DNA from: an uncultured archaeon
Lineage (GTDB): Archaea; EX4484-52; JAADEF01
Length of the DNA stretch: 64,000 bases
Assembly (NCBI GenBank): GCA_964407715.1
Contig: CAYOWP010000005.1
Coordinates: forward strand, 12,780-76,779
Direction: 5' to 3'
Shown here: in pieces, positions 1 through 64,000 of the stretch
Layout: the number at the start of each line of letters is the position of its first letter
How positions within the stretch are numbered: the first letter of the stretch is position 1
Notes under the pieces: generated by a model
Databases searched by the model: none
Seen by the model: only the letters and a program-made list of their open reading frames with translations
Told to the model about the DNA's origin: nothing
Translations under genes and position numbers: made by a program

Positions 1-1320
1 AGAAGGCCAGGTAGGTTTGATAGAGAGATTGAGATTGGTGTTCCTGACAGAAATGCAAGGAAGGAAATCTTACAAATAAAAACCAGAGGCATGCCTTTGG
101 ATGAAAGTGTTGATTTAGATAAGATAGCGGATTTGACTCATGGTTACACTGGTGCAGATATAGAGGCTTTGGTAAAGGAGGCTGCTTTGAGAGCTGTAAG
201 AAGAATCGTTCCAGATATAGCAAAATTTGAAGGTCGCAAGTTACCGACTGAGATTCTTAGGAAGTTAAAGGTGAGCATGGATGATTTCATGCATGCATAT
301 AAGATAGTGCATCCATCAGCTTTGAGAGAGGTGCTCATTCAAAAGCCAAAAGTTAAATGGGAGGATATAGGGGATCTTGAGGATGTAAAGCAACAGTTAA
401 GGGAAGTAGTAGAGTGGCCATTAAAGTATCCTAAGGACTTTGAGAAACTTGGCATTAAACCACCAAAAGGAATACTGCTTCATGGACCACCTGGCACAGG
501 AAAGACATTACTTGCTAAAGCTGTAGCTAACGAGGCTGAGGCAAATTTCATTGCTGTTAAAGGACCCGAGTTGATAAGTAAGTGGGTTGGAGAGAGCGAG
601 AAGCATATCCGTGAGATTTTCAGAAAGGCAAGACAAGCAGCTCCCACAATAATTTTCTTTGATGAAATTGACTCTATAGCAAGTGCGAGAGGCAGAGGTT
701 TAGATGCTGGTGTGACAGAGAGAATGGTTAATCAACTTCTTACTGAGTTGGATGGTATCGAGGAATTAGAGAGGGTAGTGGTTATTGCTGCAACAAACCG
801 CTTGGATATGGTTGATCCTGCTTTGTTGAGGCCAGGTAGATTTGATAGAGTCATTGAGATACCAATGCCCGATGAAAAAGCAAGATTAGAGATTTTCAAG
901 GTACATACAAGAAGCATGCCATTAGGCAAGGATGTATGGGAATTCATCAAAAAAATTGTAAAAGATAAAGAATCATTGAAGGACGAAATTTTATCAAAAT
1001 ATAAATTAAAAGATGAAGAAATAAAAGAGGAATTTAATAAAATAAATAGTGAAGATGATGTAAATGAGTTCATAAAGAAATATAAAGACAAGATAAAAGA
1101 TAAGAAATCTTTCGAAAAAGATGTATTACAGATGTTAGAATTATTAGAATATACAATGGAAGGATTTACTGGTGCTGATATTGAAGCAGTAGTGAAAGAG
1201 GCAGGAATGGAAGCTCTGAGAGAGGCAAGAAAGAAAGGAGAGGAAATAGATAAAGTTAAAAAAGAGCACTTTATGAGAGCTATTAAGAAGGTAAAAGAGA
1301 CTATTAATAGAAGAAAATGA
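1..1320 (+). CDS. cdc48: CDC48/VAT AAA+ ATPase, 5'-truncated by the window edge (D1 end plus D2 domain)
   Basis: Frame is open from base 1 ([16 protein letters not shown]). D2 Walker A GPPGTGKT, Walker [21 protein letters not shown]. Confidence 0.97.
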
Positions 1321-1429
1321 GAATTTAAATTTTTACTTTTTTTAATTTTATTATTTTGGTGTTATTTCGTTTTTGATATATTTAAAATCTAATATAAGTA
1401 TTGATGTATACATACATAATAATTCCGGT

Positions 1430-1723
1430 TTAATTATCGTCTTCTTCCTCTTTTGGTTCAAACCATCTTACTACTTTACCACATCTTAAACATTTTTTCT
1501 TCCATTCTCTTACATTGCTAGAATAAATGTTAATATAAGTAGGTTTTCCCCATTTATGTATTCCTATTCTGCATAAAAAAGGTTTATTTTCGTTAGATAA
1601 TGGAGATATTTCAAACAAATTTATCAAAGAAATTATAGAACGGGATAAAGAGGATAAGATGCCATTTAAAATAGGAATAAAAATTAAAATAGTTATTATA
1701 ATGCAAACAATCTTATAACACAT
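1430..1723 (-). CDS. Hypothetical membrane-anchored zinc-ribbon protein, DUF1660-like (virus/prophage-type)
   Basis: N-terminal TM helix; LCRIGIHKW...KKCLRCGK motif. Confidence 0.5.
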   Translation of the reverse strand: MCYKIVCIIITILIFIPILNGILSSLSRSIISLINLFEISPLSNENKPFLCRIGIHKWGKPTYINIYSSNVREWKKKCLRCGKVVRWFEPKEEEDDN

Positions 1724-1815
1724 AAAATTATAAATGAATCAAAAGAGAAATATACGCTTATAACTAAAATTAGAAATATAATTAAGATGCTACTGATATA
1801 ATATACAATATATAT

Positions 1816-2151
1816 TCAAAGGGAGAATCCACCATATACTATTTCTTTTATATAGTATACTAATTTGAGTGATACTTCGTCTTCTCTTTTATTAATATAT
1901 TCAAAAATCATAGAAAAAATGATATATGAAATAAAGAATATAAGAGATATTATGATGATATCTTTTTTATAAAAGATATTTTCTACAAAAAATGATAAAA
2001 CATTGTATATAATCTTGATCAGGTTTATATTTTTTACATTTTCTATATTTGTAGATTGAATGGCTGTTGAAATATATCCGTTATAATATATATAGGATAA
2101 TATAGTAAGTAATATTAATCTTGTATTCTCATTTTTAAAGTTATTTATCAT
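1816..2151 (-). CDS. Hypothetical membrane protein, very AT-rich
   Basis: 111-aa ORF with hydrophobic segments; no recognised motif. Confidence 0.45.
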   Translation of the reverse strand: MINNFKNENTRLILLTILSYIYYNGYISTAIQSTNIENVKNINLIKIIYNVLSFFVENIFYKKDIIIISLIFFISYIIFSMIFEYINKREDEVSLKLVYYIKEIVYGGFSL

Positions 2152-2232
2152 AAAAATTAATTAAATATTACATTAAAAATTTAAAAATTTTTAACTGTAT
2201 AAATAAACAAATTATTTAAATAAAAACAACCT

Positions 2233-2394
2233 GATGGCTTTACCGGTGCTGATATCGAGGCAGTATGTAGAGAGGCTGCCATGAATGCATTAAGAGAAGC
2301 AAGGGCTAAGGGCAAAGAGGTGAAGGAAGTTAAGAAGAAGCATTTCGAAGAGGCAATTAAAAAAGTTAAAGAGAGTGTGGAGAGGAGGAAGTGA
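2233..2394 (+). repeat. Copy B of the cdc48 3' end ([53 protein letters not shown])
   Basis: Translates collinearly with cdc48 1159-1320; no start codon (in-frame stop at 2221). Confidence 0.95.
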
Positions 2395-2426
2395 TGTTAA
2401 ATAATTTTATAATTTTTACCTATGAG

Positions 2427-2455
2427 TAGGGAAATATTTTTAAATTATTTCCCTG
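2427..2455. promoter_or_regulatory. Inverted repeat AGGGAAATA-N9-TATTTCCCT straddling a TATA-like TTTTTAAA; putative operator/promoter of the ATPase
   Basis: 9-bp perfect arms about 15 bp upstream of ATG 2471; second copy at 6281-6311. Confidence 0.55.
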
Positions 2456-2470
2456 TATAATATACTACAT

Positions 2471-3730
2471 ATGGAGGTATATAAGCTAAGAGAGGTCGTA
2501 AAAGATTATTATGAAAAAGAAATTCCGGAAATTATAGAACGTGAAATAAAGGTATCTTTACCTGAGAATATAGATAGATGTGTTGTTCTAATTGGTCCGC
2601 GAAGAGCAGGAAAAACATATTATTTATTTCAACAAATGAGTAAATTAAAAAAGAATGAAAGAATATACATAAATTTTGAAGATTTCAGGTTTGAAAACGA
2701 AAATTATAAAGTGATTTTAGAGATAGTTGATCAATTTTTTCAATTAACGGGTTGTGAAAAGCCCATTTTATTTCTTGATGAGATTCAAAACATAAAAGAT
2801 TGGGAAATTGCGGTAAGAAATTTAATTGATCAAAGATATAAGATATTTATTACTGGTTCTAACTCTAAATTGTTAAGTAGAGAAATATCTACCTCATTAA
2901 GAGGAAGAAGTTTGAATTATTATATTTTTCCGTTTTCTTTTTTAGAATTTTTGAAAGTTAAAAAAATGAAAGTGAATAAATTTATTAGCAGTAAAGATAA
3001 AAATATGATATTGCGGTATTTGGAAGAATATCTAGAATTTGGAGGATATCCCGAGGTTGTATTAAGTGAAGAAAAAGAAAATAAGGAGAGAATCTTAAAA
3101 GAAATATGGGACTTAACAATCTTAAAAGATATAGTAGAAAGATACGGATTCAAGAATATAAAAATATTGAGGTTATTAATTAAAGCAATAATAGAATCAA
3201 AGGAATTGTCCATTCATAAATTCTATAATTTTTTGAAATCTATGAATATTCGAGTTAGTAAAAATACTCTTTATGAATACTTACAGGCATTAAGTGATGT
3301 GATGATAGTTTTTCCGGTTCATAACTATGCACCCACATATAAAGATGTAGAGAGAAGCATTCCTAAAATGTATTTGGTGGATAATGGGTTATATCTGCAT
3401 TCTAAAGACATAGGAAGAAAAATGGAAAATGTTGTGTTTGTGCATTTAAAAAGACAGGAGAATTATGCACCTTTGCAAGAAATATATTATTATAAAACGA
3501 AAAATAATAAAGAAATAGATTTTGTAGTCAAAAATGGCAATAATATTGAAATTATAGAGGTATGTTATGTATTTGATGAAGAACACAAAAGAAAATTAAT
3601 TTGTGCAATGGAAGAACTTAATTTAGAAGAATGTGTGTGTATTACTTGGGATGAGGAAGAAAAAATAGAAGAAAAAAACAAAAAAATACTTCTTATTCCT
3701 TTATGGAAGTGGCTAATCTCAGTAAAGTAA
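2471..3730 (+). CDS. AAA+ ATPase of the AAA_14/DUF4143 family
   Basis: GPRRAGKT Walker A, LFLDEIQ Walker B, TGSNS, GGYPE, KMYLVDNG, C-terminal EIDFV nuclease-like motif. Confidence 0.9.
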   Translation: MEVYKLREVVKDYYEKEIPEIIEREIKVSLPENIDRCVVLIGPRRAGKTYYLFQQMSKLKKNERIYINFEDFRFENENYKVILEIVDQFFQLTGCEKPILFLDEIQNIKDWEIAVRNLIDQRYKIFITGSNSKLLSREISTSLRGRSLNYYIFPFSFLEFLKVKKMKVNKFISSKDKNMILRYLEEYLEFGGYPEVVLSEEKENKERILKEIWDLTILKDIVERYGFKNIKILRLLIKAIIESKELSIHKFYNFLKSMNIRVSKNTLYEYLQALSDVMIVFPVHNYAPTYKDVERSIPKMYLVDNGLYLHSKDIGRKMENVVFVHLKRQENYAPLQEIYYYKTKNNKEIDFVVKNGNNIEIIEVCYVFDEEHKRKLICAMEELNLEECVCITWDEEEKIEEKNKKILLIPLWKWLISVK

Positions 3731-3745
3731 ATAAGAAATAAAAGT

Positions 3746-3808
3746 AAGAAGAAAACCTTCGAGGAGGCTATTAAAAAGATTAAGGAGAGTGTGGAGAGGA
3801 GGAAGTAA
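3746..3808 (+). repeat. Copy C of the cdc48 3' end (KKKTFEEAIKKIKESVERRK*)
   Basis: In-frame similarity to the cdc48 terminus and to copies B and F. Confidence 0.9.
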
Positions 3809-3818
3809 GGGTTTTACT

Positions 3819-4619
3819 TTACTCTGCGATTATTTTTTCTATTCTCTTCCTGTACTCAGGCACTTCTATGAATTCCTTTATTAATTCCTTAGCATCTTTT
3901 TTGTTCCGAGAACCCTTGCATTGCGTAGCACTATGCTTTTCAATGAAAATTGTTAAAACACAGTCTTCCTTCTTCACGCTGAAGTTTATGTTTTTCTCGA
4001 AATTTTTGAGGACAGCCTCGATATCTTCCTTTTCAAACGTTGAAGGGATTTCCGAACCGGAAAATTTTAAATTCTGCTCTCTGTAAGTCATAAAGATTCT
4101 CAGTTCGTTTTCATCAAGAATCTTTTTCGCTTCACTAACCTCCATCTTTAGAGGTGTAGGATCAACAACCAGCGCCTTTCCTCCATATCTCAACACTCTG
4201 TAAATTTCCTCGAAGAAAAAATCTGGACATCTTAGTCCGTGCAAAACACCTGTTGATACAATATAATCGAAGTAATTTTCCTTAAACGGTAGGCGGTACG
4301 CATCTGCTGCCACAAATCTCGCTTTATCTTTCGTGTATTTTTTAAAATACTTCGAAAATTCGAGCGTGCAATCTATTCCAATGTACGTACCCTCGACTAA
4401 TCTCGAAATTTCATAAAGCAGCATTCCGTGAGCGGTTCCTATGTCAAGTAATTTTATTTCCCTCTTCGGATTTTTTCCAATATCTTCTGCAATCCTTTTT
4501 GCTATTCTACGATAAAAATCCTTTCCCGCGTACTCACATATTTTCACATATGTTTTGACGTGCTCTTCGGGAATTCTTTCCCATGATTTCATATCAAGAT
4601 AATATCCATTAAATTTCAT
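3819..4619 (-). CDS. Class I SAM-dependent methyltransferase
   Basis: LLDIGTAHG motif I, GIDC, ADAYRLPF, FDYIVS. Confidence 0.85.
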   Translation of the reverse strand: MKFNGYYLDMKSWERIPEEHVKTYVKICEYAGKDFYRRIAKRIAEDIGKNPKREIKLLDIGTAHGMLLYEISRLVEGTYIGIDCTLEFSKYFKKYTKDKARFVAADAYRLPFKENYFDYIVSTGVLHGLRCPDFFFEEIYRVLRYGGKALVVDPTPLKMEVSEAKKILDENELRIFMTYREQNLKFSGSEIPSTFEKEDIEAVLKNFEKNINFSVKKEDCVLTIFIEKHSATQCKGSRNKKDAKELIKEFIEVPEYRKRIEKIIAE

Positions 4620-4734
4620 GTATTATCTCCTCTAAAGAATACTCCTCTCCTTTTTCCATATTTCTTAAAATATTATTGATTTTTTCTTTTATTTTCTCCA
4701 TATCTTCTTTAATTGCGTATTGGATCTTAGGCAT
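4609..4734 (-). CDS. Small antitoxin-like protein MPKIQYAIKEDMEKIKEKINNILRNMEKGEEYSLEEIIHEI (not in the ORF track)
   Basis: Manual translation; N-terminus homologous to ORF 5345-5512; stop overlaps the MTase start. Confidence 0.6.
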   Translation of the reverse strand: MPKIQYAIKEDMEKIKEKINNILRNMEKGEEYSLEEIIHEI

Positions 4735-4805
4735 GATTTCACTTTATTTATACATCCTATACATACTTTAAACTATTTATACTTTAAAAAGCTTTGAGAA
4801 ATAAA

Positions 4806-4964
4806 GGCATTGTCCAATAATCTTCTATTTGTTAAGCGGAAAAGCAGCCTTTTAAAGAAGTGCATGAGAGAAAGCTAACCTTGTAGAGCCAATGCGATTA
4901 CCGCTATAAGTGCTATTTGCGCGTTAAATTTCCGCTTAACAATAAGGAATTATCGGACAATGCC
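4806..4964. mobile_element. MITE-like element 1
   Basis: TIR GGCATTGTCCAATAAT / ATTATCGGACAATGCC; near-perfect 9-bp flanking repeat AGAAATAAA/AGAGATAAA. Confidence 0.85.
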
Positions 4965-4970
4965 AGAGAT

Positions 4971-5030
4971 AAAAAGCATTTTGATGAAGCAATTAAAAAA
5001 ATTAAGGGGAGTATGAAGAATGTGAGGTAA
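4971..5030 (+). repeat. Copy D of the cdc48 3' end (KKHFDEAIKKIKGSMKNVR*)
   Basis: In-frame similarity to the cdc48 terminus. Confidence 0.8.
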
Positions 5031-5343
5031 TATTAAACAAACCCTTTAATTTTTCTTTTATTTCTTCAATTTTGGTAGAGGTTAATTTTCCTATTGTTTT
5101 ATAGATTAAACTTTTTTCAACAGTATATATAGAATGAAGATGTATAAAACTTTCTTTTTTTATTTTACCTTCTTTCAAACTACTTTGGTTAATTTTAATC
5201 TCATATTTACTTATTTGACTTTTAGAACTTATTTTACACACAATAACATCCTTCTTAGAAACATCTGCTAATATCATTACAGGTCTTAATTTATAAGATT
5301 CATATGAAGAATATATTAACTTCAAAACAACTATGTCTCCCAT
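5002..5343 (-). CDS. PemK/MazF-family toxin (likely start 5343 rather than 5397)
   Basis: GDIVV...KLRPVMIL...VIVCKISS...ESFIHLHSIYTVEK pattern; stop lies inside cdc48 copy D. Confidence 0.85.
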   Translation of the reverse strand: MGDIVVLKLIYSSYESYKLRPVMILADVSKKDVIVCKISSKSQISKYEIKINQSSLKEGKIKKESFIHLHSIYTVEKSLIYKTIGKLTSTKIEEIKEKLKGLFNITSHSSYSP

Positions 5344-5344
5344 G

Positions 5345-5512
5345 TTATATCTCAAATAGTTCCTCTGCATCTTCCCCTTCCTTATATAATCTTTCATGAG
5401 AATATCTTTTCAAAGATGACGATTCTAAAAATTCTATTTTCTCTAATACTTCTTTTATTAAATATTTTATTTCCTCTATATCCTCTTTAGTTGCATACCT
5501 TACAGAAGGCAT
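5345..5512 (-). CDS. Putative antitoxin MPSVRYATKEDIEEIKYLIKEVLEKIEFLESSSLKRYSHERLYKEGEDAEELFEI (not in the ORF track)
   Basis: Manual translation; SD-like GGTGGTGA; ends 1 nt before the toxin ATG. Confidence 0.7.
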   Translation of the reverse strand: MPSVRYATKEDIEEIKYLIKEVLEKIEFLESSSLKRYSHERLYKEGEDAEELFEI

Positions 5513-5569
5513 TATCACCACCTTATAAGAATATAATAACTTTGAACTTTAAAAATGTTGTTTGATAAT

Positions 5570-5629
5570 AAGAGACACTTTAGACGAGTAATTAAGAAGG
5601 GTAATGAGAGTATGAAGAAAAGGAAGTAA
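5570..5629 (+). repeat. Copy E of the cdc48 3' end, the most degenerate (KRHFRRVIKKGNESMKKRK*)
   Basis: Same length and position relative to the stop codon as copies C and D; HF..IKK..ES...RK*. Confidence 0.7.
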
Positions 5630-5681
5630 TTTTCTTAATATTTTAAAATCTGAAAGATTATGGTATATTTATATACCTATA

Positions 5682-5915
5682 ATGTGTGGTGATTGCATGT
5701 ATATAACCTATGACAAAGAAAACGATGTACTTTACATAAAGTACAAAGAGGGAAAAATAATGGAAAGTGAAGAAATAAGTGAAGGCATTATTGTTGATTA
5801 TGATGAAAAAGGAGAAATTATAGGAATAGAGATTTTAAACTTTAAAGAGAGAAGTGATTTTAACTTAAAAGAATTTATTTTGTCTGAGGGTAAGAACATC
5901 TCAGTGATTCTATGA
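5682..5915 (+). CDS. DUF2283 protein (putative antitoxin; likely start 5697)
   Basis: ITYDKENDVLYI...GIIVDYDEKGEIIGIEIL. Confidence 0.85.
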   Translation: MCGDCMYITYDKENDVLYIKYKEGKIMESEEISEGIIVDYDEKGEIIGIEILNFKERSDFNLKEFILSEGKNISVIL

Positions 5916-6136
5916 AAATAATATTTACTAAGCATGCTTTGGAAAGAATGAAGGAAAGAGATATAGGATTTAAGGAAGTTAAGAGTACTTTGAAAAATCC
6001 TGATAAAATTGCTAATAATAGATATATCAAGAAAATAGATTCTTATGTGTTGATTGTAGTAGTTAATGAGGAGAGTAAAGGAGTCATCAAGATTGTTACA
6101 GTATTCAAAAGTTCTAAAATAAGTAAGTATTTATAG
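5912..6136 (+). CDS. DUF4258 protein (putative RelE-fold toxin)
   Basis: IIFTKHALERMKERDI...KIVTVF; 4-nt overlap with the DUF2283 gene. Confidence 0.85.
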   Translation: MKIIFTKHALERMKERDIGFKEVKSTLKNPDKIANNRYIKKIDSYVLIVVVNEESKGVIKIVTVFKSSKISKYL

Positions 6137-6144
6137 TAAGATTT

Positions 6145-6249
6145 TTAAGAGAAGCCAGGGCTAAAGGTAAGGAAGTGGAGGAAGTCAAGAAAAAACACTT
6201 TGAAGAAGCAATTAAGAAGATTAAGGAGAGTGTGGAGAGGAGGAAGTGA
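6145..6249 (+). repeat. Copy F of the cdc48 3' end (LREARAKGKEVEEVKKKHFEEAIKKIKESVERRK*), followed by a duplicate of 2395-2460
   Basis: In-frame similarity; 6250-6313 is nearly identical to 2395-2458. Confidence 0.95.
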
Positions 6250-6394
6250 TATTAAATAATTTTATAATTTTTACCTATAAATAGGGAAATATTTTTAAAT
6301 TATTTCCCTATATATTGACAGTAAAGATAAGAGAAAAAAATTTGGAGATTATTCAGAAGTTGTGTCAAATAAAAGAACACAAAAAAGCCAATCA

Positions 6395-6467
6395 TAGCAG
6401 TTAACCCCTTGAATATGGCTATACTTTCCGTTAACCAAATTTCTCAAAATATATTATTGGGCAATAC
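6395..6467 (-). mobile_element. Truncated MITE remnant (one TIR plus one arm)
   Basis: Reverse complement matches 29496-29570 (TIR-ATATATTTTGAGAAATT-GGTTAACGG..ATAGCC.TATTCAA.GGGTTAA). Confidence 0.75.
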
Positions 6468-6553
6468 ATGGAAATGACTAATTATGTGTTAAGAAAATAT
6501 ATATTTTTGATGTAATTATAATATAATATTTATCCAAATTATGTTCAAAGCAG

Positions 6554-6808
6554 GTGATGAATGTGACAGATGAAGAAGCAAACATGGCAATGAGTAAAAG
6601 CATTACTATTACGACATTGAGTTTTTTGATAAACATACCTAGAGCAGAACTTGAAGAGAAGTTAAAGAACAACGAGTACATAGATGAGTTTGAGATAGAG
6701 GAATTGGATGATAAAGATATTAGGAAAGATGTATTTATCATTTTTAAAAATCCCGTGGATATCAGATATCTTCCAAATGTAATTAGCGAGATTCTTGGTT
6801 ATCGATAA
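6554..6808 (+). CDS. Hypothetical protein
   Basis: SD-like GGTG; directly upstream of AMP phosphorylase. Confidence 0.6.
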   Translation: MMNVTDEEANMAMSKSITITTLSFLINIPRAELEEKLKNNEYIDEFEIEELDDKDIRKDVFIIFKNPVDIRYLPNVISEILGYR

Positions 6809-6825
6809 ATTAAGGGGATGAAATA

Positions 6826-8328
6826 ATGGTATTAGAAGCAAGAGTGAAAAATATAAATTTAAATACTTTTTATGAGTGTGCCATAATCTCAAAAAGTCTT
6901 GCAAGAAAATTAAATGTGAGAGAGGGAGACAGGATAAAGGTCAGGAAGAGATTTTCTGAGAAGGTATATATTGTGGATATAGACAATGATAATGAGATTG
7001 TAAAGGATGATCAAATAGGTATACCTAAAAAGTACTCATCTTTTAAGGATAATGATGTTGTGATGTTGAGAGTCACCAATCCCCCAAAATCAAAAGAAAT
7101 AATAAAAAAGAAAATTGAGGGGTATGAACTTTCTAAGAGAGATATTAGATTGCTTATAAGTGATGTATATCATAGGAGATTGTCTAATATTGAGATAGCA
7201 TCATATCTTACAGCTGTTAAAATAAATGGAATGACAATAAAGGAGATTTATTATGTGACTCAAGAGATGTATAAATATGGAGATATCATCTCATGGCCCT
7301 GGCATTGGAAAATTGTGGACAAACATTCCATAGGAGGTATTCCTGGCAATAGAACAACGCCAATTGTAGTTAGCATAGTTGCAGCAGCAGGATTAAAAAT
7401 TCCAAAAACATCAAGCAGAAGCATTACATCACCTGCTGGTACGGCAGATACTATAGAGGTATTGGCGGATGTATGCTTCTCTATTGATGAAATAAAGAGA
7501 ATTGTTAGCAAAACTAATGGATGTATGGTATGGGGCGGGGCTTTAGATTTGGCTCCAGTTGATGATATATTTATTCAAATAGAGAAACCTTTGAATTTGG
7601 ATCCTGAAGGACAAGTAATTGCATCTATACTCTCAAAGAAGAAATCTGTAGGAAGCAAATATGTGCTTATAGACATACCTTACGGAGATGAGGCAAAGAT
7701 AGAGGAATTTAATAAAGCAAAAATTTTGGCAGATAAGTTCAAGATAGTAGGTGCATATTTGGGTATGAGAGTTGAAAGCATAATTACAAAAGGATCATCT
7801 CCTATAGGAAGCGGAGTAGGGCCTGTATTGGAGATGATAGATGTACTTAATGTACTTTATGGAAAGGGGTCTCGTGATTTAAGAGAAAAATCTTTAGAAA
7901 TGGCGGGGATATTGTTAAATATTGCAGGCAAAGGAGATTACAACACTGCAAAATACATATTAGAGAGTGGAAAAGCATTCAAAAAATTTAAGGAGATAAT
8001 AGAAGCGCAAAATGGTAGCGTTAATAAATCTCTTATAGATATGCTTGGGAGACATACTTACGAGGTCAAGGCATCTCAGGATGGGATAGTAGAGAAGATA
8101 AGCAATTCCTCTATTGCTGAGATTGCTAAAAGGGCAGGTGCTCCATCATTCAAAGGTGCTGGCGTATGGTTGTTCAAGAGAGTTGGTGATAAAGTTAAAA
8201 AAGGGGAGACATTATTTAAGATATATGCTGAAAGCGAGAGAAAATTAGATTATGCGCTTGATGTGGTGAAAGAGAACCCACCATTTTTGCTAAGCAAAAA
8301 GGATAGTTTTATTGTGATGGAGAGGTGA
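6826..8328 (+). CDS. deoA: AMP phosphorylase (thymidine phosphorylase family)
   Basis: N-terminal double-psi-barrel-like extension, DKHSIGGIPGN, KTSSRSITSPAGTAD. Confidence 0.93.
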   Translation: MVLEARVKNINLNTFYECAIISKSLARKLNVREGDRIKVRKRFSEKVYIVDIDNDNEIVKDDQIGIPKKYSSFKDNDVVMLRVTNPPKSKEIIKKKIEGYELSKRDIRLLISDVYHRRLSNIEIASYLTAVKINGMTIKEIYYVTQEMYKYGDIISWPWHWKIVDKHSIGGIPGNRTTPIVVSIVAAAGLKIPKTSSRSITSPAGTADTIEVLADVCFSIDEIKRIVSKTNGCMVWGGALDLAPVDDIFIQIEKPLNLDPEGQVIASILSKKKSVGSKYVLIDIPYGDEAKIEEFNKAKILADKFKIVGAYLGMRVESIITKGSSPIGSGVGPVLEMIDVLNVLYGKGSRDLREKSLEMAGILLNIAGKGDYNTAKYILESGKAFKKFKEIIEAQNGSVNKSLIDMLGRHTYEVKASQDGIVEKISNSSIAEIAKRAGAPSFKGAGVWLFKRVGDKVKKGETLFKIYAESERKLDYALDVVKENPPFLLSKKDSFIVMER

Positions 8329-8334
8329 TAAAAC

Positions 8335-8859
8335 ATGGAGCTATGGAAAAGCATAGAACCTCTTGCTGGGAAGGATGTTGTAAATGTAATTATTGAGATA
8401 TCAAAGGGCAGTAAAAACAAATATGAGTTGGATAAGAAAACAGGATTAATAAAGCTCGATAGAGTTTTATATAGTGCTATGCACTATCCTTTAGATTATG
8501 GTCTCATACCAAAGACATATTGTGAGGATGGGGATCCATTGGACATTTTGGTAATCTCAACGGAATCTCTTCTTCCAGGCGTATTGGTAGAGGCAAGAGT
8601 AATAGGAGCTATGAGGATGATAGACAGTGGGGAACAGGATGATAAGCTTATAGGAGTAGTGGCAGAGGATCCACGATTGAATCATATAAATGACATAGAA
8701 GATGTTGGTGAGCATACATTAAAAGAAATAAGGCATTTCTTTGAGCATTATAAGGATCTTCAGGGTAAAAAGGTTGAGGTTAAAGAATTTCTCGGCAAAC
8801 AACAGGCTTTAAAAATACTTAAGGATAGCATTTCCCTTTATAATCAAAAATTTAAATAA
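8335..8859 (+). CDS. ppa: Inorganic pyrophosphatase (family I)
   Basis: DRVLYS..HYP..YG.IP.T..EDGDPLD, DDKLI. Confidence 0.97.
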   Translation: MELWKSIEPLAGKDVVNVIIEISKGSKNKYELDKKTGLIKLDRVLYSAMHYPLDYGLIPKTYCEDGDPLDILVISTESLLPGVLVEARVIGAMRMIDSGEQDDKLIGVVAEDPRLNHINDIEDVGEHTLKEIRHFFEHYKDLQGKKVEVKEFLGKQQALKILKDSISLYNQKFK

Positions 8860-8893
8860 CTTCTTTTTAAATTTTAGATGCAAAAATTGTTCT

Positions 8894-10714
8894 ATGGAAA
8901 AGGACAAGGAGATATATGTTCCGGATACCTCAGCATTGATAAATCATGTGGTTAGCAGATTAATAGAGGAGGGAAGTATAAAGGAAGGTGTTATAATCAT
9001 ACCTAAATTTGTCCTTTCTGAGTTGGAAAATCAAGCAAATAAAGGCAGAGATATAGGATATTTGGGATTAGAGGAGATAAAGAAGCTAAAGCAATTTGAA
9101 AAAGAAGGAAAAGGCATTGAGGTTACTTTTGAGGGAAGATTGCCTACTCTTGAGGAGATCCAACTCTCAAAATCCGGTAGGATAGATTTTCTTATTAGGG
9201 AGATTGCATATGAAAAGGGAGCAACGCTGATAACCTCTGATTATGTTCAGGCAAAGGTAGCTGAAGCAATGGCTATGAACGTGATATATATTGAAAAGAA
9301 AATACCTCTCGAGAAATTGCCTTTTGAAAGATTTTTTGATGAAAACACAACATCTGTGCATTTAAAGGAAGGATGTAAACCTATGGCAAAAAAAGGAAGA
9401 CCAGGAAACATGAGATTGGTTGAGATTGGTGATGAGGTATTAACAAGAGAATATCTTGAAAAACTAATTTCTGATATCTTGGATTATGTTAGGATAGATG
9501 ATGAGAGTCATGTTGAGATAAGCAAATTTGATGCTACTGTAGTACAGCTAAGAGAATACCGCATAGCCATTACAAGACCACATTTCTCAGATGGCATAGA
9601 AGTAACCATTGTCAAACCTACAATTAAATTGACATTAGATGACTATAAATTGAAGGACAAGTTGATAGAGAGATTAAGAACAAAGGCAGAGGGCATATTA
9701 ATAGCTGGTCCTCCTGGTCATGGAAAAACAACATTTGCTCAGGCATTGGCAGAGTATTATCTCAGCTTGAACAGAGTTGTTAAGACAATGGAGCACCCAC
9801 GTGATCTAAATCTTCCAAAGGAAATAACCCAATATGCTCCGCTTGATGGAAAGATGGAGAATACAGCAGATATCCTTTTGCTTGTGAGACCTGACAATGT
9901 GATATATGATGAGGTTAGGAAAACTGCAGATTTCAAAATATTTGCGGATATGAGAATGGCAGGTATTGGGATGATAGGAGTGGTACATGCCTCGAATCCC
10001 ATAGAGGCAGTGCAGAGGTTTATAGGAAGGGTTGATCTTGGACTTATACCTCAGATTGTGGATACCGTGATATTTATCCACTCAGGTGAGATCAAGAGAG
10101 TATATACTCTCTCATTAACTGTAAGAACGCCCACAGGGATGATTGATGATGATCTCGCGCGTCCTATTATAGAGGTTAGGGATTTCGAGACAAATGAGTT
10201 GAAATATGAGATTTACACATATGGAGAGCAAACCGTTGTGATGCCAGTAGAGAATGTGCCAAATGAGAAGCAGGAATCTGCTATAGAGAATCTGGCAAAG
10301 GAGATGATATTGAAAGAGGTTAGAAAATTTGCTAAGAATCCAGAGATTTCTATCATAGATAAAAACAGGGTTGTTGTTAAAGTGGATGAGAAAGATATTG
10401 CTAAACTAATAGGCAGGAAAGGCAAAACAATTAGCAATATAGAGGAGAAGTTAGGCTTGAAGATAAATGTTGAACCCAAAACTGGCACTCTTAAAGATGA
10501 AATAGATTATGATTTAGAAGAGAAGGGAGCTTACATAGTGATATATGTGGATGATAAATTAAAATGTAAAACAGTCGATATATACAGTGATGGTGAGTAC
10601 TTGCTCTCACCAACTGTAAGTAAAAAAGGATATATAAAGATAAAGAAGAAATCTGAGCTGGGAAAGAAACTTCTCAGTGCATGGCTCAAAGGCACATTAA
10701 AACTTTATGCTTAA
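8894..10714 (+). CDS. PINA: PIN domain-VirB11-type ATPase-KH domain protein
   Basis: N-terminal PIN (VPDTS), GPPGHGKTT, KH motif LIGRKG. Confidence 0.92.
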   Translation: MEKDKEIYVPDTSALINHVVSRLIEEGSIKEGVIIIPKFVLSELENQANKGRDIGYLGLEEIKKLKQFEKEGKGIEVTFEGRLPTLEEIQLSKSGRIDFLIREIAYEKGATLITSDYVQAKVAEAMAMNVIYIEKKIPLEKLPFERFFDENTTSVHLKEGCKPMAKKGRPGNMRLVEIGDEVLTREYLEKLISDILDYVRIDDESHVEISKFDATVVQLREYRIAITRPHFSDGIEVTIVKPTIKLTLDDYKLKDKLIERLRTKAEGILIAGPPGHGKTTFAQALAEYYLSLNRVVKTMEHPRDLNLPKEITQYAPLDGKMENTADILLLVRPDNVIYDEVRKTADFKIFADMRMAGIGMIGVVHASNPIEAVQRFIGRVDLGLIPQIVDTVIFIHSGEIKRVYTLSLTVRTPTGMIDDDLARPIIEVRDFETNELKYEIYTYGEQTVVMPVENVPNEKQESAIENLAKEMILKEVRKFAKNPEISIIDKNRVVVKVDEKDIAKLIGRKGKTISNIEEKLGLKINVEPKTGTLKDEIDYDLEEKGAYIVIYVDDKLKCKTVDIYSDGEYLLSPTVSKKGYIKIKKKSELGKKLLSAWLKGTLKLYA

Positions 10715-10745
10715 TTTTAGAGTTTTTAGGTAGTTTGTAGATTTT

Positions 10746-11083
10746 GGCATTGTCCAATAATTTTTGATGAGGATTTGTTAACGAGAAAATTCGTTCTTAC
10801 AATCGCATTAGCTCTACAAAGTTTGCTGCTCTAATGGGCTTCTTTAAGAGGTTATCTTTTAACAAGGAATTATACCCAGTCAATGAGCAGCAGTAAAGCA
10901 GCTAACCTTTTGAAGAGGTTAGCATGCTACAAAACCTGTAGTAATAGCGATTTCTTCCAATTAACAAAATCATTTAAAATGGTTAACGGGAAGCATAGCC
11001 CTATTCAAAGGGTTAACTGCTCTTATGCACTTCTTTGAGAGGTACGTTTCCGCTTAACAAATAGAGAATTATTGGACAATGCT
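10746..11083. mobile_element. MITE-like element 2, long composite form with three internal modules
   Basis: TIR GGCATTGTCCAATAAT / ATTATTGGACAATGCT; no clear target duplication. Confidence 0.85.
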
Positions 11084-11138
11084 CACATCTTTGGTAATAG
11101 TCAAAATTTTTTATTTTTTGAAATACCATAATCTAAAT

Positions 11139-11558
11139 ATGGTGGAGCGATTTGTATTGAGATATCATTTAAAAGCGCGGAAAGGTTGGGTGTGTATAGA
11201 TAGAGATATAGAAGATCTCCTTAATAAGATAAAGACCACAAATAAAGAGAGCGGTATTATCCACATATTTGCTAAGGGATCAACAGGATCTGTTATATTG
11301 ATAGAGGATGATCCAAATCTCCTACATGATTTGTTTGATATACTTGATAAGATAGCACCTTTTGATAGAGATTACAAACATCACATGACATGGCATGATG
11401 ATAATGGTGCAAGCCATATAAGGGCAACTCTCTTGGGTCAAGAAATCTCGATACCATATGAGGAGGGAAGATTACTCAAAGGCACATGGCAAAATATCAT
11501 TCTCATAAATCATGATACAAGAGATAGAGAAAGGGAAATAATAGTGACGATATTGTAG
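11139..11558 (+). CDS. yjbQ: YjbQ/UPF0047 family protein (ORF-track start at 11079 lies in the MITE TIR)
   Basis: YKHH..WHDDNGASHIRATLLG, L..GTWQ.I. Confidence 0.9.
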   Translation: MVERFVLRYHLKARKGWVCIDRDIEDLLNKIKTTNKESGIIHIFAKGSTGSVILIEDDPNLLHDLFDILDKIAPFDRDYKHHMTWHDDNGASHIRATLLGQEISIPYEEGRLLKGTWQNIILINHDTRDREREIIVTIL

Positions 11559-11560
11559 TG

Positions 11561-12208
11561 TCATTGAGTGATTTCTTTTAATGCCCTTACATCTACGATC
11601 CAATATTTTTGCGATGAGATGATGATTGGATTGATTTCCATTTCTAAAAGATTTTCTTCCTTGTATATCTTATACAATTTGAGTATAACATCAGCTAATT
11701 TATCTATGTCATACTTTATATCGCGGAATTTGTTTTTAGCCAAGAAAAATCCATACTTTGTTGATAATATTAAGTCTTTGATGCCTTCTTTATTTAGCGG
11801 AAGAAGCCTAAATGCAACGTCTTTTTCTAATTCGATATCTATCCCGCCTTTTCCAAAAGATACCACATTACCATATAGATGATCCTTCTTAAATGAAATG
11901 TAGAACTCGCGACCTTTAACTTCTTTCTCTATATATACCTCTTCAGCCTTAGTGATTATCTCTTTATATTTATTTATTAAATCCTCAAGAGAATATACAT
12001 TAAGATAAATGAGCCCATGTTCTGTTTTATGCGAATATTTTCGTGAGAAACCTTTTATAACAAAGGGTGGCGTATTGTTATCAAAAAAGTTTTTTATGTC
12101 CTCTATTGAGGATATTTTCTTTCGTGGCACAATATTTAATCCCTCTTCCAAAAATCTATCTTCCAAATCATTCAATGAGAGAAGTTTTACCAGCACCATT
12201 GTTTTCAC
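11561..12208 (-). CDS. Stand-alone ATP-grasp domain of the acetate-CoA ligase (ADP-forming) type
   Basis: G.GGIDIELEKDVAFRLLP, EMEINPII, VDVR. Confidence 0.75.
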   Translation of the reverse strand: MKTMVLVKLLSLNDLEDRFLEEGLNIVPRKKISSIEDIKNFFDNNTPPFVIKGFSRKYSHKTEHGLIYLNVYSLEDLINKYKEIITKAEEVYIEKEVKGREFYISFKKDHLYGNVVSFGKGGIDIELEKDVAFRLLPLNKEGIKDLILSTKYGFFLAKNKFRDIKYDIDKLADVILKLYKIYKEENLLEMEINPIIISSQKYWIVDVRALKEITQ

Positions 12209-12210
12209 TC

Positions 12211-12642
12211 CTACATATTTAACTTTCTTTGAATTTGTCTTAACATGTCTATGATAAGATCATTTTGAGTTTTTATTGTTCGTAATTCATATATAACATC
12301 TTCCAATGATGGATTCTGGATGGTTTCTTTTTCAGCATTCTTCGTATTCTCTTCAAATGAAAAGGGATATAATGCTTCAGGGATATTTTTCTCAGGATTC
12401 TCAAATTTTTCTGGAGGATTTTCATTAAATGGAGGAGGATAAAATAATCCTTTTTCCTGTTCTGGAGAATAAGGTTGTTTTTGATTAAGATTACTGACAT
12501 CTTTAGGATAACTACTCTCATTTCTTTCTTCATTCGGATTAATATCTTCATTAATGTTTTTTCCCATTAAAAAGTTTTTACTTGCCTCTAACATCAATTC
12601 GCTTTGCGTTTTTTTCTTTTTTAAGAAATCAAAAACACCCAT
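12211..12642 (-). CDS. Hypothetical protein (Pro/Glu-rich linker, C-terminal coiled coil)
   Basis: ORF with MGVFDFLKKK start and C-terminal helix. Confidence 0.65.
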   Translation of the reverse strand: MGVFDFLKKKKTQSELMLEASKNFLMGKNINEDINPNEERNESSYPKDVSNLNQKQPYSPEQEKGLFYPPPFNENPPEKFENPEKNIPEALYPFSFEENTKNAEKETIQNPSLEDVIYELRTIKTQNDLIIDMLRQIQRKLNM

Positions 12643-12697
12643 AAAAATATATATTCAACCTTGATACTATATATAATTTGTATAAAGGTGAGAGATT

Positions 12698-12946
12698 ATG
12701 AGAAAATTTAAGGGACTAAGCGCAGCTATTGCTGTTGTCATTACCATTGTTGTGTTATTAATAATTGCATTAGCGGTTATTGGAGTTTCAACAGGTGCTA
12801 TTGGTAAGCTTGGAGGTGTAATCTCACATACTCCTGGGGAAGAGGAGATATCATCAACAGTATGTTCATCTCAGATTACTCAAGAGCTTTGTGAGAAATT
12901 TGAGAATTGTGAATGGGTTGATGGTAAATGTGTTCCAAGAGAATAG
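12698..12946 (+). CDS. Small pilin-like protein with class III signal peptide and Cys-rich tip
   Basis: KFKG/LSAAIAVVITIVVLLII; SD GGTGA. Confidence 0.7.
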   Translation: MRKFKGLSAAIAVVITIVVLLIIALAVIGVSTGAIGKLGGVISHTPGEEEISSTVCSSQITQELCEKFENCEWVDGKCVPRE

Positions 12947-12962
12947 CATACTCTAAACTTGA

Positions 12963-13097
12963 TATGACTTTAACTCCAAGAAATCTCGGTTTAGCAGGAG
13001 GTATTCTTTGGGGCTTATGCTTATTTATAACAACTTTGATTTCCATGTTTACAGGATATGCTATGGAATTTTTAAGCATGAAATCTTTTGATAATTT
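12963..13097 (+). pseudogene. Truncated small membrane protein gene, cut off by repeat array 1
   Basis: MTLTPRNLGLAGGILWGLCLFITTLISMFTGYAMEFL then reads into repeat sequence. Confidence 0.55.
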
Positions 13098-13709
13098 GGT
13101 TAAGAGAATGTGTAGCCTGATAAGAGGCATCTTGAAGCATCTAACCTTAAATTTCTTTAATGAGAACTGGTTAATGGAAGGGATACCTTCTCGATGAGCC
13201 ATAGGAGAGCAGCTAACCTTAAGTGGGTAGCATACTCAAAGAGCTTTGATAATAGCACCATCTTCCCGTTAACCATATTATCAAAAAATTGTTGAGGAGA
13301 GGCATGCATCTTTAAAAGAGCATGTTACAGCAGCTAATCTTTTGAGCGGTTTTGAAGCAGAGCTATCCTTTTTCAAGGCGAGTTACAATGCTGTAAAGCC
13401 TGGGAGAGGGCGATTCTTTTCGCGTTAACTAAAAAATAAAAAATGGTTAACGGGAAGGATAACCTATTCATTCAGCATATTAGAGCAGCTAACCTTTTTG
13501 AAAGGTTAGCATGCTGCAAGACCTTGGCGAAAGTGATATCTTCCCGTTAACCAAATTTTTATTAAATCTTTTATTGGTTAACGGGAGACATACCTTATCA
13601 AAACACGTATTACAGCAGCTAACCTTCGAAAGGGGTTAGTGAGCAGCTAACCTTTTGAGCGGTTAGCATGCTGCAATGTGCTTTGGAAAGCGATTCTCTC
13701 GCGTTAACC
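13098..13709 (+). repeat. Tandem array 1 of hairpin units (about 5 units, 2 partial)
   Basis: Full units at 13169-13274, 13445-13552 and 13576-13709: GGTTAACGGGA...GAGCAGCTAACC-loop-GGTTAGCATGCTG...TCCCGTTAACC. Confidence 0.92.
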
Positions 13710-13787
13710 ATGACCTTAAAAATAAATCAGGTTCATGAGAGGGAGGTTAATTATTTAAATAATTCATTTTCAATAAAATATAAACTT

Positions 13788-14771
13788 ATGGAGATATCAA
13801 TGACTTATTTTTTATCTTTGTTGAGCAGTTTTTTGCTTTTTTTGATGCTTATCTTTTCGGGTATAAAAGCAGATAAGAAAAAGGAAATCAGAAAACTCAT
13901 AATTTCTATTCTTATAACTATGTTGGTAGTATATACATTGAAGTTCTCATTGAGATTTGAAAGGCCTGGAACGGATATTTTATTATTTAAATTTGATAAG
14001 TATTCTTTTCCAAGTACTCATGCAGCTCTTAGCGGAGTTCTTGGATTATATATCTCTACATTATGGTCAATTATTTTAGCAATAATAATAGGCTTGTTAA
14101 GATGCTATCTCAAGGCGCATTATTTGATGGATATTATTGGAGGATGGATTATAAGCTTAGTGATTTATTGTATAGCATTCCGTAAACAAGAAATCATTTC
14201 AAAATCAAAAAAACTTAAGAAGATATTATTAAGAAAAATTCTTCATGTGATTTTTGGTAGTGGAGTGTTGATTTCAGGAATTCTCTTCTATGATTATTTT
14301 CTTTATATAGGCATAGCGATAATAGCGCTATATTTAGCGTTTGTTCATACTCCTATCGGAAGAAAGATATATTTAAAAGTTAAGCGTCCTGATAAAACCT
14401 GGATTGATGTTCTTTCTCCTGTATACATTGTTTTGGGAGCCATGATTTCATATTTATTATACCTGGAGCATATATTTTATATCTCTCTTATATTTGTGGC
14501 TTATATTGATGCATTTACATCTGTTATTGGAAATATATTTCCTTATCTTAGATTGCCAAATAAGAGACATCTTACAGGAACAATAATAGGTAGCATGATA
14601 GCATATATTATAGTCTCTTGGTTTTCATCAGAGATATATGGATTTATAAGCTCACTATCTTTTTTTGTATATGAGGTTGTTTTTCCAAGTTATAAAAAAA
14701 TAAATGATAATTTATTTATTCCTGTTTGGATTGGGTTATGGCTTATGATACTTGAGAGGTTGATATTATGA
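13788..14771 (+). CDS. PAP2 phosphatase fused to a SEC59/phytol-kinase-like membrane domain
   Basis: FPSTHAA and R..LKAHYLMD (PAP2); LLRKILH...D......IG...DNL.IP (kinase-like). Confidence 0.7.
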   Translation: MEISMTYFLSLLSSFLLFLMLIFSGIKADKKKEIRKLIISILITMLVVYTLKFSLRFERPGTDILLFKFDKYSFPSTHAALSGVLGLYISTLWSIILAIIIGLLRCYLKAHYLMDIIGGWIISLVIYCIAFRKQEIISKSKKLKKILLRKILHVIFGSGVLISGILFYDYFLYIGIAIIALYLAFVHTPIGRKIYLKVKRPDKTWIDVLSPVYIVLGAMISYLLYLEHIFYISLIFVAYIDAFTSVIGNIFPYLRLPNKRHLTGTIIGSMIAYIIVSWFSSEIYGFISSLSFFVYEVVFPSYKKINDNLFIPVWIGLWLMILERLIL

Positions 14772-15397
14772 GATATAAGGTTTTAAGTTTAATATCTGGA
14801 GAATTGGACTCTCCTATTGCTGCATATTTATTAGCGAGAAGAGGATTTAAGGTTGATCTCTTACATTTTGATGCGGAATCATATAATGAAGGAATCTTGC
14901 TTTATAAAACCACAAGAATATTTGAGAGATTTAAGAAAAATAATATTGTTAAAAGATTATATGTGGTGCATCAAAAATACCTCCTTGATATATTGACAAA
15001 AGAGGTTCCACCAAATCTACTTATAGTGGTGTGGAGAAGGTTTATGGTTAGAATTGCAGAAAGGATTGCAAAAAGATATGGATATGATTTCTTAGCCACA
15101 GGAGATTCGATAGGTCAAGTAGCAAGTCAAACAATCTATAACATGTACGTGATAGATCAAACAACTGAAATGCACATTTTAAAGCCGCTATTATTATGGA
15201 ACAAAAAAGATATAATAAAAATGAATCACAAATTAGGGATATACGATATTACCTCTATAACGAGTTCGTGTCTTCTTGGCATTCCCCTTAAGTCTAAAAC
15301 ATGCACAAAGCTAAGCGAGATATTAAAGATAGAGGAGAAATTGAATGTTGAAGAACTTGTAGATAAATATAAGGAAAATTTAGAGATATTAGAATAA
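14768..15397 (+). CDS. thiI: ThiI-like PP-loop domain protein lacking the THUMP domain
   Basis: LISGELDSPIAA, TGDSIGQVASQT, LKPLL. Confidence 0.75.
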   Translation: MRYKVLSLISGELDSPIAAYLLARRGFKVDLLHFDAESYNEGILLYKTTRIFERFKKNNIVKRLYVVHQKYLLDILTKEVPPNLLIVVWRRFMVRIAERIAKRYGYDFLATGDSIGQVASQTIYNMYVIDQTTEMHILKPLLLWNKKDIIKMNHKLGIYDITSITSSCLLGIPLKSKTCTKLSEILKIEEKLNVEELVDKYKENLEILE

Positions 15398-16471
15398 CTC
15401 AACATCAAGTGTGAAATCTTCTCCGGTGTTCAATTCTGGAGGAAGAAGATCAGTGTCTATTATAGCAGCAACTTTATATGCATCTGATAATTTTCTACCT
15501 TTTAATCTATCCAAGAAATTGATTCCTTCATTCCATCCAAAATAGCAAGTGATTAGATATTCATTATTTTTGATATTTGTCATCCACACTTTATTCTCAC
15601 TCACGGCAATAAATGTTTCATTCTTAATTTGAGAGATATTGACATCATAAATATAGCTATCGCTAGGAGATAACAAAGAGGTGTTGAAATATAAAACATA
15701 TCCTCTAAAACCATCATAGTTTATATAAGAACTCAAATTACTTACAACCAATATATATTTATCTTTATCCGGCACAGAGGATAAATCATATGTTGATGGA
15801 ATATAGGCAATACCATAAAACTCATTTCCTACTAATCTTCCATTTGTATAATTACACAACTTAAAGGATGAAAGTATGTTTTCATATGAATTTATGGTTA
15901 TGTAAGGATCCTCAAAATTCTCTATTGAGAAATAGGCACATAGCATTTTTTCCAAATTGTATCCCTGCTGATTTATTTTATCTACTATAACATATGAAAT
16001 ATTAAAGCATGCTTTTATTATATCGTATGAGTGCATGGATATTGAGTAATTATTTATCTCCACATCCAAAACAATGTTTTTAAGTGATGCTATCATCTTA
16101 TACTTTGATAGCCACTCTGTGATCGTGCTGTTAATCATAAAATCATTTTTGAATCCATCATAATCCCCATAAATAGATAAATTAAATAATATGTCTTCTG
16201 TGTTATTATAAAACCTACCTTCATAGGTCTCATTATTTATAAGCTCAACTAATGCTCTCTTTAATGCTACCTCAACACTTCTCGGAAAATCACGCTCTAA
16301 ACATTTTTTTATTTCCTTTAAGGTATTTCCTCTATAAAAACTTGATGTGGTGCTCTCAACATATTTCATTTTGATTGATAGGTTATAGGTCAAATATACA
16401 AGCATTATAGATATTGCGATGATAGTAAATAGAGTATACCCTAATCCTTTTTTCTTATTAGTTTTTACCAT
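15389..16471 (-). CDS. Class III signal-peptide (type IV pilin-like) protein
   Basis: KKG/LGYTLFTIIAI; last gene of the pilin-like operon. Confidence 0.7.
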   Translation of the reverse strand: MVKTNKKKGLGYTLFTIIAISIMLVYLTYNLSIKMKYVESTTSSFYRGNTLKEIKKCLERDFPRSVEVALKRALVELINNETYEGRFYNNTEDILFNLSIYGDYDGFKNDFMINSTITEWLSKYKMIASLKNIVLDVEINNYSISMHSYDIIKACFNISYVIVDKINQQGYNLEKMLCAYFSIENFEDPYITINSYENILSSFKLCNYTNGRLVGNEFYGIAYIPSTYDLSSVPDKDKYILVVSNLSSYINYDGFRGYVLYFNTSLLSPSDSYIYDVNISQIKNETFIAVSENKVWMTNIKNNEYLITCYFGWNEGINFLDRLKGRKLSDAYKVAAIIDTDLLPPELNTGEDFTLDVELF

Positions 16472-18360
16472 ACTGTCACCTCCAATCTAACAGGACCATG
16501 GAGATAAGGTATATTACCTATACTTGCTGTTTCATTTTTTATTTCAGTGGCATTGATATATCCTCCAAGAACTGCACGTAATCTTTGAATGGCATCATTT
16601 ATTGCTTCCTCTTTTGAAGGTAATACATTGCCATATCCAACATGTGATGGTATTAAAATAGTATACTCAAATGAACTTTCTGGAAGATAATCACAACCTG
16701 AACATGAATCCTCCATTCTAATATAGTTATCTACAGATACATCGAAGTTGACTGGATCAATGTAAATAGTGGAGGGAATGCCTCGTGGAAGATGAGAGCT
16801 GAAAACCCGAGTTGTAGGTATTGCGCTGCTCCACACATCAACATCAATAGTATAACTGAAAAGCTGGGCAACATGTAGGAATGTGGAAAGCAAAGTATTA
16901 TCATTGAAATTTATGGTATATGTTTTTGGATTTTCTTTATTACCTCCTAAGAGATTGGAGATTGTTATGTCTATTTTTCCATAATAGAGGGAGGTTTCAT
17001 TGTAGGTATAATTTAAGAATACATATGTTGATCCATATGGATCATTCTCTGGATCAGAATATATCTCAGTATATCCATCTCCAGTAAAGTCATCTCCATA
17101 TGTATTGGCATATACCACTATATAATTTGTACCTTGCTGGGATACAGGTGTTAAATCATAATAGAGATCCATATTTTTTGATGGATGTATAATTTCATCA
17201 ATTAGATTTCCATTCACATATACTCTTACATCCCAATTATACCACTGCCAATCTTCCCATGACCACCACCACCCTACATCCTCTATATCTCTTAAGGAAA
17301 GATGAAAGGTTACATTATTGATATGCGAATTTAAAGGTATATAATATTCCATTGTAGCCCATACGCCTGTTTTTCTATTTAGTGTTTCATTAGAAAGAAC
17401 ATCCTCATAATACACATACTTTTCAACATTTTTCTTTTCCTCATAAAATGAATCATCACTATATGTTATTTCGATTCTGCTACCAGGATGTACATGTGCA
17501 TTATACTGCGGATTTTTAAATCTTAGTGTCAAGGTGTTCCATCCATGGTGAATATGAGGTTTTAGATCCACATATCCAAACATTGCTCTTCCTGTTGCTG
17601 CTAATTCATTCCACAACCAAACAATATCATCTTTTATATTAACTCCATTGATTGATACTGCATTAAGATCACTTGAGCTTCTTCCTTTATGGATTGAGAT
17701 ATAGAATATTGCTGATGATAAATTTTCAGGATACTGCTCATAATAAAATTTCTTTGTTATTGTTAACCATCCTCCTTCATTTCCTGCCCCTTCTGGAGAG
17801 ATAGGAAATACTAATGTTGTATTTTTCTTTATTTTTGTAGCAAATGCTTTTGCTACATATCCCAATGGCTCCTTTGTTTCTTCATAGCCTGTAACAAAAG
17901 TATATGCTTTTGATATGTATTCAGATGATGTGTTTGAGGTTGAATAAACAATAAACTCTTTTGTGCTTGTTGAGAGGGTTATATTTATATAAAAATATTT
18001 TGTTAAGTTTGGATAGAGATAATCTATGAGATTTTTTATGAGGGTGTAGTTATTTTTATTCCATAACAAGACAATAATCTCATCAATTGACTTGTTATAT
18101 AATACTTCTTTATCAATATTACATGTTGAGGATATCTCATTCTGATATGTACTTGGCAGTGATGAGAACTTAATTTCGTGTAGAGTGGTTATTATATCAT
18201 GCGCCAATAGATTATTCTTCTTTTCTTTTATATAGGCATAGATGTTTTCGCTGCTTTCATTATAATAATATATGAATAATCCAAAAATAAAGATACTAAG
18301 CAAAGATAAAGCCATGATAGCATCATATGTGAATATTATTCCTCTTCTATTTCCAAACAT
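16465..18360 (-). CDS. Large class III signal-peptide adhesin-like protein
   Basis: RRG/IIFTYDAIMAL; beta-rich extracellular body. Confidence 0.7.
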   Translation of the reverse strand: MFGNRRGIIFTYDAIMALSLLSIFIFGLFIYYYNESSENIYAYIKEKKNNLLAHDIITTLHEIKFSSLPSTYQNEISSTCNIDKEVLYNKSIDEIIVLLWNKNNYTLIKNLIDYLYPNLTKYFYINITLSTSTKEFIVYSTSNTSSEYISKAYTFVTGYEETKEPLGYVAKAFATKIKKNTTLVFPISPEGAGNEGGWLTITKKFYYEQYPENLSSAIFYISIHKGRSSSDLNAVSINGVNIKDDIVWLWNELAATGRAMFGYVDLKPHIHHGWNTLTLRFKNPQYNAHVHPGSRIEITYSDDSFYEEKKNVEKYVYYEDVLSNETLNRKTGVWATMEYYIPLNSHINNVTFHLSLRDIEDVGWWWSWEDWQWYNWDVRVYVNGNLIDEIIHPSKNMDLYYDLTPVSQQGTNYIVVYANTYGDDFTGDGYTEIYSDPENDPYGSTYVFLNYTYNETSLYYGKIDITISNLLGGNKENPKTYTINFNDNTLLSTFLHVAQLFSYTIDVDVWSSAIPTTRVFSSHLPRGIPSTIYIDPVNFDVSVDNYIRMEDSCSGCDYLPESSFEYTILIPSHVGYGNVLPSKEEAINDAIQRLRAVLGGYINATEIKNETASIGNIPYLHGPVRLEVTVW

Positions 18361-18844
18361 AAATCTCGACCCTCACTACAGTTTGATTTAATATGCCTAT
18401 TCTTGTTATCTTAAAAACATCCTGCGAAAAATAAGGATACTTCCCATATGAAAAAACGCTTTTTGTATTATTAAAATATGTGATGTTAATGAAGAAGTGA
18501 TATTCCTCATTTGGCATAAAAAACCTTTTACTTTTATTATAAGGCATACTACTTAAGAACATAAGTTTTGTGAAATTTATCACATTTTCCTTACCCGTTG
18601 AAAAACCAATCATTTTTACGTTATGAGGATCCCAATTTTCCGGATTTCCAGTATAGGATAATATGTAATATCCGATATTTTTTGCTAAATTCTCAACCAT
18701 ATATGTTTCTTTATAATTCTCGCTTTTTTCAAACATGACATTTCCCATAAAGAACACGATACATATTAAAACTATAAAGATGGCTAATGAAAATACAAAA
18801 TCTGGTAGCAATACCTGAGCCTTTGATTTAATATGGGAACACAT
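18347..18844 (-). CDS. Minor pilin-like protein
   Basis: KAQ/VLLPDFVFSL; GNPENW motif. Confidence 0.7.
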   Translation of the reverse strand: MCSHIKSKAQVLLPDFVFSLAIFIVLICIVFFMGNVMFEKSENYKETYMVENLAKNIGYYILSYTGNPENWDPHNVKMIGFSTGKENVINFTKLMFLSSMPYNKSKRFFMPNEEYHFFINITYFNNTKSVFSYGKYPYFSQDVFKITRIGILNQTVVRVEIYVWK

Positions 18845-19247
18845 AAATTACACCTTTTTTATTTTCAATTCTATGTTTCTTTCCTGGTATTACGGTTATA
18901 TTTATTTCGCTAACTGTAAGTTTTTGTGTATATGTTACATTTTGAATATCGACCACTATTAAATTGTTTGAGTATGTGAGAATATAGTCTTTGTTTGATA
19001 TCTTTTGAGGAAATGTGTGGTTAAGATAAAAGCCATCTCCTTGCATATATACATATTGAATCATATCACTTAACCTACTTAAAAATTCCTGAAGGTTATT
19101 TTCTTTTATTTTTTCTGTGAGATCATATCTTGTATATAATACAAAAGAATAAATAGTTATTGCTAAGAGAATAGCAGTGATATAAAACATAAATTCCAAT
19201 GATACTTGGGCTTTTCTTTTAGACTCATGAAAGCTTAACGAAATCAT
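18828..19247 (-). CDS. Minor pilin-like protein
   Basis: RKAQ/VSLEFM. Confidence 0.75.
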   Translation of the reverse strand: MISLSFHESKRKAQVSLEFMFYITAILLAITIYSFVLYTRYDLTEKIKENNLQEFLSRLSDMIQYVYMQGDGFYLNHTFPQKISNKDYILTYSNNLIVVDIQNVTYTQKLTVSEINITVIPGKKHRIENKKGVIYVFPY

Positions 19248-19695
19248 ATTTTACACCATCCTCTAATGATGTTATTATAAGTTTATATCTTCCATATGTA
19301 TTTGGAAGAGAGGAAAAAGAGATATTAAAAGGTAAATCTATAAAGAAATCTTCTTCGCCATAACTCATACGGGCTCTTATGACAATGAATCTATTATTCT
19401 CAATTCCAAAGTATTCCATATTTGAAGGTAATATGATGTATATTGTTTTTTTAGAATTTGTTCCTTGATTATAAACAGACATAGAGTTTATTTTTATTTC
19501 CTTTAGAGTATCCTTAATCATGATGGCTGATCTTATATCAGAGATATCTGTTTTATATTCTATGGAAAGATATATAATGGGTAAAAGAATAAGCATCCCC
19601 ATTCCCACAATAATCAGGAATTCCAAACTTGCCTGCGATAATAGCATAGCATAGTTTTTTCTCTTTTTCACATTCATAAACATAAATAATGACAT
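19225..19695 (-). CDS. Minor pilin-like protein
   Basis: SQASLEFLIIVG. Confidence 0.7.
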   Translation of the reverse strand: MSLFMFMNVKKRKNYAMLLSQASLEFLIIVGMGMLILLPIIYLSIEYKTDISDIRSAIMIKDTLKEIKINSMSVYNQGTNSKKTIYIILPSNMEYFGIENNRFIVIRARMSYGEEDFFIDLPFNISFSSLPNTYGRYKLIITSLEDGVKYDFVKLS

Positions 19696-19794
19696 CTAAG
19701 TTATATAAACTTTTCATAGCGATTATGAAGCAAGTAACCTCTCAACAATGTTAACCTACTCCAAAACCTTTCGAATAGTCTAGCTTCCCATTAA

Positions 19795-20041
19795 CAAATT
19801 GTTCAATAATTTTTTGATGAGGATTTATACTCAGTCAATGAGCAGCAGTAGAGCAGCTAACCTTTTGAAGAGGTTAGCATGCCACAAAACCTGTAGTAAT
19901 AGCGATTTTTTCCGGTTAACAAAATCATTTAAAATGGTTAACGGGAAAACATAGCCCCTATTCAAAGGGTTAACTTGCTCTCATCCGCTTCTTTAAGAGG
20001 CTATTTTTCCGCTTAACAATAGAGAATTATTGGATAATGCC
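19795..20041. mobile_element. MITE-like element 3 (element 2 minus one internal unit), preceded by a degenerate arm at about 19725-19795
   Basis: Degenerate left TIR ATTGTTCAATAAT, right TIR ATTATTGGATAATGCC; near-identical to 10872-11083. Confidence 0.85.
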
Positions 20042-20091
20042 AATAAAAAGATAGAAATTTATTTATATCTTACCCTACTTTAAATATTATT

Positions 20092-20529
20092 ATGGTTAGA
20101 AAATCGCAAAAAAGTGATGTGGATTATGTTATAGAATCTTGGGTAAAGGAACAATTGGAAGAGGGAGAGAATCCAGAGATAATAAAAGAATCTCTTATCA
20201 TATTAAATCGAGACCCAAGAATAGTGGATAAGATTCTAAAGAGCGTGAAACCTAAAAAGAAGGAGTTAAAGAAAGAGGTCAAGAAAGATGTGCTTTCTGT
20301 TCCTGCAGGAAATGTTATAGAGCAGGAACATGTAAGGATAAATATTCCGCATGAATTGTTACCTCAAGATGAAGATTTATTTACTTTGGAACATAAAAAG
20401 CCTATAAGTGATCTTAAGATAAAGGAGATTGCCATAAAAAAGAAATTTAAGAGCATATTTCCATTGGTGCTTATGCTTATAGGAGCCTCATTGATTTTGA
20501 TTGGTGTTTATATATATTTCTATCTCTAA
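20092..20529 (+). CDS. Hypothetical protein with a C-terminal TM helix
   Basis: ORF track; hydrophobic C-terminus. Confidence 0.6.
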   Translation: MVRKSQKSDVDYVIESWVKEQLEEGENPEIIKESLIILNRDPRIVDKILKSVKPKKKELKKEVKKDVLSVPAGNVIEQEHVRINIPHELLPQDEDLFTLEHKKPISDLKIKEIAIKKKFKSIFPLVLMLIGASLILIGVYIYFYL

Positions 20530-20553
20530 TTTTTTGTATGAAGGGTAATCAAA

Positions 20554-20811
20554 ATGGATGTAAAATTTCCAAGGATAGAGGACACAAGTTATTTTACAGT
20601 TAGAAAAATAAAGGATGAGAATGGAAATGAAGTTGGTAGGGTGATAATGTATAGATTGAAAGGAAAAAAGGAATTTACATTCTATATGTTATGTCCAAGA
20701 TGTAAAAAAGAAAGTGTAGGAAAAAAGGAATTCAAAAGGAGACCTTATAGAGTAGAATGTAAATATTGTGGTTATAAATACACAATAGAAAAAATAAGAC
20801 CTAAGAAATAG
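20554..20811 (+). CDS. Hypothetical zinc-ribbon protein
   Basis: CPRC...CKYC. Confidence 0.7.
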   Translation: MDVKFPRIEDTSYFTVRKIKDENGNEVGRVIMYRLKGKKEFTFYMLCPRCKKESVGKKEFKRRPYRVECKYCGYKYTIEKIRPKK

Positions 20812-20873
20812 AGAAACTCATTCTCAATGAAAATTTTATAAATTTATCCTTGCTTATATATTATAATACATAA

Positions 20874-20997
20874 GGGGCGGTAGCTCAGCCTGGGAGAGCG
20901 CCAGACTGAAGACAACTTGCAAAGAAAATATGAGAATATCTTAGCAAGGCACTTGGCAGATATCTGGTTGTCGCGGGTTCGAATCCCGCCTGCCCCA
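20874..20997 (+). tRNA. tRNA-Phe(GAA) with a 50-nt intron at 37/38 (20912-20961)
   Basis: Acceptor GGGGCGG/CTGCCCC, anticodon stem CCAGA/TCTGG, GGTTCGAATCC. Confidence 0.92.
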
Positions 20998-21063
20998 TTA
21001 TCTTCTCCTTATTATAATTTCATTTTACAGAAAGTGATAATTGCGCAAATATAAGAAAAAAGA

Positions 21064-21191
21064 AGCCCCGGGAGGGATTCGAACCCCCGACCACGTGATT
21101 TCTTGCCATTCTGAAAAGGTTACGAGTATCGCGCTTCCTTGCTTCTGAGCAAGGTTACAAGTCACGCGCTCTACCGCTGAGCTACCGGGGC
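21064..21191 (-). tRNA. tRNA-Thr(TGT) with a 56-nt intron at 37/38 (21100-21155)
   Basis: Acceptor GCCCCGG/CCGGGGC, anticodon stem CGTGA/TCACG, canonical BHB (CUUG/CAAG). Confidence 0.93.
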
Positions 21192-21242
21192 ATATCAAAA
21201 TACTTACATAGAATTATTTCCCTCAGTAATTTAAAAATTTTA

Positions 21243-21677
21243 TTATTTTATGATATATCGAGTAATAAAATCATAAGCCCTCTTAAGTACTTTTCTCGAG
21301 TTTTCATAGGAAAGTAGTTTGATTCCTTCCTCATGCGAGACCCATCTGAAACCTGTATGTTCAAAGCTGATTTTCACTTCCTTTTTTTCTACTTCTCCCA
21401 AAAAGAAATATACCTTCTTAAATCTTCTTTCTCCTTTTTCAACATAATAATAAGAAATCTTTTCCATAAAACCAGGATAAACCTTAATTTTCTTTATTCC
21501 TGCCTCTTCCTCCAATTCTCTTTTTGCCCCTTCTATTAGTGATTCTCCTTTTTCTATATGCCCTTTTGGGAAGTCCCAATGACCCTTTGAATTTAATAAA
21601 AGAAGAAATTCAATTTCTTTCTTTTCCTTATTAAAATAAAAAACAACAAAACCAGCTGAGATTTCTTTTATGGTCAT
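21243..21677 (-). CDS. NUDIX hydrolase (Ap4A hydrolase-like)
   Basis: WDFPKGHIEKGESLIEGAKRELEEEAG Nudix box. Confidence 0.93.
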   Translation of the reverse strand: MTIKEISAGFVVFYFNKEKKEIEFLLLLNSKGHWDFPKGHIEKGESLIEGAKRELEEEAGIKKIKVYPGFMEKISYYYVEKGERRFKKVYFFLGEVEKKEVKISFEHTGFRWVSHEEGIKLLSYENSRKVLKRAYDFITRYIIK

Positions 21678-21824
21678 AATCTCAATAAGTATCTAATCAA
21701 AAATATATATTGCAATGTATTCACTAAATCATAGTAAAATTTTTAAATAGAAAGGGATATATTATATATTAACTTTAAAGTAGTTATAACTACTTTATAA
21801 TGAATATTTAGAGAGGGTGAAAAT

Positions 21825-22001
21825 ATGGCGGAGGGAGATACAGTAACCATAGAGCAACTTATGAAAATGAAAAAAATGGCATTAGAAAACAACAATTTTA
21901 AGGAAGTTGAAAAGATAAACAAAATAATTGCCTTGAAGATGGGCAAGAGAAAGCCAATTATTAAAGGGAGAAAACCTAAGATATTAAAACTATTACTTTG
22001 A
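21825..22001 (+). CDS. Small basic hypothetical protein, 58 aa (not in the ORF track)
   Basis: Manual translation MAEGDTVTIEQLMKMKK...; SD GAGGGTGA. Confidence 0.55.
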   Translation: MAEGDTVTIEQLMKMKKMALENNNFKEVEKINKIIALKMGKRKPIIKGRKPKILKLLL

Positions 22002-22009
22002 TTGCTTTA

Positions 22010-22231
22010 TTAGACCTCCTTTATTTTTCTTTTCATAACAAATTTAACATCTTCTTCTTTGACAGTTAATCTGCCAGCATGTTCTGATGCATCAACTATT
22101 TCACGTGCTAATAGCAAAGCTATATGCTCCAATAATCCAGCAAATTCTTCTGCCGCACGAGATGATACTCTCTTAGCCCCTGCCTTTTTGAGAATTTTCT
22201 CTGCACCCAATATAGAGATTACACCTGCCAT
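22010..22231 (-). CDS. Archaeal histone (HMf-like fold)
   Basis: ILKKAGAKRVS..A...A.HAGR.TVKEEDV. Confidence 0.9.
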   Translation of the reverse strand: MAGVISILGAEKILKKAGAKRVSSRAAEEFAGLLEHIALLLAREIVDASEHAGRLTVKEEDVKFVMKRKIKEV

Positions 22232-22298
22232 ATATAGTTTATAGAAGTAATCAAATTTATAAATTATTTATAAAGATTCATGTATAAAGATATATAAT

Positions 22299-23543
22299 AT
22301 GGATATTGGATTTTTCATATGGGAATATCCTCCACATCTTGTTGGTGGACTAGGCACATATGCAAGAGAGATAACACGAATAATGAGAAAGAGAGGGCAT
22401 AGAATCTCAGTATTTACGCTTAATGTAAGAAAAAATCCTCATGAGTTTTCCTTTCCTCCTTTTTCTATACAAGACAATATAGAGGTACATAGACCTTACA
22501 TATTGGATATGCAAGATATTCTCTATATACTTTCTGATGAATTAAAGAGATGGGGAGAAGGTATAAATCTATTTAATGACATATTTGCATATAATTTTTT
22601 ATCTGCAAGTAAATTTATTAATAAATTGCAATATGAGGAAAATTATGACATAATAAGCATCCATGATTGGTTATCATCAATAGCAGGAATCCTGATAAAA
22701 AGAAACACCAATTTTCCTGTGGTATTTCATGTTCATTCAACAGAGGAATTGAGGTCGAATCTCTCTAACACAATAAAATCATTTGAACACAAAATGGGAA
22801 GTATGGCAGAGAAAATAATAACAGTATCATATGCCATGAAACAACATATGGTGGAGATAGGATATCCAGAAGAAAAAATAGAGGTTGTATGGAATGGCAT
22901 AGACCCAAGTATTTTTGATCCAAAGAGAGTGAAGAAAGAACTAAGAGAAAAATGGAAAGAACACTACAAGATTGATGATAAAACAAAGGTAATACTATAT
23001 GTTGGAAGATTAACTTATATAAAAGGAGTTGAGAATTTGGTTAGGTCTTTGCCACATGTGTTAAGAGAAAAGGAAAATGTTAAATTAGTAATTGTTGGAA
23101 TAGGAGAGGAAAGGGATAAATTAATCAATCTATCTTATGAATTGGGCATAAAAGATAAAGTTGCGATTACATCTAAATGGTTATCTATTGAGGATTTACT
23201 TGCACATTATTCTATAGCTGATGTTTGTGTATTTCCATCTCTATCTGAACCTTTTGGTATAGTTTCCTTAGAAGCTATGGCAATGGAGAAGCCTGTTGTG
23301 GTTGGTGCTAAAGGAGTATCAGGATTTGCAGAGCAAGTGATCAATGAAGGAGAAGGAAAATGTGGTGTTCATATAAATCCAGCAGATCCACAGGATATCG
23401 CTAAGGGAATCTTAGAAGTGTTAAATAACGAGGAAAGTGCGAAAGAATGGGGGAAAAACGGAAGGAAGAGAGTAGTGGAGATGTTTACATTGGAGGAGAC
23501 TGTGGATAAGACACTTAAGATTTATGAGGAACTTATTAGATAA
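22299..23543 (+). CDS. GT4 family glycosyltransferase
   Basis: WEYPPHLVGGLG, HDW, YVGRL...KG, EPFGIVSLEAMA. Confidence 0.92.
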   Translation: MDIGFFIWEYPPHLVGGLGTYAREITRIMRKRGHRISVFTLNVRKNPHEFSFPPFSIQDNIEVHRPYILDMQDILYILSDELKRWGEGINLFNDIFAYNFLSASKFINKLQYEENYDIISIHDWLSSIAGILIKRNTNFPVVFHVHSTEELRSNLSNTIKSFEHKMGSMAEKIITVSYAMKQHMVEIGYPEEKIEVVWNGIDPSIFDPKRVKKELREKWKEHYKIDDKTKVILYVGRLTYIKGVENLVRSLPHVLREKENVKLVIVGIGEERDKLINLSYELGIKDKVAITSKWLSIEDLLAHYSIADVCVFPSLSEPFGIVSLEAMAMEKPVVVGAKGVSGFAEQVINEGEGKCGVHINPADPQDIAKGILEVLNNEESAKEWGKNGRKRVVEMFTLEETVDKTLKIYEELIR

Positions 23544-23579
23544 AATTTAAAAACCTAAATAACATAATAAGATAAATTT

Positions 23580-23957
23580 ATGAAAAGAGAAGAGAAGAGG
23601 AAAATAATTCGAAAAATCATTCATAATATATTGAGAGAGAAAGATGGGCTAACATTAACAGGACTCTATAAAGAGATAAAAAATTATCAAAAAAGGATAG
23701 GAATTAAAACATTAAAGGAGATAATATTTGATGATCCTAATATAAAAGTAATTTTTCATTCCAAAACCAATAAAGATAAAGATTTTCTATCACTAAAAAG
23801 CTGTATAATTTGTGGAAACAAAGAGCTTGTGAACATCTTTGAGAGGGATTTAAAGGGAGGATCACATATCATTGCAAAAAAATGTAAGAGATGCGGGATG
23901 ATATATAAAGGAAATAAAACCAGTATAAGGTGCTATGAAATTTTCTTAGTTTCTTAG
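23580..23957 (+). CDS. Hypothetical protein with a zinc ribbon
   Basis: CIICG...CKRCG. Confidence 0.6.
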   Translation: MKREEKRKIIRKIIHNILREKDGLTLTGLYKEIKNYQKRIGIKTLKEIIFDDPNIKVIFHSKTNKDKDFLSLKSCIICGNKELVNIFERDLKGGSHIIAKKCKRCGMIYKGNKTSIRCYEIFLVS

Positions 23958-24002
23958 ATTCCTTAGGTTATTTTAATATATTCTAAGAAACTATATATTT
24001 TT

Positions 24003-25049
24003 ATGGTTCTTTCTTTTGAAATCGGTGCTAATAAAGTTATTATAGATATAGGAAATGAGAATCTTGTAGTTTTTTTAGTTATGTCCATCGTGATTCTTCA
24101 TCTTTTGGTTCTTAAGCAAATAAGAAAAAGAACAATAAAATTTGCTAATTATGAAACATTAAAAAAAGCGATAGGGTATGAGATACTAAAAAGCAATATC
24201 CTTGTTTTAATTATGAGAATACTCATAGTGATATCTTTGATTTTGGCACTTTATAAGTTTAATATTGAGGTGATAAAACCGGTTAGCGATGTGGATTTTG
24301 TAATTGCATTGGATATATCACAAACAATGCTAAATTCCGATAATGGAGCATTTTTACCGAATAAATTAGAGGTAGCTAAGCAAACATCAAAAGAGATAAT
24401 CCGCGTATTGCCTGAAAGAACAAAGATAGGAGTGGTTACTTTTTCAGGAAAGGCATATATAGATCAACCTTTAACAGATAACAAAGAGATGTTATTTCAA
24501 TCCATAGATAAGATAGACTCTAAACCACCTGCAGGCACTGTTATAGGAGATGCGATAGTTGCAGGGACAATATTGCTTGCTAATTCCACAAAAACAAAGA
24601 AATCTATAGTTCTTATTACAGATGGAAGACAAACAGAAGGATTAGGAGTTGATATTAATGAGTCCTTGGAATATGCTAAAAGGAACGGAATAATCATTAA
24701 TACTATTGGTCTTGGTAGGAAAAATAGGACATCCATAAACCTTACAGGTATAGATATTGAGAAATTGAATATTCCTGAGGAGATAAAGGAGCAAATTCTC
24801 AAGATGGAGAACAAAAGTTTTAATATCACTGCATTGGATGAGGAAACATTGAAATATATTGCCAATGTTACCAATGGAAAATATTATTATGTGGAAAATC
24901 AGACGTATTTTAAGGAGGCATTTAGTGAGGTTATTCTTAAATTCAACAGCATAACCATAGATGCAAGAAGATATGCTTTACTACTTGCTGCCATTTTATT
25001 GCTTATAGAGTATTCTCTTGGCGCAACAAAATACAAGACGATACCTTAA
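24003..25049 (+). CDS. VWA-domain membrane protein (BatA-like)
   Basis: DISQTM MIDAS-like motif, GTVIGDAI, LITDG. Confidence 0.85.
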   Translation: MVLSFEIGANKVIIDIGNENLVVFLVMSIVILHLLVLKQIRKRTIKFANYETLKKAIGYEILKSNILVLIMRILIVISLILALYKFNIEVIKPVSDVDFVIALDISQTMLNSDNGAFLPNKLEVAKQTSKEIIRVLPERTKIGVVTFSGKAYIDQPLTDNKEMLFQSIDKIDSKPPAGTVIGDAIVAGTILLANSTKTKKSIVLITDGRQTEGLGVDINESLEYAKRNGIIINTIGLGRKNRTSINLTGIDIEKLNIPEEIKEQILKMENKSFNITALDEETLKYIANVTNGKYYYVENQTYFKEAFSEVILKFNSITIDARRYALLLAAILLLIEYSLGATKYKTIP

Positions 25050-25119
25050 ATATGCTTCAGTTTACTAATAGCGCAAGGAAAACTGCTCAAGTGCTTGGAA
25101 GATGATATTATCCTTAAGA

Positions 25120-25194
25120 TGGTCCCCGAGGGATTCGAACCCTCGACCTCCACGTTATCAGCGTGGCGCTCTAACCAAGCTGAGCTAGGGGACC
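25120..25194 (-). tRNA. tRNA-Ile(GAT)
   Basis: GGTCCCC acceptor, CCACG-CTGATAA-CGTGG anticodon arm, GGTTCGAATCC. Confidence 0.96.
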
Positions 25195-25244
25195 TTATTA
25201 TAAAAAATTAATAAGATAGAGCATTTTAAAAATTTTTATTAGGA

Positions 25245-25817
25245 TTAGATTTTAGAGTGTTTCTTTAGAATATCATCAATTATTTTTATCATATCCTCCC
25301 TGCCCACATAATCTCTATTTCTGATTAATTCTTCTTCGAGATCAAATACATAATTTAGCCATGCAAATATGATATCACGAGCTTTCAAGAAATCCTCATC
25401 AGAAGCCCCCTCAAGTGCATTTTTAAGCATAACAAGGGAATGTATTGCTTCTTTGTTGTTTAATATACTCCAAAAAGGATATCTTTCAAAATAAGTTCCC
25501 TTCATTATATCATTTAGATATGTTAGAACCACATAATCTATATCATCTATGCTTTTAAGATTTAATACATTCAGAAGATCCTTTTTATGATATTTAAGCA
25601 TGAGATCCACTATGCTCTTTTGTGGTGTGATCTCTTCCTCATGGCTTGTGCCAAGATAATTTTCCTCATATTCGCGTGCTGTGTCAGAAATAATTTCTTG
25701 ATTTTCCTCTTCTTTTTTTCTTTTTTTATGAAGATATGTCAAAATAATGAATACAAAAGCTCCAAGAATTACAATTAAAAGAATTACCAAAAAAATAAGA
25801 CGAACATAATCCTTCAT
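25245..25817 (-). CDS. Hypothetical membrane-anchored protein
   Basis: N-terminal TM helix. Confidence 0.6.
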   Translation of the reverse strand: MKDYVRLIFLVILLIVILGAFVFIILTYLHKKRKKEEENQEIISDTAREYEENYLGTSHEEEITPQKSIVDLMLKYHKKDLLNVLNLKSIDDIDYVVLTYLNDIMKGTYFERYPFWSILNNKEAIHSLVMLKNALEGASDEDFLKARDIIFAWLNYVFDLEEELIRNRDYVGREDMIKIIDDILKKHSKI

Positions 25818-25857
25818 AAATCTATTATAAATCCCAATGTCTCATATATAGTTTATT

Positions 25858-27048
25858 ATGTTGCTTAACACAGAAAAACTTACTCCATGGAGAAAAATTT
25901 CAGCATTATGGAAATATCAACCTGAGGATTTTATTGTTAAAGAAATTTCAAGGAGATATGGGTTATTAGACTTCTCAAAAAAATACAGTTTTGATGAGAC
26001 ATCACATGGAGACCATCTTATATGTGTTTTTATAAAGAAGAATATGGAGACATTTCAGATGATAAAAAGCATAGCTCTTATGCTTAACATTTCTTCCCAA
26101 AGAATAAGTTTGGCAGGTGTGAAAGATAAAAAAGCATGGACGATACAACTTGGAAGTATATATAAAATCAAAAAAGAAAAAATAAATTTTATCAGAGATA
26201 AACTTAAGAATTGTGATGTCATACCAATTTGTTATGCTGATAAAAAGGTGTATCTTGGTGAGTTGGATGGAAACTTTTTTGAGATTACTCTTAGGTGTAT
26301 TAATAAGAGAGATGTAGAATATTTTAAGGAAATCATGATTAAATATGAGAAAGAATATGATTTCTATTTTCCTAATTATTATGGTATCCAGAGATTCGGT
26401 AGTGAAGAGAACTCAACCGCTAAATTAGGATATCTTCTTTTAAAAAGAGACTATGAAAGATTCATCTTAGAATATCTTTCTATTACAGATGCAAAAAATA
26501 GCCTAAAGAATCTTTCTTCTGAAGAAATTGAAAAGCTCAGGGAAAAGTTGCGAAACAAGTATCATGAGAAAAGAGTTTTTGATTATCTTCTCTATCATAA
26601 CATGGAAGATATAATTGGAGCCATCAGAACCATACCTATACCTTTATTGAAAATGTTTGTCAATGCATATCAAAGCCATATTTTTAATATGGTGCTTTCA
26701 AAGATTATAAAAGAGAAAAAATCTGAGTGGCATGAACTAAAAAATAAGAAAATTCCTATTCCAGGAAGCGGCTATGAGTCATTTGCATTGAAGGGAGAGT
26801 ATGAGGGATATATAATGGAAATTTTGGAGAAAGAAAAGATAACATTTGAAGATTTCAAATTTCCTGAACTGAATTTTGAGAGTAAAGGGACAGGAAGAGA
26901 GATTCTCACAAAACCTGCAAATATAACATACTTGATTGAAAAAGATGAGATTTTTAAAAGGAAATATAAGATTATTCTCAAATTTAGCTTAACAAAAGGC
27001 TCGTACGCATCTTCTTTCCTAGAAGAAATTTTTGATCTCTCCTATTAA
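25858..27048 (+). CDS. truD: tRNA pseudouridine(13) synthase
   Basis: PEDFIVKE, AGVKDKKAWT, FPNYYGIQRFG, FSLTKGSYA. Confidence 0.95.
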   Translation: MLLNTEKLTPWRKISALWKYQPEDFIVKEISRRYGLLDFSKKYSFDETSHGDHLICVFIKKNMETFQMIKSIALMLNISSQRISLAGVKDKKAWTIQLGSIYKIKKEKINFIRDKLKNCDVIPICYADKKVYLGELDGNFFEITLRCINKRDVEYFKEIMIKYEKEYDFYFPNYYGIQRFGSEENSTAKLGYLLLKRDYERFILEYLSITDAKNSLKNLSSEEIEKLREKLRNKYHEKRVFDYLLYHNMEDIIGAIRTIPIPLLKMFVNAYQSHIFNMVLSKIIKEKKSEWHELKNKKIPIPGSGYESFALKGEYEGYIMEILEKEKITFEDFKFPELNFESKGTGREILTKPANITYLIEKDEIFKRKYKIILKFSLTKGSYASSFLEEIFDLSY

Positions 27049-27774
27049 TTTTGTACCTTCATCTGGGTCCTGCCATATATTTCTTCCTACTATCATCCCA
27101 TTCGCTTTGGTTGAATATACTTTCTTAGCAAATTCTAAGAATTTCTCATTTTTTGTACCACCTGCAATGAATAATTTTGTTTTATAAAGATATTCCGCGA
27201 TTGTGTTAATATCCTCAACTCTATCAGGAGATTTTATCTTTACCGCATCTGCTCCTAATTCCATGCCAACACGTGCAGAGTATATCAATAAGTTTAAATC
27301 ATTTTCTTTTTTTATATTTTTTCCTCTTGGATATGCCCAGAGAAATGTGAATAAATCATATTCTGATGCTATATCCCGAATCATACAAAAGGTTTCTATC
27401 ATCTCTTGCTCATATTGTGAGCCAAAATATATTGTATATCCTATACCTTTAATATTCTCGTACTTAGTAGCTAAATACTCCACACTTCCGGTGAGAGGCG
27501 AAAAATATTGATCAAAAGCCATTTTGGTTTTAGAATTTATTTTTGCAATAACATTGATATTCATATCTTTTATTTCCTCTGAAAACTTCATTATAATACC
27601 TGGAGTTAATGCTACACCATTGAGATCATTATCCTTAACAAGAGAGAGTATTAACATAGGATTAGCACTTCTCTTATCAATGAAATCCTCAACAGGGCCA
27701 TGTTCAATACCGTGATCATATGCTAAAAATAATCCCTTACCATTCTTTAGACCAAATACTTTATCAAAGCGCAT
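27019..27774 (-). CDS. fbaB: Class I (DhnA-type) fructose-bisphosphate aldolase
   Basis: LAYDHGIEHGP, WAYPRG, ELGADAVK, GRNIWQ. Confidence 0.92.
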   Translation of the reverse strand: MRFDKVFGLKNGKGLFLAYDHGIEHGPVEDFIDKRSANPMLILSLVKDNDLNGVALTPGIIMKFSEEIKDMNINVIAKINSKTKMAFDQYFSPLTGSVEYLATKYENIKGIGYTIYFGSQYEQEMIETFCMIRDIASEYDLFTFLWAYPRGKNIKKENDLNLLIYSARVGMELGADAVKIKSPDRVEDINTIAEYLYKTKLFIAGGTKNEKFLEFAKKVYSTKANGMIVGRNIWQDPDEGTKLIGEIKNFF

Positions 27775-27783
27775 GTTATCACA

Positions 27784-29436
27784 TTACTCTATTATATATG
27801 GATGCCCGCTAATCGCTCTTTCTTTTTCTAAATGCTCCAGTTTCTTTTCCAATTCTGCAATTTTTTGTTTTTGTTCATTTATGAGGTGATATATTTTCTT
27901 TTTCAAGTCCAACAATTCCATATTAAGCATGACATCAATTTCCTTAGACTCTTCAACATCTTTTAATGCAAATATTTCTTCTCTTATTTTTGTAAGCATT
28001 TCCTCTCTAAGTTTATCCACCTTCTCAGCTATATATTTCTCAAATTCTTTTAGCATTTCTATTTTCTGATTTTCAGTTATTTCATGCGAAGTTATCATTG
28101 ATAGCGTTTCCTCCCATATTTCATTCTTAAGCGTTTCTATTAATGTTTCAGAGAGCGCCTTGCTAATTTCGTGTCTTATTTCCTCTTTTATTTTTTTACT
28201 TAATTCTCTTTTTATTTTTGTTATTTTGGAATCCATTATCTTAGCTGTGTTTTTGGAGAGATTTAGCATCTTTATATTCATTTCATAATTATATTTTTCT
28301 ATCTCCTCTTTTGTTTCTTCTTTTAGCGCCTCTAGATTTTCATCTATACCTTCTATCTTCTTCTCTAATGATAGGATTTTTTCTTTTATCTCATTAACTT
28401 CTTTTTCATATTCTATTATTTTTTTGCTTTTGTTATTTAACACTTTGGCTAAATCCTTTATTTTTTTGGGAGAAATATTTTTTGTTTCTTCAATTATTTT
28501 CTCCAAACTTTCTTTAAGATTTTTTATTTCAGAGATATCTTTGGATATCCTTTCTATATGCTCTGAAGTTGCTTTTTCCTTAGAGGATCTTAAAAACTCG
28601 ATTTCATATTGCAAAAGATTTAATGCTTTCTCATATCTTCTTAATGCATATTCTATTCTATAATATACTTTATCTATCTCTTCTTTTTTATTTTCACCTA
28701 TTCTTTTTGCTATATTATCTAATTTTTGTTTTATTAAGGAGATTTCATCCTCATAGCCATCATATTTTTCAATCTTTTCCCTTAACTCATCATATTTTTC
28801 CTTTACCAATTTGGAGAACTTCTCATTTATTGAAAGGTTTTCTTTAAATGCATGGGAGATTTTCTTAATATCCTTTAATGCCTTCTCTATTTCAGCATTT
28901 ATTTTCTCATATTGGTCTCTCAATTTCACAACATCTTCGTTTTTTGCATATTTATCTCCAATAGAATATACAAGCATCTCTATTTTACTTATTCGTGACT
29001 CCAAATCTTTATATTTATCCTTAAATTCTAACGCGAAAGTATTTAACTCAGGTATTTTCTCCAAAGATTCTATTAATATGTTATACTTCTTTTTTAGCTC
29101 ATTGAATTCTTCATTAAGCAAATTAATCTTATCTGACAAATCCACTACTTCCAAATGTTCAACATATTTTAAATCCTCAAGAGATCTCAATTTCTCTTTT
29201 ATTTCTTGGGAATTTTCTAATAGCATTTTTAGTGATTTTTCATCTTTTATTTTACCAAGGATTGCTCTTATTATTTGGATTTCTTTTTCAAGATAGATGA
29301 GCCTTCTCTCGAAATCTATTTCCATAACTTTGGTTTTTGATTCTATTTCCTTTATAATATCCTCTATGTTTTTCCTATCATATAGAAAACTATCATCACT
29401 CTCTTCCTTTCTATTAAATATACCCTTGATTACCAT
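27784..29436 (-). CDS. Long coiled-coil protein of unknown function
   Basis: 550 aa, E/K/I/L heptad-rich, no ATPase motifs. Confidence 0.75.
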   Translation of the reverse strand: MVIKGIFNRKEESDDSFLYDRKNIEDIIKEIESKTKVMEIDFERRLIYLEKEIQIIRAILGKIKDEKSLKMLLENSQEIKEKLRSLEDLKYVEHLEVVDLSDKINLLNEEFNELKKKYNILIESLEKIPELNTFALEFKDKYKDLESRISKIEMLVYSIGDKYAKNEDVVKLRDQYEKINAEIEKALKDIKKISHAFKENLSINEKFSKLVKEKYDELREKIEKYDGYEDEISLIKQKLDNIAKRIGENKKEEIDKVYYRIEYALRRYEKALNLLQYEIEFLRSSKEKATSEHIERISKDISEIKNLKESLEKIIEETKNISPKKIKDLAKVLNNKSKKIIEYEKEVNEIKEKILSLEKKIEGIDENLEALKEETKEEIEKYNYEMNIKMLNLSKNTAKIMDSKITKIKRELSKKIKEEIRHEISKALSETLIETLKNEIWEETLSMITSHEITENQKIEMLKEFEKYIAEKVDKLREEMLTKIREEIFALKDVEESKEIDVMLNMELLDLKKKIYHLINEQKQKIAELEKKLEHLEKERAISGHPYIIE

Positions 29437-29495
29437 AAAGCATCTTAAAAATAATATGTACTTAATAAAAATATATAATTTTAACCTATTAACAG

Positions 29496-29628
29496 GTCAT
29501 TGTCCAATGATATATTTTGAGAAATTGGGTTAACGGGAAGCATAGCCCTATTCAAAAGGGTTAAACCGCTATAAGTGCTATTTGCGCGTTAAATTTCTGC
29601 TTAACAATAAGAATTATTGGACAAAGCA
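29496..29628. mobile_element. MITE-like element 4
   Basis: Degenerate TIRs GTCATTGTCCAAT / ATTGGACAAAGCA; perfect 9-bp flanking duplication TATTAACAG. Confidence 0.85.
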
Positions 29629-29700
29629 TATTAACAGAAATTTTATTGATATATTCTATCTCCCAAAAATATTTATTACAAATAGACAGATATAATCTTT

Positions 29701-31032
29701 ATGTATGTGCCTTATAATATTCGAAAAGTTTTTGAAAAGGCATCTATGAGAATCAGGAATAAGAAGATGTTGATTATCTCGCATAAAGATGCAGATGGAT
29801 TTCTCTCTTATGCTTTACTTCAGAGATGTATGGAAAAAGATGAAATAAGTAGACTTTTTCTGAATATTCTTACACCAGATATTCTTGATAGCATACCTAT
29901 GGATTTTGATGCTTATTTGTTTGTAGATACCGGTAATTGCTTGGAAAAAAATATCTTTGAGAGATTTAGGAATAAAACAGTCATAATTTTGGATCATCAT
30001 CCTACCTCGTACAATAAAATTTTTCACTCTCAAAATCATTTTAATATCAATGCCTATCTTTTGGGAATGGATGGAAATAAAGATATATGCTCTGCAGGAT
30101 TAAGTTATTTATTGTCCAAAAGTGTTAGTAAGTATGCTTTTGAGGGCTATTTTTATATACCAGTAGCAGGTGCGTTTGCAGATATGCAGATAAGCAGAGA
30201 GATTAAAGGTTTCAATTCTTTTTTTCTACATAATGCCCTGGCTAGAGGTGAGATGACAATAGAGAAATCTCTTATTTTGCCAGCAAAAAGCGTGAGACCT
30301 TTATATAAATCAATAGAATTCTTTATGAATGATAGAGGTATTGAATACACATCTTATGATGCTATATTGTTCTTGAAAAATATAGGAGTGAATCCATACA
30401 AGATGGATTTGTTTAGGAGAATACCACGTAAAGCAGATGACCTAAGTGAAGATGAAATCAAACTTATCTCCACACATCTTGCAATAGAATTGCAGGAAAG
30501 AGGAGTGGAGAGTGAAGAAATTTTGAGAGAGGCATATATTATAAAAAATAAGTATCTTCTTGAGGAGTTTGTTACATTGACCAATGCATGTGTGAAATTG
30601 GGTTATGTTGATAATGGATTATCCTTAGTATTCAAAATGAAAGATATGTATCACATATATGAAAATTATAGGCGTGAGATAGGAAAAGGATTTAACAAAG
30701 CTTATAGAAATCTACAAGTTCATGATAATATCGCATATTATATTTTTGATAAGAAGGATCTTAGAGACTCTTCATTAACAGGAAGCATAGCAACCATGTT
30801 AAATAAGAAAGTCATGAAGGAAATCATCTTTATCGGATATTTGAATGAGGATATTATAAAATTCTCCATTAGATCAAAAAATATTGATGTCAATTCACTT
30901 GTTAGGGAGTTCTGCAATAGAGTTCCAGGATGCTATGGAAATGGTCATCCACATGCCGCTGGAGGAACAATACCAAGAGAGCATTTGAACGAATTTATAG
31001 AGTTTCTTGATACTCATGCAAAAACCGCATAA
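29701..31032 (+). CDS. recJ: RecJ-like DHH phosphoesterase
   Basis: SHKDADG, FVDTG, LDHH, GNGHPHAAG. Confidence 0.85.
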   Translation: MYVPYNIRKVFEKASMRIRNKKMLIISHKDADGFLSYALLQRCMEKDEISRLFLNILTPDILDSIPMDFDAYLFVDTGNCLEKNIFERFRNKTVIILDHHPTSYNKIFHSQNHFNINAYLLGMDGNKDICSAGLSYLLSKSVSKYAFEGYFYIPVAGAFADMQISREIKGFNSFFLHNALARGEMTIEKSLILPAKSVRPLYKSIEFFMNDRGIEYTSYDAILFLKNIGVNPYKMDLFRRIPRKADDLSEDEIKLISTHLAIELQERGVESEEILREAYIIKNKYLLEEFVTLTNACVKLGYVDNGLSLVFKMKDMYHIYENYRREIGKGFNKAYRNLQVHDNIAYYIFDKKDLRDSSLTGSIATMLNKKVMKEIIFIGYLNEDIIKFSIRSKNIDVNSLVREFCNRVPGCYGNGHPHAAGGTIPREHLNEFIEFLDTHAKTA

Positions 31033-31132
31033 TTATTTTCTCACGGAAAAAAGAGGCCTCTCTCGGAAAATATCGTATATATAAGGTTTAAATATCCCAA
31101 TATGGTAGATATTCTTATAGGAGGTGATGAGG

Positions 31133-31291
31133 ATGATAGGAAAAAGGAGAAACATCTACAATTTGAGGGATTTGAGGCAGAGAAACATATATTATTATCT
31201 CAGAAATAGAGAGAGCATACTCAATAGAATCGAGATAAGACAGAAAATAGATTACAAAATAAGAGAGCTCAAGAAAATATATGGATTTTAA
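31133..31291 (+). CDS. Small Arg-rich hypothetical protein, 52 aa (not in the ORF track)
   Basis: Manual translation MIGKRRNIYNLRDLRQRNIYYYLRNRES...; strong SD GGAGGTGA. Confidence 0.55.
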   Translation: MIGKRRNIYNLRDLRQRNIYYYLRNRESILNRIEIRQKIDYKIRELKKIYGF

Positions 31292-31354
31292 AAAGCATCA
31301 AACACATAGTTATCCCTCCACACCCTCACATTTGATCAGCTATCCTTCAGAAAT

Positions 31355-32428
31355 GTTAACTGCTACACAACCACTCTATTGAGTTATGTTCTCCGCGACC
31401 TAAAGCAGCTGATCTCCTTGAGAGGGTTAGCTGCTTCCTACACGCATCAATGGACAGGATATGCCTCGAGGTAACCAGATTAAGAAATGGTTAACAGGAA
31501 GGAGATATATTCACCACAGGTTTTAAGGCAGCCAACCAGCTTGAGGGTTAGCTGCTTCATACATGAATCAAAAGGTCAGCTGCTCCAAGATACCTAATGG
31601 ATGGGTTACTCCTCCCATTAACCATTTTTTATAATTGGTTAACGGGAAGAAATCGGTATTAACGAGCATCTCATAGCATGCTAACCTTTTTTAAGGTTAG
31701 CTGCTCATTAACCGCTTTATTAGGTTACCTGCTATAATGCGGCTAATTGATAAAGTGTGGTTCCCGTTAACCAGATTTTTTATTTTTAATAAAAATGGTT
31801 AACGGGAGGTATCACTTTCTCAACAAACATTGCAGCATGCTAACCTTTTTTTAAGGTTAGCTGCTCATTAACTGCTTTATTAGGTTAGATGCTTTGCTAT
31901 GGTTCCTTGATAAGGTATACTTTCCGTTAACCATTTTTATTCTTTTTATTACTGGTTAACAGGAAAACTCGCTAATACAAAGACATTACAGCATAGTAAC
32001 CTCTCCTGGAGGTTAGCTGCTCTAATGTGCTATTGAGAAGGGTATACTTCCCATTAACCAGATTTTAAAAATGGTTAACTGGAAAACTCGCTAATACAAA
32101 GGTCTCGCAGCATGCTAACCTTTTTTAAGGTTAGCTGCTCTGCTATGGCTCATTGTGAAGGTATACTTCCCCTTAACCATTTTTTAATTTGGTTAACTGG
32201 AAGAAATCGCTTTACCAAAGCATATCACAGCATGGTAGCCGCATAAAAAGGTTAGCTGCTCTGATATACTTTGGAAGAGGTATGATGTCCCTTAACCAAA
32301 TTATTTTAAAAGATAAAAAATAGTTAACGGGAGAAACTCGCTAATATAAAGGCATTACGGCATACTGACCTTTATAAAGGATATCTGCTCTAATACACTG
32401 AAGGAATAGGATAACCTTCCCATTAACC
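31355..32428 (-). repeat. Tandem array 2 of hairpin units (8 units)
   Basis: Units about 31355-31476 (degenerate), 31489-31623, 31637-31772, 31797-31932, 31954-32059, 32073-32178, 32191-32297, 32322-32428, separated by 12-25 bp AT-rich linkers. Confidence 0.95.
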
Positions 32429-32585
32429 ATTTGCAGCATGCATCCTTCTGTTATAACTAAAAAATAATAAAAAATAATTATTTAAATGTTATATGTTCAT
32501 ATATTAATATATTAAGATATTAGTATATGAAAATGTTGATATAAAGATATATTTTTAAATCAAATCAAGGTGTGGAGGGATATAA

Positions 32586-33125
32586 ATGGAATGGGAAATA
32601 AAAATCCATAATGTCGTAGCCTCTCTAAATATCCAAAACAAAATTCCTCTTGTGAGGATTGCAAATAATCTTGAAGGTGTTGAGTATGAGCCTGATCAGT
32701 TTCCTGGACTGGTGCTGAGAATAGATGATCCAAAATCTGCTGCCCTGATGTTTAGTAACGGAAAAATAATAAGCACAGGGACAAAATCAGTAAAACAAGC
32801 AAATGATGCAATTTCTCGTTTATTAGAAATATTTGATGAGTTATCAATTCCTTATAATAATACAAAATATAATATTGATAATGTGGTTGCATCAACACAT
32901 GTAGGCAAAGAGTTGAATTTAACAAAAATTGCATGGGCTATGGAAGAATCTGAATATGAGCCTGATCAATTTCCAGGGCTGGTTTATAGACAACATGATA
33001 CTGGCGTAGTATTTCTATTATTTAGGACAGGTAAGATTGTATGTACTGGGGCTAAATCTGAAGAGCAGATATATGAGAGTTTTAAGAAGCTTTATACAAA
33101 ATTAAAAGAGATAGGAGAGATCTAA
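32586..33125 (+). CDS. tbp: TATA-box-binding protein (paralog 1)
   Basis: Two repeats of NVVAS...EYEPDQFPGLV. Confidence 0.96.
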   Translation: MEWEIKIHNVVASLNIQNKIPLVRIANNLEGVEYEPDQFPGLVLRIDDPKSAALMFSNGKIISTGTKSVKQANDAISRLLEIFDELSIPYNNTKYNIDNVVASTHVGKELNLTKIAWAMEESEYEPDQFPGLVYRQHDTGVVFLLFRTGKIVCTGAKSEEQIYESFKKLYTKLKEIGEI

Positions 33126-33162
33126 ACACTATCCTAAAGTATTAAAGGGGGATAGATAATCT

Positions 33163-33561
33163 ATGGAAACCACACTTAAAGAAGCCAAGCAATATAAAAA
33201 AGGAGATTTTATACTTATAGATGATACAGTATGCAGGGTAGTTGAGGTTTCAATCTCTAAACCAGGGAAGCATGGCTCTGCTAAAGCAAGAATTGTTGCT
33301 GTTTCTCTTTTAGATGGAAGGAAAAAGGAACTCATAAAGCCAGGTGATTCTAAGGTACCAGCACCTATAATAGAAAAGAAAGATGGGCAAGTTATAATGT
33401 TATATGATAAACGCACAGCTCAAGTTATGGATTTAGAGACTTATGAAACCTTAGACGCTATTATCTCTGAAGATATAGCAGAAAGTATAGAGGAAGGAAT
33501 AAATGTTGAATATTGGAAAATAGGAAACATGAATGTGATTATGCGAGTAAAAAGAGATTAG
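33163..33561 (+). CDS. eif5a: Translation factor a/eIF5A
   Basis: SKPGKHGSAK hypusine motif. Confidence 0.97.
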   Translation: METTLKEAKQYKKGDFILIDDTVCRVVEVSISKPGKHGSAKARIVAVSLLDGRKKELIKPGDSKVPAPIIEKKDGQVIMLYDKRTAQVMDLETYETLDAIISEDIAESIEEGINVEYWKIGNMNVIMRVKRD

Positions 33562-35369
33562 CTCTTTTTTGTAACTATGTTTTTTATTTGTTGTAGTTCC
33601 TCGGGAAGGTGAAGAGCAAGTACTTCTTTTTCTATTTCTTTTGTGAGATACTCTATCTCTCTATCTTTTAAGTGCTGGAATTGCTCATTTTCATGATTAA
33701 GGATTAATTCCACGACTTTCTTTAAATCTTCATAGTTATGTCTTCCATCAATTAAAATGAAATCTGCACCACCTTCATACAATTTAAGTGCCTTTTTGAA
33801 ACTGTTAGACCTGCCTATTATTTTAATATGCTTATTTAAGGATTTTACAGTTGCTAAGCTCTCAGAAAGTTCATTAAAATCTTCTTTTGCGTATATGAAT
33901 ATTTGTGCTTTATCTATATAGATATCTTTTAATATTTCTTCATCATCAATACTGCCAAAGATGACATTATATCCTTCTCTTCTTAACAATCTAACCTGTT
34001 GGATGTCATCACTTAATACAACTATTTTTTCAGGATTTAACTTTTCTAAGAGAATCTTCGTGAATGCATTTATACCATAGATAATGATATGATCACGCAT
34101 TTTATTGCTTGTTATAGCATCCAAGCTTTCCTCTTCTGCTTTATTAGCTATATTTATTTTCTCAAGAAATTCAAAATATCGATATAGCTTTGAGGTTATA
34201 ACCCAATTCCATTGTATCATATATGATGAGAGAAAAGAAGTTATGAAAAATACACCACCTATAATAGAAAGAAGTTCCTTTGTGAGTATTCCAGAATTTA
34301 ATGCTATACCTCCTAGTATAAGAGAGAACTCTGAGGTTTGTGCAAGTGTTATTCCAAGTTGAAGTGAATTCTTTGCATCATTTCCAAAAAGTAGAGAGGG
34401 AATTAGATATAGCATAGGCTTAATAAGAAGTGTGAATATTACAAGTAATGAGGTCAAGATTAAATATTGCGAGCTCAACGAAGCTAAGGACATTTGTAAG
34501 CCTAAAGCAACAAAGAAAAGCACTATAAAGAAATCTCTTAGATGGGCAATTCTTTGAGTGACTCTATATGAATATGGATATACTGCAGCAGCCAGACCTC
34601 CTATGAAACCACCTATTGCAATAGAAAATCCAAATACACTGCTTATTATAGAGAATATGAACAACACGGATAAAGAAAGAAGAAATGTAATGTCAACATT
34701 ATTATAGAAATATTTCATTAGAGGTTTAATAATAAATCTGTTTGATGCTAATGCCAATGCTATGAGTCCTGAACCTTTTAAAATGATATCCAATATGTGA
34801 TATTCTAAAGATGTCTTTTCAGCAGACATAAGAAATGGAATGATTAGAATTACAAGGATATCCTGCATCAGCAAAATACCTAAAGCATTTCTTCCATAGA
34901 TTGTATCTATTGTTCCTTTATCTGATAAATATTTTATTACGATAGCTGTGCTACTAAAAGATAGTGCTATCGCAATGAGAAGCGCTTTCTTAAAAGGTAT
35001 CGAAAACATATATAATAATGCTAAGGTTAAGAGAGAAGTAGTACTTACTTGAATAAGAGTTCCGATAATAGAGAAGCTTAATATATTTTTTATTTTGTCA
35101 ATATCAAACTCCATTCCTATGAGGAACAATAAAAGAGCAATACCCAATTCTGAGATAGAAAGTATAGATTCTTTGTTAAACGCTAAGTTGTGGGAGGAGA
35201 GATAATTTATCAAAAGTCCAACAAGGATATACACAGGAATCATAGGTTGCTTTAGATATGATGCAATCAATCCTAAAATTGTTGCTAACAATATTATAAT
35301 GCCGAGTTCCAATAATAACCCAGATTCCAACACCTTCAACGACAACATTTCGTGAATATAAAAAACCAT
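33558..35369 (-). CDS. Kef-type K+/H+ antiporter (CPA2) with a TrkA-N domain
   Basis: ELGIALLLFLIGME, FSSTAI, QDIL, SEFS; C-terminal KTN domain. Confidence 0.9.
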   Translation of the reverse strand: MVFYIHEMLSLKVLESGLLLELGIIILLATILGLIASYLKQPMIPVYILVGLLINYLSSHNLAFNKESILSISELGIALLLFLIGMEFDIDKIKNILSFSIIGTLIQVSTTSLLTLALLYMFSIPFKKALLIAIALSFSSTAIVIKYLSDKGTIDTIYGRNALGILLMQDILVILIIPFLMSAEKTSLEYHILDIILKGSGLIALALASNRFIIKPLMKYFYNNVDITFLLSLSVLFIFSIISSVFGFSIAIGGFIGGLAAAVYPYSYRVTQRIAHLRDFFIVLFFVALGLQMSLASLSSQYLILTSLLVIFTLLIKPMLYLIPSLLFGNDAKNSLQLGITLAQTSEFSLILGGIALNSGILTKELLSIIGGVFFITSFLSSYMIQWNWVITSKLYRYFEFLEKINIANKAEEESLDAITSNKMRDHIIIYGINAFTKILLEKLNPEKIVVLSDDIQQVRLLRREGYNVIFGSIDDEEILKDIYIDKAQIFIYAKEDFNELSESLATVKSLNKHIKIIGRSNSFKKALKLYEGGADFILIDGRHNYEDLKKVVELILNHENEQFQHLKDREIEYLTKEIEKEVLALHLPEELQQIKNIVTKKS

Positions 35370-35415
35370 AATATTTTTATTTTTTGAAATAAATAAATTA
35401 TTTTTTAATTAAAAG

Positions 35416-35596
35416 GGCATTGTCCAATAATCCCTTATTAACAAAATTTTGTTAAGCGGAAAAGTAACCTTTTAAAGAAGCGTATTAGAGCAGCAAACCT
35501 TGTAGAGCTAATGCAATTCAAATGGTTAACTGCTCTCATGCGCTTCTGTGAGAGTTTACGTTTCCGCTTAACAATAAGGAATTATTGGACAATGCC
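35416..35596. mobile_element. MITE-like element 5 (fully palindromic form)
   Basis: Perfect 16-bp TIR GGCATTGTCCAATAAT; flanked by the direct repeat TAATTAAAAG on both sides. Confidence 0.92.
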
Positions 35597-35659
35597 TAAT
35601 TAAAAGTACATGAAAGCACAAACTGTTAAGTAGGTATATTAAAGGAGATACGACTTCTT

Positions 35660-36108
35660 CGATAAGCAAGACCTTCGGAAAGGCAATTTCTTTGCGTTAA
35701 CAATTTTTTAAAATTTGGTTAATGGGCAACATAGCCTAATAAGAGGCAATTGCGGAGCAGCTAACCTTTATGAGAGGTCACTATCCTGCAATGCCTTTAT
35801 ATCGGCGAATTTCTCGCGTTAACCATTTTTATTAAAAATAAAAAAATCTGGTTAACAGGAACCACACTTTATCAATTAGCCGCATTATAGCAGCTAACCT
35901 TAAAAAAAGGTTAGCATGCTATGAGATGCTCGTTAATGACGAATCCCTCCAGTTAACCAATTATAAAAAATGGTTAACCCGAGGAGTAACTCATACATGA
36001 GGTATCTTGGAGCAGCTGACCTTTTGATGCGTGTAGGAAGCAGCTATAAGAAATATGGCTAAGGAGAAACATGACTTATCAGCGAGCAATATTGGAGCAG
36101 CTAACCTT
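35660..36108 (+). repeat. Tandem array 3 of hairpin units (about 4 units); partly an inverted copy of array 2
   Basis: Units 35717-35824, 35850-35958, 35972-about 36108; 35821-36045 matches the reverse complement of about 31545-31803. Confidence 0.9.
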
Positions 36109-36236
36109 TTTTTGTATGTGTGCATGCTGTGATGTAAAATGAATCTTTTTTATGCGAATCAAAATCTTTATAAATAGAATTTTGTAAAAATTTTAACTTA
36201 TAATGTGTTCTTGAGAAGTTTTTGATGGTGAAATGA

Positions 36237-37865
36237 ATGAATGAAAAATTAAGATTTGTGTTTGTTGTAGGTGGAGTGCTTTCTGGTATTGGCAAGGGAG
36301 TAGTAACAGCATCTATCTCAAAACTTCTTCAATCTTATGGATATAAGGTCACAGCAATAAAAATAGATCCTTATGTTAATATAGATGCTGGAACTATGAG
36401 ACCTACAGAGCATGGAGAGGTATTTGTTACAGATGATGGAGGAGAAATAGATCAGGATTTAGGAACATATGAGAGGTTTTTAGACATAACAATTCCAAAG
36501 AAAAACAATATCACTACAGGACAAATATATTTAGAGGTGATAAAAAGGGAGAGAGCTTTGGGGTATGGTGGAAGAGATGTGCAAATCATACCAGATGTGA
36601 TGAACGAGGTAAAAAGAAGAATTTTGGAGGCAAGCAGGGGATATGAGATTGCTGTTGTTGAGGTTGGAGGAACAACAGGAGATATAGAGAACCTCGTATT
36701 CTTATATGCGATTAGAAACCTTATGAATGAATACCCATCTGTAAGTGTGATGGTAACATATGCTCCTTTTTTGAGGACTGTAGGAGAATTAAAAACAAAA
36801 CCAACACAACATGCTGTTGCAAAGTTAAGAGAGACGGGTATATTTCCAGATTTCTTGGTTGTTAGATCTGAAATGGGATTGGATGAAATAAGAAAAAAGA
36901 AAATCTCTAAAAGCACTTTTATACCTGAGGAGAATATTATTGACAATCCTGATGTTGATTCTATATATCGAATTCCAATCTTATTTGAGGAACAGAAGGT
37001 TATTGAGAATATACTGAAAAAATTGAATCTGAAGAAGAGGAAATATGATATGGAAGCATGGAGGAAATTTGTTGAAAAGATAGATAAATCAGAGAAGGAG
37101 ATAAACATTGCGATTGTTGGAAAATATGTTAGCTATGGAAAATCTGAGCATAAGGATGTATATGTATCTGTTATAGAGGCGTTGAAACACGCATCCTATA
37201 ATAACTATTTAAAACCAAAGATAACCCAAATATCATCTTTGGAACTTGAAAAGGATGGCTATGAGGAAATTCTTAAGGATTTTGATGGAATCATTGTCCC
37301 TGGAGGATTTGGAGATTCTGGTGTTGAGGGCAAAATAAATGCTATTAGATATGCAAGAGAGAATGATGTTCCTTTCCTTGGTTTGTGTTATGGTATGCAG
37401 TTAGCAGTTGTGGAATATGCGAGGAATGTATGCGGGTTAAGAGGTGCACATACTACAGAGGTTGATCCTAACACTCCATATCCCGTGATAGATATCATGC
37501 CAGAGCAAAAGAAGCTAATAGAGGAAGGAAAATATGGAGCAACAATGAGATTGGGAGCATATCCCGCAATATTAAAAAAGGGCACATTGGTATATAATCT
37601 CTATAAAAAGGAGAGAGTTTATGAGAGGCATAGGCATAGATATGAAGTTAATCCTGATTTTGTTGAAATACTTGAAAATGGAGGATTGGTGTTTTCTGGC
37701 ACAAGTCCAGATGGTAGATTGATGGAATTCCTGGAGCTTCCAAATCATAGATTCTTTGTTGCTACTCAGGCGCATCCTGAGTTTAAGAGCAGACCTCTTA
37801 ATCCACATCCTTTATTTGTTGGTTTTATTAATGCAATAGCTCATAAAAAAGGCTTTGTTCAATAG
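36237..37865 (+). CDS. pyrG: CTP synthase
   Basis: GGVLSGIGKG, KIDPY, PGGFG, GLCYGMQ, RHRHRYE, QAHPEF. Confidence 0.98.
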   Translation: MNEKLRFVFVVGGVLSGIGKGVVTASISKLLQSYGYKVTAIKIDPYVNIDAGTMRPTEHGEVFVTDDGGEIDQDLGTYERFLDITIPKKNNITTGQIYLEVIKRERALGYGGRDVQIIPDVMNEVKRRILEASRGYEIAVVEVGGTTGDIENLVFLYAIRNLMNEYPSVSVMVTYAPFLRTVGELKTKPTQHAVAKLRETGIFPDFLVVRSEMGLDEIRKKKISKSTFIPEENIIDNPDVDSIYRIPILFEEQKVIENILKKLNLKKRKYDMEAWRKFVEKIDKSEKEINIAIVGKYVSYGKSEHKDVYVSVIEALKHASYNNYLKPKITQISSLELEKDGYEEILKDFDGIIVPGGFGDSGVEGKINAIRYARENDVPFLGLCYGMQLAVVEYARNVCGLRGAHTTEVDPNTPYPVIDIMPEQKKLIEEGKYGATMRLGAYPAILKKGTLVYNLYKKERVYERHRHRYEVNPDFVEILENGGLVFSGTSPDGRLMEFLELPNHRFFVATQAHPEFKSRPLNPHPLFVGFINAIAHKKGFVQ

Positions 37866-37876
37866 TTATTTTTCTA

Positions 37877-38800
37877 TTATGGAGAGATATCTGATAGGGA
37901 TTTCTTGCTAAATAAATAATTTAGTTTTAGATTGTTCATTATCCATTTTAGGTATTCCCTTATTCCCTTTCCTTTTATCAATGATTTCGATAATGCCAAT
38001 GTTATGTTGTTTCCGTAGATATCTATAAATCTTTGGATATCATGTGGTAAATGTATGTCATCAAAATATATTCTATCATTTTCATCCCTGTAGATGCTAA
38101 ACATTATTATTTTACTTGCAAGTATCTCATGCAATTTGCTGGCTATTTTATTTATTTCACTATTTGCTTTAGTTTCTTCATACTCCCTATCAGATTTTCT
38201 GATGCCAAATGTATAGCCATCTATATATAGATACTCCTCATATTGCATATCTGGGAATATCTCCTTAATTACAAGACACTTTTTGATAGATTCTATAGTG
38301 TCTAATATTGAGGAAACACTTTCTCGTGATTTTATGATAATGCTCCTCCCTTCTCCAGTGATTTTTATGAGCAAAGGAAATTCCAAAGTATCAAGGATAT
38401 TAAGTAATGGTTTATCACTTATTGATACGTATGTTTTTAAGGTTGAGATGTTGTGCTTATCTATTTCTTTTATTAAGATATTTGATTCAAGGGCGTAATC
38501 TATATATTTTGAATTTATATATGTTTCGATGCCCTCATCCTCAAATACTTTGAGTATTATTTTGTAGAGCATATAATATTTTCTTTGGATAAACGGAATA
38601 GCAACATCATATTTATGCGTGATATCTTGTGTTCTATAAAAGATTCTGCTATCCCTTCCTAATTTCACAACCAAATTATCTATTTTTATTATGTCAGTAT
38701 TAAAACCCACACTTTGCAAATAATTATATAACCCTATCTCATGTTCTTCCTTCTTTGAGGTTGAGATTATAAGTATCTTATTATTATGATTGCTGTTCAT
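37877..38800 (-). CDS. Divergent RimK-like ATP-grasp protein
   Basis: FPLLIK, position next to a RimK-associated protease gene; catalytic motifs poorly conserved. Confidence 0.55.
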   Translation of the reverse strand: MNSNHNNKILIISTSKKEEHEIGLYNYLQSVGFNTDIIKIDNLVVKLGRDSRIFYRTQDITHKYDVAIPFIQRKYYMLYKIILKVFEDEGIETYINSKYIDYALESNILIKEIDKHNISTLKTYVSISDKPLLNILDTLEFPLLIKITGEGRSIIIKSRESVSSILDTIESIKKCLVIKEIFPDMQYEEYLYIDGYTFGIRKSDREYEETKANSEINKIASKLHEILASKIIMFSIYRDENDRIYFDDIHLPHDIQRFIDIYGNNITLALSKSLIKGKGIREYLKWIMNNLKLNYLFSKKSLSDISP

Positions 38801-39242
38801 GATATATCACCTCATTTATGTTTATTTTTTTTATTAAATCAGTTATCTCCCTACTTTTGTGCGTTAAACTAACATCTACAATGAATCTTCCATATAATGC
38901 ATCTCTCCCAATTATCATAGGCAATGTAAGATTTGATCTATCTGCTATTGTGATGGTATCTAATTCCATCTTTATACCTTTGATCTCAACTATAGCTTTT
39001 ACTGTTGGCCTTATTATTCTATCCGTAATTATAGTTTTTGATCTTATTATTCTTGATCCTGTTATCATAAGGTTCAGTTTTCCTGCAATTTTTAGATCCA
39101 AACTAGAGGATGTAGCTCCAGTGTCTATGAGAGCATAAAGAGAGGCTGATTTTTGATTTATGGGGTTGTAGATTTTCACCTTTTCTATTAATCCAAGGAT
39201 TTCCTTTTTATCCCTCACTATATACCACCCTACTAACACCAT
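38784..39242 (-). CDS. RimK-associated putative aspartic protease
   Basis: ALIDTGATSSSLD...DRS.LT.PMIIGRDAL..RFIVD. Confidence 0.85.
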   Translation of the reverse strand: MVLVGWYIVRDKKEILGLIEKVKIYNPINQKSASLYALIDTGATSSSLDLKIAGKLNLMITGSRIIRSKTIITDRIIRPTVKAIVEIKGIKMELDTITIADRSNLTLPMIIGRDALYGRFIVDVSLTHKSREITDLIKKININEVIYHEQQS

Positions 39243-41796
39243 TGACCTTTTCTATGAAAATTACGGTATCTACAAAATCTTTTATTATGTTCTCATGTGA
39301 TACAATAATTAATTGTTTTAACTTTAAGTAATTTAAAATGTTTCTTATACTTTCCATTTGCTCTAATGAGAAACCATCTGTGGGCTCATCAAGAATTAAG
39401 ATATCTTTTGTCATTATATTTCCTATTGTATCGTTTAATATTTTATTTAATGCTAATCTATATGCTAATGCAATGCTTTGCTTTTCTCCTCCAGAGAGAT
39501 GATCATATTGGAGTTCATATTGGTCTAAATATATCTTTGGATAAAAATTTTCATCAAGATATACTGAGAAGTCAGCATTTGGTAGTATAATGTTTACCCA
39601 CTCTCTGAAAACCTTCTCGAATTCAATCCGTATCTTTTGCATGATTGTCTGCTCTATTCTTATTACTCCAGGTATAAAGTACATATCAATAAACTCTATT
39701 AAATCCGAGATTTTCTTTATTTCCCTTTTTATTTTTTCTAACTCTTCCTTTTTGCTTTTTAAGGTATTCAATTGTTTGGTTAGCTCTTCAATTCTACCCC
39801 TTAATTCAGAGATTTGTCTTAAAACATTTCTATATTCTTCATGGTACTTTTCAGATTCCTCTATCTTTGTTTTATATCCTTTTATCTTCTCCTCTAACAC
39901 TTGTATTTTTTTCTTAACTTCTTCTTTTTTCTTAAAGTATATTTCGCTCTCCTCATCATATTTCTTTTTATATGACAAAAACTCATTGAAGCATTTAGCA
40001 AAATTTTCATATAATGCAAGTTCCTTCTCACTTTTGTCTTTGTTTATGAGAATCTCCTTTTCCTTTTCTAAGAGGTTTTCATAATCTTTCATTAAGGTTT
40101 CATACTTTTCTTCAATTTCTTTGTGTTTCTCAATATCCCTTTCAAGATCAAAAAGCATTTTTGTAATTTCTCCTAATTCCTTTTCTAATTGGCTTACTCT
40201 TTTTTCTTTTTCTTCTATCTCTTTTATATATATCTCATTTTTTTCTTTTATTTTTTCCTTTTCTCTTATCTCATCCAATATGGCATTCAATTTTGTAATT
40301 TCTTCTTCTAAGGCATTTTTTTCATCATTATATTTTTGTATTTTATCTTCCATATCTTTGATGGCACTGTTTATCTTTTGTTTTGAAATTTCAAATTCTT
40401 CTCTCATAACCTTTTTGTGTTCCTCTGTGATTTTCTGTTTGCAAAAAGGACAGTTATCATAGAGAGTTATTTTTTGAATTTCTTCTTCTTTCTTTTCTAA
40501 TATTCCCTTTAACTTGGATTGTTCTTTTAAAAGATGCTTTATACTTGTCTCTATATCCTTAATCTTCTCATTCTTCAATGTTATGCTTTCTGTGATTTCT
40601 TTCTTTGAATCAAGAATTGAAAAATCTTCACTAACCAATTTGGATTTTAATGCTCTAATAGATTCTTTTTCCTTATTTATCTGGATCTCAACAACCTTTC
40701 TTCTTTCTTTTAATCCCTCATATTTTTCTCTTTTGAGATGATACTCCCTTACCTTTTCTTTGATCTCATCAATGCTTTTCTTTAGTATGTTTTTTCTTTG
40801 ATTAAGATTTTCAAGCTCCTTTAATATCAACTCTCTATTTTTAGTAATTGCATTGTTTAGCATCTCAAGAGATTTGCATTCTAAAGTGTTTATTATTTTA
40901 TGATAATCCTCTTTATATTGGCTATTACTTGCTATTGATGATAATATCTCCAGTTTCTGATTTAGCACCTTTTCCAAGTTTTCATGTGCATTTTCTATTT
41001 CTTTCAATAGCAAATATTTCTCATTTAATTCATCTTTTGTTGTCTCATATTTTTTTTGTATTTCTTCAAATTCCTTAAGTTTTTCCTCTAACGAATATAA
41101 TTCCTTTTCTTTTTCTGATAACCTCTCATTTAACTCTCCCCTTTCTTTTGATATGTTTTCTTTTTCACTTAAATCTTTTTCTAAGATGTTGACTTTTCCT
41201 TCATTTTCTGATATCTTGTCCACTAATATTGATTTTAACTCCTTGATGTTTTCTAAGATTGTTTGATATTTCTCTATATTAAAGAAACCTCTCAATACCT
41301 TTAATCTTTCTTTTGGATCAATAGAAAGGATCTCTTTCATCCTTTCTTGAGGGACATATACAGTATATCTAAAGGGTATGATTTTTTTCAATGATTCGAA
41401 TGAAGACGGATAATTAAGCAATTTGAACACACGTGATTTTAATAGAGAAGGAGAAATCTTTTCTCTATAACCATTAATCGTTATATAGCACTCCTCATCC
41501 CTGATAGAACCTTTTTTTAGTTCGAGTATTCTCTCAATAATTACATTTTTATTGCCAACATCAAAATTTATTTTTATTTTCCCCCTGGATGTTCCCTTTC
41601 TTAAGATGGTATTTCCTTTTATCTCTGATGAGAAGCCAAAGAGAGCATAGTCTATGCTATATAGCAAAGTGGATTTTCCAGCACCTATATCTCCCCATAG
41701 CAATATGCTGCCTTCTGGAAATGTTATTTTTGTGTGCTTATGACTCCTTATATTCTCTAATTCAATATAGTTTATTTTCATGATCTCACATCTCAA
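39208..41796 (-). CDS. rad50: Rad50 ATPase
   Basis: GDIGAGKS, CPFC zinc hook, LSGGE, LILDEPT. Confidence 0.95.
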   Translation of the reverse strand: MRCEIMKINYIELENIRSHKHTKITFPEGSILLWGDIGAGKSTLLYSIDYALFGFSSEIKGNTILRKGTSRGKIKINFDVGNKNVIIERILELKKGSIRDEECYITINGYREKISPSLLKSRVFKLLNYPSSFESLKKIIPFRYTVYVPQERMKEILSIDPKERLKVLRGFFNIEKYQTILENIKELKSILVDKISENEGKVNILEKDLSEKENISKERGELNERLSEKEKELYSLEEKLKEFEEIQKKYETTKDELNEKYLLLKEIENAHENLEKVLNQKLEILSSIASNSQYKEDYHKIINTLECKSLEMLNNAITKNRELILKELENLNQRKNILKKSIDEIKEKVREYHLKREKYEGLKERRKVVEIQINKEKESIRALKSKLVSEDFSILDSKKEITESITLKNEKIKDIETSIKHLLKEQSKLKGILEKKEEEIQKITLYDNCPFCKQKITEEHKKVMREEFEISKQKINSAIKDMEDKIQKYNDEKNALEEEITKLNAILDEIREKEKIKEKNEIYIKEIEEKEKRVSQLEKELGEITKMLFDLERDIEKHKEIEEKYETLMKDYENLLEKEKEILINKDKSEKELALYENFAKCFNEFLSYKKKYDEESEIYFKKKEEVKKKIQVLEEKIKGYKTKIEESEKYHEEYRNVLRQISELRGRIEELTKQLNTLKSKKEELEKIKREIKKISDLIEFIDMYFIPGVIRIEQTIMQKIRIEFEKVFREWVNIILPNADFSVYLDENFYPKIYLDQYELQYDHLSGGEKQSIALAYRLALNKILNDTIGNIMTKDILILDEPTDGFSLEQMESIRNILNYLKLKQLIIVSHENIIKDFVDTVIFIEKVNGVSRVVYSEG

Positions 41797-43096
41797 AAAG
41801 TTTTTGATTTTTGAAGTTTTCTAATAGCATATCTGCACACTTTTTAATAACCCTTCTATAATAAGTATTTTTTGTTTCATCTTCGCCCTTTGATTCTCCA
41901 AGAATATCTATCAATATCTTTGATACAGCATGCGGATCAAACTCATATTTTTTTTCTATATTTTGGAAAATCTTTTTTATCAATTCTTTTTCTATTTCTG
42001 CAATGTTTTTTTCTGTTTCAAGTTTTATTTCAGGCTCATACATTTTGGATTGTAATTTAAATGTATTCCTCTTTACAATATATGGATTCTTTTCATTGTA
42101 GAGTTTTTCTATCTCTTTGAAATTTATATTTGAAATTAGACCTTCAACAACTCCATAGAACTTTAAAAGCACAATTTTATTTGTAATTTCCTTTTTACTT
42201 AGCAATTCTGCAGTTTTATTATACACTTGTTGAGGTGTTAGTCCATTACAATTTATATCTATTGATTCAACTTCATATAGCTTAAATGTTTCGTGATGAA
42301 CATGCGTTATCCATCCATTATTTGCTTTTTCAATTTCTACATATACAAAATAGGATGTTCCCTTTAAATCTTCAAGTTCTGAGAAATTTGTTGGATAAAC
42401 AGGACCGGGATACACAACATAACTTTTCTTTCCTAAGATATCGCTTATGTTTTTAATGATTGGCAAATGAATGTGCCCACCAGCATAGTAATCAAATCCC
42501 CTTGGGATATTGTCTATAGAGATATTATCAGAAAATTTTGAAGATGTTGGAAGGATCTCATTAATACCTATATGGAACTGAAAGATTTTATAATGCTCCC
42601 TATACTTTCCTATGTCCTTTAAATCTTTTATCTTTTTATAATATTCCTTTTCTAACCCTCTTTTTCTTCCTAACATGCCATATATTACCACCTTCTCATT
42701 ATACTCTGTTGGAAGAAGAGAGATTTTTCCATCCTGTATCTCTGCCTTTGATGTAACTGTGAGTAAATCAGCATCTTCCAATACATAAAGAAAAGAATTT
42801 TCATCAGAACTTAAATCATGAGATCCTGGTATTACAAATACTTTGATATTGCATGACTTAAGCTTTTGAAGCTGTTTTGTTAAAAATCTTATGGCATTAA
42901 GAGAGGGTATGCTTACATTAAATATATCGCCAGATATCAATAGAAAATTTATCTTTCTATCAATGCATTCATCAACTATTCTTTTGAATGCCAAGAAGTT
43001 TAATCTTTTAAGCTCTTTTTCTCTCCATACATCCAAATGTAAGTCAGCGATATGAATGAACCTAATTTTTTCATTTTGTGTTTGAGAATCCATCAT
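41786..43096 (-). CDS. mre11: Mre11 nuclease
   Basis: HIADLHLD, SGDIF, PGSHD, GGHIH. Confidence 0.95.
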   Translation of the reverse strand: MMDSQTQNEKIRFIHIADLHLDVWREKELKRLNFLAFKRIVDECIDRKINFLLISGDIFNVSIPSLNAIRFLTKQLQKLKSCNIKVFVIPGSHDLSSDENSFLYVLEDADLLTVTSKAEIQDGKISLLPTEYNEKVVIYGMLGRKRGLEKEYYKKIKDLKDIGKYREHYKIFQFHIGINEILPTSSKFSDNISIDNIPRGFDYYAGGHIHLPIIKNISDILGKKSYVVYPGPVYPTNFSELEDLKGTSYFVYVEIEKANNGWITHVHHETFKLYEVESIDINCNGLTPQQVYNKTAELLSKKEITNKIVLLKFYGVVEGLISNINFKEIEKLYNEKNPYIVKRNTFKLQSKMYEPEIKLETEKNIAEIEKELIKKIFQNIEKKYEFDPHAVSKILIDILGESKGEDETKNTYYRRVIKKCADMLLENFKNQKLFEM

Positions 43097-43150
43097 AATT
43101 ATTGAATATACTGCTATTTTTAAAGATTTAATTAAAATGCTAATTTGAAA

Positions 43151-43385
43151 GGCATTACTAAGTGCTTCTTTAAGAGGATACCTTTTAACGAGGAATTATA
43201 CCCAGTCAATGAGCAGCAGTAGAGCAGCTAACCTTTTGAAGAGGTTAGCATGCTACAAAACCTGTAGTAATAGCGATTTCTTCCAATTAACAAAATCATT
43301 TAAAATGGTTAACAGAAAACATAGCCCTATTCAAAGGGTTAACTTGCTCTCATGCGCTTCTTTAAGGGATTACCTTTCAGCTTAG
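43151..43385. mobile_element. Element 6: TIR-less or truncated copy of the element 2 type
   Basis: 43160-43370 is near-identical to about 10835-11045. Confidence 0.85.
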
Positions 43386-43427
43386 GAGAAATCTAACTAA
43401 AAATTATTAAAAATATCTCTTTCAGTT

Positions 43428-43868
43428 ATGAATATTATGAAACATACATTTATGGGATACTTAGATAAATTATATAACAAAAATAAACTGCTATACGAGA
43501 TCATAGGATACTTGTTTGGTGGAGGAACAGCTGCTTTTGCAGATTTTATTTCCCTATTTTTTCTTACCTCATATATAGGAATATGGTATTGGTACTCTGC
43601 TGCTATCTCCTTCATTATTGGAAGTATAATAAATTATTCTATAAACAAGAAATTAACATTTAAAAACAAATATAAAAAGATACATGTTCAGTACTTGCTT
43701 TTTGTTGTTATCGCATTTACAAGTTTAATATGGAACCAAATTATTATGTATGTTGGAGTAGAGTATGTGCATCTTCATTATCTTGTTGCTAAGATTATCT
43801 CCTTAGGTTTAGTTTTTATTTGGAGCTTTACAATGCATAAAAAAATTACATATGGTATATTGAGATGA
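43428..43868 (+). CDS. GtrA-family membrane protein
   Basis: YLFGGGTAAFAD, INYSINKKLTF, WSFTMHKKITY. Confidence 0.85.
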   Translation: MNIMKHTFMGYLDKLYNKNKLLYEIIGYLFGGGTAAFADFISLFFLTSYIGIWYWYSAAISFIIGSIINYSINKKLTFKNKYKKIHVQYLLFVVIAFTSLIWNQIIMYVGVEYVHLHYLVAKIISLGLVFIWSFTMHKKITYGILR

Positions 43869-43883
43869 AAGAGGTGGTAAAAG

Positions 43884-44294
43884 ATGAGAGTTATTTATTG
43901 GCATGTGAATTCTCTTAAGGTTGTTCACACACAGAAGGCATTAAAAAGTGCCGAAGATATCAATGAGAAAACCAAAAGATTTGAGAATGGAGTTGTATGT
44001 TTGATATCCTTAGAGGAGGGGGATCAAGATAAAGAAAATCTCTTTGAAATGTTTTATGAGGATCTCATGAAATATGCCAATCAAATTAATGTTAAAAAGT
44101 TCTTTTTGTATCCATATGCGCATCTAAGCAACAATCTTTTGAAGCCATCATTAAGTAAGGAATTATTTTATTCCTTAGTTAAATTCTTAAAAAATAAAGG
44201 ATTAGATGTTGATTATGGTGAGTTTGGATGGTATAAAGAATTTAAGGTTCATGTTAAGGGACATCCTTTAGCAGAGCTAAGCAGGTCGTTCTAA
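43884..44294 (+). CDS. Stand-alone archaeal threonyl-tRNA synthetase editing domain
   Basis: LYPYAHLS, FGWYKEF....KGHPLAELSRSF. Confidence 0.92.
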   Translation: MRVIYWHVNSLKVVHTQKALKSAEDINEKTKRFENGVVCLISLEEGDQDKENLFEMFYEDLMKYANQINVKKFFLYPYAHLSNNLLKPSLSKELFYSLVKFLKNKGLDVDYGEFGWYKEFKVHVKGHPLAELSRSF

Positions 44295-44295
44295 T

Positions 44296-46104
44296 ATGAA
44301 GGAATTGACATCTGTAGAGATAAAACATTGGATAGATGAAAACAGGGAAAATTTAGAAAATGCGAGATTTGATAAAGCATGGCAAATAGAGGATTTTGTC
44401 ATATTAAAATTATATGTAAAGGGACATGGGAGCAAAGAATTAGTTATAGGTCCAGGTTGCATATTCTTTACCTCTTATTCCATTGAAAAACCACCACATC
44501 CATCTAACTTTGCTATGTTGTTAAGAAAATATCTTAAGGGAAAATGGATAAGAAAAGCATATCAATATCACCTTGATAGAATTCTAGTTTTTGAATTTGA
44601 TGAGTTTGATTTAGTGCTTGAGATTATGAAACCAACAATAGTGGTTTTGATAGATAAGAGAAAGAAGATATTGGGCATTTCTAAAGTTATTAAAAGTAAA
44701 AGCAGGGGAGAATTGATGATGAATAGGGAATATTCCTTTCCGCCAACAAAGAGAGACATCTTAGAGGAGAGCAAAGAAGAATTTCTAAAAATAATAGAAA
44801 AAGAAGGGGTTGAAAATATTTCTAAGATATATGGTATAGCTCCTAAATATGTGGAATATGCGCTTCTTATATGCGGATGCGAGATTGATAAGATTTATGA
44901 TTTACTTAGGGAGATGTTTCTTGAGAAGAAGGTGTGTGTATGTGGTGATGAGATTTATGGATTTTGCTTGGAAAACAAGAAAGAATGTAAAAGATATAAT
45001 TCAATAAATGAGGCAATAGAAGAGGTGTTTATTAAAGAGTTGCAATCCATAGAGATAAAGGAAGAAAAAAGAGTTAAGAGAGACGAGAAAAAGATTGAGT
45101 ACATGAAATCAGGACTTGAGAGATTAATTAGAGAAAAGGAGGAGCTTGAGAAAAAAGCGGAGATTCTTTCTCTTAACTTTGATGTTTTGGAAGATATCTT
45201 AAATAAACTTGCAAAACATCAAACTCATGAGGCTGTGAAGAGAATCAATTATAAAGAAAAGAAGGCCGAGATTTCATTAGAGGGAAAAAGGATAGAGATA
45301 AGATATGATCTTAACGCATATCAAAATATTTCCGCGATATATAATAACATAAAAAAAATAAAAGAGAAGATAAAGAACCTTGAAAATAAGATAGCAGAGG
45401 AAACTGAGAAAATAAAAAATCTTGAGGGAGAAGAAATCACAACAAGAAAGATAAAAATAGAAAAAAAGAGAAAAAAGAAGTGGTATGAAAACTTTAAATG
45501 GTTCATTACATCACAAGGAAGAGTTTTTGTGTTGGGTAAAGATGCAACCTCTAATGAAATACTTATAAAGAAATATATGGATAAGGATGATATTGTTTTC
45601 CATACTTTTGTACCAGGTTCTGGGTTTGGATTGCTCAAAGGGGGAAGAGAAGATACTAATGAGGATGAACTCATAGAGTGCGCGCAATTCACTGCGTCTC
45701 ATTCATCTTTATGGAAGCAAATGGTTTATAGTGGCGAGGTATTCTGGGTGTATCCTGAGCAAGTAAGTAAAAAAGCACCTTCTGGGGAATATCTTACAAA
45801 AGGATCTTTTATGATATATGGAAAGAAGAACATCATTAAGGTGCCTTTAGAACTTGCGTTTGGATATGATGAAAAAAATAAGGAAATAATTTACGGGCCA
45901 TTAACAAAGGTCATTAAAATAACAAAACATTACGCTGTTGTTATTCCTGGTGACAAAAAAGCAAGTGAAATCATAAAGAAAATAAAGCTTAAGATAAGTA
46001 AAAATCTCAAGAAAGAGGATGCAGAAAAAGTGATGGGATATGAAGATGAGTTCTTTAGAGAAAGAATACCGTTTGGATTTGGAGATGTTAGAGGAAAAAT
46101 TTAA
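44296..46104 (+). CDS. NFACT/Rqc2 (FbpA/DUF814) ribosome quality-control protein
   Basis: DRIL.FEF, KWYENFKWF, GKDATSNE, APSGEYL.KGSFMIYGK. Confidence 0.92.
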   Translation: MKELTSVEIKHWIDENRENLENARFDKAWQIEDFVILKLYVKGHGSKELVIGPGCIFFTSYSIEKPPHPSNFAMLLRKYLKGKWIRKAYQYHLDRILVFEFDEFDLVLEIMKPTIVVLIDKRKKILGISKVIKSKSRGELMMNREYSFPPTKRDILEESKEEFLKIIEKEGVENISKIYGIAPKYVEYALLICGCEIDKIYDLLREMFLEKKVCVCGDEIYGFCLENKKECKRYNSINEAIEEVFIKELQSIEIKEEKRVKRDEKKIEYMKSGLERLIREKEELEKKAEILSLNFDVLEDILNKLAKHQTHEAVKRINYKEKKAEISLEGKRIEIRYDLNAYQNISAIYNNIKKIKEKIKNLENKIAEETEKIKNLEGEEITTRKIKIEKKRKKKWYENFKWFITSQGRVFVLGKDATSNEILIKKYMDKDDIVFHTFVPGSGFGLLKGGREDTNEDELIECAQFTASHSSLWKQMVYSGEVFWVYPEQVSKKAPSGEYLTKGSFMIYGKKNIIKVPLELAFGYDEKNKEIIYGPLTKVIKITKHYAVVIPGDKKASEIIKKIKLKISKNLKKEDAEKVMGYEDEFFRERIPFGFGDVRGKI

Positions 46105-47110
46105 ATCTCTTGGATTAAGAAAACTTTTACCAGTTGAATTCAAAGATGCAAAAGAGCCAGGAACTTATGCGCTTGTTTTTTATTTAGAAAGACCTATTAA
46201 GATAAGAAATTGGGTTTTTACCAAAGGAGTTTATGTATATGTAGGCAGTGCAAAAAAAGGGTTAAAAACACGACTAAGTAGATATTTATCCGTACCAGCC
46301 AAAAAATTTTGGCATATCGATTTTGTTCTACCTTATGCGAATATTCTTTTTGCATATGTTGGGAATAGCATCTCTGAAACTGAACTTGCTAAGATTTTAA
46401 GCAGATATTATCCATCCATTGAGAGATTCGGAAATTCAGATGATAAGCACAGCATATCACATCTATTTTTTGTTCCTCCTCTTCATTATATCATAAATTC
46501 TTTTTATGAAGAAGGTATTAAAAGAAAAGCACCTGTATATAATGCAATAACGCAAATAAAGGATCCTTTTGAGCGGTTCATCTTTGTGTTTTTATCCTCT
46601 CGTACAAAGGATGAGATAACTTTTCGAGTAACAAAAAACTTTGTTAGCAAATTTGATTCATGGGATAAGATAAAAAAAGCTACTGTTGAAGAGATAGAAT
46701 CTCTGATTTATGGGGTAGCATTCTATAGACAGAAAAGCAGGAATTTAAAGAAAATTTCTGAGATGCTTCATGGGAAGTATGTTCCAAGTTCATATGATGA
46801 GCTTATAAAATTGCCTGGTGTTGGAAGAAAGATTGCAAAGGTATTCCTTGCGGATGTGTTTAATAGTGATGTTATTGGTGTAGATGTCCATGTTCATAGG
46901 ATAAGCAATAGGTTGAGCATAATAAACACAAAAACAGAGCATGAAAGCGATATTGTTTTGAATCTCATGATTCCTTCATCTTTAAAACAAAAGTTCAATA
47001 TTTCCTTTGTGGGATATGGTCAAGTGGTTTGCCTACCAAAAAACCCACGATGCTCAGAATGCAAAATAAAAGAATACTGCAGAGCTTACGCGGTTTTAAT
47101 GCAAGAATAA
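46040..47110 (+). CDS. nth: DUF123/GIY-YIG-like domain fused to endonuclease III (start possibly 46085)
   Basis: GTY...GVYVYVGSA...WHIDF..FGNSDD; HhH LPGVGRK, VDVHVHR, CLPKNPRCSECKIKEYC. Confidence 0.88.
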   Translation: MKMSSLEKEYRLDLEMLEEKFKSLGLRKLLPVEFKDAKEPGTYALVFYLERPIKIRNWVFTKGVYVYVGSAKKGLKTRLSRYLSVPAKKFWHIDFVLPYANILFAYVGNSISETELAKILSRYYPSIERFGNSDDKHSISHLFFVPPLHYIINSFYEEGIKRKAPVYNAITQIKDPFERFIFVFLSSRTKDEITFRVTKNFVSKFDSWDKIKKATVEEIESLIYGVAFYRQKSRNLKKISEMLHGKYVPSSYDELIKLPGVGRKIAKVFLADVFNSDVIGVDVHVHRISNRLSIINTKTEHESDIVLNLMIPSSLKQKFNISFVGYGQVVCLPKNPRCSECKIKEYCRAYAVLMQE

Positions 47111-48294
47111 ACTGGAGTATATCTACAATCATGGCTACCATAACAAGTGGCTATCTTTTTTTTGGTGTATCCAGGTGGACATCCTGAAGATACATAATAT
47201 CCTTTACATGGGATATTTAATTTACTACACGAATCACATGCAGGTCTATAAATTCCACATAACATTCCTTTAGGCTCACTACCAACCTCACTCCACTTAC
47301 TTTTACATCCATCACTTAAGCATAAAGCTCCTCTCACCTTCACGTTTCCATTTACATCCAACTTTTGAGTAGGAGATGTAGTTCCAATACCTACATTACC
47401 GTTGGTATTAATAAATAACCCATACTTATTTCCTGCCATTAAGTGAATTGGTCCTGTTTTTATATAAAGAGGACTCCCATACCTCCAATGATCTGTTATA
47501 TACATTATATCATCATTGGAATTGCCCCATTCAATATAAAGATTTTTATCTGGCTTGTTTATTCCCCAAGTTCTTAACTCAGCAGCCGGTGCATATCCAG
47601 GATCTGACATGGAGTAGATAATGCTATCAGCTTTTATTTTTCCAGCAACATGAAGTTTTTCTCCAGGAGAAGTTGTACCAATTCCAACATTGCCATTATC
47701 TTTAATAACAAACATTCCCCATCGAGTAGTTCCGCTATCGGAAGTATAACCAATTTCAATTCTTTCTTGAGTACTTGGATTGTGAATATGCCAATATCCA
47801 GAACCAGCAGTTCTTTCTAATGTAATCCAATCTCCATGTCCTTGTTTGATTCCAAGGTTACCATGTGGAGATGTTGTTCCTATACCTACCTTACCTGTGC
47901 TAACATCCACAAATAACTTTCCAGAACCGATGTTCAAATTTCCTGATGCAATAATAGCGCCAGCAGAGTTTAATCCGCCTACATTGATTGTGTGTATGGT
48001 TGTGGCTCCATTGTTTGTTATGTCTTGTAATGTGTCTTCTATGATTCCAGCATCTATCCTTCCGTTATTATCTGAATCAATAGATGTCAAATCAAACTGG
48101 CTTTTTGCGATTTGCGAGAGACAATGCCATGGTCTTGTTACATCCACATCCACAGCTAAAGCTAATGAATATAAAAGCATAAGCGTTATCAAAACTTGAA
48201 TGGTTATCGATAGGAATTTTTTATAGTTTTCCATAAGATATCCTATATAAGCATAGGAATATATATATTTTTCTTTAAGTTTTATAAAGTTCAT
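47086..48294 (-). CDS. Secreted or anchored beta-strand protein with GNVGIGTTSP repeats and a Cys-rich C-terminus (adhesin/tail-fibre-like)
   Basis: Signal/TM segment; G(K/N)VGIGTTSP three times; C-terminal Cys cluster. Confidence 0.75.
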   Translation of the reverse strand: MNFIKLKEKYIYSYAYIGYLMENYKKFLSITIQVLITLMLLYSLALAVDVDVTRPWHCLSQIAKSQFDLTSIDSDNNGRIDAGIIEDTLQDITNNGATTIHTINVGGLNSAGAIIASGNLNIGSGKLFVDVSTGKVGIGTTSPHGNLGIKQGHGDWITLERTAGSGYWHIHNPSTQERIEIGYTSDSGTTRWGMFVIKDNGNVGIGTTSPGEKLHVAGKIKADSIIYSMSDPGYAPAAELRTWGINKPDKNLYIEWGNSNDDIMYITDHWRYGSPLYIKTGPIHLMAGNKYGLFINTNGNVGIGTTSPTQKLDVNGNVKVRGALCLSDGCKSKWSEVGSEPKGMLCGIYRPACDSCSKLNIPCKGYYVSSGCPPGYTKKKIATCYGSHDCRYTPVYSCIKTA

Positions 48295-48313
48295 AATTCC
48301 CTATGAATAAAGT

Positions 48314-49171
48314 ATGAAAAAACTTAAAGAGGAAATAAGAAGGAAATTAAATAAAGAAGTGAATTTAGGATTTGAGATTATTGGTGATATAGCAATAATA
48401 GAAGATATGAGCAACAATCTTACTAATGAGGATTTACAAAAAATCTCAGAAATAATTAGGAGTTATAATCCTAATGTTAATGTTGTTGCTCTAAAAATGG
48501 AGGATGTTGGAGGAATCTATAGAACTGCGAGACATAAAATTATCAAGGTGTGGAACAGAGAGGATTTTCTTAAGGAGCTACCTAAAACATACAGGGATCT
48601 CACAGAGAAAGAAACATTACATAAGGAACATGGAGTAAGAGTTCTTCTAAATATAGATACTGTTTATTTCTCATCAAAGCTAGGATATGAGAGAAAAAGA
48701 ATAGAGAAGATGGTTAGAGATGGAGAAAGAATTTTTTTGCCATTCGCTGGTGTTGGGATATATGCTCTTGTTATTGCCAAGAAAAAGCAAGTGGAGATAG
48801 ATGCAGTGGAGATTAACCCATATGCCTGCGAATACATGAGAAAAAATATAGAGATAAATAAAATAAGAGGTAAGATAAGCGTGTTTTGTATGGATGTAAA
48901 ATTATTTTTAGAAAACAAAGATATATTAAATTATGATAGAATAATCATGCCTGCACCAAAGGATGCTCCATCCTTTCTAGAGGAGATAGTTATCAAATCT
49001 AAAAAGGATACATGGATACATTATTACTTTTTTGCAGATAAAGAAGAAATCTCAAAGGAAAACATAGAAAGAAAATTTTCACATTTACCTATACGCATTC
49101 TTGGATTCAGAAAAGCTGGAAGCATAGGAACAAACAAATACAGAGTAGCTGTTGATGCTGTGAGAGTGTAA
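48314..49171 (+). CDS. trm5: Trm5/Tyw2-family tRNA methyltransferase
   Basis: IIGDIAI, E.LHKEHG...L..D.VYFS..L..ER, FAGVG, DRIIMP. Confidence 0.88.
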   Translation: MKKLKEEIRRKLNKEVNLGFEIIGDIAIIEDMSNNLTNEDLQKISEIIRSYNPNVNVVALKMEDVGGIYRTARHKIIKVWNREDFLKELPKTYRDLTEKETLHKEHGVRVLLNIDTVYFSSKLGYERKRIEKMVRDGERIFLPFAGVGIYALVIAKKKQVEIDAVEINPYACEYMRKNIEINKIRGKISVFCMDVKLFLENKDILNYDRIIMPAPKDAPSFLEEIVIKSKKDTWIHYYFFADKEEISKENIERKFSHLPIRILGFRKAGSIGTNKYRVAVDAVRV

Positions 49172-49176
49172 GTTTC

Positions 49177-49845
49177 TCAATCACATTTACTATAATTGCA
49201 TTCGGGATTGATACATACAAAACAGCCATTCTCAACTTTTAGAGTTTTCATGTTGCATTCAGGGCATATCTTTAAATTCAACATCTCCTCTTCACTAAGA
49301 TTCACATTTTCTGTGATAGAGCTCATGAGAGATGGAGATGCGAATTTTATTAACGACATGTCATGTTCCTTTTTAATGAGACCTATTTCTTCAAAGAACC
49401 TCTCTATCACATCTGCAATTTCTGCATAGATGCTATGGATATATTTTCCATCTTTGAAGTATCCTCCATTTGGATCATGCACGCTTTTGAGTTCTTCCAA
49501 GATGAACACTGGATTAGAAGTCTTTCTAAAGATTGCAGAGATTAACCTGGTAAGCACTGTAAACTCAGCAGCTTTACTTAGATCCTTACTATTGATGAAT
49601 ATCTCATAAGGTCTCCTTTTCCCATCCACTTCTACATATCCTATTGTGATAAAAATGCTATGCTTAACAAATCTGCTTTTAAGTTTATATACCTTTGCAT
49701 CAATAACATCAGGCCTCTCGAAGCTTTTCTCATGCAATTTTTTATCCTCTATACTATGTTGCATCTTCTCATGAGGAACATCTTTATTCTCCTGCTTTTC
49801 TTTTACCTCTAATATTTCCCCTACTCTTATGACCATATTCCTCAC
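49177..49845 (-). CDS. NrdJb-like C-terminal subunit of class II RNR (TSCPD domain plus zinc ribbon)
   Basis: RPDVIDAKVYK, PYEIFIN, CPEC...ENGC..C..C.YSKC. Confidence 0.85.
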   Translation of the reverse strand: MRNMVIRVGEILEVKEKQENKDVPHEKMQHSIEDKKLHEKSFERPDVIDAKVYKLKSRFVKHSIFITIGYVEVDGKRRPYEIFINSKDLSKAAEFTVLTRLISAIFRKTSNPVFILEELKSVHDPNGGYFKDGKYIHSIYAEIADVIERFFEEIGLIKKEHDMSLIKFASPSLMSSITENVNLSEEEMLNLKICPECNMKTLKVENGCFVCINPECNYSKCD

Positions 49846-49860
49846 CTCTTTATCTCGCTC

Positions 49861-52377
49861 TTAATTCAATTTTATTAGTCCTTTTTTATAAGCATGATAA
49901 ATTGTATAAAGTTTTCCATCCAACACTATGATGTCATCTCCTTTAACCTCCATTTCATTACCATCTTTTGTTATTATCTTGAATTTCTTATTCTTAAATT
50001 TTTGAAACTCTGTAGTTTTACCTTCAACACTCAATATAGGAAATCTACTTCCATCTCTATAGATTGTAACTCCTTTTAATCCCATTTTCCATGCATAGAG
50101 ATATAAGTTGCTTAGTAACTCTGGTTCAATATCTTCAGGTAAATTGATGGTTGAAGAAATGCTATGATCCACGTATTTTTGTGCTATTGCCTGAATCTCA
50201 ATTCTTTTGAATGGATCTATATTATGCGCAGTCCTAAAGAAATGTTCAGGCAAAATTTTTCTTAATTCTTCTTCATTCTTGCTTTCCTGAATCTCATCAT
50301 TTAATCCATACATATCAATATATGCTTGCACCGTTGAATGAAATATCCTAAAGAACTTATTGCCAACAGATTCTGTCCTTCTGGTGTAATATAAGGCAAA
50401 TATTGGCTCGATGCCACCGCTTACACCGATATAATGTTTTCCATTATATTTAAAGCCTAGTACGATATTTGAGATTGTCCCTGTAGGTGCTATAGAAAGC
50501 AATGCCGAATTTCTCAAACCATGTTTCTTTATCTCCTTTCTCACATGCTCATCCAGCACTTCATTAAAGAAAGGATTTTTAGAATATTTTTCATAATCAA
50601 ATATCTCAACTTTTCCTTTTTCCTTTGCCAATTTTGCAGAGGTTAGATATGCTTCATTGGCAATAGTTTTCATAACTTTTTCAAATGTTTTCATTCCTTC
50701 ATCACTGTCATATCCATATCCTAATTGGTTAAGCATATCTGCAATACCTACTACTCCCAATCCAATTCTTCGAGTTATCTTGGCAGTGTCTCTTTGCTTT
50801 TTCAAAGGATTCATAAAGGAATTCCATGTTGTTATGTTATCCAAAAATCTTACAGCGATGTTTATAGTATATTTAAGCAAGTCAAAATCTATTGAGGCAT
50901 TTGGCTTATATCCATTTCTAACAAACCTTGATAGGTTAATGGATCCAAGATTGCATGCTCCTCCATCCTCCAATGGTACCTCACCACATGGATTTGTAGT
51001 TACAATCTTTCTTCCTATGTAATCTGAGGGGGAATACTTTGTCATTTTATTCCAAAATATCAATCCAGGTTCTGCGGTTTTATAATTGCTCTCTATGAAC
51101 TCATCCCAAATATCCCTTGCTTTGACTAATCTTCTTATCTCACCTGTTTGCTCAGATGAGAAGTATAATAAGAAATCTCCTGAGTATCTTATCGCTAAAT
51201 CATAATCATTATTATTTAAAGGTATTACTAAGTCACCAAATACATCCCTTTTATTTATATCATCTAACTCATCTTTTGTTATTGTTTTATTATATTCTGC
51301 TCTCAAAAACGTATTTAACTCATGTAGATTCTCAAATACCCCTATTAACTCATACTCATCTATATTTTTGGATGGGATTCCATAAGAATAGTGCACATCT
51401 TTTATATTATCCACTCTCATAATTATCTTTTTATTTTTCTTTTTATAAACTAAGATTTTATCTCTGCCAAAGGTATTCTCTTCCTCAACCGCTTTTAAGA
51501 ACTCATCGCTGGCTTTGATACTTATGTTGGCAAATCTTATTTGCGTGTTTTCCATAACCGCTTTTCTTATCATTTCAAGAAGTTTCTCATCTTTAACACC
51601 TGCTTCCCATTGAATTTGGTTAACAATCTGGTTTGTAACCCAATTTGGGATTCTTTTTGAATTTATGAAATCCAAGATATCAGGATGCTTTACATCCAAG
51701 GTTATCATTAAAGCACCTCTCCTACCATGTTGTCCTATAAGACCTGTGGTAAGAGAATAGAGATCCATGAAACTTACAGCTCCTGTTGATTTGTTTGCGG
51801 CATTATGCACTATAGAGTCTTTGGGTCTTAAAACAGAGATATCTATTCCTATCCCTCCACCATAAGAATATGTCCTTGCAGCTTCATATGCTGCGGTATA
51901 GATACCTTCTATGCTATCATCCTCAATAAGAGTGACAAAGCAATTTGCTAAGGTTTTTAATCTATAAAGATCACCAGCCCCTGCTATTACCCTTCCTCCT
52001 GGAATAAATCTTCCCTCATATATCTCAACATAGAATTTTTTTGCATACTCTTTTGCTTTTTCATAATCTTCCTCAACAGCAGCCACAAACGAGGCAATTC
52101 TTATGAATACCTCTTCGGGTCTTGTTTCTATTAATTTTCCTTCCTTATTTCTTAAATAATACTTTTTTTCATAGATACTCTTCGCAAGCTCATTATCTCC
52201 AAGATAATTTTCGTGTTGGGGTAATTCTCCGCTAATAAAGAGTTCATATAAGTATCTATATAACTTCTTATATCTTTCCAAATATTTTTTGTTGATTACC
52301 TTAGATAACTTTCCTTCATATTCAAACATCTTTTCAATTTCCTCAGGAATTGATATCATTTTTTCTCGCTGAGACAT
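49861..52377 (-). CDS. nrdJ: Class II (B12-dependent) ribonucleotide reductase, catalytic subunit
   Basis: LANCF, RRGA, TNPCGEVPL, CNLGSINL, IAPTGT, GIEP, KGVTIYRDGSR. Confidence 0.95.
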   Translation of the reverse strand: MSQREKMISIPEEIEKMFEYEGKLSKVINKKYLERYKKLYRYLYELFISGELPQHENYLGDNELAKSIYEKKYYLRNKEGKLIETRPEEVFIRIASFVAAVEEDYEKAKEYAKKFYVEIYEGRFIPGGRVIAGAGDLYRLKTLANCFVTLIEDDSIEGIYTAAYEAARTYSYGGGIGIDISVLRPKDSIVHNAANKSTGAVSFMDLYSLTTGLIGQHGRRGALMITLDVKHPDILDFINSKRIPNWVTNQIVNQIQWEAGVKDEKLLEMIRKAVMENTQIRFANISIKASDEFLKAVEEENTFGRDKILVYKKKNKKIIMRVDNIKDVHYSYGIPSKNIDEYELIGVFENLHELNTFLRAEYNKTITKDELDDINKRDVFGDLVIPLNNNDYDLAIRYSGDFLLYFSSEQTGEIRRLVKARDIWDEFIESNYKTAEPGLIFWNKMTKYSPSDYIGRKIVTTNPCGEVPLEDGGACNLGSINLSRFVRNGYKPNASIDFDLLKYTINIAVRFLDNITTWNSFMNPLKKQRDTAKITRRIGLGVVGIADMLNQLGYGYDSDEGMKTFEKVMKTIANEAYLTSAKLAKEKGKVEIFDYEKYSKNPFFNEVLDEHVRKEIKKHGLRNSALLSIAPTGTISNIVLGFKYNGKHYIGVSGGIEPIFALYYTRRTESVGNKFFRIFHSTVQAYIDMYGLNDEIQESKNEEELRKILPEHFFRTAHNIDPFKRIEIQAIAQKYVDHSISSTINLPEDIEPELLSNLYLYAWKMGLKGVTIYRDGSRFPILSVEGKTTEFQKFKNKKFKIITKDGNEMEVKGDDIIVLDGKLYTIYHAYKKGLIKLN

Positions 52378-52518
52378 TATCTATCACCCCTTTCGCTCGA
52401 GTTTAATTACAAGATGGTAATATATAATAACACAACATATTGTGCAAAAACAATTTAATACATCAATATATTGTTATTTCATCATTTAAATATTTTTCTT
52501 TCTAAAAAAATATATATT

Positions 52519-53058
52519 TTAATCGTTATTTTCCTCCAAATACTTCTCATATGGCATTTCTTTGATTTCTTCTATTGTGTTTAAGTATCTATAAAGAACA
52601 AATAAAAGGTCAGATAATCGATTAATATAAGTTATTATCTCTCCCTGAATGGGTTTTTCTTTTGAGAGAGTGATAAGTCTTCGTTCTGCTCTTCTACATA
52701 CTACTCTTGAGATATTAATGATGGCTGCACTTTCGCTTGATATTTCAATCAAGAAGGTATTGATTGGTTTAAGTATCTTATTATACTTATTTATTCTTTG
52801 TTCTAACCATTCAATTGTTTTTTTAGAAATCTTACCGCTATACTTAGAAATTTCTGGTATGAGATTATGAATATCATTCATAATTTTGAGAATGTCCTTT
52901 TTTACTCTTTCATCTTGTATCTTTGAATATGCATATCCTAAATAAGCCAAAAGCTCATCTAAAGTGCCATATACTTCTATCTCAATATTGTCTTTGTATA
53001 CTCTCTTACCACTCACTAATGATGTCTGCCCCTCATCCCCTGTCCCAGTAGAAATCAT
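52519..53058 (-). CDS. pduO: Cob(I)alamin adenosyltransferase (PduO-type)
   Basis: TGTGDEGQTSL, YGTLDEL, RVVCRRAER, YINRLSDLLF. Confidence 0.93.
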   Translation of the reverse strand: MISTGTGDEGQTSLVSGKRVYKDNIEIEVYGTLDELLAYLGYAYSKIQDERVKKDILKIMNDIHNLIPEISKYSGKISKKTIEWLEQRINKYNKILKPINTFLIEISSESAAIINISRVVCRRAERRLITLSKEKPIQGEIITYINRLSDLLFVLYRYLNTIEEIKEMPYEKYLEENND

Positions 53059-53140
53059 AAAGAATAATTAGAAAATCTTTATCTTTTAAAATGTTTCTAC
53101 TCGATCCTTTCCGAGAGAACGGCTTGATTAAATAAAAAAT

Positions 53141-53640
53141 GGTTAACGGGAAGCATACCTTCACGATGAGCCACATTAGAGCAGCTAACCCTCACGATAG
53201 CGTTTGTAAAACAGCTAACCCTTTGATGAGGTTACCATGCTGGGATGTGCTTAGTAAAGCGATTTCCTCCCGTTAACCAATCATAAAAAGAATAATAATG
53301 GTTAAAGGGAAACCTAACCAATTAATAAAGCACATCAGAGCAGCTAACCTTTCTAAGCGTTTTGGAAGCAGCTAACCTTTAAAAAAAAGGTTACCATACT
53401 GCAAACCTTTTGTATTAGCGATTTCTTCCCGTTAACCATTTTTTAAATAAAAAATTTGGTTAAGGGGAAGCATACTTTATTCATAGCACATCAGAGCAGC
53501 TAACCTTTCTAAGCGTTTGTAAAGCAGCTAACTTTTAGAAAAGGTTACCATGCCGCGAGACCTTGGTGATAGCGATAATCTCCATTTACCCAGTTAACAA
53601 AACACATAACATTCATGAGCGTTTTGCAGAAGCTAACATC
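53141..53640 (+). repeat. Tandem array 4 of hairpin units (3 long-class units plus a partial one)
   Basis: Units 53141-53278, 53300-53437 and 53458-about 53590, each with the extra GCAGCTAACC module. Confidence 0.92.
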
Positions 53641-53641
53641 T

Positions 53642-54403
53642 TTACTTTCTCTTGTTCTTTCGAGGGGTTTTTCTTTTTGGAGGAGGTTGAGAGAATTTAT
53701 CGTGTAATATCACACCTGCGTAGATGAATGGAGTGTCCAATAATGCTATGATGATTTTCATGAGATATTGTGTTAGGATCATGTTATACACTACATTTAT
53801 TGGTAGAACACCATAAAAGCTTATAGAAATAAACAGTACAGTATCTATAAACTGTGCCAGCATTGTAGAGAGGTTATTCCTTAACCATAAAAATTTGCCT
53901 TTTGTCTTTTCCTTTAACATATGAAACATAAACACATTGAATGTCTGCGAAATTATAAAAGCTATCAAAGACCCAAGAATGATTCGAGATGTCAAACTAA
54001 ACATCTTAGCAAAGTTTTCGTGCATCTTGATTCCTTCATCAGAGGATAAAGGGGGAGATATGATTGCAAGATATATCATCACAACAAACATTATGTTCAT
54101 AAGGAATCCTGCATATACGCCGTGTTGAGCATATCTTTTTCCGTATTTCTCTGAGAGAATATCTCCAATCAAGAATATCATGGAATATGCAACTACACCA
54201 GCAGGTACAACAAAATATCCTATCTGGATAATCTTATACGCTAAAACATTCGCTAAGATTATATAGCTCGCGATACCAGAAATCAGAAATGAAGGGGTAT
54301 TAAATCTTGCAGAGAGATAAGTGAAAAGAAGAACATTTAACCCAATGGCTCCAATCCAGGAAATCAAGAAGATAACAAGATTATTTAATTCCATATCAAT
54401 CAC
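53642..54403 (-). CDS. Queuosine-precursor transporter (YhhQ/DUF165, VUT family)
   Basis: ANVLAYK, DILSEKYG, RIILGSLIAF..SQ, LWLRNNLST..Q.IDT. Confidence 0.9.
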   Translation of the reverse strand: MIDMELNNLVIFLISWIGAIGLNVLLFTYLSARFNTPSFLISGIASYIILANVLAYKIIQIGYFVVPAGVVAYSMIFLIGDILSEKYGKRYAQHGVYAGFLMNIMFVVMIYLAIISPPLSSDEGIKMHENFAKMFSLTSRIILGSLIAFIISQTFNVFMFHMLKEKTKGKFLWLRNNLSTMLAQFIDTVLFISISFYGVLPINVVYNMILTQYLMKIIIALLDTPFIYAGVILHDKFSQPPPKRKTPRKNKRK

Positions 54404-54420
54404 AGATTATCCTTATATTT

Positions 54421-54843
54421 TTACTTTTTCTCTGTGCTTTCCTTTTCCTCTTTATCTTTCTTCTCTTCCTCTGATTTCTCTTTGCCTTTTTCCTCTTTTT
54501 CCTCAATCTTTTCTTCTGATTTCTTCTCCTCTTTTGAAATTCTCATATAATCATCATAATCATATATAAGAACCCTTCCCTCAGATGTTTTTCTCATTAC
54601 AACTCTAATCTTTCTGGGAGGATTAGCATTACCCCTAGCCCATATCTTTCTATTTAGCACAGGATGAATATACACCTCCTCTTTATCGACTTTCATATGC
54701 CTTGATGCAAATTCCCTCAGTATTCTTATAGCTCTCTTTGTTCTTTTGTGATATGCTGAATTCCAAGCCCCTCTCAAAGGAACTATATATGTTCTTTCCA
54801 AAACTATGCTTTCATTATCTTTTAATTGCAATTGATTCTGCAT
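54421..54843 (-). CDS. rpl31e: 50S ribosomal protein L31e with a charged C-terminal tail
   Basis: ERTYIVPLR, RTKRAI, IWARG..NPPRKIRV. Confidence 0.95.
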   Translation of the reverse strand: MQNQLQLKDNESIVLERTYIVPLRGAWNSAYHKRTKRAIRILREFASRHMKVDKEEVYIHPVLNRKIWARGNANPPRKIRVVMRKTSEGRVLIYDYDDYMRISKEEKKSEEKIEEKEEKGKEKSEEEKKDKEEKESTEKK

Positions 54844-54865
54844 CTTATATCACCCTCACAATTCC

Positions 54866-55051
54866 TTAAATCTTCTTGTACTTATTCTTTCTCCAATGTT
54901 TTGATCTAAATCTCTTAATGCTCCTATATAGAGCTTTACCTAATCCGAAAATCTTCAAATCAATCCATCTTGGAGCAGGAGAGTGAACACGATAAAGCTT
55001 GGCTCTTTTTATCTTATTGCCTAAACTTTTAGATATAGATTTCCTTGCCAT
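54866..55051 (-). CDS. rpl39e: 50S ribosomal protein L39e (divergent)
   Basis: MARK...K..R...APRW...R..HWR; conserved operon position. Confidence 0.85.
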   Translation of the reverse strand: MARKSISKSLGNKIKRAKLYRVHSPAPRWIDLKIFGLGKALYRSIKRFRSKHWRKNKYKKI

Positions 55052-55063
55052 AAGTATTCACCA

Positions 55064-55399
55064 TCATTTCCTTATGATTTTTGTCTCCCTTTCCTTAGGT
55101 AATAATGACATCAAAAACTTTTTCATTTTGGAATCATCTATTGTGCCTTTCAATCTACCTGCGGATTTCATCTGAAATAAAAGAAATACTGCTCTTGCAT
55201 ACAGCTCAGGATTCACTATCCTTACGTTCATCAACCTCTCATATGCTTTCTCATCCAGATTTTCTCTGATAAGCATAAGATATTTATTTACAAGGCTTAT
55301 AATATCTCTTTCTTGAGTTAAATCCTGTAAGTTATTTTGTTGATGTGCTCTGCGCATTAACTCAAGGAGTTTTTTCTTTTTTATCTCTTCAATATCCAT
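55064..55399 (-). CDS. PDCD5/Tfar19-like DNA-binding protein
   Basis: IEEIKKKKL, AYERLMNVRIVNPE, RETKIIRK. Confidence 0.9.
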   Translation of the reverse strand: MDIEEIKKKKLLELMRRAHQQNNLQDLTQERDIISLVNKYLMLIRENLDEKAYERLMNVRIVNPELYARAVFLLFQMKSAGRLKGTIDDSKMKKFLMSLLPKERETKIIRK

Positions 55400-55418
55400 A
55401 TTTTCCCCTTATAATGCT

Positions 55419-55859
55419 TCAAGCTTTTACCTGTGATTCATAAATCTCCTTTGCTAATTTATCTAATAATGATCTTCCTTTTGATGTCAACCTCCTCCCT
55501 TCTGGCACTTTCTCAGCATAACCTGCCTTCTCTAATTGTTGAAGAATCTTACGGATTATATTTCCGCTCCCTGGATAGAATTTCTCTGGTTCATAACCTC
55601 TGTTTTTTCTTCCACCATATTTCCTTCTTAATCTCGATACGCCATAAGGTCTAAAATAAAGTTTTCTCATCACTGCTGCTGCTCTTATATACCACCAATC
55701 TTTATTCTCTGGAACTCTCTCTTTATGTACACCAGTTTTTACAAACATAGCCCATTTAGGTGGCTGGATATTCTCATTTTCCTTTAGGATCTTGGCTAAC
55801 CTTTCTATAAAAACATTAGGATCAATATCTGCAACGCTTACCATACAATCCCCTTTCAA
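55419..55859 (-). CDS. rps19e: 30S ribosomal protein S19e
   Basis: PPKWA.FVKTG..KER.P, WWYIRAAA. Confidence 0.97.
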   Translation of the reverse strand: MKGDCMVSVADIDPNVFIERLAKILKENENIQPPKWAMFVKTGVHKERVPENKDWWYIRAAAVMRKLYFRPYGVSRLRRKYGGRKNRGYEPEKFYPGSGNIIRKILQQLEKAGYAEKVPEGRRLTSKGRSLLDKLAKEIYESQVKA

Positions 55860-55935
55860 TCGTTTGATATATTCTCAAAAGTTTTTAATTCACATAATTT
55901 TAAAAAAGTGATAGATTTTTGATTATTCGCAATCT

Positions 55936-56361
55936 TTACACATCTATGATTATCCTTGCAAAATATTTATCATTTTCTTTTTTTACAACTATGTTATGAT
56001 ATGTGGCAGCCTTTACACCTGCTCCTAAGATTTTGTGGCGTGTGCTATCAAACACATCATAGCTCATTTTACTTTTAAGAGAGATTTTATCCTGATTCTC
56101 TTCAATGGCGAATTCCTTAAAATCTATAAAAATTATTTTTTTAACCTCGAAGAGGTAGATTATTTCATTTAGAGTCTCTACTAATATCTCCTCTAAATCT
56201 TTCCCTTCGATGATAAGTTCCTCTTCTCCTTTCTTTTTTAAGATTTTTAAGTCCAAAAAGATGCTGTATAGAGCAGATATAGCATCCTTGAATAACTCCT
56301 GCAAATTTTCTCCTTTCACCTCGATGCCTATATCTCCTGTGTGATCTATCAATCTATACAT
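55936..56361 (-). CDS. Archease
   Basis: IDHTGDIG, VKAATYH, IIDV. Confidence 0.95.
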   Translation of the reverse strand: MYRLIDHTGDIGIEVKGENLQELFKDAISALYSIFLDLKILKKKGEEELIIEGKDLEEILVETLNEIIYLFEVKKIIFIDFKEFAIEENQDKISLKSKMSYDVFDSTRHKILGAGVKAATYHNIVVKKENDKYFARIIIDV

Positions 56362-56420
56362 AAAGATAATCTAAACATGAGTTAAGTTTTAAAATATTTG
56401 ACCTCAATAAGAATATTTTT

Positions 56421-57317
56421 ATGTCAGAGATCCAGAAAGGTAGAGATAAAAAAAGAGAAGAGATAATATATGATGCGGTTGGTACTTTAGAAGATTTGAG
56501 GGAAAGAATTCCAAAATTATTTGGGATACCTAGCGGTATTAAAGGATTGGATGAGCTATTCTACACAACTTATATTGATGAGGAAGATAAAAAAATTAAA
56601 AGAAAAACATTGGGAGGTATACCTTATTTATCCGTTATCAATATTACAGGTGTGAGTGATACAGGTAAAAGCTTAATGGTTGAGCAATATGCTGTTAATC
56701 AGGCAGCACATGGTTATAAAGTTGCTTTTGTTACTGTTGAATCCCCTTCACCATTTGTAGGGATGGGATTAAAAGAGAGAGCAAAAGCTATGGGCTTTGA
56801 ATGGGAAAAAATAGAAAACAATATTATCTTGATTGATGCTGCTACCCACGATATCATGAGAGAGGACATTTCAACTTTATTATCAACATTGGAATATGCA
56901 ATCTCTGAGTATAACACAAAATCTGTGGTTATAGATTCTATAACAGGCTTATTTGAGGCTAAGGAAATGATGGCAAGGAGTGTGGTTAGAAAGATCTTCA
57001 ATTTTATGAAAAGATACAAGCAAACAGCATTATTCGTTTCTCAAAAAAGGAGCAGTCATGAAGAGTTAAGTGCAGAGGCAGCAGGAGGGTATGCGATTAG
57101 CCATATTGTTGATTGCTCTATTGTGCTCTCTAAGGAGTTAATAATGAATAGATATCTCTCACAGATGTACAACTCTCCCATAGGTAGTGTTATCAGATTG
57201 TTTAGAATAGATGGTTGTAGAGTGTGTGGTCATGATACTAGAACTCATCTGCTATATATCACCGAGAGCGGATTAGTAGAGATAGGACCAGCATTGGAAG
57301 AGATTATCTCGAGGTGA
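56421..57317 (+). CDS. KaiC-like RecA-superfamily ATPase
   Basis: G.PSGIKGLDEL, TGVSDTGKS, VIDSIT, RIDGCR..GHD. Confidence 0.88.
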   Translation: MSEIQKGRDKKREEIIYDAVGTLEDLRERIPKLFGIPSGIKGLDELFYTTYIDEEDKKIKRKTLGGIPYLSVINITGVSDTGKSLMVEQYAVNQAAHGYKVAFVTVESPSPFVGMGLKERAKAMGFEWEKIENNIILIDAATHDIMREDISTLLSTLEYAISEYNTKSVVIDSITGLFEAKEMMARSVVRKIFNFMKRYKQTALFVSQKRSSHEELSAEAAGGYAISHIVDCSIVLSKELIMNRYLSQMYNSPIGSVIRLFRIDGCRVCGHDTRTHLLYITESGLVEIGPALEEIISR

Positions 57318-57322
57318 TGTGA

Positions 57323-57940
57323 ATGGTGATAGAATTAAAGCCCATAGAAGAAAATCTTGATTCGAAGGCATTGAGAGTATTTCTAAAGGCGATTGAGATT
57401 TTGGGAGGCCCAAGAAAATTGATTGAGTATAGGAACTTAACTTGGCTACCAAGTTTGATGGCAGCAAGTTATGCTATAATATATTACAAGGATAAGAATT
57501 ACTCTGCAGAGACAATCGCCAATATATTAGGCATAAGCACCACTACTGCAAAGAACATTTTAAGAGCTGATGAGACAATAGCAAAGGAAAAAATAGATGC
57601 TTTTCTCAGTAATGAGAAAATGGATGAGAATAAAAAGACACATGTTGCAGGAGCATTAGCAAAGATGGCATATAAAGAGATAATGCAGGGTAGAGATGAA
57701 ATCAATATGATGATGCATTTAGTTGGAGAAACATCAAAGTCCTTGGGGGTTGAGTGGGCAGTTAAGGTCTTGAGTATGTTAAAAGGCACTGATTTTCCTC
57801 TTGATAAAGATGCTTTTCTCAGCAAATTGAGAGGAGTGAGCATAAAAGGAAAAAGAATTGAGGAGATTGTAGAGAGCATGTCTTTTCCGATACACACTCC
57901 TGCAGAGTTGTTGCATGAGATAAAAAAAGCCATGGATTAG
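57323..57940 (+). CDS. KaiC-associated HTH regulatory protein
   Basis: LGGPRKLIEYRNLTWLPSL, HTH, H.AG..AK.AY. Confidence 0.7.
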   Translation: MVIELKPIEENLDSKALRVFLKAIEILGGPRKLIEYRNLTWLPSLMAASYAIIYYKDKNYSAETIANILGISTTTAKNILRADETIAKEKIDAFLSNEKMDENKKTHVAGALAKMAYKEIMQGRDEINMMMHLVGETSKSLGVEWAVKVLSMLKGTDFPLDKDAFLSKLRGVSIKGKRIEEIVESMSFPIHTPAELLHEIKKAMD

Positions 57941-57955
57941 ATTATGAGTAAGTGT

Positions 57956-58444
57956 TCAAGGCACAAAAACAGCAATAGCTACGGTGGTTATCCACATGCC
58001 ATTTTCATTTTTTGCTTTTTGTGTGATGTTTAATGTTTTAGCTTTTATATCTTTTTTTCCGATTTTTGTTTTTAGCATTTCTAAAGCCATTTTTTCTGCA
58101 TATTCTTCCGCGTTTATTATGGATTCGCCTTCTGAATTATATTCAAAGATATAGCCATGCATCTTATTGTCTAAAGGAATAGCGACACCAATAGAGGATG
58201 CTATTTCTTTTCCTTTTATGTTTGTTTGGTTCTTAGCCATAACGCAAAACACGATTTCTCCTGTGTTTAAGCGTTGATTTCCTTCTTCACGTGAGATAAT
58301 TTCGCAACCTGGAGGAATTATGCTTGATACTGGTACAAGGTTGTATCTCTCAATTCCTGCATCTCTTAATGCCAATTCAAATGATACTAATCTATCCTCA
58401 TGACATCCAAGACCCTTTGTAAAAAAAATTTTTGAGGGTATCAT
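57956..58444 (-). CDS. pdaD: Pyruvoyl-dependent arginine decarboxylase
   Basis: SFELALRDAGI..YNLVPVSSIIPP. Confidence 0.93.
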   Translation of the reverse strand: MIPSKIFFTKGLGCHEDRLVSFELALRDAGIERYNLVPVSSIIPPGCEIISREEGNQRLNTGEIVFCVMAKNQTNIKGKEIASSIGVAIPLDNKMHGYIFEYNSEGESIINAEEYAEKMALEMLKTKIGKKDIKAKTLNITQKAKNENGMWITTVAIAVFVP

Positions 58445-58560
58445 AAACTTGAAGGAGATTATTGAAAGGATTTTAAAAAGGTTATGTCTCCAAACTTTTA
58501 ATATCTCGATATGTGAATATAGCGTAAGATTTAAAAAGATATGAGGTTTAAAATATCCTT

Positions 58561-59157
58561 ATGGTAAGCAATTTAAAAGAGATAGAAGAGAAAGTTAAAA
58601 TTCCAAAGAACCCATATGATATAAAGATTACAAACATTGTTTTTGGTGTTGATTTGAGTGGTAGTGTGCCATTAGATAGAATAGCCAATACTTTAGAAGA
58701 TGCGGAATACGAGCCAGAATCGTTTCCTGGATTAGTGTATAGGATTGTTGATTATGGTGCTACTGCTCTTGTATTTACAAGTGGAATGTGTATTTTGTCA
58801 GGAGTAAATACAGTTGAGAAGGCATATCAGGCAGCAAAGAAGATGATAGAGGATTTTAAATCAGTAGGGGTGAAGTTTGAGAAAGAACCAAAAATGAAAA
58901 TCGTTAACTTAGTTATCTCTGCCAATATCAAGAAACCTCTTGATTTAAACAGAATCGTATATGAGCTGGGAGATTGTGAGTATGAACCAGAGCAATTTCC
59001 TGGATTAATTCATAGGATGGAAGATACAGGTGTTGTGATACTTATCTTTAATAGCGGTAGGGTTATAGTGACTGGATCAAAAGATGTAAAGAAATCTTTA
59101 AAATCTATTCAGCTCTTGGAAAAGAGATTAGAAGATATAGGAGCAATAATAAAATGA
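58561..59157 (+). CDS. tbp: TATA-box-binding protein (paralog 2)
   Basis: EYEPESFPGLVYR and EYEPEQFPGLIHR repeats. Confidence 0.94.
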   Translation: MVSNLKEIEEKVKIPKNPYDIKITNIVFGVDLSGSVPLDRIANTLEDAEYEPESFPGLVYRIVDYGATALVFTSGMCILSGVNTVEKAYQAAKKMIEDFKSVGVKFEKEPKMKIVNLVISANIKKPLDLNRIVYELGDCEYEPEQFPGLIHRMEDTGVVILIFNSGRVIVTGSKDVKKSLKSIQLLEKRLEDIGAIIK

Positions 59158-59169
59158 TTGCTACTGGTG

Positions 59170-59988
59170 TTATCCAATATATCCTGGTGGACCTTCTCCT
59201 TTCTCAGATTTTTTCTTTATTGTGGCTTTTAGTTGTTGTAGTGCTACCTTTTCCATTTCTTCAATTTTCTTTAGGATTTTTTCAACTTCTTTAACATGTT
59301 CATGAATCTTTGAGAGATCCAACTCTTTTAAGTTTAGATATTCCTTTAAAACTTCTAACACAGCCTCTGCTGCTATTGGATCTGACATAAGTAAACCAGA
59401 GGTTTCTCCCATTAGACATGTTGCTGGGATCCCAAGACGGGTTGCCTCGCTTAATATTACCCCAGCAGCTCCCACTATCTGATTAACCTTGCTGTTCTTG
59501 AATATGACATTATATCTCTCGAATTCTTTTATTTTTTCCTTATCATTTGTTGCTCCAAAAACCTTTGGTTTTCTACCTTCTATTAGCTCACCTGTCCCGA
59601 AACCTCCTATGCTTATAACCTCTTTTATGCCAAAGGTATCTATTAGAAAGTCTAATACATTAAAGGAAATATCATAATAGCCTTCTGTTGTAACAGGTTG
59701 GGCATCTCCTATCATTATAACTATATTTGGTTGTTTTTTCTTTTTATCTCCTTTTATGTAATATAGCTCATACCTAATTGGTATTATCAATCCCTCTCCT
59801 TCATGATCCACACTCACCACTGGTGGTAATGAATCAGAATATACCTCCGCAAACTTTTTAGCTTTTAAAATATACACTAAATACCCAGCTACGTTTCTAC
59901 CTACAAAACCAACACCAGGCGCTATTCCTTGGATAAACACCACATCCCTTATTTTTGGAATTTTGATATACTCTATTTCTGTTACCAT
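59170..59988 (-). CDS. Proteasome assembly chaperone (PAC2 family)
   Basis: PGVGFVG, GDAQP, SIGGFG, IVGAAG, CLMGET. Confidence 0.9.
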   Translation of the reverse strand: MVTEIEYIKIPKIRDVVFIQGIAPGVGFVGRNVAGYLVYILKAKKFAEVYSDSLPPVVSVDHEGEGLIIPIRYELYYIKGDKKKKQPNIVIMIGDAQPVTTEGYYDISFNVLDFLIDTFGIKEVISIGGFGTGELIEGRKPKVFGATNDKEKIKEFERYNVIFKNSKVNQIVGAAGVILSEATRLGIPATCLMGETSGLLMSDPIAAEAVLEVLKEYLNLKELDLSKIHEHVKEVEKILKKIEEMEKVALQQLKATIKKKSEKGEGPPGYIG

Positions 59989-60034
59989 ATTTTTCCTCCA
60001 TTTGAAACCTTCATAATAAATTATTATTTTTAGG

Positions 60035-60190
60035 TTAAATATATCCTTTTTCTTTTAATCTATATACAATATGCTTTTCGTTTATGAAAAACTTGTATGC
60101 TTTAATCTTTTTTGTTGGAATCTTGCATTTTTCACATGTTTCTTTTAAGGTATATTTTCCACATTTTTGGCACTTACGAATACATAGCAT
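60035..60190 (-). CDS. nop10: Nop10 (not in the ORF track)
   Basis: Manual translation MLCIRKCQKCGKYTLKETCEKC...; conserved eIF2a-nop10-PAC2 order. Confidence 0.85.
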   Translation of the reverse strand: MLCIRKCQKCGKYTLKETCEKCKIPTKKIKAYKFFINEKHIVYRLKEKGYI

Positions 60191-60207
60191 TTTAGAAACC
60201 TCTTATC

Positions 60208-61002
60208 TTAATTTTTTATTCTCTCAAATGAAAGGAGATAATTATATCCTTTCAACCTGTTTTCAATTTCTTCAAGAACATTTTTTAATTTTTGTTCCAT
60301 TTTTTTATAGTCTTCGCCTATCAATTCTAATCTATACCTTGGTGATGAGAGGTATGTAATCCTAATCTTATCCTTGAAATCCAACGCCTTTTTTATGATT
60401 TCTATGCCATTGTCCTCATATACTATTAGGTTTATATCTCCCTTTATCACCAATTCCTTTGGTTTAATATACTCAACCGCAAAAGAATATATTTTTTCTG
60501 CTATTCTTTTGTCTATGTTAAGAGATGTTAAAGCTTCTATTCCTTCCTCTAATGCAATCTCAAAGCCACTATACATACTTCCAAATTCTTTTTGCATTAT
60601 GAATCCTGCCTTCTCATATATCTCATCCAAGCTCATATTTAAATCCTTTGCTATCATTTTTAGAAAATTATGTGCCTTTTTCTCATTTCTATATTCTTTT
60701 ATTTTTTCTCTTGCAATTGTTGGTTTCACTCTTTTCATTGACAACTCAATATATCCTCTTTTATCTAAATTCAACACCACTGCTACAACCTTTTGACCTT
60801 CTTTTATGAATTTTCTTATATCTTTTACCCAACTTGAAGAGATTTCTGAGATGTGTATTATGGCTTTTTTATCTTCATACTCATCAAGAGTAGCTATTGC
60901 GCTACTTGGATTTATTTCCCTTATCGTTGCTATAATGTATTCTCCTATATCAGGTAAATCTTTATATTTTCTTATTCTATCGTCATTCGTTATTATAAAC
61001 AC
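60208..61002 (-). CDS. eif2a: Translation initiation factor 2 alpha subunit
   Basis: S1 domain LDEY..K..IIHISEISS.WVKDIR, LSMKRV, SPRYR. Confidence 0.95.
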   Translation of the reverse strand: MFIITNDDRIRKYKDLPDIGEYIIATIREINPSSAIATLDEYEDKKAIIHISEISSSWVKDIRKFIKEGQKVVAVVLNLDKRGYIELSMKRVKPTIAREKIKEYRNEKKAHNFLKMIAKDLNMSLDEIYEKAGFIMQKEFGSMYSGFEIALEEGIEALTSLNIDKRIAEKIYSFAVEYIKPKELVIKGDINLIVYEDNGIEIIKKALDFKDKIRITYLSSPRYRLELIGEDYKKMEQKLKNVLEEIENRLKGYNYLLSFERIKN

Positions 61003-61016
61003 CTCCTTTTATTGCA

Positions 61017-61184
61017 TTATCCTATTGGTTGAACCACTTTGACTTTTATTTTTGCTTTACCTCCTGTTGGCTCTGCCAATACCTCTCCACATACTAAGCA
61101 TCTCACAACTGTAGCTGCTTTCTCATATATATTCTGCTCATTTCCACACTTATCACATTTTACCCTTAGGAATCTACCGACCAT
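61017..61184 (-). CDS. rps27e: 30S ribosomal protein S27e (not in the ORF track)
   Basis: Manual translation [13 protein letters not shown]...[14 protein letters not shown]. Confidence 0.93.
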
Positions 61185-61274
61185 TCATTTCTCACCTTGA
61201 TTTTTAGCTTTTTATTCTCTAAAATATAATGAAGATACTAAAATTTATAAAGATTTAATGTAATTATAACTTTA

Positions 61275-61514
61275 ATGGGAAGAGATTTGTTTAAGGCTCA
61301 AGCAAGCGCAATTAATATTGTGGTTGCGATAATTGTTTTGGTAATTGTTGCATTGGCATTAATTGTGGTCTCTACCTCAAGTGTATCAGATTTGGGAGAG
61401 AAAGCCAAACATGTGATGGGTAAAATATTTGGTAGTAAAAACGCTAAGTCAAAGGAGAAGGGAGCTATAGATCAAATACTTGAGAAAATTACTGTGGAAG
61501 AATCATTTGGTTAA
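61275..61514 (+). CDS. Small pilin-like protein (class III signal peptide); stop codon supplied by element 7
   Basis: KAQ/ASAINIVVAIIVLVIVAL; TAA lies inside the element's GGTTAAC. Confidence 0.65.
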   Translation: MGRDLFKAQASAINIVVAIIVLVIVALALIVVSTSSVSDLGEKAKHVMGKIFGSKNAKSKEKGAIDQILEKITVEESFG

Positions 61515-61609
61515 CGGGAAGCATAGCCATACTCAAAGGGTTAAACCGCTACAAGTGCTGTTTGCGTGTTAAGTTTCCGCTTAACAATAAAGAATTATCG
61601 GACAATGCC
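61501..61609. mobile_element. Element 7: left-truncated MITE
   Basis: Right TIR ATTATCGGACAATGCC; body matches element 4. Confidence 0.85.
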
Positions 61610-61711
61610 TGCAATTTAAAATTCAACACAAAATTTATAAATATTTGTTTTTATAAAATTAATTTTATATGGTGATATATTGAGAGATGTGCATTAAGGA
61701 GGTAATGAATT

Positions 61712-62482
61712 ATGACACGACTATTATCCGTTGTTTCTGGAAAAGGAGGAGTTGGTAAGACAACAATTTCTGTAAATCTCGCTGCGAGTATGCATGATTT
61801 TGGGGTAAATGTAGTTCTTATGGATGCTAATATCACTACTCCAAATTTGGGATTCCATCTTGGTGTGCCTCTCCATCCAAAAACATTGCATGATGTGTTA
61901 AGAGGAGAAGCAAGCATACATGAAGCAATATATACGCATCCTACAGGTCTCAAAATAATCCCAGCAGGTATCAGTATCTCAGATCTCAAAAGTGCACAAC
62001 CTGAAAAACTTGCGAGAGCTGTATTGGATCTTGTTGGTGAATATGATTTGGTGATTATGGATAGCGCTGCTGGTCTTGGAAGAGAAAGCTTGGCATGTCT
62101 TGAGGCTGCTGATGATGCTTTGGTGGTTACAAATCCAAATATCCCGGCTGTGACAGATGCTTTGAAAGCAATTAAGCTTGCTGAAGAATTTGGCACAAAT
62201 GTTCTTGGCGTGGTGTTGAATCGCGTAACTGGTAAGAGATCAGAGTTGGATCCTGATGACATAGAATCGTTGTTAGGTTATCCTATCGTATCTATAATAA
62301 GAGAAGATCCTCTATTTCATGAGAGCTTATCTGCTAAGACACCTTTGGTTTATTATGCTCCTCGCTCGAGAAGTTCCTTAGAGATTAAGAAATTAGCTGC
62401 TGAGATAGCAGGTATTGAGTGGACAATGCCAAAAATATCAGAAGGAGGATTATTGCAGCGATTAATCAATTTGTTTAGATGA
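61712..62482 (+). CDS. minD: MinD-family ATPase
   Basis: SGKGGVGKTT, DANITTPNL, DSAAGLG, GVVLNRV. Confidence 0.92.
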   Translation: MTRLLSVVSGKGGVGKTTISVNLAASMHDFGVNVVLMDANITTPNLGFHLGVPLHPKTLHDVLRGEASIHEAIYTHPTGLKIIPAGISISDLKSAQPEKLARAVLDLVGEYDLVIMDSAAGLGRESLACLEAADDALVVTNPNIPAVTDALKAIKLAEEFGTNVLGVVLNRVTGKRSELDPDDIESLLGYPIVSIIREDPLFHESLSAKTPLVYYAPRSRSSLEIKKLAAEIAGIEWTMPKISEGGLLQRLINLFR

Positions 62483-62498
62483 GGTCATTTCATGAGGT

Positions 62499-62732
62499 TT
62501 GGAGGGAGATAAGTTTATGATGTTTAAAAGGATGTCAGTATTTTTAAACAAAAATTCGAGAATAAGGATTCATAAGGTTAATGGGATACTTAGTGATTAC
62601 ATAGTGGAGTTGGATGATATAGAGATAAGGTTACCTGAGGAGAAATTGATGGACCTTTTTAAGAGAATAGAAGGTGTTTGCAATGGGAAATGTAAGAAAA
62701 AAGGAGAGGAAGAAAAAGGAAATTTCAATTAA
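62499..62732 (+). CDS. Hypothetical protein
   Basis: ORF track; SD-like GAGGT. Confidence 0.5.
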   Translation: MEGDKFMMFKRMSVFLNKNSRIRIHKVNGILSDYIVELDDIEIRLPEEKLMDLFKRIEGVCNGKCKKKGEEEKGNFN

Positions 62733-63156
62733 GGTAAAGCATTGTATTTTTTGGATTCTTGTGATAATTGCAATATTTATTTTTGTATCTGGCATTGCTT
62801 TCTATAAAATTGGAGAGAAAGCCTCTTTCTATGAGAGCATCTCAAAGGAGATAAATCATAATAAGATAAGCAGTTGTACTGATGCCTCATGTGTTATTCA
62901 AAAAATTAATACTAAGCCTAATGTTACAGAAAAGGATTGTATGGAGACGCCTTATAGAGAAGTATGTTTGAATGCTCTCTATAAGAAACAAGCATTGTTA
63001 TCTGGTGATAAAGATAAATGCTCTTCCATTTCACAAGAAGGTGAGAGAAATTCTTGTTATATGTCTCTCTCTTTGTATTATAATAATCCATCTTATTGTC
63101 AGTATATTTCTGATGATAACCTAAAACAGCTTTGTTTAAGTGCTGTTAAGAGCTAA
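62674..63156 (+). CDS. Membrane-anchored Cys-rich hypothetical protein
   Basis: TM helix followed by C..I.....R..C repeats. Confidence 0.65.
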   Translation: MFAMGNVRKKERKKKEISIKVKHCIFWILVIIAIFIFVSGIAFYKIGEKASFYESISKEINHNKISSCTDASCVIQKINTKPNVTEKDCMETPYREVCLNALYKKQALLSGDKDKCSSISQEGERNSCYMSLSLYYNNPSYCQYISDDNLKQLCLSAVKS

Positions 63157-63201
63157 GGAAATAAATTTAAAAAAATTTGCGGATTATAAATAGAGTATTG
63201 G

Positions 63202-63546
63202 GTGGTGATAATGGTAATAAAAAAGATTTTAAAGGGCAGAAATTCTGAGGATGTAGAGGAGATTGTTGAGTTGGAAAGTATAGAAATAAAAAAGGATGCT
63301 AAGATGTATGTGAGAATTATTACCTTACATGAATATGGTGATATTGAGAGGGCTCAAAATGAGCTGAGAGAAGGAAACATAGTATGGCTAAGAATTAAGC
63401 CATTAAAGGAGAAGGATATGATTGAGCTTAGAAGGGCAATAGATAAAATAAAAAAGACAGTGAATGCTATCAATGGTGATATAGCAGGGGTGGATGAGGA
63501 TTATGTGATTTTAACACCTGCAGGTGTTAAAATAAGTAGGAATTAA
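63202..63546 (+). CDS. sepF: Cell-division protein SepF
   Basis: ELREGNIVW..I.PL...D..EL.RAI..IK....AINGDIAG.....VILTP. Confidence 0.92.
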   Translation: MVIMVIKKILKGRNSEDVEEIVELESIEIKKDAKMYVRIITLHEYGDIERAQNELREGNIVWLRIKPLKEKDMIELRRAIDKIKKTVNAINGDIAGVDEDYVILTPAGVKISRN

Positions 63547-63616
63547 TATTTTTCAAATCTTTTTTAAATTTTCACATTATAAAAGGTCATTTAATGCAGG
63601 TGCATAGGGGAGGAAT

Positions 63617-63844
63617 ATGGCTCAAAATAAGAGGCCTTTGGATGTGCTTAATAGAGCAAAAGGCAAGAGGATATATGTGCTATTAAAAAACGGTAGAGAA
63701 ATCGTTGGTGAGCTACAGGCATTGGATATCCACATCAATTTGTGGCTTGAGAATGCCGAGGTCACAATGGAGGATAAGACTGTAAAGATAGGATCAATTC
63801 TTATAAGAGGAGATTCCATTGTTTATGTTTCAACTACTCCATGA
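63617..63844 (+). CDS. Sm-like protein (SmAP1/Lsm)
   Basis: RPLDVL, V.LKNG....G.L...D.HINL.L, ILIRGDSIVYV. Confidence 0.95.
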   Translation: MAQNKRPLDVLNRAKGKRIYVLLKNGREIVGELQALDIHINLWLENAEVTMEDKTVKIGSILIRGDSIVYVSTTP

Positions 63845-63866
63845 TTTATGATAAGATGTGATGTTT

Positions 63867-64000
63867 ATGTCAAAAGGCAGACCCTCTTTTGGTAAAAGAA
63901 ATAAGATGGTACATAAAATTTGTCGTAGATGTGGAAGACGTGCTTTTCATATAAGAAAAGGATATTGCGCAGCATGTGGATTTGGAATTTCTTCAAGAAT
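63867..64000 (+). CDS. rpl37e: 50S ribosomal protein L37e, truncated by the window edge
   Basis: [22 protein letters not shown].....CAACGFG. Confidence 0.95.

Follow-up and report, generated by a model that had tools for sequence, protein, structure and literature searches.

In an uncultured hydrothermal-vent archaeon, the interval between cdc48 and deoA contains a row of cassettes with toxin-antitoxin and defence genes, each of which is closed by a copy of the cdc48 3' end (a 'tail'). The cassettes are 0.55–1.4 kb in size and the tail repeats are 60–170 nt long and diverged. Strains and related lineages differ in which cassettes they have and in what order, with break points within the mosaic tails or at their ends. 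On balance, this interval appears to be a hotspot of tandem accretion in which cassettes are shuffled at the tails, probably through homology-driven recombination. The comparisons of strains and relatives bear out the initial annotation of the locus as an additive, strain-variable array anchored on the cdc48 3' end. Below, 'the window' denotes the whole 64-kb stretch of DNA that was analysed.

Tails and cassettes behind cdc48

The cdc48 ORF occupies positions 1–1320 (+ strand); its 5' end is cut by the window, and the full-length protein encoded on contig L085 has 774 amino acids. Behind it, repeat search and alignment delineate five direct repeats of the target-gene 3' end that flank the units (repeat family D1), all start-less, on the + strand and stop-terminated in the cdc48 frame: copy 1 (2224–2394, 57 codons, ...ESVERRK*), copy 2 (3746–3808, 20–23 codons), copy 3 (4971–5030, 20 codons), copy 4 (5570–5629, 20 codons) and copy 5 (6145–6249, 34 codons). 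Their positions had been given correctly in the initial annotation, with the exception that copy 1 is longer than claimed, reaching about 2224. When the window is searched by tblastn, the native tail matches 2233–2391 (E=8e-22), 6145–6246 (E=2e-12), 3737–3805 (E=6e-5) and 5570–5626 (E=5e-3), copy 1 as the query matches 4971–5018 (E=3e-4), and there are zero copies beyond the five. Among the 70 window ORFs of at least 120 amino acids, orphan 3'-end copies were found for cdc48 only.

The differences among copies 1, 2 and 5 are mostly synonymous (14:2 synonymous to non-synonymous codons for copy 5 against copy 1; also 5:2 and 6:1), as would be expected under continued exchange of the tails with functional ends. 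These three copies have the 22-mer GAGAGTGTGGAGAGGAGGAAGT in common, their longest block of identity; relatives' tails share a 16-mer. The 22-mer is absent from the native tail and from copies 3 and 4, which are only ~60–70% identical to the other tails; copies 3 and 4 are decayed, and copy 3 differs from copy 1 by 4 synonymous and 9 non-synonymous codons. Such identity makes for a poor substrate of homologous recombination, an observation that runs against a homology-driven process. The 5' boundary of copy 5 (LREARAKG) matches that of the orphan tail on a relative's contig, L100, and bases 6145–6314 are 88% identical to 2290–2459. The tails differ in how far their homology reaches on either side (20, 23, 34 or 57 codons; 0, 10 or 65 nt past the stop), the last codons show no excess conservation in a family-wide comparison, and the five tails fold into hairpins no better than shuffled sequences (z from -1.2 to +0.4).

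The cdc48 gene itself is chimeric. Bases 1–925 are native, and 926–1320 are a foreign, low-GC replacement 3' end (GC along the gene drops from 40–43% to 25–30%) that carries a ~65-amino acid insertion in the D2 lid; Cdc48 of all close relatives has 708–710 amino acids. Positions 507–935 are 98.6% identical to the co-occurring strain X2, with poor alignment past 925, and over the last 54 codons the foreign end differs from copy 1 at 58 of 162 nt. The replacement end belongs to module 1 (926–2223, no strand assigned), together with two small membrane ORFs (1430–1723 and 1816–2151, − strand). These ORFs had been labelled 'virus-like', for which Pfam, PHROGs and viral scans lend no support (zero matches); a homologue of the first sits behind cdc48 in L093. 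Contig L084 of strain X2, where the copy 1 sequence is the functional end, is devoid of module 1 and links 925 to 2224 via 29 nt of canonical cdc48 sequence. This arrangement shows copy 1 to be the ancestral functional end and 926–2223 to be an insertion that brought in the foreign one. Judging by its codons, copy 1 is a recent orphan; it is identical to the functional tail of L093 at 52 of 52 amino acids, with 26 synonymous and 2 non-synonymous codons over 54. Module 1 thus supplies a diverged in-frame end and leaves the original one downstream, i.e. it is an end-replacing insertion of the icd/e14 type, although its right junction consists of A-rich microhomology, unlike the left one. The proposal that each insertion restores the C-terminus and displaces the old end holds for module 1 only, on the evidence of strain X2. 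It does not describe the other modules, each of which comes with a tail copy and is exchanged through recombination within tails; homologous cassette-plus-tail units are found at other ranks in other genomes.

For the remaining cargo, the Pfam searches agree with the functions previously assigned (AAA_14 with DUF4143, SAM methyltransferase, PemK/MazF, DUF2283 and DUF4258). Module 2 (2395–3745, + strand; from Pfam and the X2 comparison) consists of a post-stop palindrome (2399–2450, folding z=-3.2) and an AAA_14/DUF4143 ATPase gene (2471–3730, +). Module 3 (3809–4805, −; from Pfam and junction comparison) encodes the methyltransferase (3819–4619, −) and a 41-amino acid antitoxin-like ORF (4609–4734, −), and its promoter-like box TTTAAAAAG adjoins the tail; repeat family D4 ties 4687–4721 to the antitoxin of module 4. 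The promoter/tail boundary of module 3 is the site of a MITE (4806–4964, no strand assigned), which separates copy 3 from its cassette and has ~36-nt terminal inverted repeats and a 9-bp duplication, AGAAATAAA/AGAGATAAA, at 4797–4805 and 4965–4973; it occurs in multiple copies in the window, with a word depth of 346 in run X1 compared with ~11–20 for its neighbours. Module 4 (5002–5569, −; from Pfam) comprises a MazF/PemK toxin (5002–5397, −), which ends in ~9 codons read antisense to tail copy 3, an antitoxin (5345–5521, −) and a putative promoter box, TTTAAAAATGTTGTTTGAT. The N-terminus of this antitoxin, the promoter and the tail are homologous to those of the ParE cassettes of L091 and L094–L098, and a putative promoter box of the form TTTAAAAA(G/T) adjoins the tail in modules 3 and 4 as well as in the relatives' ParE cassettes. 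Module 5 (5630–6144, +; from Pfam) is a pair of DUF2283 (5682–5915, +) and DUF4258 (5912–6136, +) genes; cassette and tail are 80% identical to L100 6949–7523 over 578 nt. Tail copy 5 is followed by a palindrome (6254–6305) and by the conserved flank, with an 81-amino acid ORF and then a deoA-like gene (6826–8328).

That the repeats are an artefact of assembly, with strain variants concatenated via the shared tail, is a danger to which the initial annotation had pointed. The window is indeed a metagenome-assembled contig, and assemblies break near 1937–2015 and at tails, but such an error is very improbable given that an ENA contig assembled with k=141 (L082) matches 1937–13730 at 100% and covers copies 1 to 5, a JGI contig (L085) matches 1–2015 at 100%, and Logan unitigs of run X1 tile the whole stretch with zero mismatches, crossing copies 1, 3 and 4 with both flanks. 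Moreover, exact identity between copies extends over no more than 22 nt, well under k, and the same architecture recurs in relatives from independent samples.

Turnover between strains and lineages

Cassette gain, loss and reordering, as foreseen in the initial annotation, are observed both in relatives and in population data. In strain X2, cdc48 leads through a copy-1-type tail into the methyltransferase, with 926–2223 and 2396–3809, i.e. modules 1 and 2, precisely missing; the second gap of 1414 nt equals the repeat spacing, and the contig is otherwise 98–99% identical to the window. In run X3, the end of module 2 with the 5' part of copy 2 continues into the 3' end of an X2-type tail and the X2-type methyltransferase allele; in both X2 and X3, the 3' end and stop of copy 2 co-vary with this allele. 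A tail's 5' part tracks the upstream cassette and the last ~12–25 nt with the stop track the downstream one, and therefore recombination has occurred inside the tails. The exchange zones map to positions -25 to -12 before the stop in two comparisons. That both fall in this zone counts against a homology-driven reaction, in that a fixed, site-specific crossover would give it as well.

Other contigs show the same pattern. L094, L096 and L106/L109 are identical or nearly so across cdc48 and the ParE cassette and then separate, within the orphan tail or past it, to continue with three distinct cassettes (DUF2283 with Abi, a RelE-like toxin, and a pair of 57- and 180-amino acid ORFs). L089 and L090 have a single mismatch across the 2127 nt of cdc48, and the contigs part ways 1 nt past the stop. 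Occupied and empty sites with precise repeat boundaries are thus found in close relatives (X2; L089/L090; L094/L096/L106). The word depth in X1 is ~11 over modules 1–3 against ~20 in the flanks, and in several samples contigs break off where cdc48 stops or in an orphan tail (L089, L090, L092, L097 and L098), the usual signature of strain variation.

Relatives with 77–94% Cdc48 identity also have cassette-plus-tail units (ParE, RelE, MNT/HEPN, DUF2283/DUF4258 and Abi), with one or two orphan tails per contig (L091, L094, L096–L098, L100, L106 and L109). The ParE cassette ranks first in L094 and second in L091; the DUF2283/DUF4258 cassette is fifth in the window, first in L100 and second in L094. 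With cassettes present or absent and re-ordered, the relatives do not have the invariant block that would have argued against turnover. The orphan tail of L091 differs at 5 of 60 nt from the functional tails of L089 and L093 and at 13 of 60 from its own, and the cdc48 of L091 is not chimeric; therefore, the tail moved between lineages. The possibility that the tails are static scars, i.e. old non-recombining relics, with the contig differences reflecting different species, could draw on the decay of copies 3 and 4 and on the DUF2283 cassette, which lies farthest from cdc48 in the window and shares its tail boundary with L100, as vertical descent would have it. It is nevertheless improbable, considering that strains whose cdc48 genes have at most 1 nt of difference continue into unlike cassettes, that X2 lacks two modules at 98–99% identity, and that the X1 depth over modules 1–3 is below that of the flanks. 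Beyond these relatives, orphan tails occur in 0 of 80 distant archaeal cdc48 loci, and the phenomenon is confined to one clade. The search for the cargo with an attached tail outside the window, suggested along with the initial annotation, yields homologous units in the relatives and, in the viral scans, zero viral contigs with tail or cargo.

Probable routes of cassette exchange

Under accretion and shuffling at the gene end, each small, self-contained cassette would bear at its distal end a 5'-truncated cdc48 terminus (20–57 codons and the stop), and the tail copies would be recombination sites that travel with the cassettes. If two tails on the same chromosome recombined, the cassette(s) between them would be deleted or excised, and recombination of an incoming tail from a related strain with a resident one would insert or swap a cassette, with the cdc48 end staying intact throughout. 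The reaction is most likely homology-driven, of the host RadA/Mre11-Rad50 type, with crossing over in the GAGAGTGTGGAGAGGAGGAAGT block, and would not need a dedicated integrase; the window encodes Mre11-like (Metallophos) and KaiC/Rad51-like ATPase genes. The orphan tails would be seeded by a second type of event, as in module 1, whereby foreign DNA that opens with part of a cdc48 3' region enters by homologous recombination within the gene and is joined illegitimately at A-rich microhomology further down, so that the working end is replaced and the old end is left as a start-less orphan.

A site-specific alternative, in which a recombinase acts in trans and the tails are att sites of elements targeting the cdc48 3' end, is possible if clearly less probable. 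The cassettes would then be integrase-less, cis-mobilisable remnants or satellites (CIME-like or tycheposon-like), moved by an integrase from another part of the genome, a virus or a plasmid. Consistent with this alternative, occupied and empty sites are bounded precisely at the tails, the tails resemble attL/attR hybrids with exchange ~12–25 nt before the stop in two independent comparisons, the 20-codon boundary recurs, and the distribution is limited to one clade. Archaeal elements are also known to integrate in the 3'-distal parts of protein genes and to stack at a single site (PMC6563490; PMC8371274). Against it, Pfam and PHROGs detect no integrase in any of about 12 cassettes from the window and relatives, in the flanks or in 20 window ORFs of 190–445 amino acids, as the initial annotation had noted for the window; the viral contigs carry neither tail nor cargo; the native tail, copies 3 and 4 and the family at large do not conserve the putative core; and the extent of tail homology is variable on both sides.

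The 20-codon boundary is shared by at least three cassette families and resembles a defined site, which is at odds with a homology-driven process. Common descent of the antitoxin-promoter-tail unit explains most of this sharing. Also counting against the homology-driven reading, the Logan contigs of the runs show neither a back-joining (circle) contig nor a direct event of exchange.

More speculatively, the locus might be an archaeal cassette-capture platform in which the last ~60 nt of an essential protein gene are both the chromosomal docking site and the cassette-borne site, with minimal toxin-antitoxin and defence cassettes circulating among lineages of a deep-branching vent clade without an element-encoded integrase, by host recombination alone or by a clade-specific recombinase. 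The cdc48 end may then be the functional equivalent of both attI and attC.

Significance and comparison with known systems

Few routes of gene exchange are recognised in tiny, genome-reduced vent archaea. The cdc48 locus presents a concrete one, in which strains, as well as lineages with only ~77–94% identical Cdc48, swap small defence and toxin-antitoxin modules at a constant position downstream of an essential gene. It carries the model of gene-end accretion beyond tRNA, tmRNA and bacterial genes: the target is an archaeal protein gene, the cassettes are as small as those of integrons, and no integrase is seen. Reads from the same vent samples now permit a direct test of whether an integron-like traffic in cassettes can be sustained by short homology alone. 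For annotators, the lesson is that start-less pieces of cdc48 in these MAGs, and contigs that break at the gene, reflect biology rather than noise.

Chromosomal integrons are likewise made up of small cassettes in an ordered row that can be exchanged, abound in toxin-antitoxin genes and have a single recombination site each, and integrons have been reported in Archaea. A true integron, with IntI, attI and promoterless cassettes bounded by attC, is nonetheless extremely unlikely here, and the integron-like identity initially considered for the array does not hold: the repeat is the end of a coding gene rather than attC and lacks the hairpin fold, intI is absent beside the array and in the window, and instead of a common promoter and uniform orientation, three of the five cassettes (modules 1, 3 and 4) are antisense to cdc48, each with its own putative promoter box.

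In rhs and cdiA loci, arrays of orphan C-terminal and immunity modules lie downstream of the gene. As at cdc48, start-less pieces of the gene recur behind it and are able to recombine with the complete copy. Those pieces carry new toxic C-termini and their recombination alters the protein, whereas at cdc48 it is the conserved end that recurs, and what varies is a set of independent genes; a polymorphic-toxin orphan array was accordingly rejected.

The 3' end of Escherichia coli icd is replaced by the prophages e14 and phage 21. There, as in module 1, the element's own diverged gene end becomes the expressed one and the original end remains downstream as a start-less fragment. Archaeal elements integrated in 3'-distal parts of protein genes (PMC6563490) are a related case. 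Module 1 differs in being 1.3 kb long and integrase-less, with two tiny ORFs and a right junction of A-rich microhomology instead of a repeat of the left junction.

In the tycheposon islands of Prochlorococcus, integration takes place at the gene-proximal end and older material is displaced inward (bioRxiv 10.1101/2020.12.28.424599). Shared with the cdc48 array are partial target-gene copies scattered in the island, defence and niche cargo, and strain heterogeneity that is greatest beside the anchor; tycheposons have a tRNA anchor, tyrosine or serine recombinases, and excision circles detected by PCR (bioRxiv 10.1101/2020.12.28.424599). The anchor here is a protein gene, and neither recombinase nor circle is seen in the contigs and ORFs examined.

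In Dehalococcoides, several islands are stacked at ssrA, each bounded by an ssrA 3'-end repeat that is short (~20 nt) and identical and each with its own serine recombinase. PMC3146451 describes site-specific integration of horizontally acquired islands at this single-copy, essential tmRNA gene as a mechanism common within the genus, and in the choice of one such gene the two systems are alike. The anchor is an RNA gene there and a protein gene here.

At the 3' end of fda in Streptococcus thermophilus, integrative elements and CIMEs of the ICESt1/ICESt3 family have accreted in tandem. The term for cis-mobilisable elements and accretion appears in PMC5704250 and PMC7563491. Both systems target the 3' end of a housekeeping protein gene and stack units bounded by copies of that end, some of which are integrase-less with flanking sites kept, and deletion and accretion proceed by recombination between repeats. 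The fda elements rely on a cognate, ICE-encoded tyrosine integrase and a short identical core and are tens of kb in size; the cdc48 array, in which no integrase is seen, brings the same architecture into an archaeal host, with diverged repeats of 60–170 nt and toxin-antitoxin and defence cassettes of 0.55–1.4 kb.

Cargo modules between copies of the cdc48 end

The window, which has a GC content of 32%, belongs to a MAG contig from a hydrothermal-vent metagenome. A homologue search with TruD recovered no close relative among named lineages, the best such matches being ~30-35% identical. An ORF with a cut 5' end and a stop at 1320 encodes the Cdc48 D1-D2 ATPase; the full protein (774 aa) is encoded on contig L085, whose identity to positions 1-2015 is 100%. 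A repeat search of the window yields a direct-repeat family of five members (2335, 3749, 4971, 5570 and 6190) and a 170-nt repeat pair with 88% identity (2290-2459 and 6145-6314). These are start-less copies of the cdc48 3' end, referred to here as tails, each of which closes a module of cargo genes: copy 1 (2224-2394) reads in the cdc48 frame over 57 codons, and copies 2 (3746-3808), 3 (4971-5030), 4 (5570-5629) and 5 (6145-6249) read KKKTFEEAIKKIKESVERRK, KKHFDEAIKKIKGSMKNVR, KRHFRRVIKKGNESMKKRK and LREARAKGKEVEEVKKKHFEEAIKKIKESVERRK, respectively, each followed by a stop. A tblastn search of the 64-kb window recovers the tails with E-values from 8e-22 to 5e-3 and no further copy, so that the five copies described in the initial annotation are borne out by repeat search, reading frame and tblastn alike. 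Such orphan end copies, i.e. copies detached from the working gene, exist for cdc48 alone among the 70 window ORFs with a length of 120 aa or more.

The repetition is not an artefact of assembly, which is ruled out by an ENA contig assembled with k=141 that reproduces positions 1937-13730 (L082), by unitigs of the metagenome run X1 that cross copies 1, 3 and 4 including both flanks, and by the shortness of the longest exact block common to the tails (22 nt).

The cargo families named in the initial annotation are confirmed by Pfam: an AAA_14+DUF4143 ATPase, a SAM methyltransferase accompanied by a 41-aa ORF, PemK/MazF and its 58-aa partner, and DUF2283 together with DUF4258. The label 'virus-like' for the two ORFs of module 1 is not sustained, as neither has a family in Pfam or PHROGs or a viral relative; five scans of viral contigs, with the tail core, the degenerate tail, the module 1 tail, module 1 ORF1 and the ATPase, gave no match. 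Elsewhere in the window, a 402-aa ORF (47086-48294) belongs to no Pfam family and has PHROG matches to repeat segments of phage tail fibres (E about 1e-13).

Modules 3 and 4 share their right end with the ParE cassettes of six contigs of relatives (L091 and L094-L098). The common features are an antitoxin N-terminus, M-P/S-S/P-VRYATKEDIE (MPKIQYAIKEDME in the module 3 ORF), a TTTAAAAA(G/T).TTGTT box and a tail that begins from one and the same codon; the toxin partner varies and is a methyltransferase, MazF or ParE. The box of module 3, a putative promoter, is separated from copy 3 by a MITE that sits exactly between them (4806-4964), with terminal inverted repeats of ~36 nt and a 9-bp target duplication (AGAAATAAA/AGAGATAAA); its word depth of 346 in X1 identifies it as a multi-copy element. 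The MazF/PemK ORF, on the minus strand, ends inside copy 3 (5002-5030), and its last ~9 codons are the tail in antisense, so the cassette boundary cuts into this ORF, at codons beyond the stretch that Pfam assigns to PemK (residues 20-120 of 131).

Several further features adjoin the cdc48 ends. An imperfect palindrome of 52 nt lies behind copies 1 and 5 only (2399-2450 and 6254-6305; z=-3.2 and z=-1.6, respectively, for the DNA fold), has no counterpart downstream of cdc48 in the relatives, and may be the lineage's own cdc48 terminator. A second contig mapping over 5450-6500 added just one 73-nt, low-depth contig from X2, the run of a co-occurring strain, which joins the end of copy 5 (6248) to 6415 and skips the palindrome; positions 6422-6457 are a high-depth repeat (depth 118 in X1). 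In the clade (tail ends of contigs L089-L100), Cdc48 stops directly after the D2 lid helix (...KESVERRK), compared with the more typical archaeal Cdc48 of contig L101 (337-3360), which is ~25 residues longer and extends to ...ERFERLYT; judging from these sequences, the C-terminal extension may have been lost in the clade.

Cassette turnover in strains and relatives

Contigs of four vent metagenomes were mapped to the region, and the key contig, L084 from X2, was retrieved. Runs X1-X3 are SRR7051321, SRR7051179 and sibling runs. The strain of L084 shares 98-99% identity with the window, and its cdc48 ends in ...ESVEKRK, followed by the stop, with the methyltransferase gene directly behind; the working end in X2 is therefore the sequence that forms copy 1 in the window. 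Where the window has 926-2223, X2 has 29 nt of canonical cdc48 sequence. Identity between the two is 98.6% over 507-935 and then drops steeply, and from 926 the 3' part of the window gene has a GC content of 25-30%, compared with 40-43%. The window cdc48 end also carries an insertion of ~65 aa that is found in no relative, the close relatives all having proteins of 708-710 aa. Because X2 retains the canonical 29 nt that are missing from the window, the X2 form is ancestral, and module 1 is therefore an insertion through which the working end was replaced and copy 1 orphaned. The initial annotation had proposed that each insertion restores the Cdc48 C-terminus and pushes the previous end downstream; the X2 comparison supports this directly for one module, module 1.

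Behind the replaced end are two small antisense ORFs, and an A-rich microhomology (AAAGAAAC / AAAAACAAC) at about 2220-2224 leads into copy 1. The 1.3 kb of module 1 encode no integrase, and the shape of the module fits either one-sided homologous joining combined with an illegitimate junction, or an element of the icd/e14 type that has decayed. The ~65-aa insertion (within the region 926-1160) is Lys/Glu-rich, lies in the D2 lid and contains a direct repeat of ~36 nt (about 931-969 and 1057-1092, encoding DVWEFIKK and DVNEFIKK), with a third related segment of 20 residues further along the replacement end; these repeats may reflect past recombination in the donor that left scars in frame.

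X2 also lacks 2396-3809, i.e. 1414 nt, which is the exact repeat spacing. In a contig of run X3, module 2 runs to its end and into the 5' part of copy 2, and what follows is the X2-type tail 3' end, stop and methyltransferase allele, with changes at 3798-3849. Module 2 is therefore present or absent between populations on one allele background. Tails are thus mosaics, in which the 5' part is tied to the preceding cassette, and the last ~12-25 nt and the stop to the following sequence. Word depth in X1 is ~20 over the flanking core genes, ~11 over modules 1-3 and ~16 over modules 4-5, which fits heterogeneity within the sample.

A scan of GTDB representatives with Cdc48 recovered nothing closer than distant archaea with identities of 71% or less; accordingly, a large protein collection was searched with the full protein, and contigs encoding proteins with 77-94% identity were taken as relatives. 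In L091, cdc48 is followed by MNT/HEPN, a short tail remnant, ParE with an antitoxin (antisense) and a 26-codon orphan tail. In L094-L099, L106 and L109, cdc48 is followed by ParE with an antitoxin and a 20-codon orphan tail, and then by three different continuations: DUF2283 with an Abi-like gene (L094), a RelE-like toxin (L096) or a pair of 57 and 180 aa (L106 and L109). Between L094 and L096, there is no difference as far as the antitoxin start, and identity through the orphan tail is 98.4%; the contigs L097 and L098 stop at this tail. In L100, cdc48 is followed by ~300 nt, DUF2283/DUF4258, an orphan tail that starts from LREARAKG (the boundary of window copy 5) and a RelE-like cassette; the DUF2283/DUF4258 cassette and its tail are 80% identical to window 5664-6240. 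The cdc48 genes of L089 and L090 differ at 1 of 2127 nt, and the contigs part one base past the TGA; the next cassette is akin to module 1 ORF1 in the former (as in L093) and RelE-like in the latter. Thus, cassette-plus-tail units hold different ranks, counted from cdc48, in different genomes, and the cassette behind a tail differs between near-identical strains, in agreement with the cassette gain, loss and reordering anticipated in the initial annotation. The methyltransferase was considered as an ancestral flank common to L090, L096 and L100 and rejected, the flank being the RelE-like toxin cassette.

In several independent samples, contigs end precisely at an orphan tail or no more than 60 nt from the stop of cdc48 (L089, L090, L092, L097 and L098); assemblers break at cdc48 and its tails, so such arrays are under-represented in MAGs.

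In the distant archaeal loci, no orphan tail was found with the window tails or with each locus's own tail (80 gene ends; the three own-tail matches are tandem paralogues or chance), and a 24-nt tail core had three chance matches in metagenome contigs, none with cdc48. Four distant loci, of Hydrothermarchaeota and one unclassified MAG (L001, L035, L039 and L043), contain two full-length cdc48 genes in tandem.

Recombination in the tails

Whole cassettes have been moved by recombination in or at the tails. Synonymous codon differences exceed non-synonymous ones between copies 1 and 5 (14:2), 1 and 2 (5:2) and 2 and 5 (6:1), and between copy 1 and the functional tail of L093 (26:2), so these three copies diverged mostly within selected cdc48 genes, or still exchange with such genes. 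What a companion remark of the initial annotation said of tail divergence is thus confirmed for three of the five copies (1, 2 and 5). In copies 3 and 4, non-synonymous differences dominate (4:9 and 4:10). Across the family, the last cdc48 codons show no excess conservation of synonymous sites. The orphan tail of L091 is derived from another lineage: compared with the functional tails of L089 and L093, 5 of 60 nt differ, but 13 of 60 differ from the functional tail of L091 itself. A break point in the L091 cdc48 as the source of this tail was sought and not found, the gene being L094-like along its whole length. Mosaic and foreign tails are the expected product of repeated crossing-over inside tails.

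Homology-driven exchange is, with modest confidence, the probable mechanism. The initial annotation saw no integrase in the window, and none is found in any cassette or among the integrase-sized window ORFs; tail homology extends to varying lengths at either side, and no core is conserved across all tails. Some host recombination machinery is encoded in the window itself, given a Metallophos (Mre11-like) gene adjoining an 862-aa ORF (39208-43096), which would form a pair if that ORF is Rad50-like, and a KaiC/Rad51-like ATPase (56421-57317). A hidden site-specific recombinase acting in trans is the less probable alternative; it would account for the location of both mapped exchange zones 12-25 nt ahead of the stop, the recurrence of the 20-codon tail boundary and the confinement of the phenomenon to one clade. 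The longest identical tail block, the 22-mer GAGAGTGTGGAGAGGAGGAAGT, lies within the exchange zone, and therefore homologous recombination would also cross over there.

Relation to known systems

The initial annotation had proposed an integron-like or additive capture locus. The locus is not an integron, given that three defining features are missing: intI is not found in the integrase-sized window ORFs, the tails lack attC hairpins, and the cassettes are not co-oriented and probably not promoterless. Instead, its behaviour is that of tandem accretion at the end of a gene. The closest parallels are ICESt1 and the CIMEs at fda; tycheposon islands, in which new elements push older ones inward and leave partial tRNA copies (10.1101/2020.12.28.424599); and elements of archaea that occupy 3'-distal parts of protein genes and use one site repeatedly (PMC6563490). 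The ssrA islands of Dehalococcoides are a possible further parallel (PMC3146451). Compared with these systems, the new aspects are that about a dozen cassettes are all devoid of an integrase, that the repeats are long, diverged pieces of coding sequence, the integron-like size of units with toxin-antitoxin and defence content, the use of cdc48 as the anchor, and the host, a deep-branching clade of vent archaea.

Follow-up and report, generated by a model that had tools for sequence, protein, structure and literature searches.

Why should an essential gene be followed by a series of partial copies of its own 3' end, and why should these copies differ mostly at synonymous sites? The stretch analyzed here (the window, 64,000 nt) comes from a tiny vent archaeon of a DPANN family and opens within cdc48, an essential gene. 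The 3' part of the resident gene (positions 1 to 1320, plus strand) holds the end of D1, D2, and a tail referred to here as A; the whole gene encodes 774 aa (AAA, E 8e-49; AAA_lid_3), and its final residues before the stop at 1320 are [18 protein letters not shown]. An HbYX-like ending is absent, as the first-pass annotation had stated, and this is true of the Cdc48 tail across the whole family. Downstream of end A lie five silent partial copies of the 3' end, all on the plus strand and in frame, with an identical stop register: tail B (2224 to 2394; 53 to 56 codons plus stop), tail C (about 3743 to 3808; 19 to 20 codons plus stop), tail D (about 4963 to 5030), tail E (about 5564 to 5629), and tail F (6145 to 6249; 35 codons plus stop). 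Tails D and E are decayed, with 7 of 19 and 9 of 18 to 19 residues changed, respectively, and both keep the frame and stop, which confirms what had been noted for these two copies.

A repeat search recovered B to F as one five-copy family with spacings of 1414, 1222, 599, and 620 nt. As direct repeats the copies are 60 to 170 nt long, and their left and right boundaries vary from copy to copy. They are promoterless, truncated at the 5' end, devoid of start codons, and out of frame with the adjacent ORFs. Neighboring tails are separated by 0.6 to 1.4 kb of cargo consisting of small defence and toxin-antitoxin packets. In a control across the genome, the last 35 residues of each of 738 ORFs of at least 120 aa were compared with downstream sequence on the same strand, and 7 ORFs had a match; three of these are whole tandem ATPase paralogues, three are single hits, and cdc48 alone has several partial copies.

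Synonymous and nonsynonymous differences among the copies were counted by the NG86 method and set against a neutral simulation of 20,000 runs per pair. Copies B, C, and F encode peptides that differ by only one to three residues; the codons previously listed for them (TTC GAA GAG GCA, TTC GAG GAG GCT, and TTT GAA GAA GCA, respectively) are exact, as is the Thr for His in C. Over 34 codons, the 16 base differences between B and F comprise 14 synonymous and 2 nonsynonymous changes (pS 0.76, pN 0.02), with synonymous sites near saturation and the residue altered in two codons only, and 0 of 20,000 simulated runs had amino acid changes as few as observed. The B-C and C-F pairs (5 synonymous to 3 nonsynonymous and 5 to 2 over 17 codons) gave P = 0.00025 and P = 0.00005, respectively, when simulated over 19 codons. 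For D and E against the other copies, dN/dS ranges from 0.15 to 2.5; E-F has 1 synonymous and 11 nonsynonymous differences with P = 0.26, from a simulation that leans low for D and E pairs because changed codons are set against single simulated changes. Pairwise dN/dS, which the first-pass annotation had proposed as a check on protein-level selection without neutral decay, is therefore strongly skewed to synonymous change among B, C, and F and is mixed for pairs with D or E. These results support the view that the differences among B, C, and F arose under protein-level selection rather than by neutral decay after a local duplication, and selection in a donor or in an earlier host state would fit the data equally; D and E look like products of neutral decay. 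The differences are also zoned: with codons numbered back from the stop, 16 differences between B and F fall within the 81 nt of codons -34 to -8, none within the 24 nt of the last seven codons and stop, and 5 within the 66 nt that follow, which indicates that a tail and its cargo downstream can travel together. The last 21 sense nt are invariant across B, C, and F.

An origin of the copies in different cdc48 alleles had also been suggested. The genera are distinguished by four synonymous sites, at codons -17, -16, -10, and -8; at all four, B has the states of a congener (G001) and F those of the other genus. Judging by these sites, B and F can be taken as different allele types. Copies within one genome also share substitutions peculiar to that genome. 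For example, Lys at codon -3 is found in 4/4 copies of G003 and in 0/11 of the other copies aligned there. Copies r and x of G002 are identical over 87 nt, including an Asn codon found only in that genome; those of G001 have Ile and EAL in common; and C, D, and F of the window's genome (G000) share Ile at -9, which occurs in no relative's copy. The apparent breakpoints are scattered, falling near codons -16, -8, and -6 and immediately 3' of the stop, and a tree of 102 nt left five of its six inner forks open. The shared genome-specific substitutions and scattered breakpoints suggest that tail copies within a genome recombine. Because such substitutions are shared, foreign import would not be the sole process keeping the copies protein-like; they would also be maintained by gene conversion or recombination with one another. 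Since F and B differ at 16/102 nt, F has not undergone recent conversion from the last resident end, and its intactness needs either recent import or some constraint.

Tail B is the displaced native cdc48 end, of the tail type typical of the family, and is a working end in a sister strain. It is identical to the resident tail of G004 at 52 of 53 residues, with 27 nt differences and one residue change over 53 codons, and a variant strain from another sample and another study joins D2 directly to B. Population evidence for this form is one Logan contig from one run (X2 record 10; 1451 nt, depth 11.7), which runs through 507 to 925 (4 mismatches), 29 other letters, 2224 to 2395, and 3810 to 4640; at each joint the shorter flank measures 172 nt. 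The joint of D2 to B, one of those that had been proposed as worth seeking, is thus present in X2. The contig lacks both 926 to 2223 and the ATPase cassette (2395 is joined to 3810), and the two differences listed within B, at 2256 and 2271, are synonymous as the frame is read. Its 29 other nt read as canonical, insert-free cdc48. In G000 they are replaced by the strain-specific inserted segment (926 to 2223, plus strand), which consists of a diverged in-frame cdc48 3' portion, with a 66-residue K/E-rich insert (about 937 to 1134) and tail A (1159 to 1320), and a cassette of two small minus-strand ORFs. The insert is absent from the cdc48 of 4/4 family relatives, and a protein database search found no close relative of the inserted region. 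Near-identical gene bodies in two samples therefore carry two ends, A with the insert and B, and A versus B is the only real protein difference among the ends. As X2 holds 29 nt that G000 lacks, its form cannot be derived from G000 by tail-to-tail recombination.

The cargo differs from one interval to the next. Between A and B, a 97-aa Zn-ribbon-like small protein with no Pfam hit (1430 to 1723, minus strand) is accompanied by a 111-aa hydrophobic small ORF with no family match (1816 to 2151, minus); a homologue of the former lies immediately 3' of cdc48 in G004 (contig C37; 73% nucleotide identity over 109 nt). Tail B is followed by a 65-nt AT-rich hairpin or palindrome (2395 to 2459, plus; DNA fold z = -3.6), upstream of the start of an AAA_14/DUF4143 ATPase (2471 to 3730, plus; E 5e-35 and 3e-20), a candidate defence protein from its match to PADLOC PDC-S01 (E 3.8e-92). 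The C-D interval holds a class I SAM methyltransferase found by ORF and family search (3819 to 4619, minus), a 41-aa ORF from the ORF list (4609 to 4734, minus), and, just upstream of tail D, a MITE-like multicopy repeat whose inverted ends span about 37 nt (4806 to 4962). This repeat has a depth of 190 to 264 versus 11 to 20 in its surroundings and 108 matches in G000 versus none in the four relatives; it is separate from the tail system. Between D and E are a PemK/MazF-like toxin (5002 to 5397, minus; PemK E 1.4e-14) and, beside it, a 58-aa putative antitoxin (5345 to 5521, minus). The PemK ORF runs antisense across about 29 nt of tail D, as it does in G003. The E-F interval encodes DUF2283 (5682 to 5915, plus) and DUF4258 (5912 to 6136, plus) proteins, identified by family match. 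After F, the hairpin segment recurs (6250 to 6314, plus; 63 nt at 6252 to 6314 are 95% identical to the segment after B), and the sequence beyond it, to 6400, has a DUF4143 ATPase-like trace (tblastn E 0.003, with stops; 72% over 46 nt) that is probably, on weak similarity, the remnant of a decayed ATPase gene.

Similar arrays occur in the family. We compared G000 with four relatives available in collections (G001 to G004), whose contigs break at the arrays, and found extra tail copies in three of them (G001, G002, and G003); the G004 contig stops 1.37 kb past the cdc48 stop. Contig C139 of G003 has at least four copies or remnants with cargo of PemK, MNT/HEPN, NTase, DUF2283/DUF4258, and RelE. 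It has the D-E toxin-antitoxin cassette in common with the window (79.2% over 506 nt), and the DUF2283/DUF4258 cassette of the window recurs in G002 and G003 (79.9% over 578 to 616 nt). Cassettes shared between genomes are 79 to 80% identical at the nucleotide level and the cdc48 body 76 to 81%. Outside the family, 105 cdc48 loci gave no convincing case of an extra tail.

The array was probably built by cassettes of defence and toxin-antitoxin genes, devoid of integrases, that accreted in tandem at the end of cdc48 and each left a displaced or surrogate end behind; recombination among the copies would have followed. The cdc48 3' end would be an insertion hot spot in this family, to which small packets were added successively. 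The gene would stay whole at each addition if the incoming DNA supplied or regenerated the last codons, and the previous end would be displaced downstream as a silent, 5'-truncated copy. The differences would be mainly silent because each copy was for most of its time a translated cdc48 end, whether in this lineage or in a donor, or was copied from such an end. Being direct repeats, the copies could recombine with one another and with the resident end through gene conversion, deletion, and perhaps reinsertion of excised circles, producing mosaic tails and altered cassette content. D and E, neither overwritten nor recently displaced, would have decayed neutrally. We infer in what order the insertions occurred and that the reshuffling is due to homologous recombination, not to a dedicated integrase. 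Several points argue against this account. F is not close to B, the population evidence is a single Logan contig from one run, the four related genomes are fragmented at the arrays, most inner forks of the tail tree are open, and neither an excised circle nor an empty site was seen. Insertion of A removed 29 nt of the displaced end, which together with the heterogeneous boundaries means that a single-crossover model cannot account for every junction. In addition, identity between the 65-nt stretches that follow B and F is about 92 to 95%, versus about 72% in the presumed ATPase remnant beyond, and the invariant 21 nt plus this conserved segment could mark a recombination site rather than shared history.

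A possible but doubtful alternative is site-specific accretion, in which decayed CIME-like elements were placed at one fixed core, within or immediately past the last codons, by a tyrosine or serine integrase acting in trans and the tails are surrogate ends borne on attP. The order of complete end, cargo, and truncated end has the topology of an attL/attR stack, F has the left boundary seen in the copies that follow its cassette in G002 and G003, and B and F have the last 24 nt, the 65 nt downstream, and ATPase-type cargo in common. Other contigs of G001, G003, and G004 carry additional integrase genes, and loss of the integrase gene after integration, as well as integration in tandem, is among what has been described for archaea (PMC8371274). 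However, 0/9 array ORFs matched a recombinase, and the single Phage_integrase hit in G000, on another contig, is conserved in 5/5 genomes and is probably a housekeeping Xer-type enzyme. Six integrase loci compared with the arrays had no sequence in common with them, and a search of IMG/VR viral contigs recovered no tail fragment. The scattered breakpoints and boundaries, which define no single core, and the 29 nt lost at the A junction also count against such an enzyme.

The remaining explanations fare worse. We give hardly any credence to local duplication with neutral decay, or to an assembly artefact that strung strain variants together. The copies are closely spaced, metagenome assemblers can mis-thread repeats, and the relatives' contigs do break at the arrays, but the synonymous bias excludes neutral decay for B, C, and F, the left boundary of every copy from B to F is spanned by separate X1 Logan contigs (records 3 and 6), and G002 and G003, assembled independently, have the same architecture. 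Conservation of the copies in their own right, as translated peptides or fused ends or as nucleotide sites (terminator, promoter, or recombinase binding), is very improbable. The invariant last 21 sense nt, the conserved hairpin after B and F, and the antisense passage of PemK through tail D in two genomes would suit it, whereas synonymous variation is the pattern expected if a translated frame, rather than the nucleotides, was selected, the copies have no start codons and are out of frame with their neighbors, 5/5 silent tails do not fold (z -1.3 to +0.9), and the hairpin segment follows only 2/5 copies. It is similarly far-fetched that the silent copies are a programmed reservoir of alternative C termini, as the first-pass annotation had ventured. 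In the pilE/pilS system, 5'-truncated silent copies downstream of an expressed gene exchange sequence with it, and shufflons swap C-terminal segments. The promoterless, truncated copies 3' of cdc48, their apparent sequence exchange, and the ends A and B on near-identical bodies in two samples recall these systems. Unlike pilS, the cdc48 copies offer almost no protein diversity, with B, C, and F nearly the same and D and E decaying, and nothing points to programmed switching. Every copy is a direct repeat, the array has no recombinase, and X2 could not arise from the tails of G000.

By analogy, the stacked cdc48 ends are best read as a known kind of insertion scar, as in e14/icd and CIMEs. At Escherichia coli icd, e14 and phage 21 insert in the 3' part of the gene and supply a substitute end; icd extends into the prophage on one flank and the displaced native end persists on the other as the silent downstream fragment icdC, according to the account in PMC13626634. 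There, too, the ends differ by multiple synonymous and few conservative changes (e14 excision leads to multiple synonymous changes and two conservative substitutions in icd), and recombination between the ends restores a chimeric working gene. However, the e14 prophage (15 kb) encodes its own integrase and excises upon SOS induction, whereas the cdc48 array has five stacked copies, cassettes of 0.6 to 1.4 kb, no integrase, an archaeal host, and heterogeneous boundaries. Integrase-less, att-flanked CIMEs are described as accreting at gene ends, with repeats that include the target gene's end, as in those related to ICESt1 at fda of Streptococcus thermophilus and in IME/CIME tandems (PMC5704250). 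They are decayed ICEs or IMEs that a related integrase moves, using a defined core; the cdc48 array, which carries toxin-antitoxin and defence cargo and is shared across an archaeal family, yielded neither an integrase of this kind nor a parent element. Islander tRNA and tmRNA islands, as presented in PMC4383910, are likewise stackable and marked by a regenerated target and displaced fragments, but the target at cdc48 is a protein gene, so that a surrogate end would come under codon-level selection and the synonymous pattern would follow. Integrons, including the archaeal ones described in 2022 (10.1101/2022.02.06.479319; PMC9668308), resemble the array in their small, toxin-antitoxin-rich cassettes of one or two genes, recurring site, and fixed anchor, whereas the cdc48 array has no adjacent IntI, repeats that are gene-end fragments without attC-like hairpins, and cassettes of mixed orientation.

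Our window opens inside a cdc48 gene on the plus strand whose whole product has 774 residues and whose stop codon lies at 1320. The protein carries tandem Walker motifs, an N domain and two AAA modules with lid domains; its window-borne part matches Pfam AAA (E 8e-49) and AAA_lid_3, and residues 1-312 are 89-91% identical to the Cdc48 of relatives. Downstream of this intact resident ORF, whose 3' end we refer to as tail A, are five truncated tail copies on the same strand, all in frame and with an identical stop register: B (2224-2394, 53-56 codons), C (about 3743-3808, 19-20 codons), D (about 4963-5030, about 19 codons), E (about 5564-5629, about 18-19 codons) and F (6145-6249, 35 codons). 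A repeat search found all of them to be direct repeats, and the codons and peptides quoted for them in the first-pass annotation are exact. The gene has thus been kept whole with its displaced end downstream in direct orientation, as in gene-end accretion.

Each interval between tails holds a small cargo. Two small minus-strand ORFs lie between A and B, and an AAA_14/DUF4143 ATPase matching the PADLOC candidate defence family PDC-S01 (E 3.8e-92) lies between B and C. These are followed by a SAM methyltransferase with a 41-aa ORF (C-D), a PemK toxin with a small partner (D-E), and a DUF2283/DUF4258 pair (E-F). The PemK ORF runs antisense across the last ~29 nt of tail D (5002-5030), as it does in a relative, G003 (locus L055, 9-37), so that the last 8-9 residues of the toxin are read from the opposite strand of a cdc48 tail. 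A run of the DUF4258 frame into F, by which F would be translated, was considered and dropped because the frames differ; the DUF4143 ATPase was likewise considered as a candidate mobilising enzyme and dropped.

The first-pass annotation had proposed that each copy was under protein-level selection in a donor or an earlier host state and did not decay neutrally after a local duplication, and had suggested pairwise dN/dS as the check. By Nei-Gojobori counts, the differences among B, C and F are mostly synonymous: 14 synonymous and 2 nonsynonymous for B-F over 34 codons (pS 0.76, pN 0.02), 5 and 3 for B-C over 17 codons, and 5 and 2 for C-F over 17 codons. The E-F pair has 1 synonymous and 11 nonsynonymous differences. 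We simulated neutral change by scattering as many changes as were observed over random sites, with the base composition of the window and a kappa of 2. For B-F, the simulation gave a mean of 12.5 amino-acid-changing changes, with 0 of 20,000 runs at 2 or fewer; over 19 codons, P was 0.00025 for B-C and 0.00005 for C-F. For pairs involving D and E, the simulation is biased toward low P by several changes per codon, and NG86 ratios were used instead. Had F drifted neutrally over its silent-site distance, most changes would have altered the peptide. The synonymous divergence of B and F is as high as that between orthologous resident tails of different genera, which rules out a recent local duplication followed by decay for this pair; a comparison of B with the resident tail of G004, another genome of the family, gave 13 synonymous and 0 nonsynonymous differences over 34 codons. 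The tail-copy observation is real and statistically strong. Selection on the peptide therefore describes B, C and F but not D and E, in which 7 of 19 and 9 of 18-19 residues have changed, a picture that looks like relaxed selection and decay.

The copies had also been suggested to derive from different cdc48 alleles, and this proposal held for B and F. At four synonymous sites that separate genera (codons -17, -16, -10, and -8, counting back from the stop), B has the states of the congener G001 and F has those of the other genus. The outgroups use CAC for the His in 5 of 5 cases; opposite codon -8, 5 of 6 have Lys as AAG and the sixth has Arg. The genus-specific states combined with these outgroup codons identify B and F as different allele types, and F may be either an import or an older state of this lineage. 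In a tree of nine tails over 102 nt, A sits on a long branch, B and F are not placed, and 5 of the 6 inner forks are open; only the grouping of the resident and extra tails of G002 is supported (91/96).

Overlying this allelic difference, the copies within each genome have private substitutions in common. Lys at codon -3 is present in all four G003 copies and in 0 of 11 other aligned copies, and both G001 copies have Ile and EAL in common. In G002, the resident and extra copies match at every one of 87 nt, a private Asn codon among them, before diverging completely from codon -5. In the genome under study (G000), Ile at codon -9 is common to C, D and F and is found in no relative's copy. Apparent breakpoints are scattered, at about codon -16 in G003, at -8 between B and F, at -6/-5 in G002, and right after the stop in a variant strain represented in sequencing run X2. 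The B-F comparison is itself a mosaic, with 16 of 81 nt differing from codon -34 to -8, 0 of 24 across the last seven codons and stop, and 5 of 66 downstream. With regard to a single crossover core common to all junctions, the last 21 sense nucleotides are identical in B, C and F, but the breakpoints are scattered, the left boundaries of the copies differ, and 29 nt have been lost at the A junction.

The resident tail is B-type in all four family relatives (G001-G004), with that of G004 identical to B at 52 of 53 residues. The resident Cdc48 of G000 also carries a 66-residue K/E-rich insert in its D2 lid region (937-1134; ORF residues 313-378), which neither the four relatives nor the X2 strain have. 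Two distant Cdc48 proteins (P0002 and P0013) carry similar inserts at the corresponding position of D1. A search of 5.8 billion clustered proteins returned no close relative of tail A with its insert; 13 proteins matched at an E value of ≤0.001, the best non-self match, at 50% identity, covered 44% of the region, and no donor for tail A emerged.

A Logan contig from X2 shows the locus with a different working end. The evidence is one contig rather than raw reads, and it comes from another sample and study than the likely source run, X1. Its pieces are, in order, 507-925 (4 mismatches), 29 letters of canonical insert-free sequence in frame, 2224-2395, which is tail B (7 mismatches), and 3810-4640, the methyltransferase cassette (6 mismatches). 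This order indicates that B is the working end in a strain whose gene body is 99% identical. The contig is without 926-2223 (the insert, tail A and the two small ORFs) and without 2396-3809 (the ATPase cassette), and the 1,414 nt missing from the latter interval equal the B-to-C repeat spacing. As the X2 form has the 29 nt missing from G000 and matches all four relatives, it represents the older state, and the A segment of G000 is consequently a recent insertion that displaced B. The gaps in X2 and the differing array content of G000-G003 show that elements bounded by repeats are polymorphic for presence and absence. The first-pass annotation had called for joints between the D2 domain and tails B or F; the B joint is seen in this contig, but no D2-F joint was seen in the contig data, in which a stretch without cover does not count as evidence. 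Other joints in the Logan contig data were discarded, having sides under 31 nt and probably stemming from paralogues or other organisms.

Tail B of G000 differs from that of X2 at 7 of 172 nt, compared with 10 of 1,250 nt for the flanking body and methyltransferase cassette. Judging from these sequences, tail B may be decaying in G000, or the X2 tail may be a B/C hybrid. Contigs from X2 and a further run, X4, match the window up to 4703, 5647/5648 and 6303 and then continue into other sequence, and different cassettes probably lie past these points in other strains or relatives.

Extra tail copies are present in three of the four relatives (G001, G002 and G003); the contig of G004 stops 1.37 kb past the stop codon. 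Contig C139 of G003 contains at least four tail copies or remnants, accompanied by a PemK pair, an MNT-like/HEPN-like pair, a nucleotidyltransferase-like ORF, a DUF2283/DUF4258 pair and a RelE-family toxin. The PemK cassettes of G000 and G003 are 79.2% identical over 506 nt, and the DUF2283/DUF4258 pair with its tail is 79.9% identical between G000 and both G003 and G002; this divergence is the same as that of the cdc48 body (76-81%). The start base of the tail behind the DUF2283/DUF4258 pair is identical in all three genomes. Cassette order and content vary among genomes, and the relatives' contigs tend to break at the arrays. The right neighbour of the array (6554-6808) lies beside ribosomal protein genes in G001 and beside other genes in G002-G004, and because synteny on this side is not kept, no ancestral empty site can be defined.

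We tested how specific this arrangement is by searching the last 35 residues of 738 G000 ORFs (≥120 aa) in the 8 kb downstream of each. Only seven had a same-strand match: three are whole tandem ATPase paralogues, three are single matches, and several truncated copies occur only at cdc48. Outside the family, none of 105 cdc48 loci had a convincing extra tail, three marginal K/E-rich matches (E 0.006-0.007) being the sole others. This set comprised 25 loci of the order to which the family belongs, covering about 1.2-1.5 kb past the gene, and 80 metagenome contigs that reached as far as 9.9 kb. Searches of metagenome and species-genome collections with tail B yielded distant cdc48 tails only (≤67% identity) and no further family members; the metagenome loci so obtained are the 80 negative controls of this set. 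On the minus strand of G000 contig C1, a 199-aa ORF (oriented 98663-99263) is followed, at a distance of 972 nt and in its own orientation, by a 17-residue stretch 100% identical to part of its last 35 residues, which may be another displaced gene-end fragment.

Several repeats are interleaved with the tails. A 65-nt AT-rich segment follows tails B and F only (2395-2459 and 6250-6314), with 95% identity over 63 nt, and surpasses the neighbouring tails' synonymous sites in conservation. It has arms of 9-11 bp within a longer imperfect palindrome with 25-nt arms, and its fold z scores are -3.6 after B and -1.7 after F. The segment could be an ATPase promoter or operator, a terminator or a recombination site. 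After B, it is followed by the ATPase gene; after F, it is followed by a weak match to an ATPase remnant (tblastn E 0.003, with stops), and we regard the sequence beyond F as a probable, if faint, relic of that gene. Directly upstream of tail D is a MITE-like repeat (4806-4962) with inverted ends of ~37 nt, which has 108 matches across G000 and 0 in the four family relatives; Logan contig depth is 190-264 at this repeat and 11-20 around it. A second multicopy repeat at about 6380-6470, right after the F unit, has ~60 blastn matches across G000 contigs, and contig depth is raised in the bin 6319-6552. An Rfam search of 1-7000 returned one chance-level match only (E 0.69). Elsewhere in the genome, contig C6 (about 55,700-61,750, minus strand) carries four tandem DUF4143 ATPase paralogues with 38-57% protein identity, whose 3' ends of 205-300 nt are 85-94% identical at the nucleotide level and whose last 35 residues are 97-100% identical. 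On this alignment pattern, the row is a second locus with tandem gene ends homogenised or repeatedly replaced.

A complete end, cargo and a truncated end recur along the array, which is the topology of repeated insertion at the end of a gene by circles that bring their own copy of it. Such insertions would produce the synonymous pattern of the copies: the copy joined to the gene would be under purifying selection, and the silent copies would be recent ex-residents (B), resident-templated copies, or old decaying ones (D and E). Ordinary homologous recombination between the repeats would then reshuffle the array. No recombinase domain was found in any of the nine array ORFs. The sole PF00589 (Phage_integrase) match in G000, on contig C1, is conserved across the five genomes and probably represents the housekeeping Xer-type enzyme. 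Six integrase loci in the family have nothing in common with the arrays apart from one 28-nt chance match; contig ends truncate the arrays of the relatives, and the absence of an integrase thus applies to the array of G000. Among IMG/VR viral contigs, 35 pattern matches to a tail fragment gave 0 confirmed cases. Xer/dif modules (IMEX, pdif-like) are flanked by dif-like sites, described in a review of archaeal integration as inverted arms of 11 nt on either side of a 6-nt spacer (PMC8371274). Judged by structure alone, the purine-rich tail core showed no inverted repeat.

That an integrase acting in trans made the insertions is conceivable, and we give this only a minority chance. For the reshuffling, homologous recombination is favoured by the scattered breakpoints, the heterogeneous boundaries, the loss of 29 nt at the A junction and the shared private substitutions. 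Taken to its full extent, it would make the locus an integrase-free platform, with the final 20-55 codons of an essential gene as a universal homology handle; small defence and toxin-antitoxin circles, each bearing a working copy of this handle, would enter, leave and swap by homologous recombination. The Cdc48 C terminus would be rewritten with each capture, and selfish cassettes would drive allelic turnover of an essential unfoldase. We advance this extended version tentatively, as rather unlikely in its entirety. If it is true, C-terminus rewriting would have occurred as with tail A and the 66-residue insert, and the four DUF4143 ATPase genes in the C6 row would provide another case. An integrase-free mechanism would also make the locus a model for cassette exchange by recombination alone.

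The copies might instead constitute a programmed reservoir of alternative Cdc48 C termini, as the first-pass annotation had floated. We consider this very improbable, since B, C and F are almost without protein diversity and D and E are decaying. Its remark that the resident tail has no HbYX-like ending was accurate: the family Cdc48 ends right after the lid helix (1261-1320), without a C-terminal extension, a truncation that an early insertion may have caused. In 24 of 25 order-level relatives (loci L014-L038), the protein continues into an extension of ~20-25 residues with Tyr in the last 3-4 residues (21 ending in Y-[VLF]-G, 2 in N-Y-G and 1 in Y-L-A), which we take to be HbYX-like; only L017 is short like the family.

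Gene-end insertion by end-bearing elements makes this locus a clean natural example of mobile cassettes at the end of an essential gene that is not broken by them, with the codon-level pattern in the leftover copies serving as a record of insertion history. The host is a DPANN archaeon of about 0.9 Mb assembled from hydrothermal vent metagenomes, and integrated elements are little studied in DPANN archaea with sub-megabase genomes. The accessory genes accumulating at its cdc48 end are defence and toxin-antitoxin modules. The co-occurrence of two ends, A with the insert and B, implies that cassette traffic alters the sequence of a core unfoldase between near-identical strains.

Comparison with known systems separates the array from several of them. 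Unlike an integron, it has no adjacent IntI-type integrase gene, and its silent tails lack an attC-like fold, as all five fold no better than shuffles (z of -1.32 to +0.90) and the 65-nt segment behind B and F alone is hairpin-like. Shufflons and silent-cassette switching differ in that the array has direct repeats, near-identical B, C and F peptides and no recombinase. CIMEs are described as integrase-less stacks at gene ends formed by accretion (PMC5704250), Islander work describes displaced fragments as island borders (PMC4383910), and archaeal cases of insertion into protein genes, of tandem integration and of lost integrases have been reviewed (PMC8371274). Gene-end accretion is known from bacterial prophages and CIMEs; the cdc48 array adds sub-megabase DPANN archaea to its range. 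The closest precedent for the exact observation at the cdc48 tail is e14 in icd of E. coli, where, as reported, the prophage brings a replacement for the end of the gene, icdC is what remains of the native one, and excision introduces a number of synonymous changes along with two conservative replacements (PMC13626634). Particular to this array are the absence of a detected integrase, the cdc48 target, the DPANN host, the defence and toxin-antitoxin cargo, and persistence across the family.

Follow-up and report, generated by a model that had tools for sequence, protein, structure and literature searches.

A new family of MITEs with IS903-like ends and hairpin-repeat interiors in a hydrothermal-vent archaeon

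Eight loci spread along a 64,000-nt stretch of an archaeal genome (the whole stretch analysed, referred to here as the window) raise the question of whether they are the traces of a mobile element and, if so, what moved it and how it is related to the TIR-less arrays of hairpin repeats that share its sequence. An earlier note on this DNA had taken the loci for a MITE family with TIRs and 9–10-bp target duplications. This has been borne out by an excess of TIRs and by 9-bp duplications at frequencies above those of controls, and the TIR-bearing loci are confirmed as copies of a MITE, a non-autonomous DNA transposon, or as its decayed remnants, in a hydrothermal-vent archaeon. All eight loci are intergenic, lying between ORFs (position was checked for these eight only), and all hold sequence of the family, but they are not equivalent: both TIRs are present in four, only one end in three, and no TIR in the remaining one. 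In window coordinates, with no strand assigned, they are:

4806–4964, complete MITE of 159 bp, TIRs with 0 and 1 mismatches
6395–6467, one-ended remnant, the right end of a ~135-bp subfamily; right TIR degenerate (3 mismatches), left TIR absent
10746–11083, complete MITE of 338 bp, TIRs with 0 and 1 mismatches
19795–20041, one-ended copy, right TIR intact (1 mismatch)
29496–29628, complete MITE of 133 bp, TIRs with 2 and 2 mismatches
35416–35596, complete MITE of 181 bp, both TIRs perfect
43151–43385, TIR-less interior fragment of a ~340-bp subfamily, homologous to 10828–11060; left end reduced to GGCATT
61501–61609, one-ended copy beginning with a hairpin-unit arm (GGTTAACGGGAAG) and ending in a right TIR (1 mismatch)

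The duplications originally quoted for three of the complete copies are correct. The element at 35416–35596 is flanked by an exact 10-bp duplication, TAATTAAAAG (35406–35415 and 35597–35606), that at 29496–29628 by an exact 9-bp duplication, TATTAACAG (29487–29495 and 29629–29637), and the 9-mers on either side of 4806–4964, AGAAATAAA (4797–4805) and AGAGATAAA (4965–4973), are identical at 8/9 positions. The fourth complete element, at 10746–11083, has no recognizable flanking duplication and contains a whole short hairpin unit at element positions 114–220. The remnant at 6395–6467 resembles, when compared by eye, the right end of a copy on contig C7 (55282–55416). At 19795–20041 the left TIR is missing its initial bases (AAATTGTTCAATAAT) and lies directly against a hairpin unit (19713–19794).

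Allowing up to three mismatches, the 16-mer TIR, GGCATTGTCCAATAAT, occurs 15 times in the window compared with 1.15 expected, and none of 100 shuffles reaches 15. A search of the whole 0.9-Mb genome, as the earlier note had proposed, returned 113 matches at no more than two mismatches and 40 clean pairs. The ends are 16–18 bp long, with the sequence GGCATTGTCCAATAAT(T/C)C, and they bound ~46 elements of 47–390 bp, all non-coding, to which solo ends are to be added. Six further copies have a degenerate TIR, and identity among the MITE copies is ~85%.

Of the 40 clean pairs, 19 are flanked by a 9-bp duplication that is exact (eight) or has one mismatch (eleven), compared with 0.2% in offset-flank controls. 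Nine base pairs is the modal length, with no match at the tenth base; a few duplications are of 8 or 10 bp. Exact 9-bp duplications are also found at three of the six copies with a degenerate TIR and at a 47-bp remnant on contig C7 (7259–7305). The other 21 pairs are without a clean 9-bp duplication, which may be due to their age or to recombination among copies. The elements thus show what is looked for in a MITE, namely TIRs of at least 10–15 bp, duplications of fixed length and variable sequence, and a small, non-coding, multi-copy form.

Past transposition is also recorded within the family itself. A copy on contig C13 (20753–21054) is nested in the TIR of another copy; its excision together with one GCATTGTCT restores GGCATTGTCTAATAAT, the TIR of the second element. 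The ~250-bp subfamily has 18 copies with an internal TIR that lacks the terminal GCC in 14 of them, and its members are fused dimers in which the internal TIR is dead. On contig C7 (54162–55078) a composite reads MITE, AACATCAAA, antitoxin plus ParE, AACATCAAA, MITE, with the two MITE copies in direct orientation and TCAGTTCT on both outer sides as an 8-bp repeat. A second composite, on contig C15 (14144–15152), has the same inner junctions. Pairs of MITEs bracketing a ParE toxin–antitoxin cassette at two loci, one of them with an outer duplication, are new here. MITE-bracketed units carrying resistance genes are found in Acinetobacter and Enterobacter cloacae (cited in PMC11602168), and there too two copies can enclose a gene cassette and mobilize it; in the present case the cargo is a ParE-type toxin–antitoxin pair and the host a 0.9-Mb archaeon. 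MITE pairs can also move intervening DNA, as the ParE cassette shows.

The interiors come from elsewhere in the same genome. A second and more abundant hairpin repeat is present as 184 units in tandem arrays, the unit ends being GGTTAACGGGAAG ... CTTCCCGTTAACC. Arrays in the window, again with no strand assigned, include:

13169–13726, TIR-less tandem array of hairpin units, of the same family as the source of the MITE interiors
31546–32431, largest hairpin-unit array of the window, ~7 units of 106–136 nt
35683–35959, two-unit hairpin array lying 87 bp downstream of the 35416–35596 MITE
53124–53581, array of long (138-nt) hairpin units

Beyond the first ~23 nt (TIR plus linker), the MITE interiors correspond to half an array unit or to whole units, at 75–85% identity. 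The proposal that MITEs and TIR-less arrays are one family therefore stands as far as shared arms and interiors are concerned, but it does not extend to mechanism: array units have no 6–9-bp flanking duplications, and so TIR-dependent transposition did not lay the arrays down. A structured RNA gene was also considered for the hairpin units and is disfavoured by the absence of covariation (80.9% of cells are paired compared with 81.1% in shuffles, and cells changed on both sides of the hairpin number 33 compared with 45.8 expected) and of any Rfam family at the MITE or array loci, the Rfam matches in the window being tRNAs only. The repeats occupy ~5.9% of the genome and are the reason why the contigs of the bin break, seven contig ends falling in hairpin arrays.

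The origin of the ends is best approached through the duplication. IS903 generates a 9-bp target duplication, and IS903B, as read in an E. coli record, has a length of 1057 bp and the IRL GGCTTTGTTGAATAAATC, to which the MITE TIR is identical at 14/18 positions, IS903 having been picked after the fact among many IS families. Both have an 18-bp terminal repeat beginning GGC, as well as simple insertions and cointegrate or composite structures, in common with the MITE. The differences are that IS903, at 1057 bp, has its own transposase, whereas the MITE is of 47–390 bp, non-coding, archaeal and unrelated in its interior to any IS. TIR similarity by itself does not decide the family, because the TIR also fits the IS6 motif and the GGnnnTG consensus of IS1; most of the weight falls on the 9-bp duplication. 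Judging by the TIR, the length of the duplication and the existence of such IS in related genomes, the ends appear to derive from the IS903 group of the IS5 family, whose transposases are of the DDE_Tnp_1 type.

Two such elements occur in archaea of the same order. One (L108, in archaeon G010) is 942 bp long, has the ends GGCTCTGTAGAAA and is flanked by an exact 9-bp duplication, GAAAAAATA; its transposase, like that of IS903B, passes NCBIfam NF033579. The other (L109, in archaeon G011) is 1097 bp long with ends GGCGCTGTTGCACAA, a duplication matching at 8/9 positions and a frame similar to the IS903B transposase by tblastn. They share GGC ends, a TGT core and 9-bp duplications with the MITE, but their repeats match its TIR at only 9–10/18 positions; they belong to other families of the order and neither is present in the genome studied. 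They are plausibly the nearest kind of driver in the lineage.

The search for a transposase flanked by the TIR, which the earlier note had proposed, found none. In the MITE's own genome, from a bin that is 92% complete, there is no match to PF01609 (IS4/IS5 DDE) and none to PF03400, PF12762 or PF13610, and tblastn with the IS903B transposase returned nothing. No autonomous copy is present in the assembly, where TIR pairs 400–12,000 bp apart yield the toxin–antitoxin composite only. There is no autonomous partner with the same TIRs among 60 relatives, and in exact-pattern scans of metagenome and viral collections the matches were either to the contigs from which the bin was built or due to chance. 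Since the copies are ~85% identical and the assembly has no transposase, the family may be inactive now or may be driven by an element missing from the bin. No empty allele was seen in five public runs (X1–X5), where contigs break at the repeats and visible junctions share the insertion, that at 29496–29628 being present in X3 and that at 35416–35596 in X2 and X3. The same-genus genome, with genes 64–78% identical, is too distant for intergenic sites to be aligned. A lack of both empty alleles and cognate transposase is part of what had been said to count against the family; past transposition is nonetheless evident from the duplications, from the nested insertion and from the composite. Neither the MITE nor the hairpin family occurs in the same-genus genome or in 59 other relatives, and both are confined to the one species.

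The ISPna2 group of IS1595 and the IS6 family had earlier been named as an imperfect fit to the ends. Both produce 8-bp duplications, compared with 9 bp here, and a GGC end with 9 bp fits the IS903 group instead. Derivation of the MITE from IS1 or from the ISPna2 group of IS1595 is very unlikely. The tip GGCATTG does fit the consensus ends of the ISfinder classification for both ISPna2 (GGCnnTG) and IS1 (GGnnnTG); IS1 also makes duplications of 8–9 bp and direct-repeat composites such as Tn9, both compatible with the family, and its DDE domain exists in archaea, a control search having matched Methanosarcina. However, neither PF03400, for the IS1 transposase (DDE_Tnp_IS1), nor PF12762, for that of IS1595 (DDE_Tnp_IS1595), has a match in the genome, and beyond its first seven bases the TIR appears far closer to IS903 (14/18) than to the IS1 repeat, with which it would share about 7/18 positions. 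The ISPna2 group, whose ends fit, is disfavoured by the 9-bp duplication and the absence of PF12762. Mobilization by an IS6-family (IS26-like) transposase, with a replicative cointegrate resolved by the host between direct copies to leave simple insertions, is distinctly unlikely, despite a partial fit of the TIR (GG tips, TTGTC core and CAAT) to the IS6 consensus GG ... cTGTt ... caaa (PMC7986276) and the fact that IS6 elements are common in archaea (PMC7986276). The composite, with its direct MITE copies, repeated inner 9-mer and outer 8-bp repeat, has the repeat pattern of IS6 cointegrates, but IS903 too forms cointegrates (PMC7986276), so it does not discriminate. IS6 is disfavoured by the modal 9-bp duplication, seen in eight exact and eleven near-exact cases with the tenth base unmatched, and by the absence from the genome of PF13610, the model for its DDE_Tnp_IS240 transposase.

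Alternatively, the TIR-capped elements and the arrays might be two states of a host-maintained palindromic system of the REP/BIME type, serving protein binding, termination or mRNA stabilization, with the TIR a mere conserved module. Interiors and arrays are indeed homologous, the repeats make up the ~5.9% of the 0.9-Mb genome given above, they lie only between genes in the window, and two hairpin boxes, GGTTAAC and GGTTAGCTGC, are conserved while the remainder drifts. REP/BIME, ERIC, Correia and Rickettsia palindromic elements resemble the TIR-less arrays only, in being intergenic imperfect palindromes of ~100–140 nt that stand in arrays with alternating arms and are abundant in a small genome. 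The arrays are unlike all of these in having no TA or other duplication and in being limited to one species. The proposal is highly improbable, as fixed 9-bp duplications of variable sequence flank the TIR-capped form only, transposition has left its mark in the nested insertion and in the composite, covariation is lacking, and the absence of both families from the 60 relatives gives no sign of a conserved host function. Somewhat less remote, although still unlikely, is a two-part scheme in which the hairpin repeat spreads inside IS903-type MITEs whose TIRs then decay or recombine away, local amplification giving the arrays, and in which the MITE–ParE/antitoxin–MITE unit, with its identical inner 9-mers, is a replicative cointegrate of the chromosome and a small circular toxin–antitoxin cassette. 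If the cointegrate reading were true, MITEs would be an entry route for circular gene cassettes into a reduced genome.

We regard as probable a MITE with IS903-group ends that is mobilized in trans, is chimeric with the resident hairpin repeat and has amplified as whole-unit subfamilies. The 16–18-bp ends would be where a DDE transposase of the IS903 group, IS5 family, presumably supplied in trans, binds and cuts. The target would be cut with a 9-bp stagger, repair of which would give the 9-bp duplication. The chimera would have arisen when IS903-type ends came to cap half, whole or several units of the abundant palindromic hairpin repeat, and the resulting subfamilies would then have been amplified as whole units.

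This is a new MITE family within a familiar class of selfish DNA, and no new mechanism is revealed by it. As in type II prokaryotic MITEs, likeness to an IS is limited to the TIRs, the interior is unrelated, the distribution is taxon-specific and there are flanking duplications; unlike known type II MITEs, the interior is drawn from a second resident repeat family. What it offers is a chimeric MITE, apparently IS903-type ends grafted onto a resident palindromic repeat, that has multiplied in a burst restricted to one species, a hydrothermal-vent archaeon with a 0.9-Mb genome. The toxin–antitoxin cassette carried by a MITE pair is direct evidence, of a kind rare for such reduced archaea, that genes are moved by transposons. 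The TIR together with the 9-bp duplication gives a sequence handle for locating the driving IS in long-read data. The density of elements had been thought unexpected for a DPANN-type genome, a view that does not agree with a census of archaeal MITEs in which DPANN genomes lead with 105–146 per Mb (PMC11602168).

The MITE family, made up of short non-coding elements bounded by a TIR, is real, well defined and specific to this species. Within the window, allowing up to three mismatches, the TIR GGCATTGTCCAATAAT is matched 15 times where 1.15 are expected, and reading each of the eight loci that the earlier note had put forward confirms the family sequence at all of them. All eight are situated between ORFs, and they are as follows:

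4806-4964, complete MITE
6395-6467, one-ended copy
10746-11083, complete MITE
19795-20041, one-ended copy
29496-29628, complete MITE
35416-35596, complete MITE
43151-43385, TIR-less interior fragment
61501-61609, one-ended copy

The whole genome (a bin of 898,521 bp in 16 contigs, G+C 32%, completeness 92%, contamination 0.26%) holds 113 TIR matches at up to two mismatches, 54 of them exact, and 40 clean left-right TIR pairs spanning 89-390 bp. The TIR is somewhat better preserved than the interior, a comparison biased by the copies having been found via the TIR. In six more copies one TIR is degenerate; an exact 9-bp duplication flanks three of these and also a separate 47-bp remnant.

Direct repeats of 9 bp abut both ends exactly in 8 of the 40 pairs and with one mismatch in 11. 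When left flanks were compared with offset right flanks as a control, agreement to within one mismatch arose in 0.2% of cases. In a few copies the duplication is of 10 bp (window 35416-35596) or of 8 bp. The duplicated sequence varies between copies, as target duplications normally do. A paralogous ‘empty site’ case exists as well: the copy at 20753-21054 of bin contig C13 is flanked by GCATTGTCT, and excising it together with one copy of the repeat regenerates GGCATTGTCTAATAAT, the left TIR of a second element.

Elements start with ~23 nt, GGCATTGTCCAATAATTCTTTAT, and continue into sequence 75-85% identical to a second, TIR-less repeat family of the same genome. This family consists of rod-like hairpin units (n = 184) with ends GGTTAACGGGAAG ... 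CTTCCCGTTAACC and core AGCAGCTAACC ... GGTTAGCATGCT, in two sharp size classes of ~100-119 nt (mostly 106-109) and 134-138 nt. The units are mostly in tandem, separated by A/T-rich spacers that are mostly of 20-23 nt. Spacers of this length (e.g. window 31546-32431) are near-palindromic, so the right arm of a unit could instead pair with the left arm of the unit that follows, in an alternative hairpin. Some MITE interiors contain half units in inverted order and others contain whole units, as in the following:

10746-11083 of the window, whole-unit MITE
19777-19972 of bin contig C7, whole-unit MITE with a 136-nt unit between two TIRs

The subfamily with the most copies (18 of ~250 bp, mean identity 85%, maximum 94%) is a fused dimer; in 14 of the 18, a right TIR without its terminal GCC lies inside the element, fused to TTGTTAAC. 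This internal TIR is evidently unused, suggesting that the terminal GGC is essential. Repeats with five or more self-hits make up 5.9% of the genome.

The MITEs and the tandem arrays had been proposed to be one family. This holds for the shared sequence ancestry of the interiors and the arrays but not for the mechanism: a TIR-dependent process did not lay down the arrays, as no duplications of 6-9 bp were found around the 184 hairpin units. The same 4-mer is present on both flanks of 21 of the 184, against at most seven at offset positions, a weak signal that probably comes from the semi-conserved A/T arms. Possible conservation of the hairpin as RNA was assessed in 70 aligned short units, on which a hand-written 30-pair hairpin was imposed and the pairs counted against shuffling of partners among the sequences. 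No covariation was found in this set. Paired cells amount to 80.9% versus 81.1% after shuffling, and double changes are fewer (33 versus 45.8); the pairing therefore stems from the near-palindromic consensus of each arm, without compensation. RNAalifold returned no consensus structure for the hairpin units.

On the best reading, the MITE has ends of IS903-group (IS5) type on either side of a palindromic repeat resident in the genome, and the transposase that would drive it is absent from the assembly. Members of the IS903 group make 9-bp duplications. An ‘IS5-like element IS903B’ on an E. coli chromosome in the public record (1057 bp, IRL GGCTTTGTTGAATAAATC, IRR GGCTTTGTTAAATAAATC) encodes a transposase scoring 357 bits against NCBIfam NF033579, and the MITE end GGCATTGTCCAATAATTC is identical to its IRL at 14 of 18 positions; the E. 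coli copy examined has no duplication. The earlier note had named IS1595 (its ISPna2 group) and IS6 as imperfect fits. The IS6 elements have 8-bp duplications and a repeat motif GG ... cTGTt ... caaa (PMC7986276), which the MITE TIR partly fits too, so the length of the duplication becomes the main discriminator. The modal 9-bp duplication and the absence of PF12762 (IS1595) and PF13610 (IS6) from the assembly speak against both of these origins. PF01609 (IS4/IS5), PF03400 (IS1) and PF00665 (rve) likewise have no match in the assembly, and tblastn with the IS903B transposase against the genome found nothing; the cognate transposase that the earlier note had suggested seeking was thus not found with these five DDE profiles or with this query.

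PF01609 transposases do occur in 26 of 60 relatives’ genomes. A search for inverted repeats around all 12 of the relatives’ transposase loci gave clean IS boundaries at three, all in archaea of the same order. These are complete IS of the IS903 group (NF033579), 936-1097 bp long, with GGC ends and 8-9-bp duplications. The first (L108, in genome G010) measures 942 bp, has GGCTCTGTAGAAA at its ends and is flanked by an exact duplication of 9 bp, GAAAAAATA; the transposase that it encodes scores 165 bits against NF033579 (cut-off 140). The second (L109, in G011) is 1097 bp long and has GGCGCTGTTGCACAA at its ends, the two copies of its duplication agreeing at 8 of 9 positions, and the third (L116, in G016) has L108-type ends and an 8-bp duplication. 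L108 and L109 indicate that elements of IS903 type, with GGC at their ends and footprints of 9 bp, are in circulation within this order of archaea. A TGA interrupts the transposase frame in L109 and L116.

Both the MITE and the hairpin family are expansions of this species only. At up to one mismatch, the TIR has 91 matches in its own genome, none in the same-genus genome G001 and 0-1 in each of 59 other relatives; the hairpin arm has 265 matches in its own genome, 0-1 in the genus and family and a background level elsewhere. Searched in public genome contigs, the bare 16-mer TIR gave nothing but single chance matches in unrelated bacteria, and a search of a viral collection gave chance matches in coding sequences only. 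With a 25-mer, a metagenome search recovered only the metagenome from which the bin derives, which matches the MAG contigs at 100% identity. The density of the elements had been thought unexpected for a reduced genome. In a census covering 183,232 genomes, MITEs were present in 20% of those from archaea, and DPANN genomes had the highest density, 105-146 per Mb (PMC11602168); a high density is therefore no surprise here. The DPANN label is compatible with the size of the bin and with the 0.5-2.2 Mb of its relatives.

The contigs of G001 are small and its coding DNA is only 64-78% identical, which makes orthologous empty sites unreadable at the base level. Empty alleles, whose search had also been proposed, were sought at three loci in contigs from five public sequencing runs (X1-X5); these contigs break at repeats, and no joint skipping an element was found. 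Where a junction is visible, the insertions are common to X2 and X3. A skip of 1068 bases in X4 connects two tRNA genes of other organisms. With copies ~85% identical and the transposase not found, the MITE burst may be old.

The sole relevant joint in the public runs is the second allele of a toxin-antitoxin composite that lies outside the window. At C7 54162-55078 (L121:1379-2295), two MITE copies in direct orientation (251 and 154 bp) enclose a 512-bp segment that encodes an antitoxin-like protein of 63 aa and a ParE-family toxin of 85 aa (PF05016, E = 3e-12). The 9-mer AACATCAAA, which overlaps the toxin stop codon, is found at both inner MITE ends; each outer end adjoins TCAGTTCT, a repeat that is exact over 8 bp and extends to 9 bp if one mismatch is allowed. 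Across the whole genome, no other TIR pair with a spacing of 400-12,000 bp has such an outer repeat, and no further long composite with outer duplications was found. A second copy, at C15 14144-15152 (locus L118), has no outer repeat; it has the same inner junctions, and the unusual TIR variant GGCGTTGTCC lies beside the toxin in both. The two cassettes are 93-96% identical at their ends and 72% in the middle, their MITEs 85-86%, and contigs of X1 and X2 contain both alleles. Two composite copies with shared junctions argue that the unit moved as a whole, either as a composite transposon via its outer TIRs or through a cointegrate formed by the chromosome with a small circular cassette carrying one MITE. 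The cointegrate would also explain the identical inner 9-mers, and IS903, IS1 and IS6 are reported to use both pathways (PMC7986276). A short distance downstream of the MITE at 4806-4964, window 5423-5563 resembles the cassette promoter and antitoxin start, with 85% identity over 90 nt and 52% over 31 aa.

Hydrothermal-vent metagenome runs contain DNA near-identical to the bin, and the JGI metagenome Ga0190367 has the same contigs at 100% identity. The window occupies 12780-76779 of bin contig C5. One contig of that metagenome (Ga0190367_1000439; L118) runs from the end of C15 (11819-17460) into the start of C5 (1-6641), the two overlapping by 23 bases, which makes C15 and the window’s contig chromosomal neighbours. 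Hairpin arrays lie at seven contig ends; no outward-facing TIR was found at any contig end of the assembly. At least one self-hit covers 19% of the genome. Identical sequence occurs at several contig termini (the starts of C2 and C16, the starts of C10 and C12, the ends of C4 and C16), and the start of C3 repeats the C8 start and the C13 end in reverse complement. Such repeated ends reflect either genuine gene duplicates where the assembly breaks or contigs from variant strains within the bin. An Rfam search of the window returned three tRNAs and nothing else. The one-ended MITE at 19795-20041 is followed, 830 bp downstream, by two of the tRNA genes in back-to-back arrangement, both big enough for introns:

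20874-20997, plus strand, tRNA gene of 124 nt
21064-21191, minus strand, tRNA gene of 128 nt
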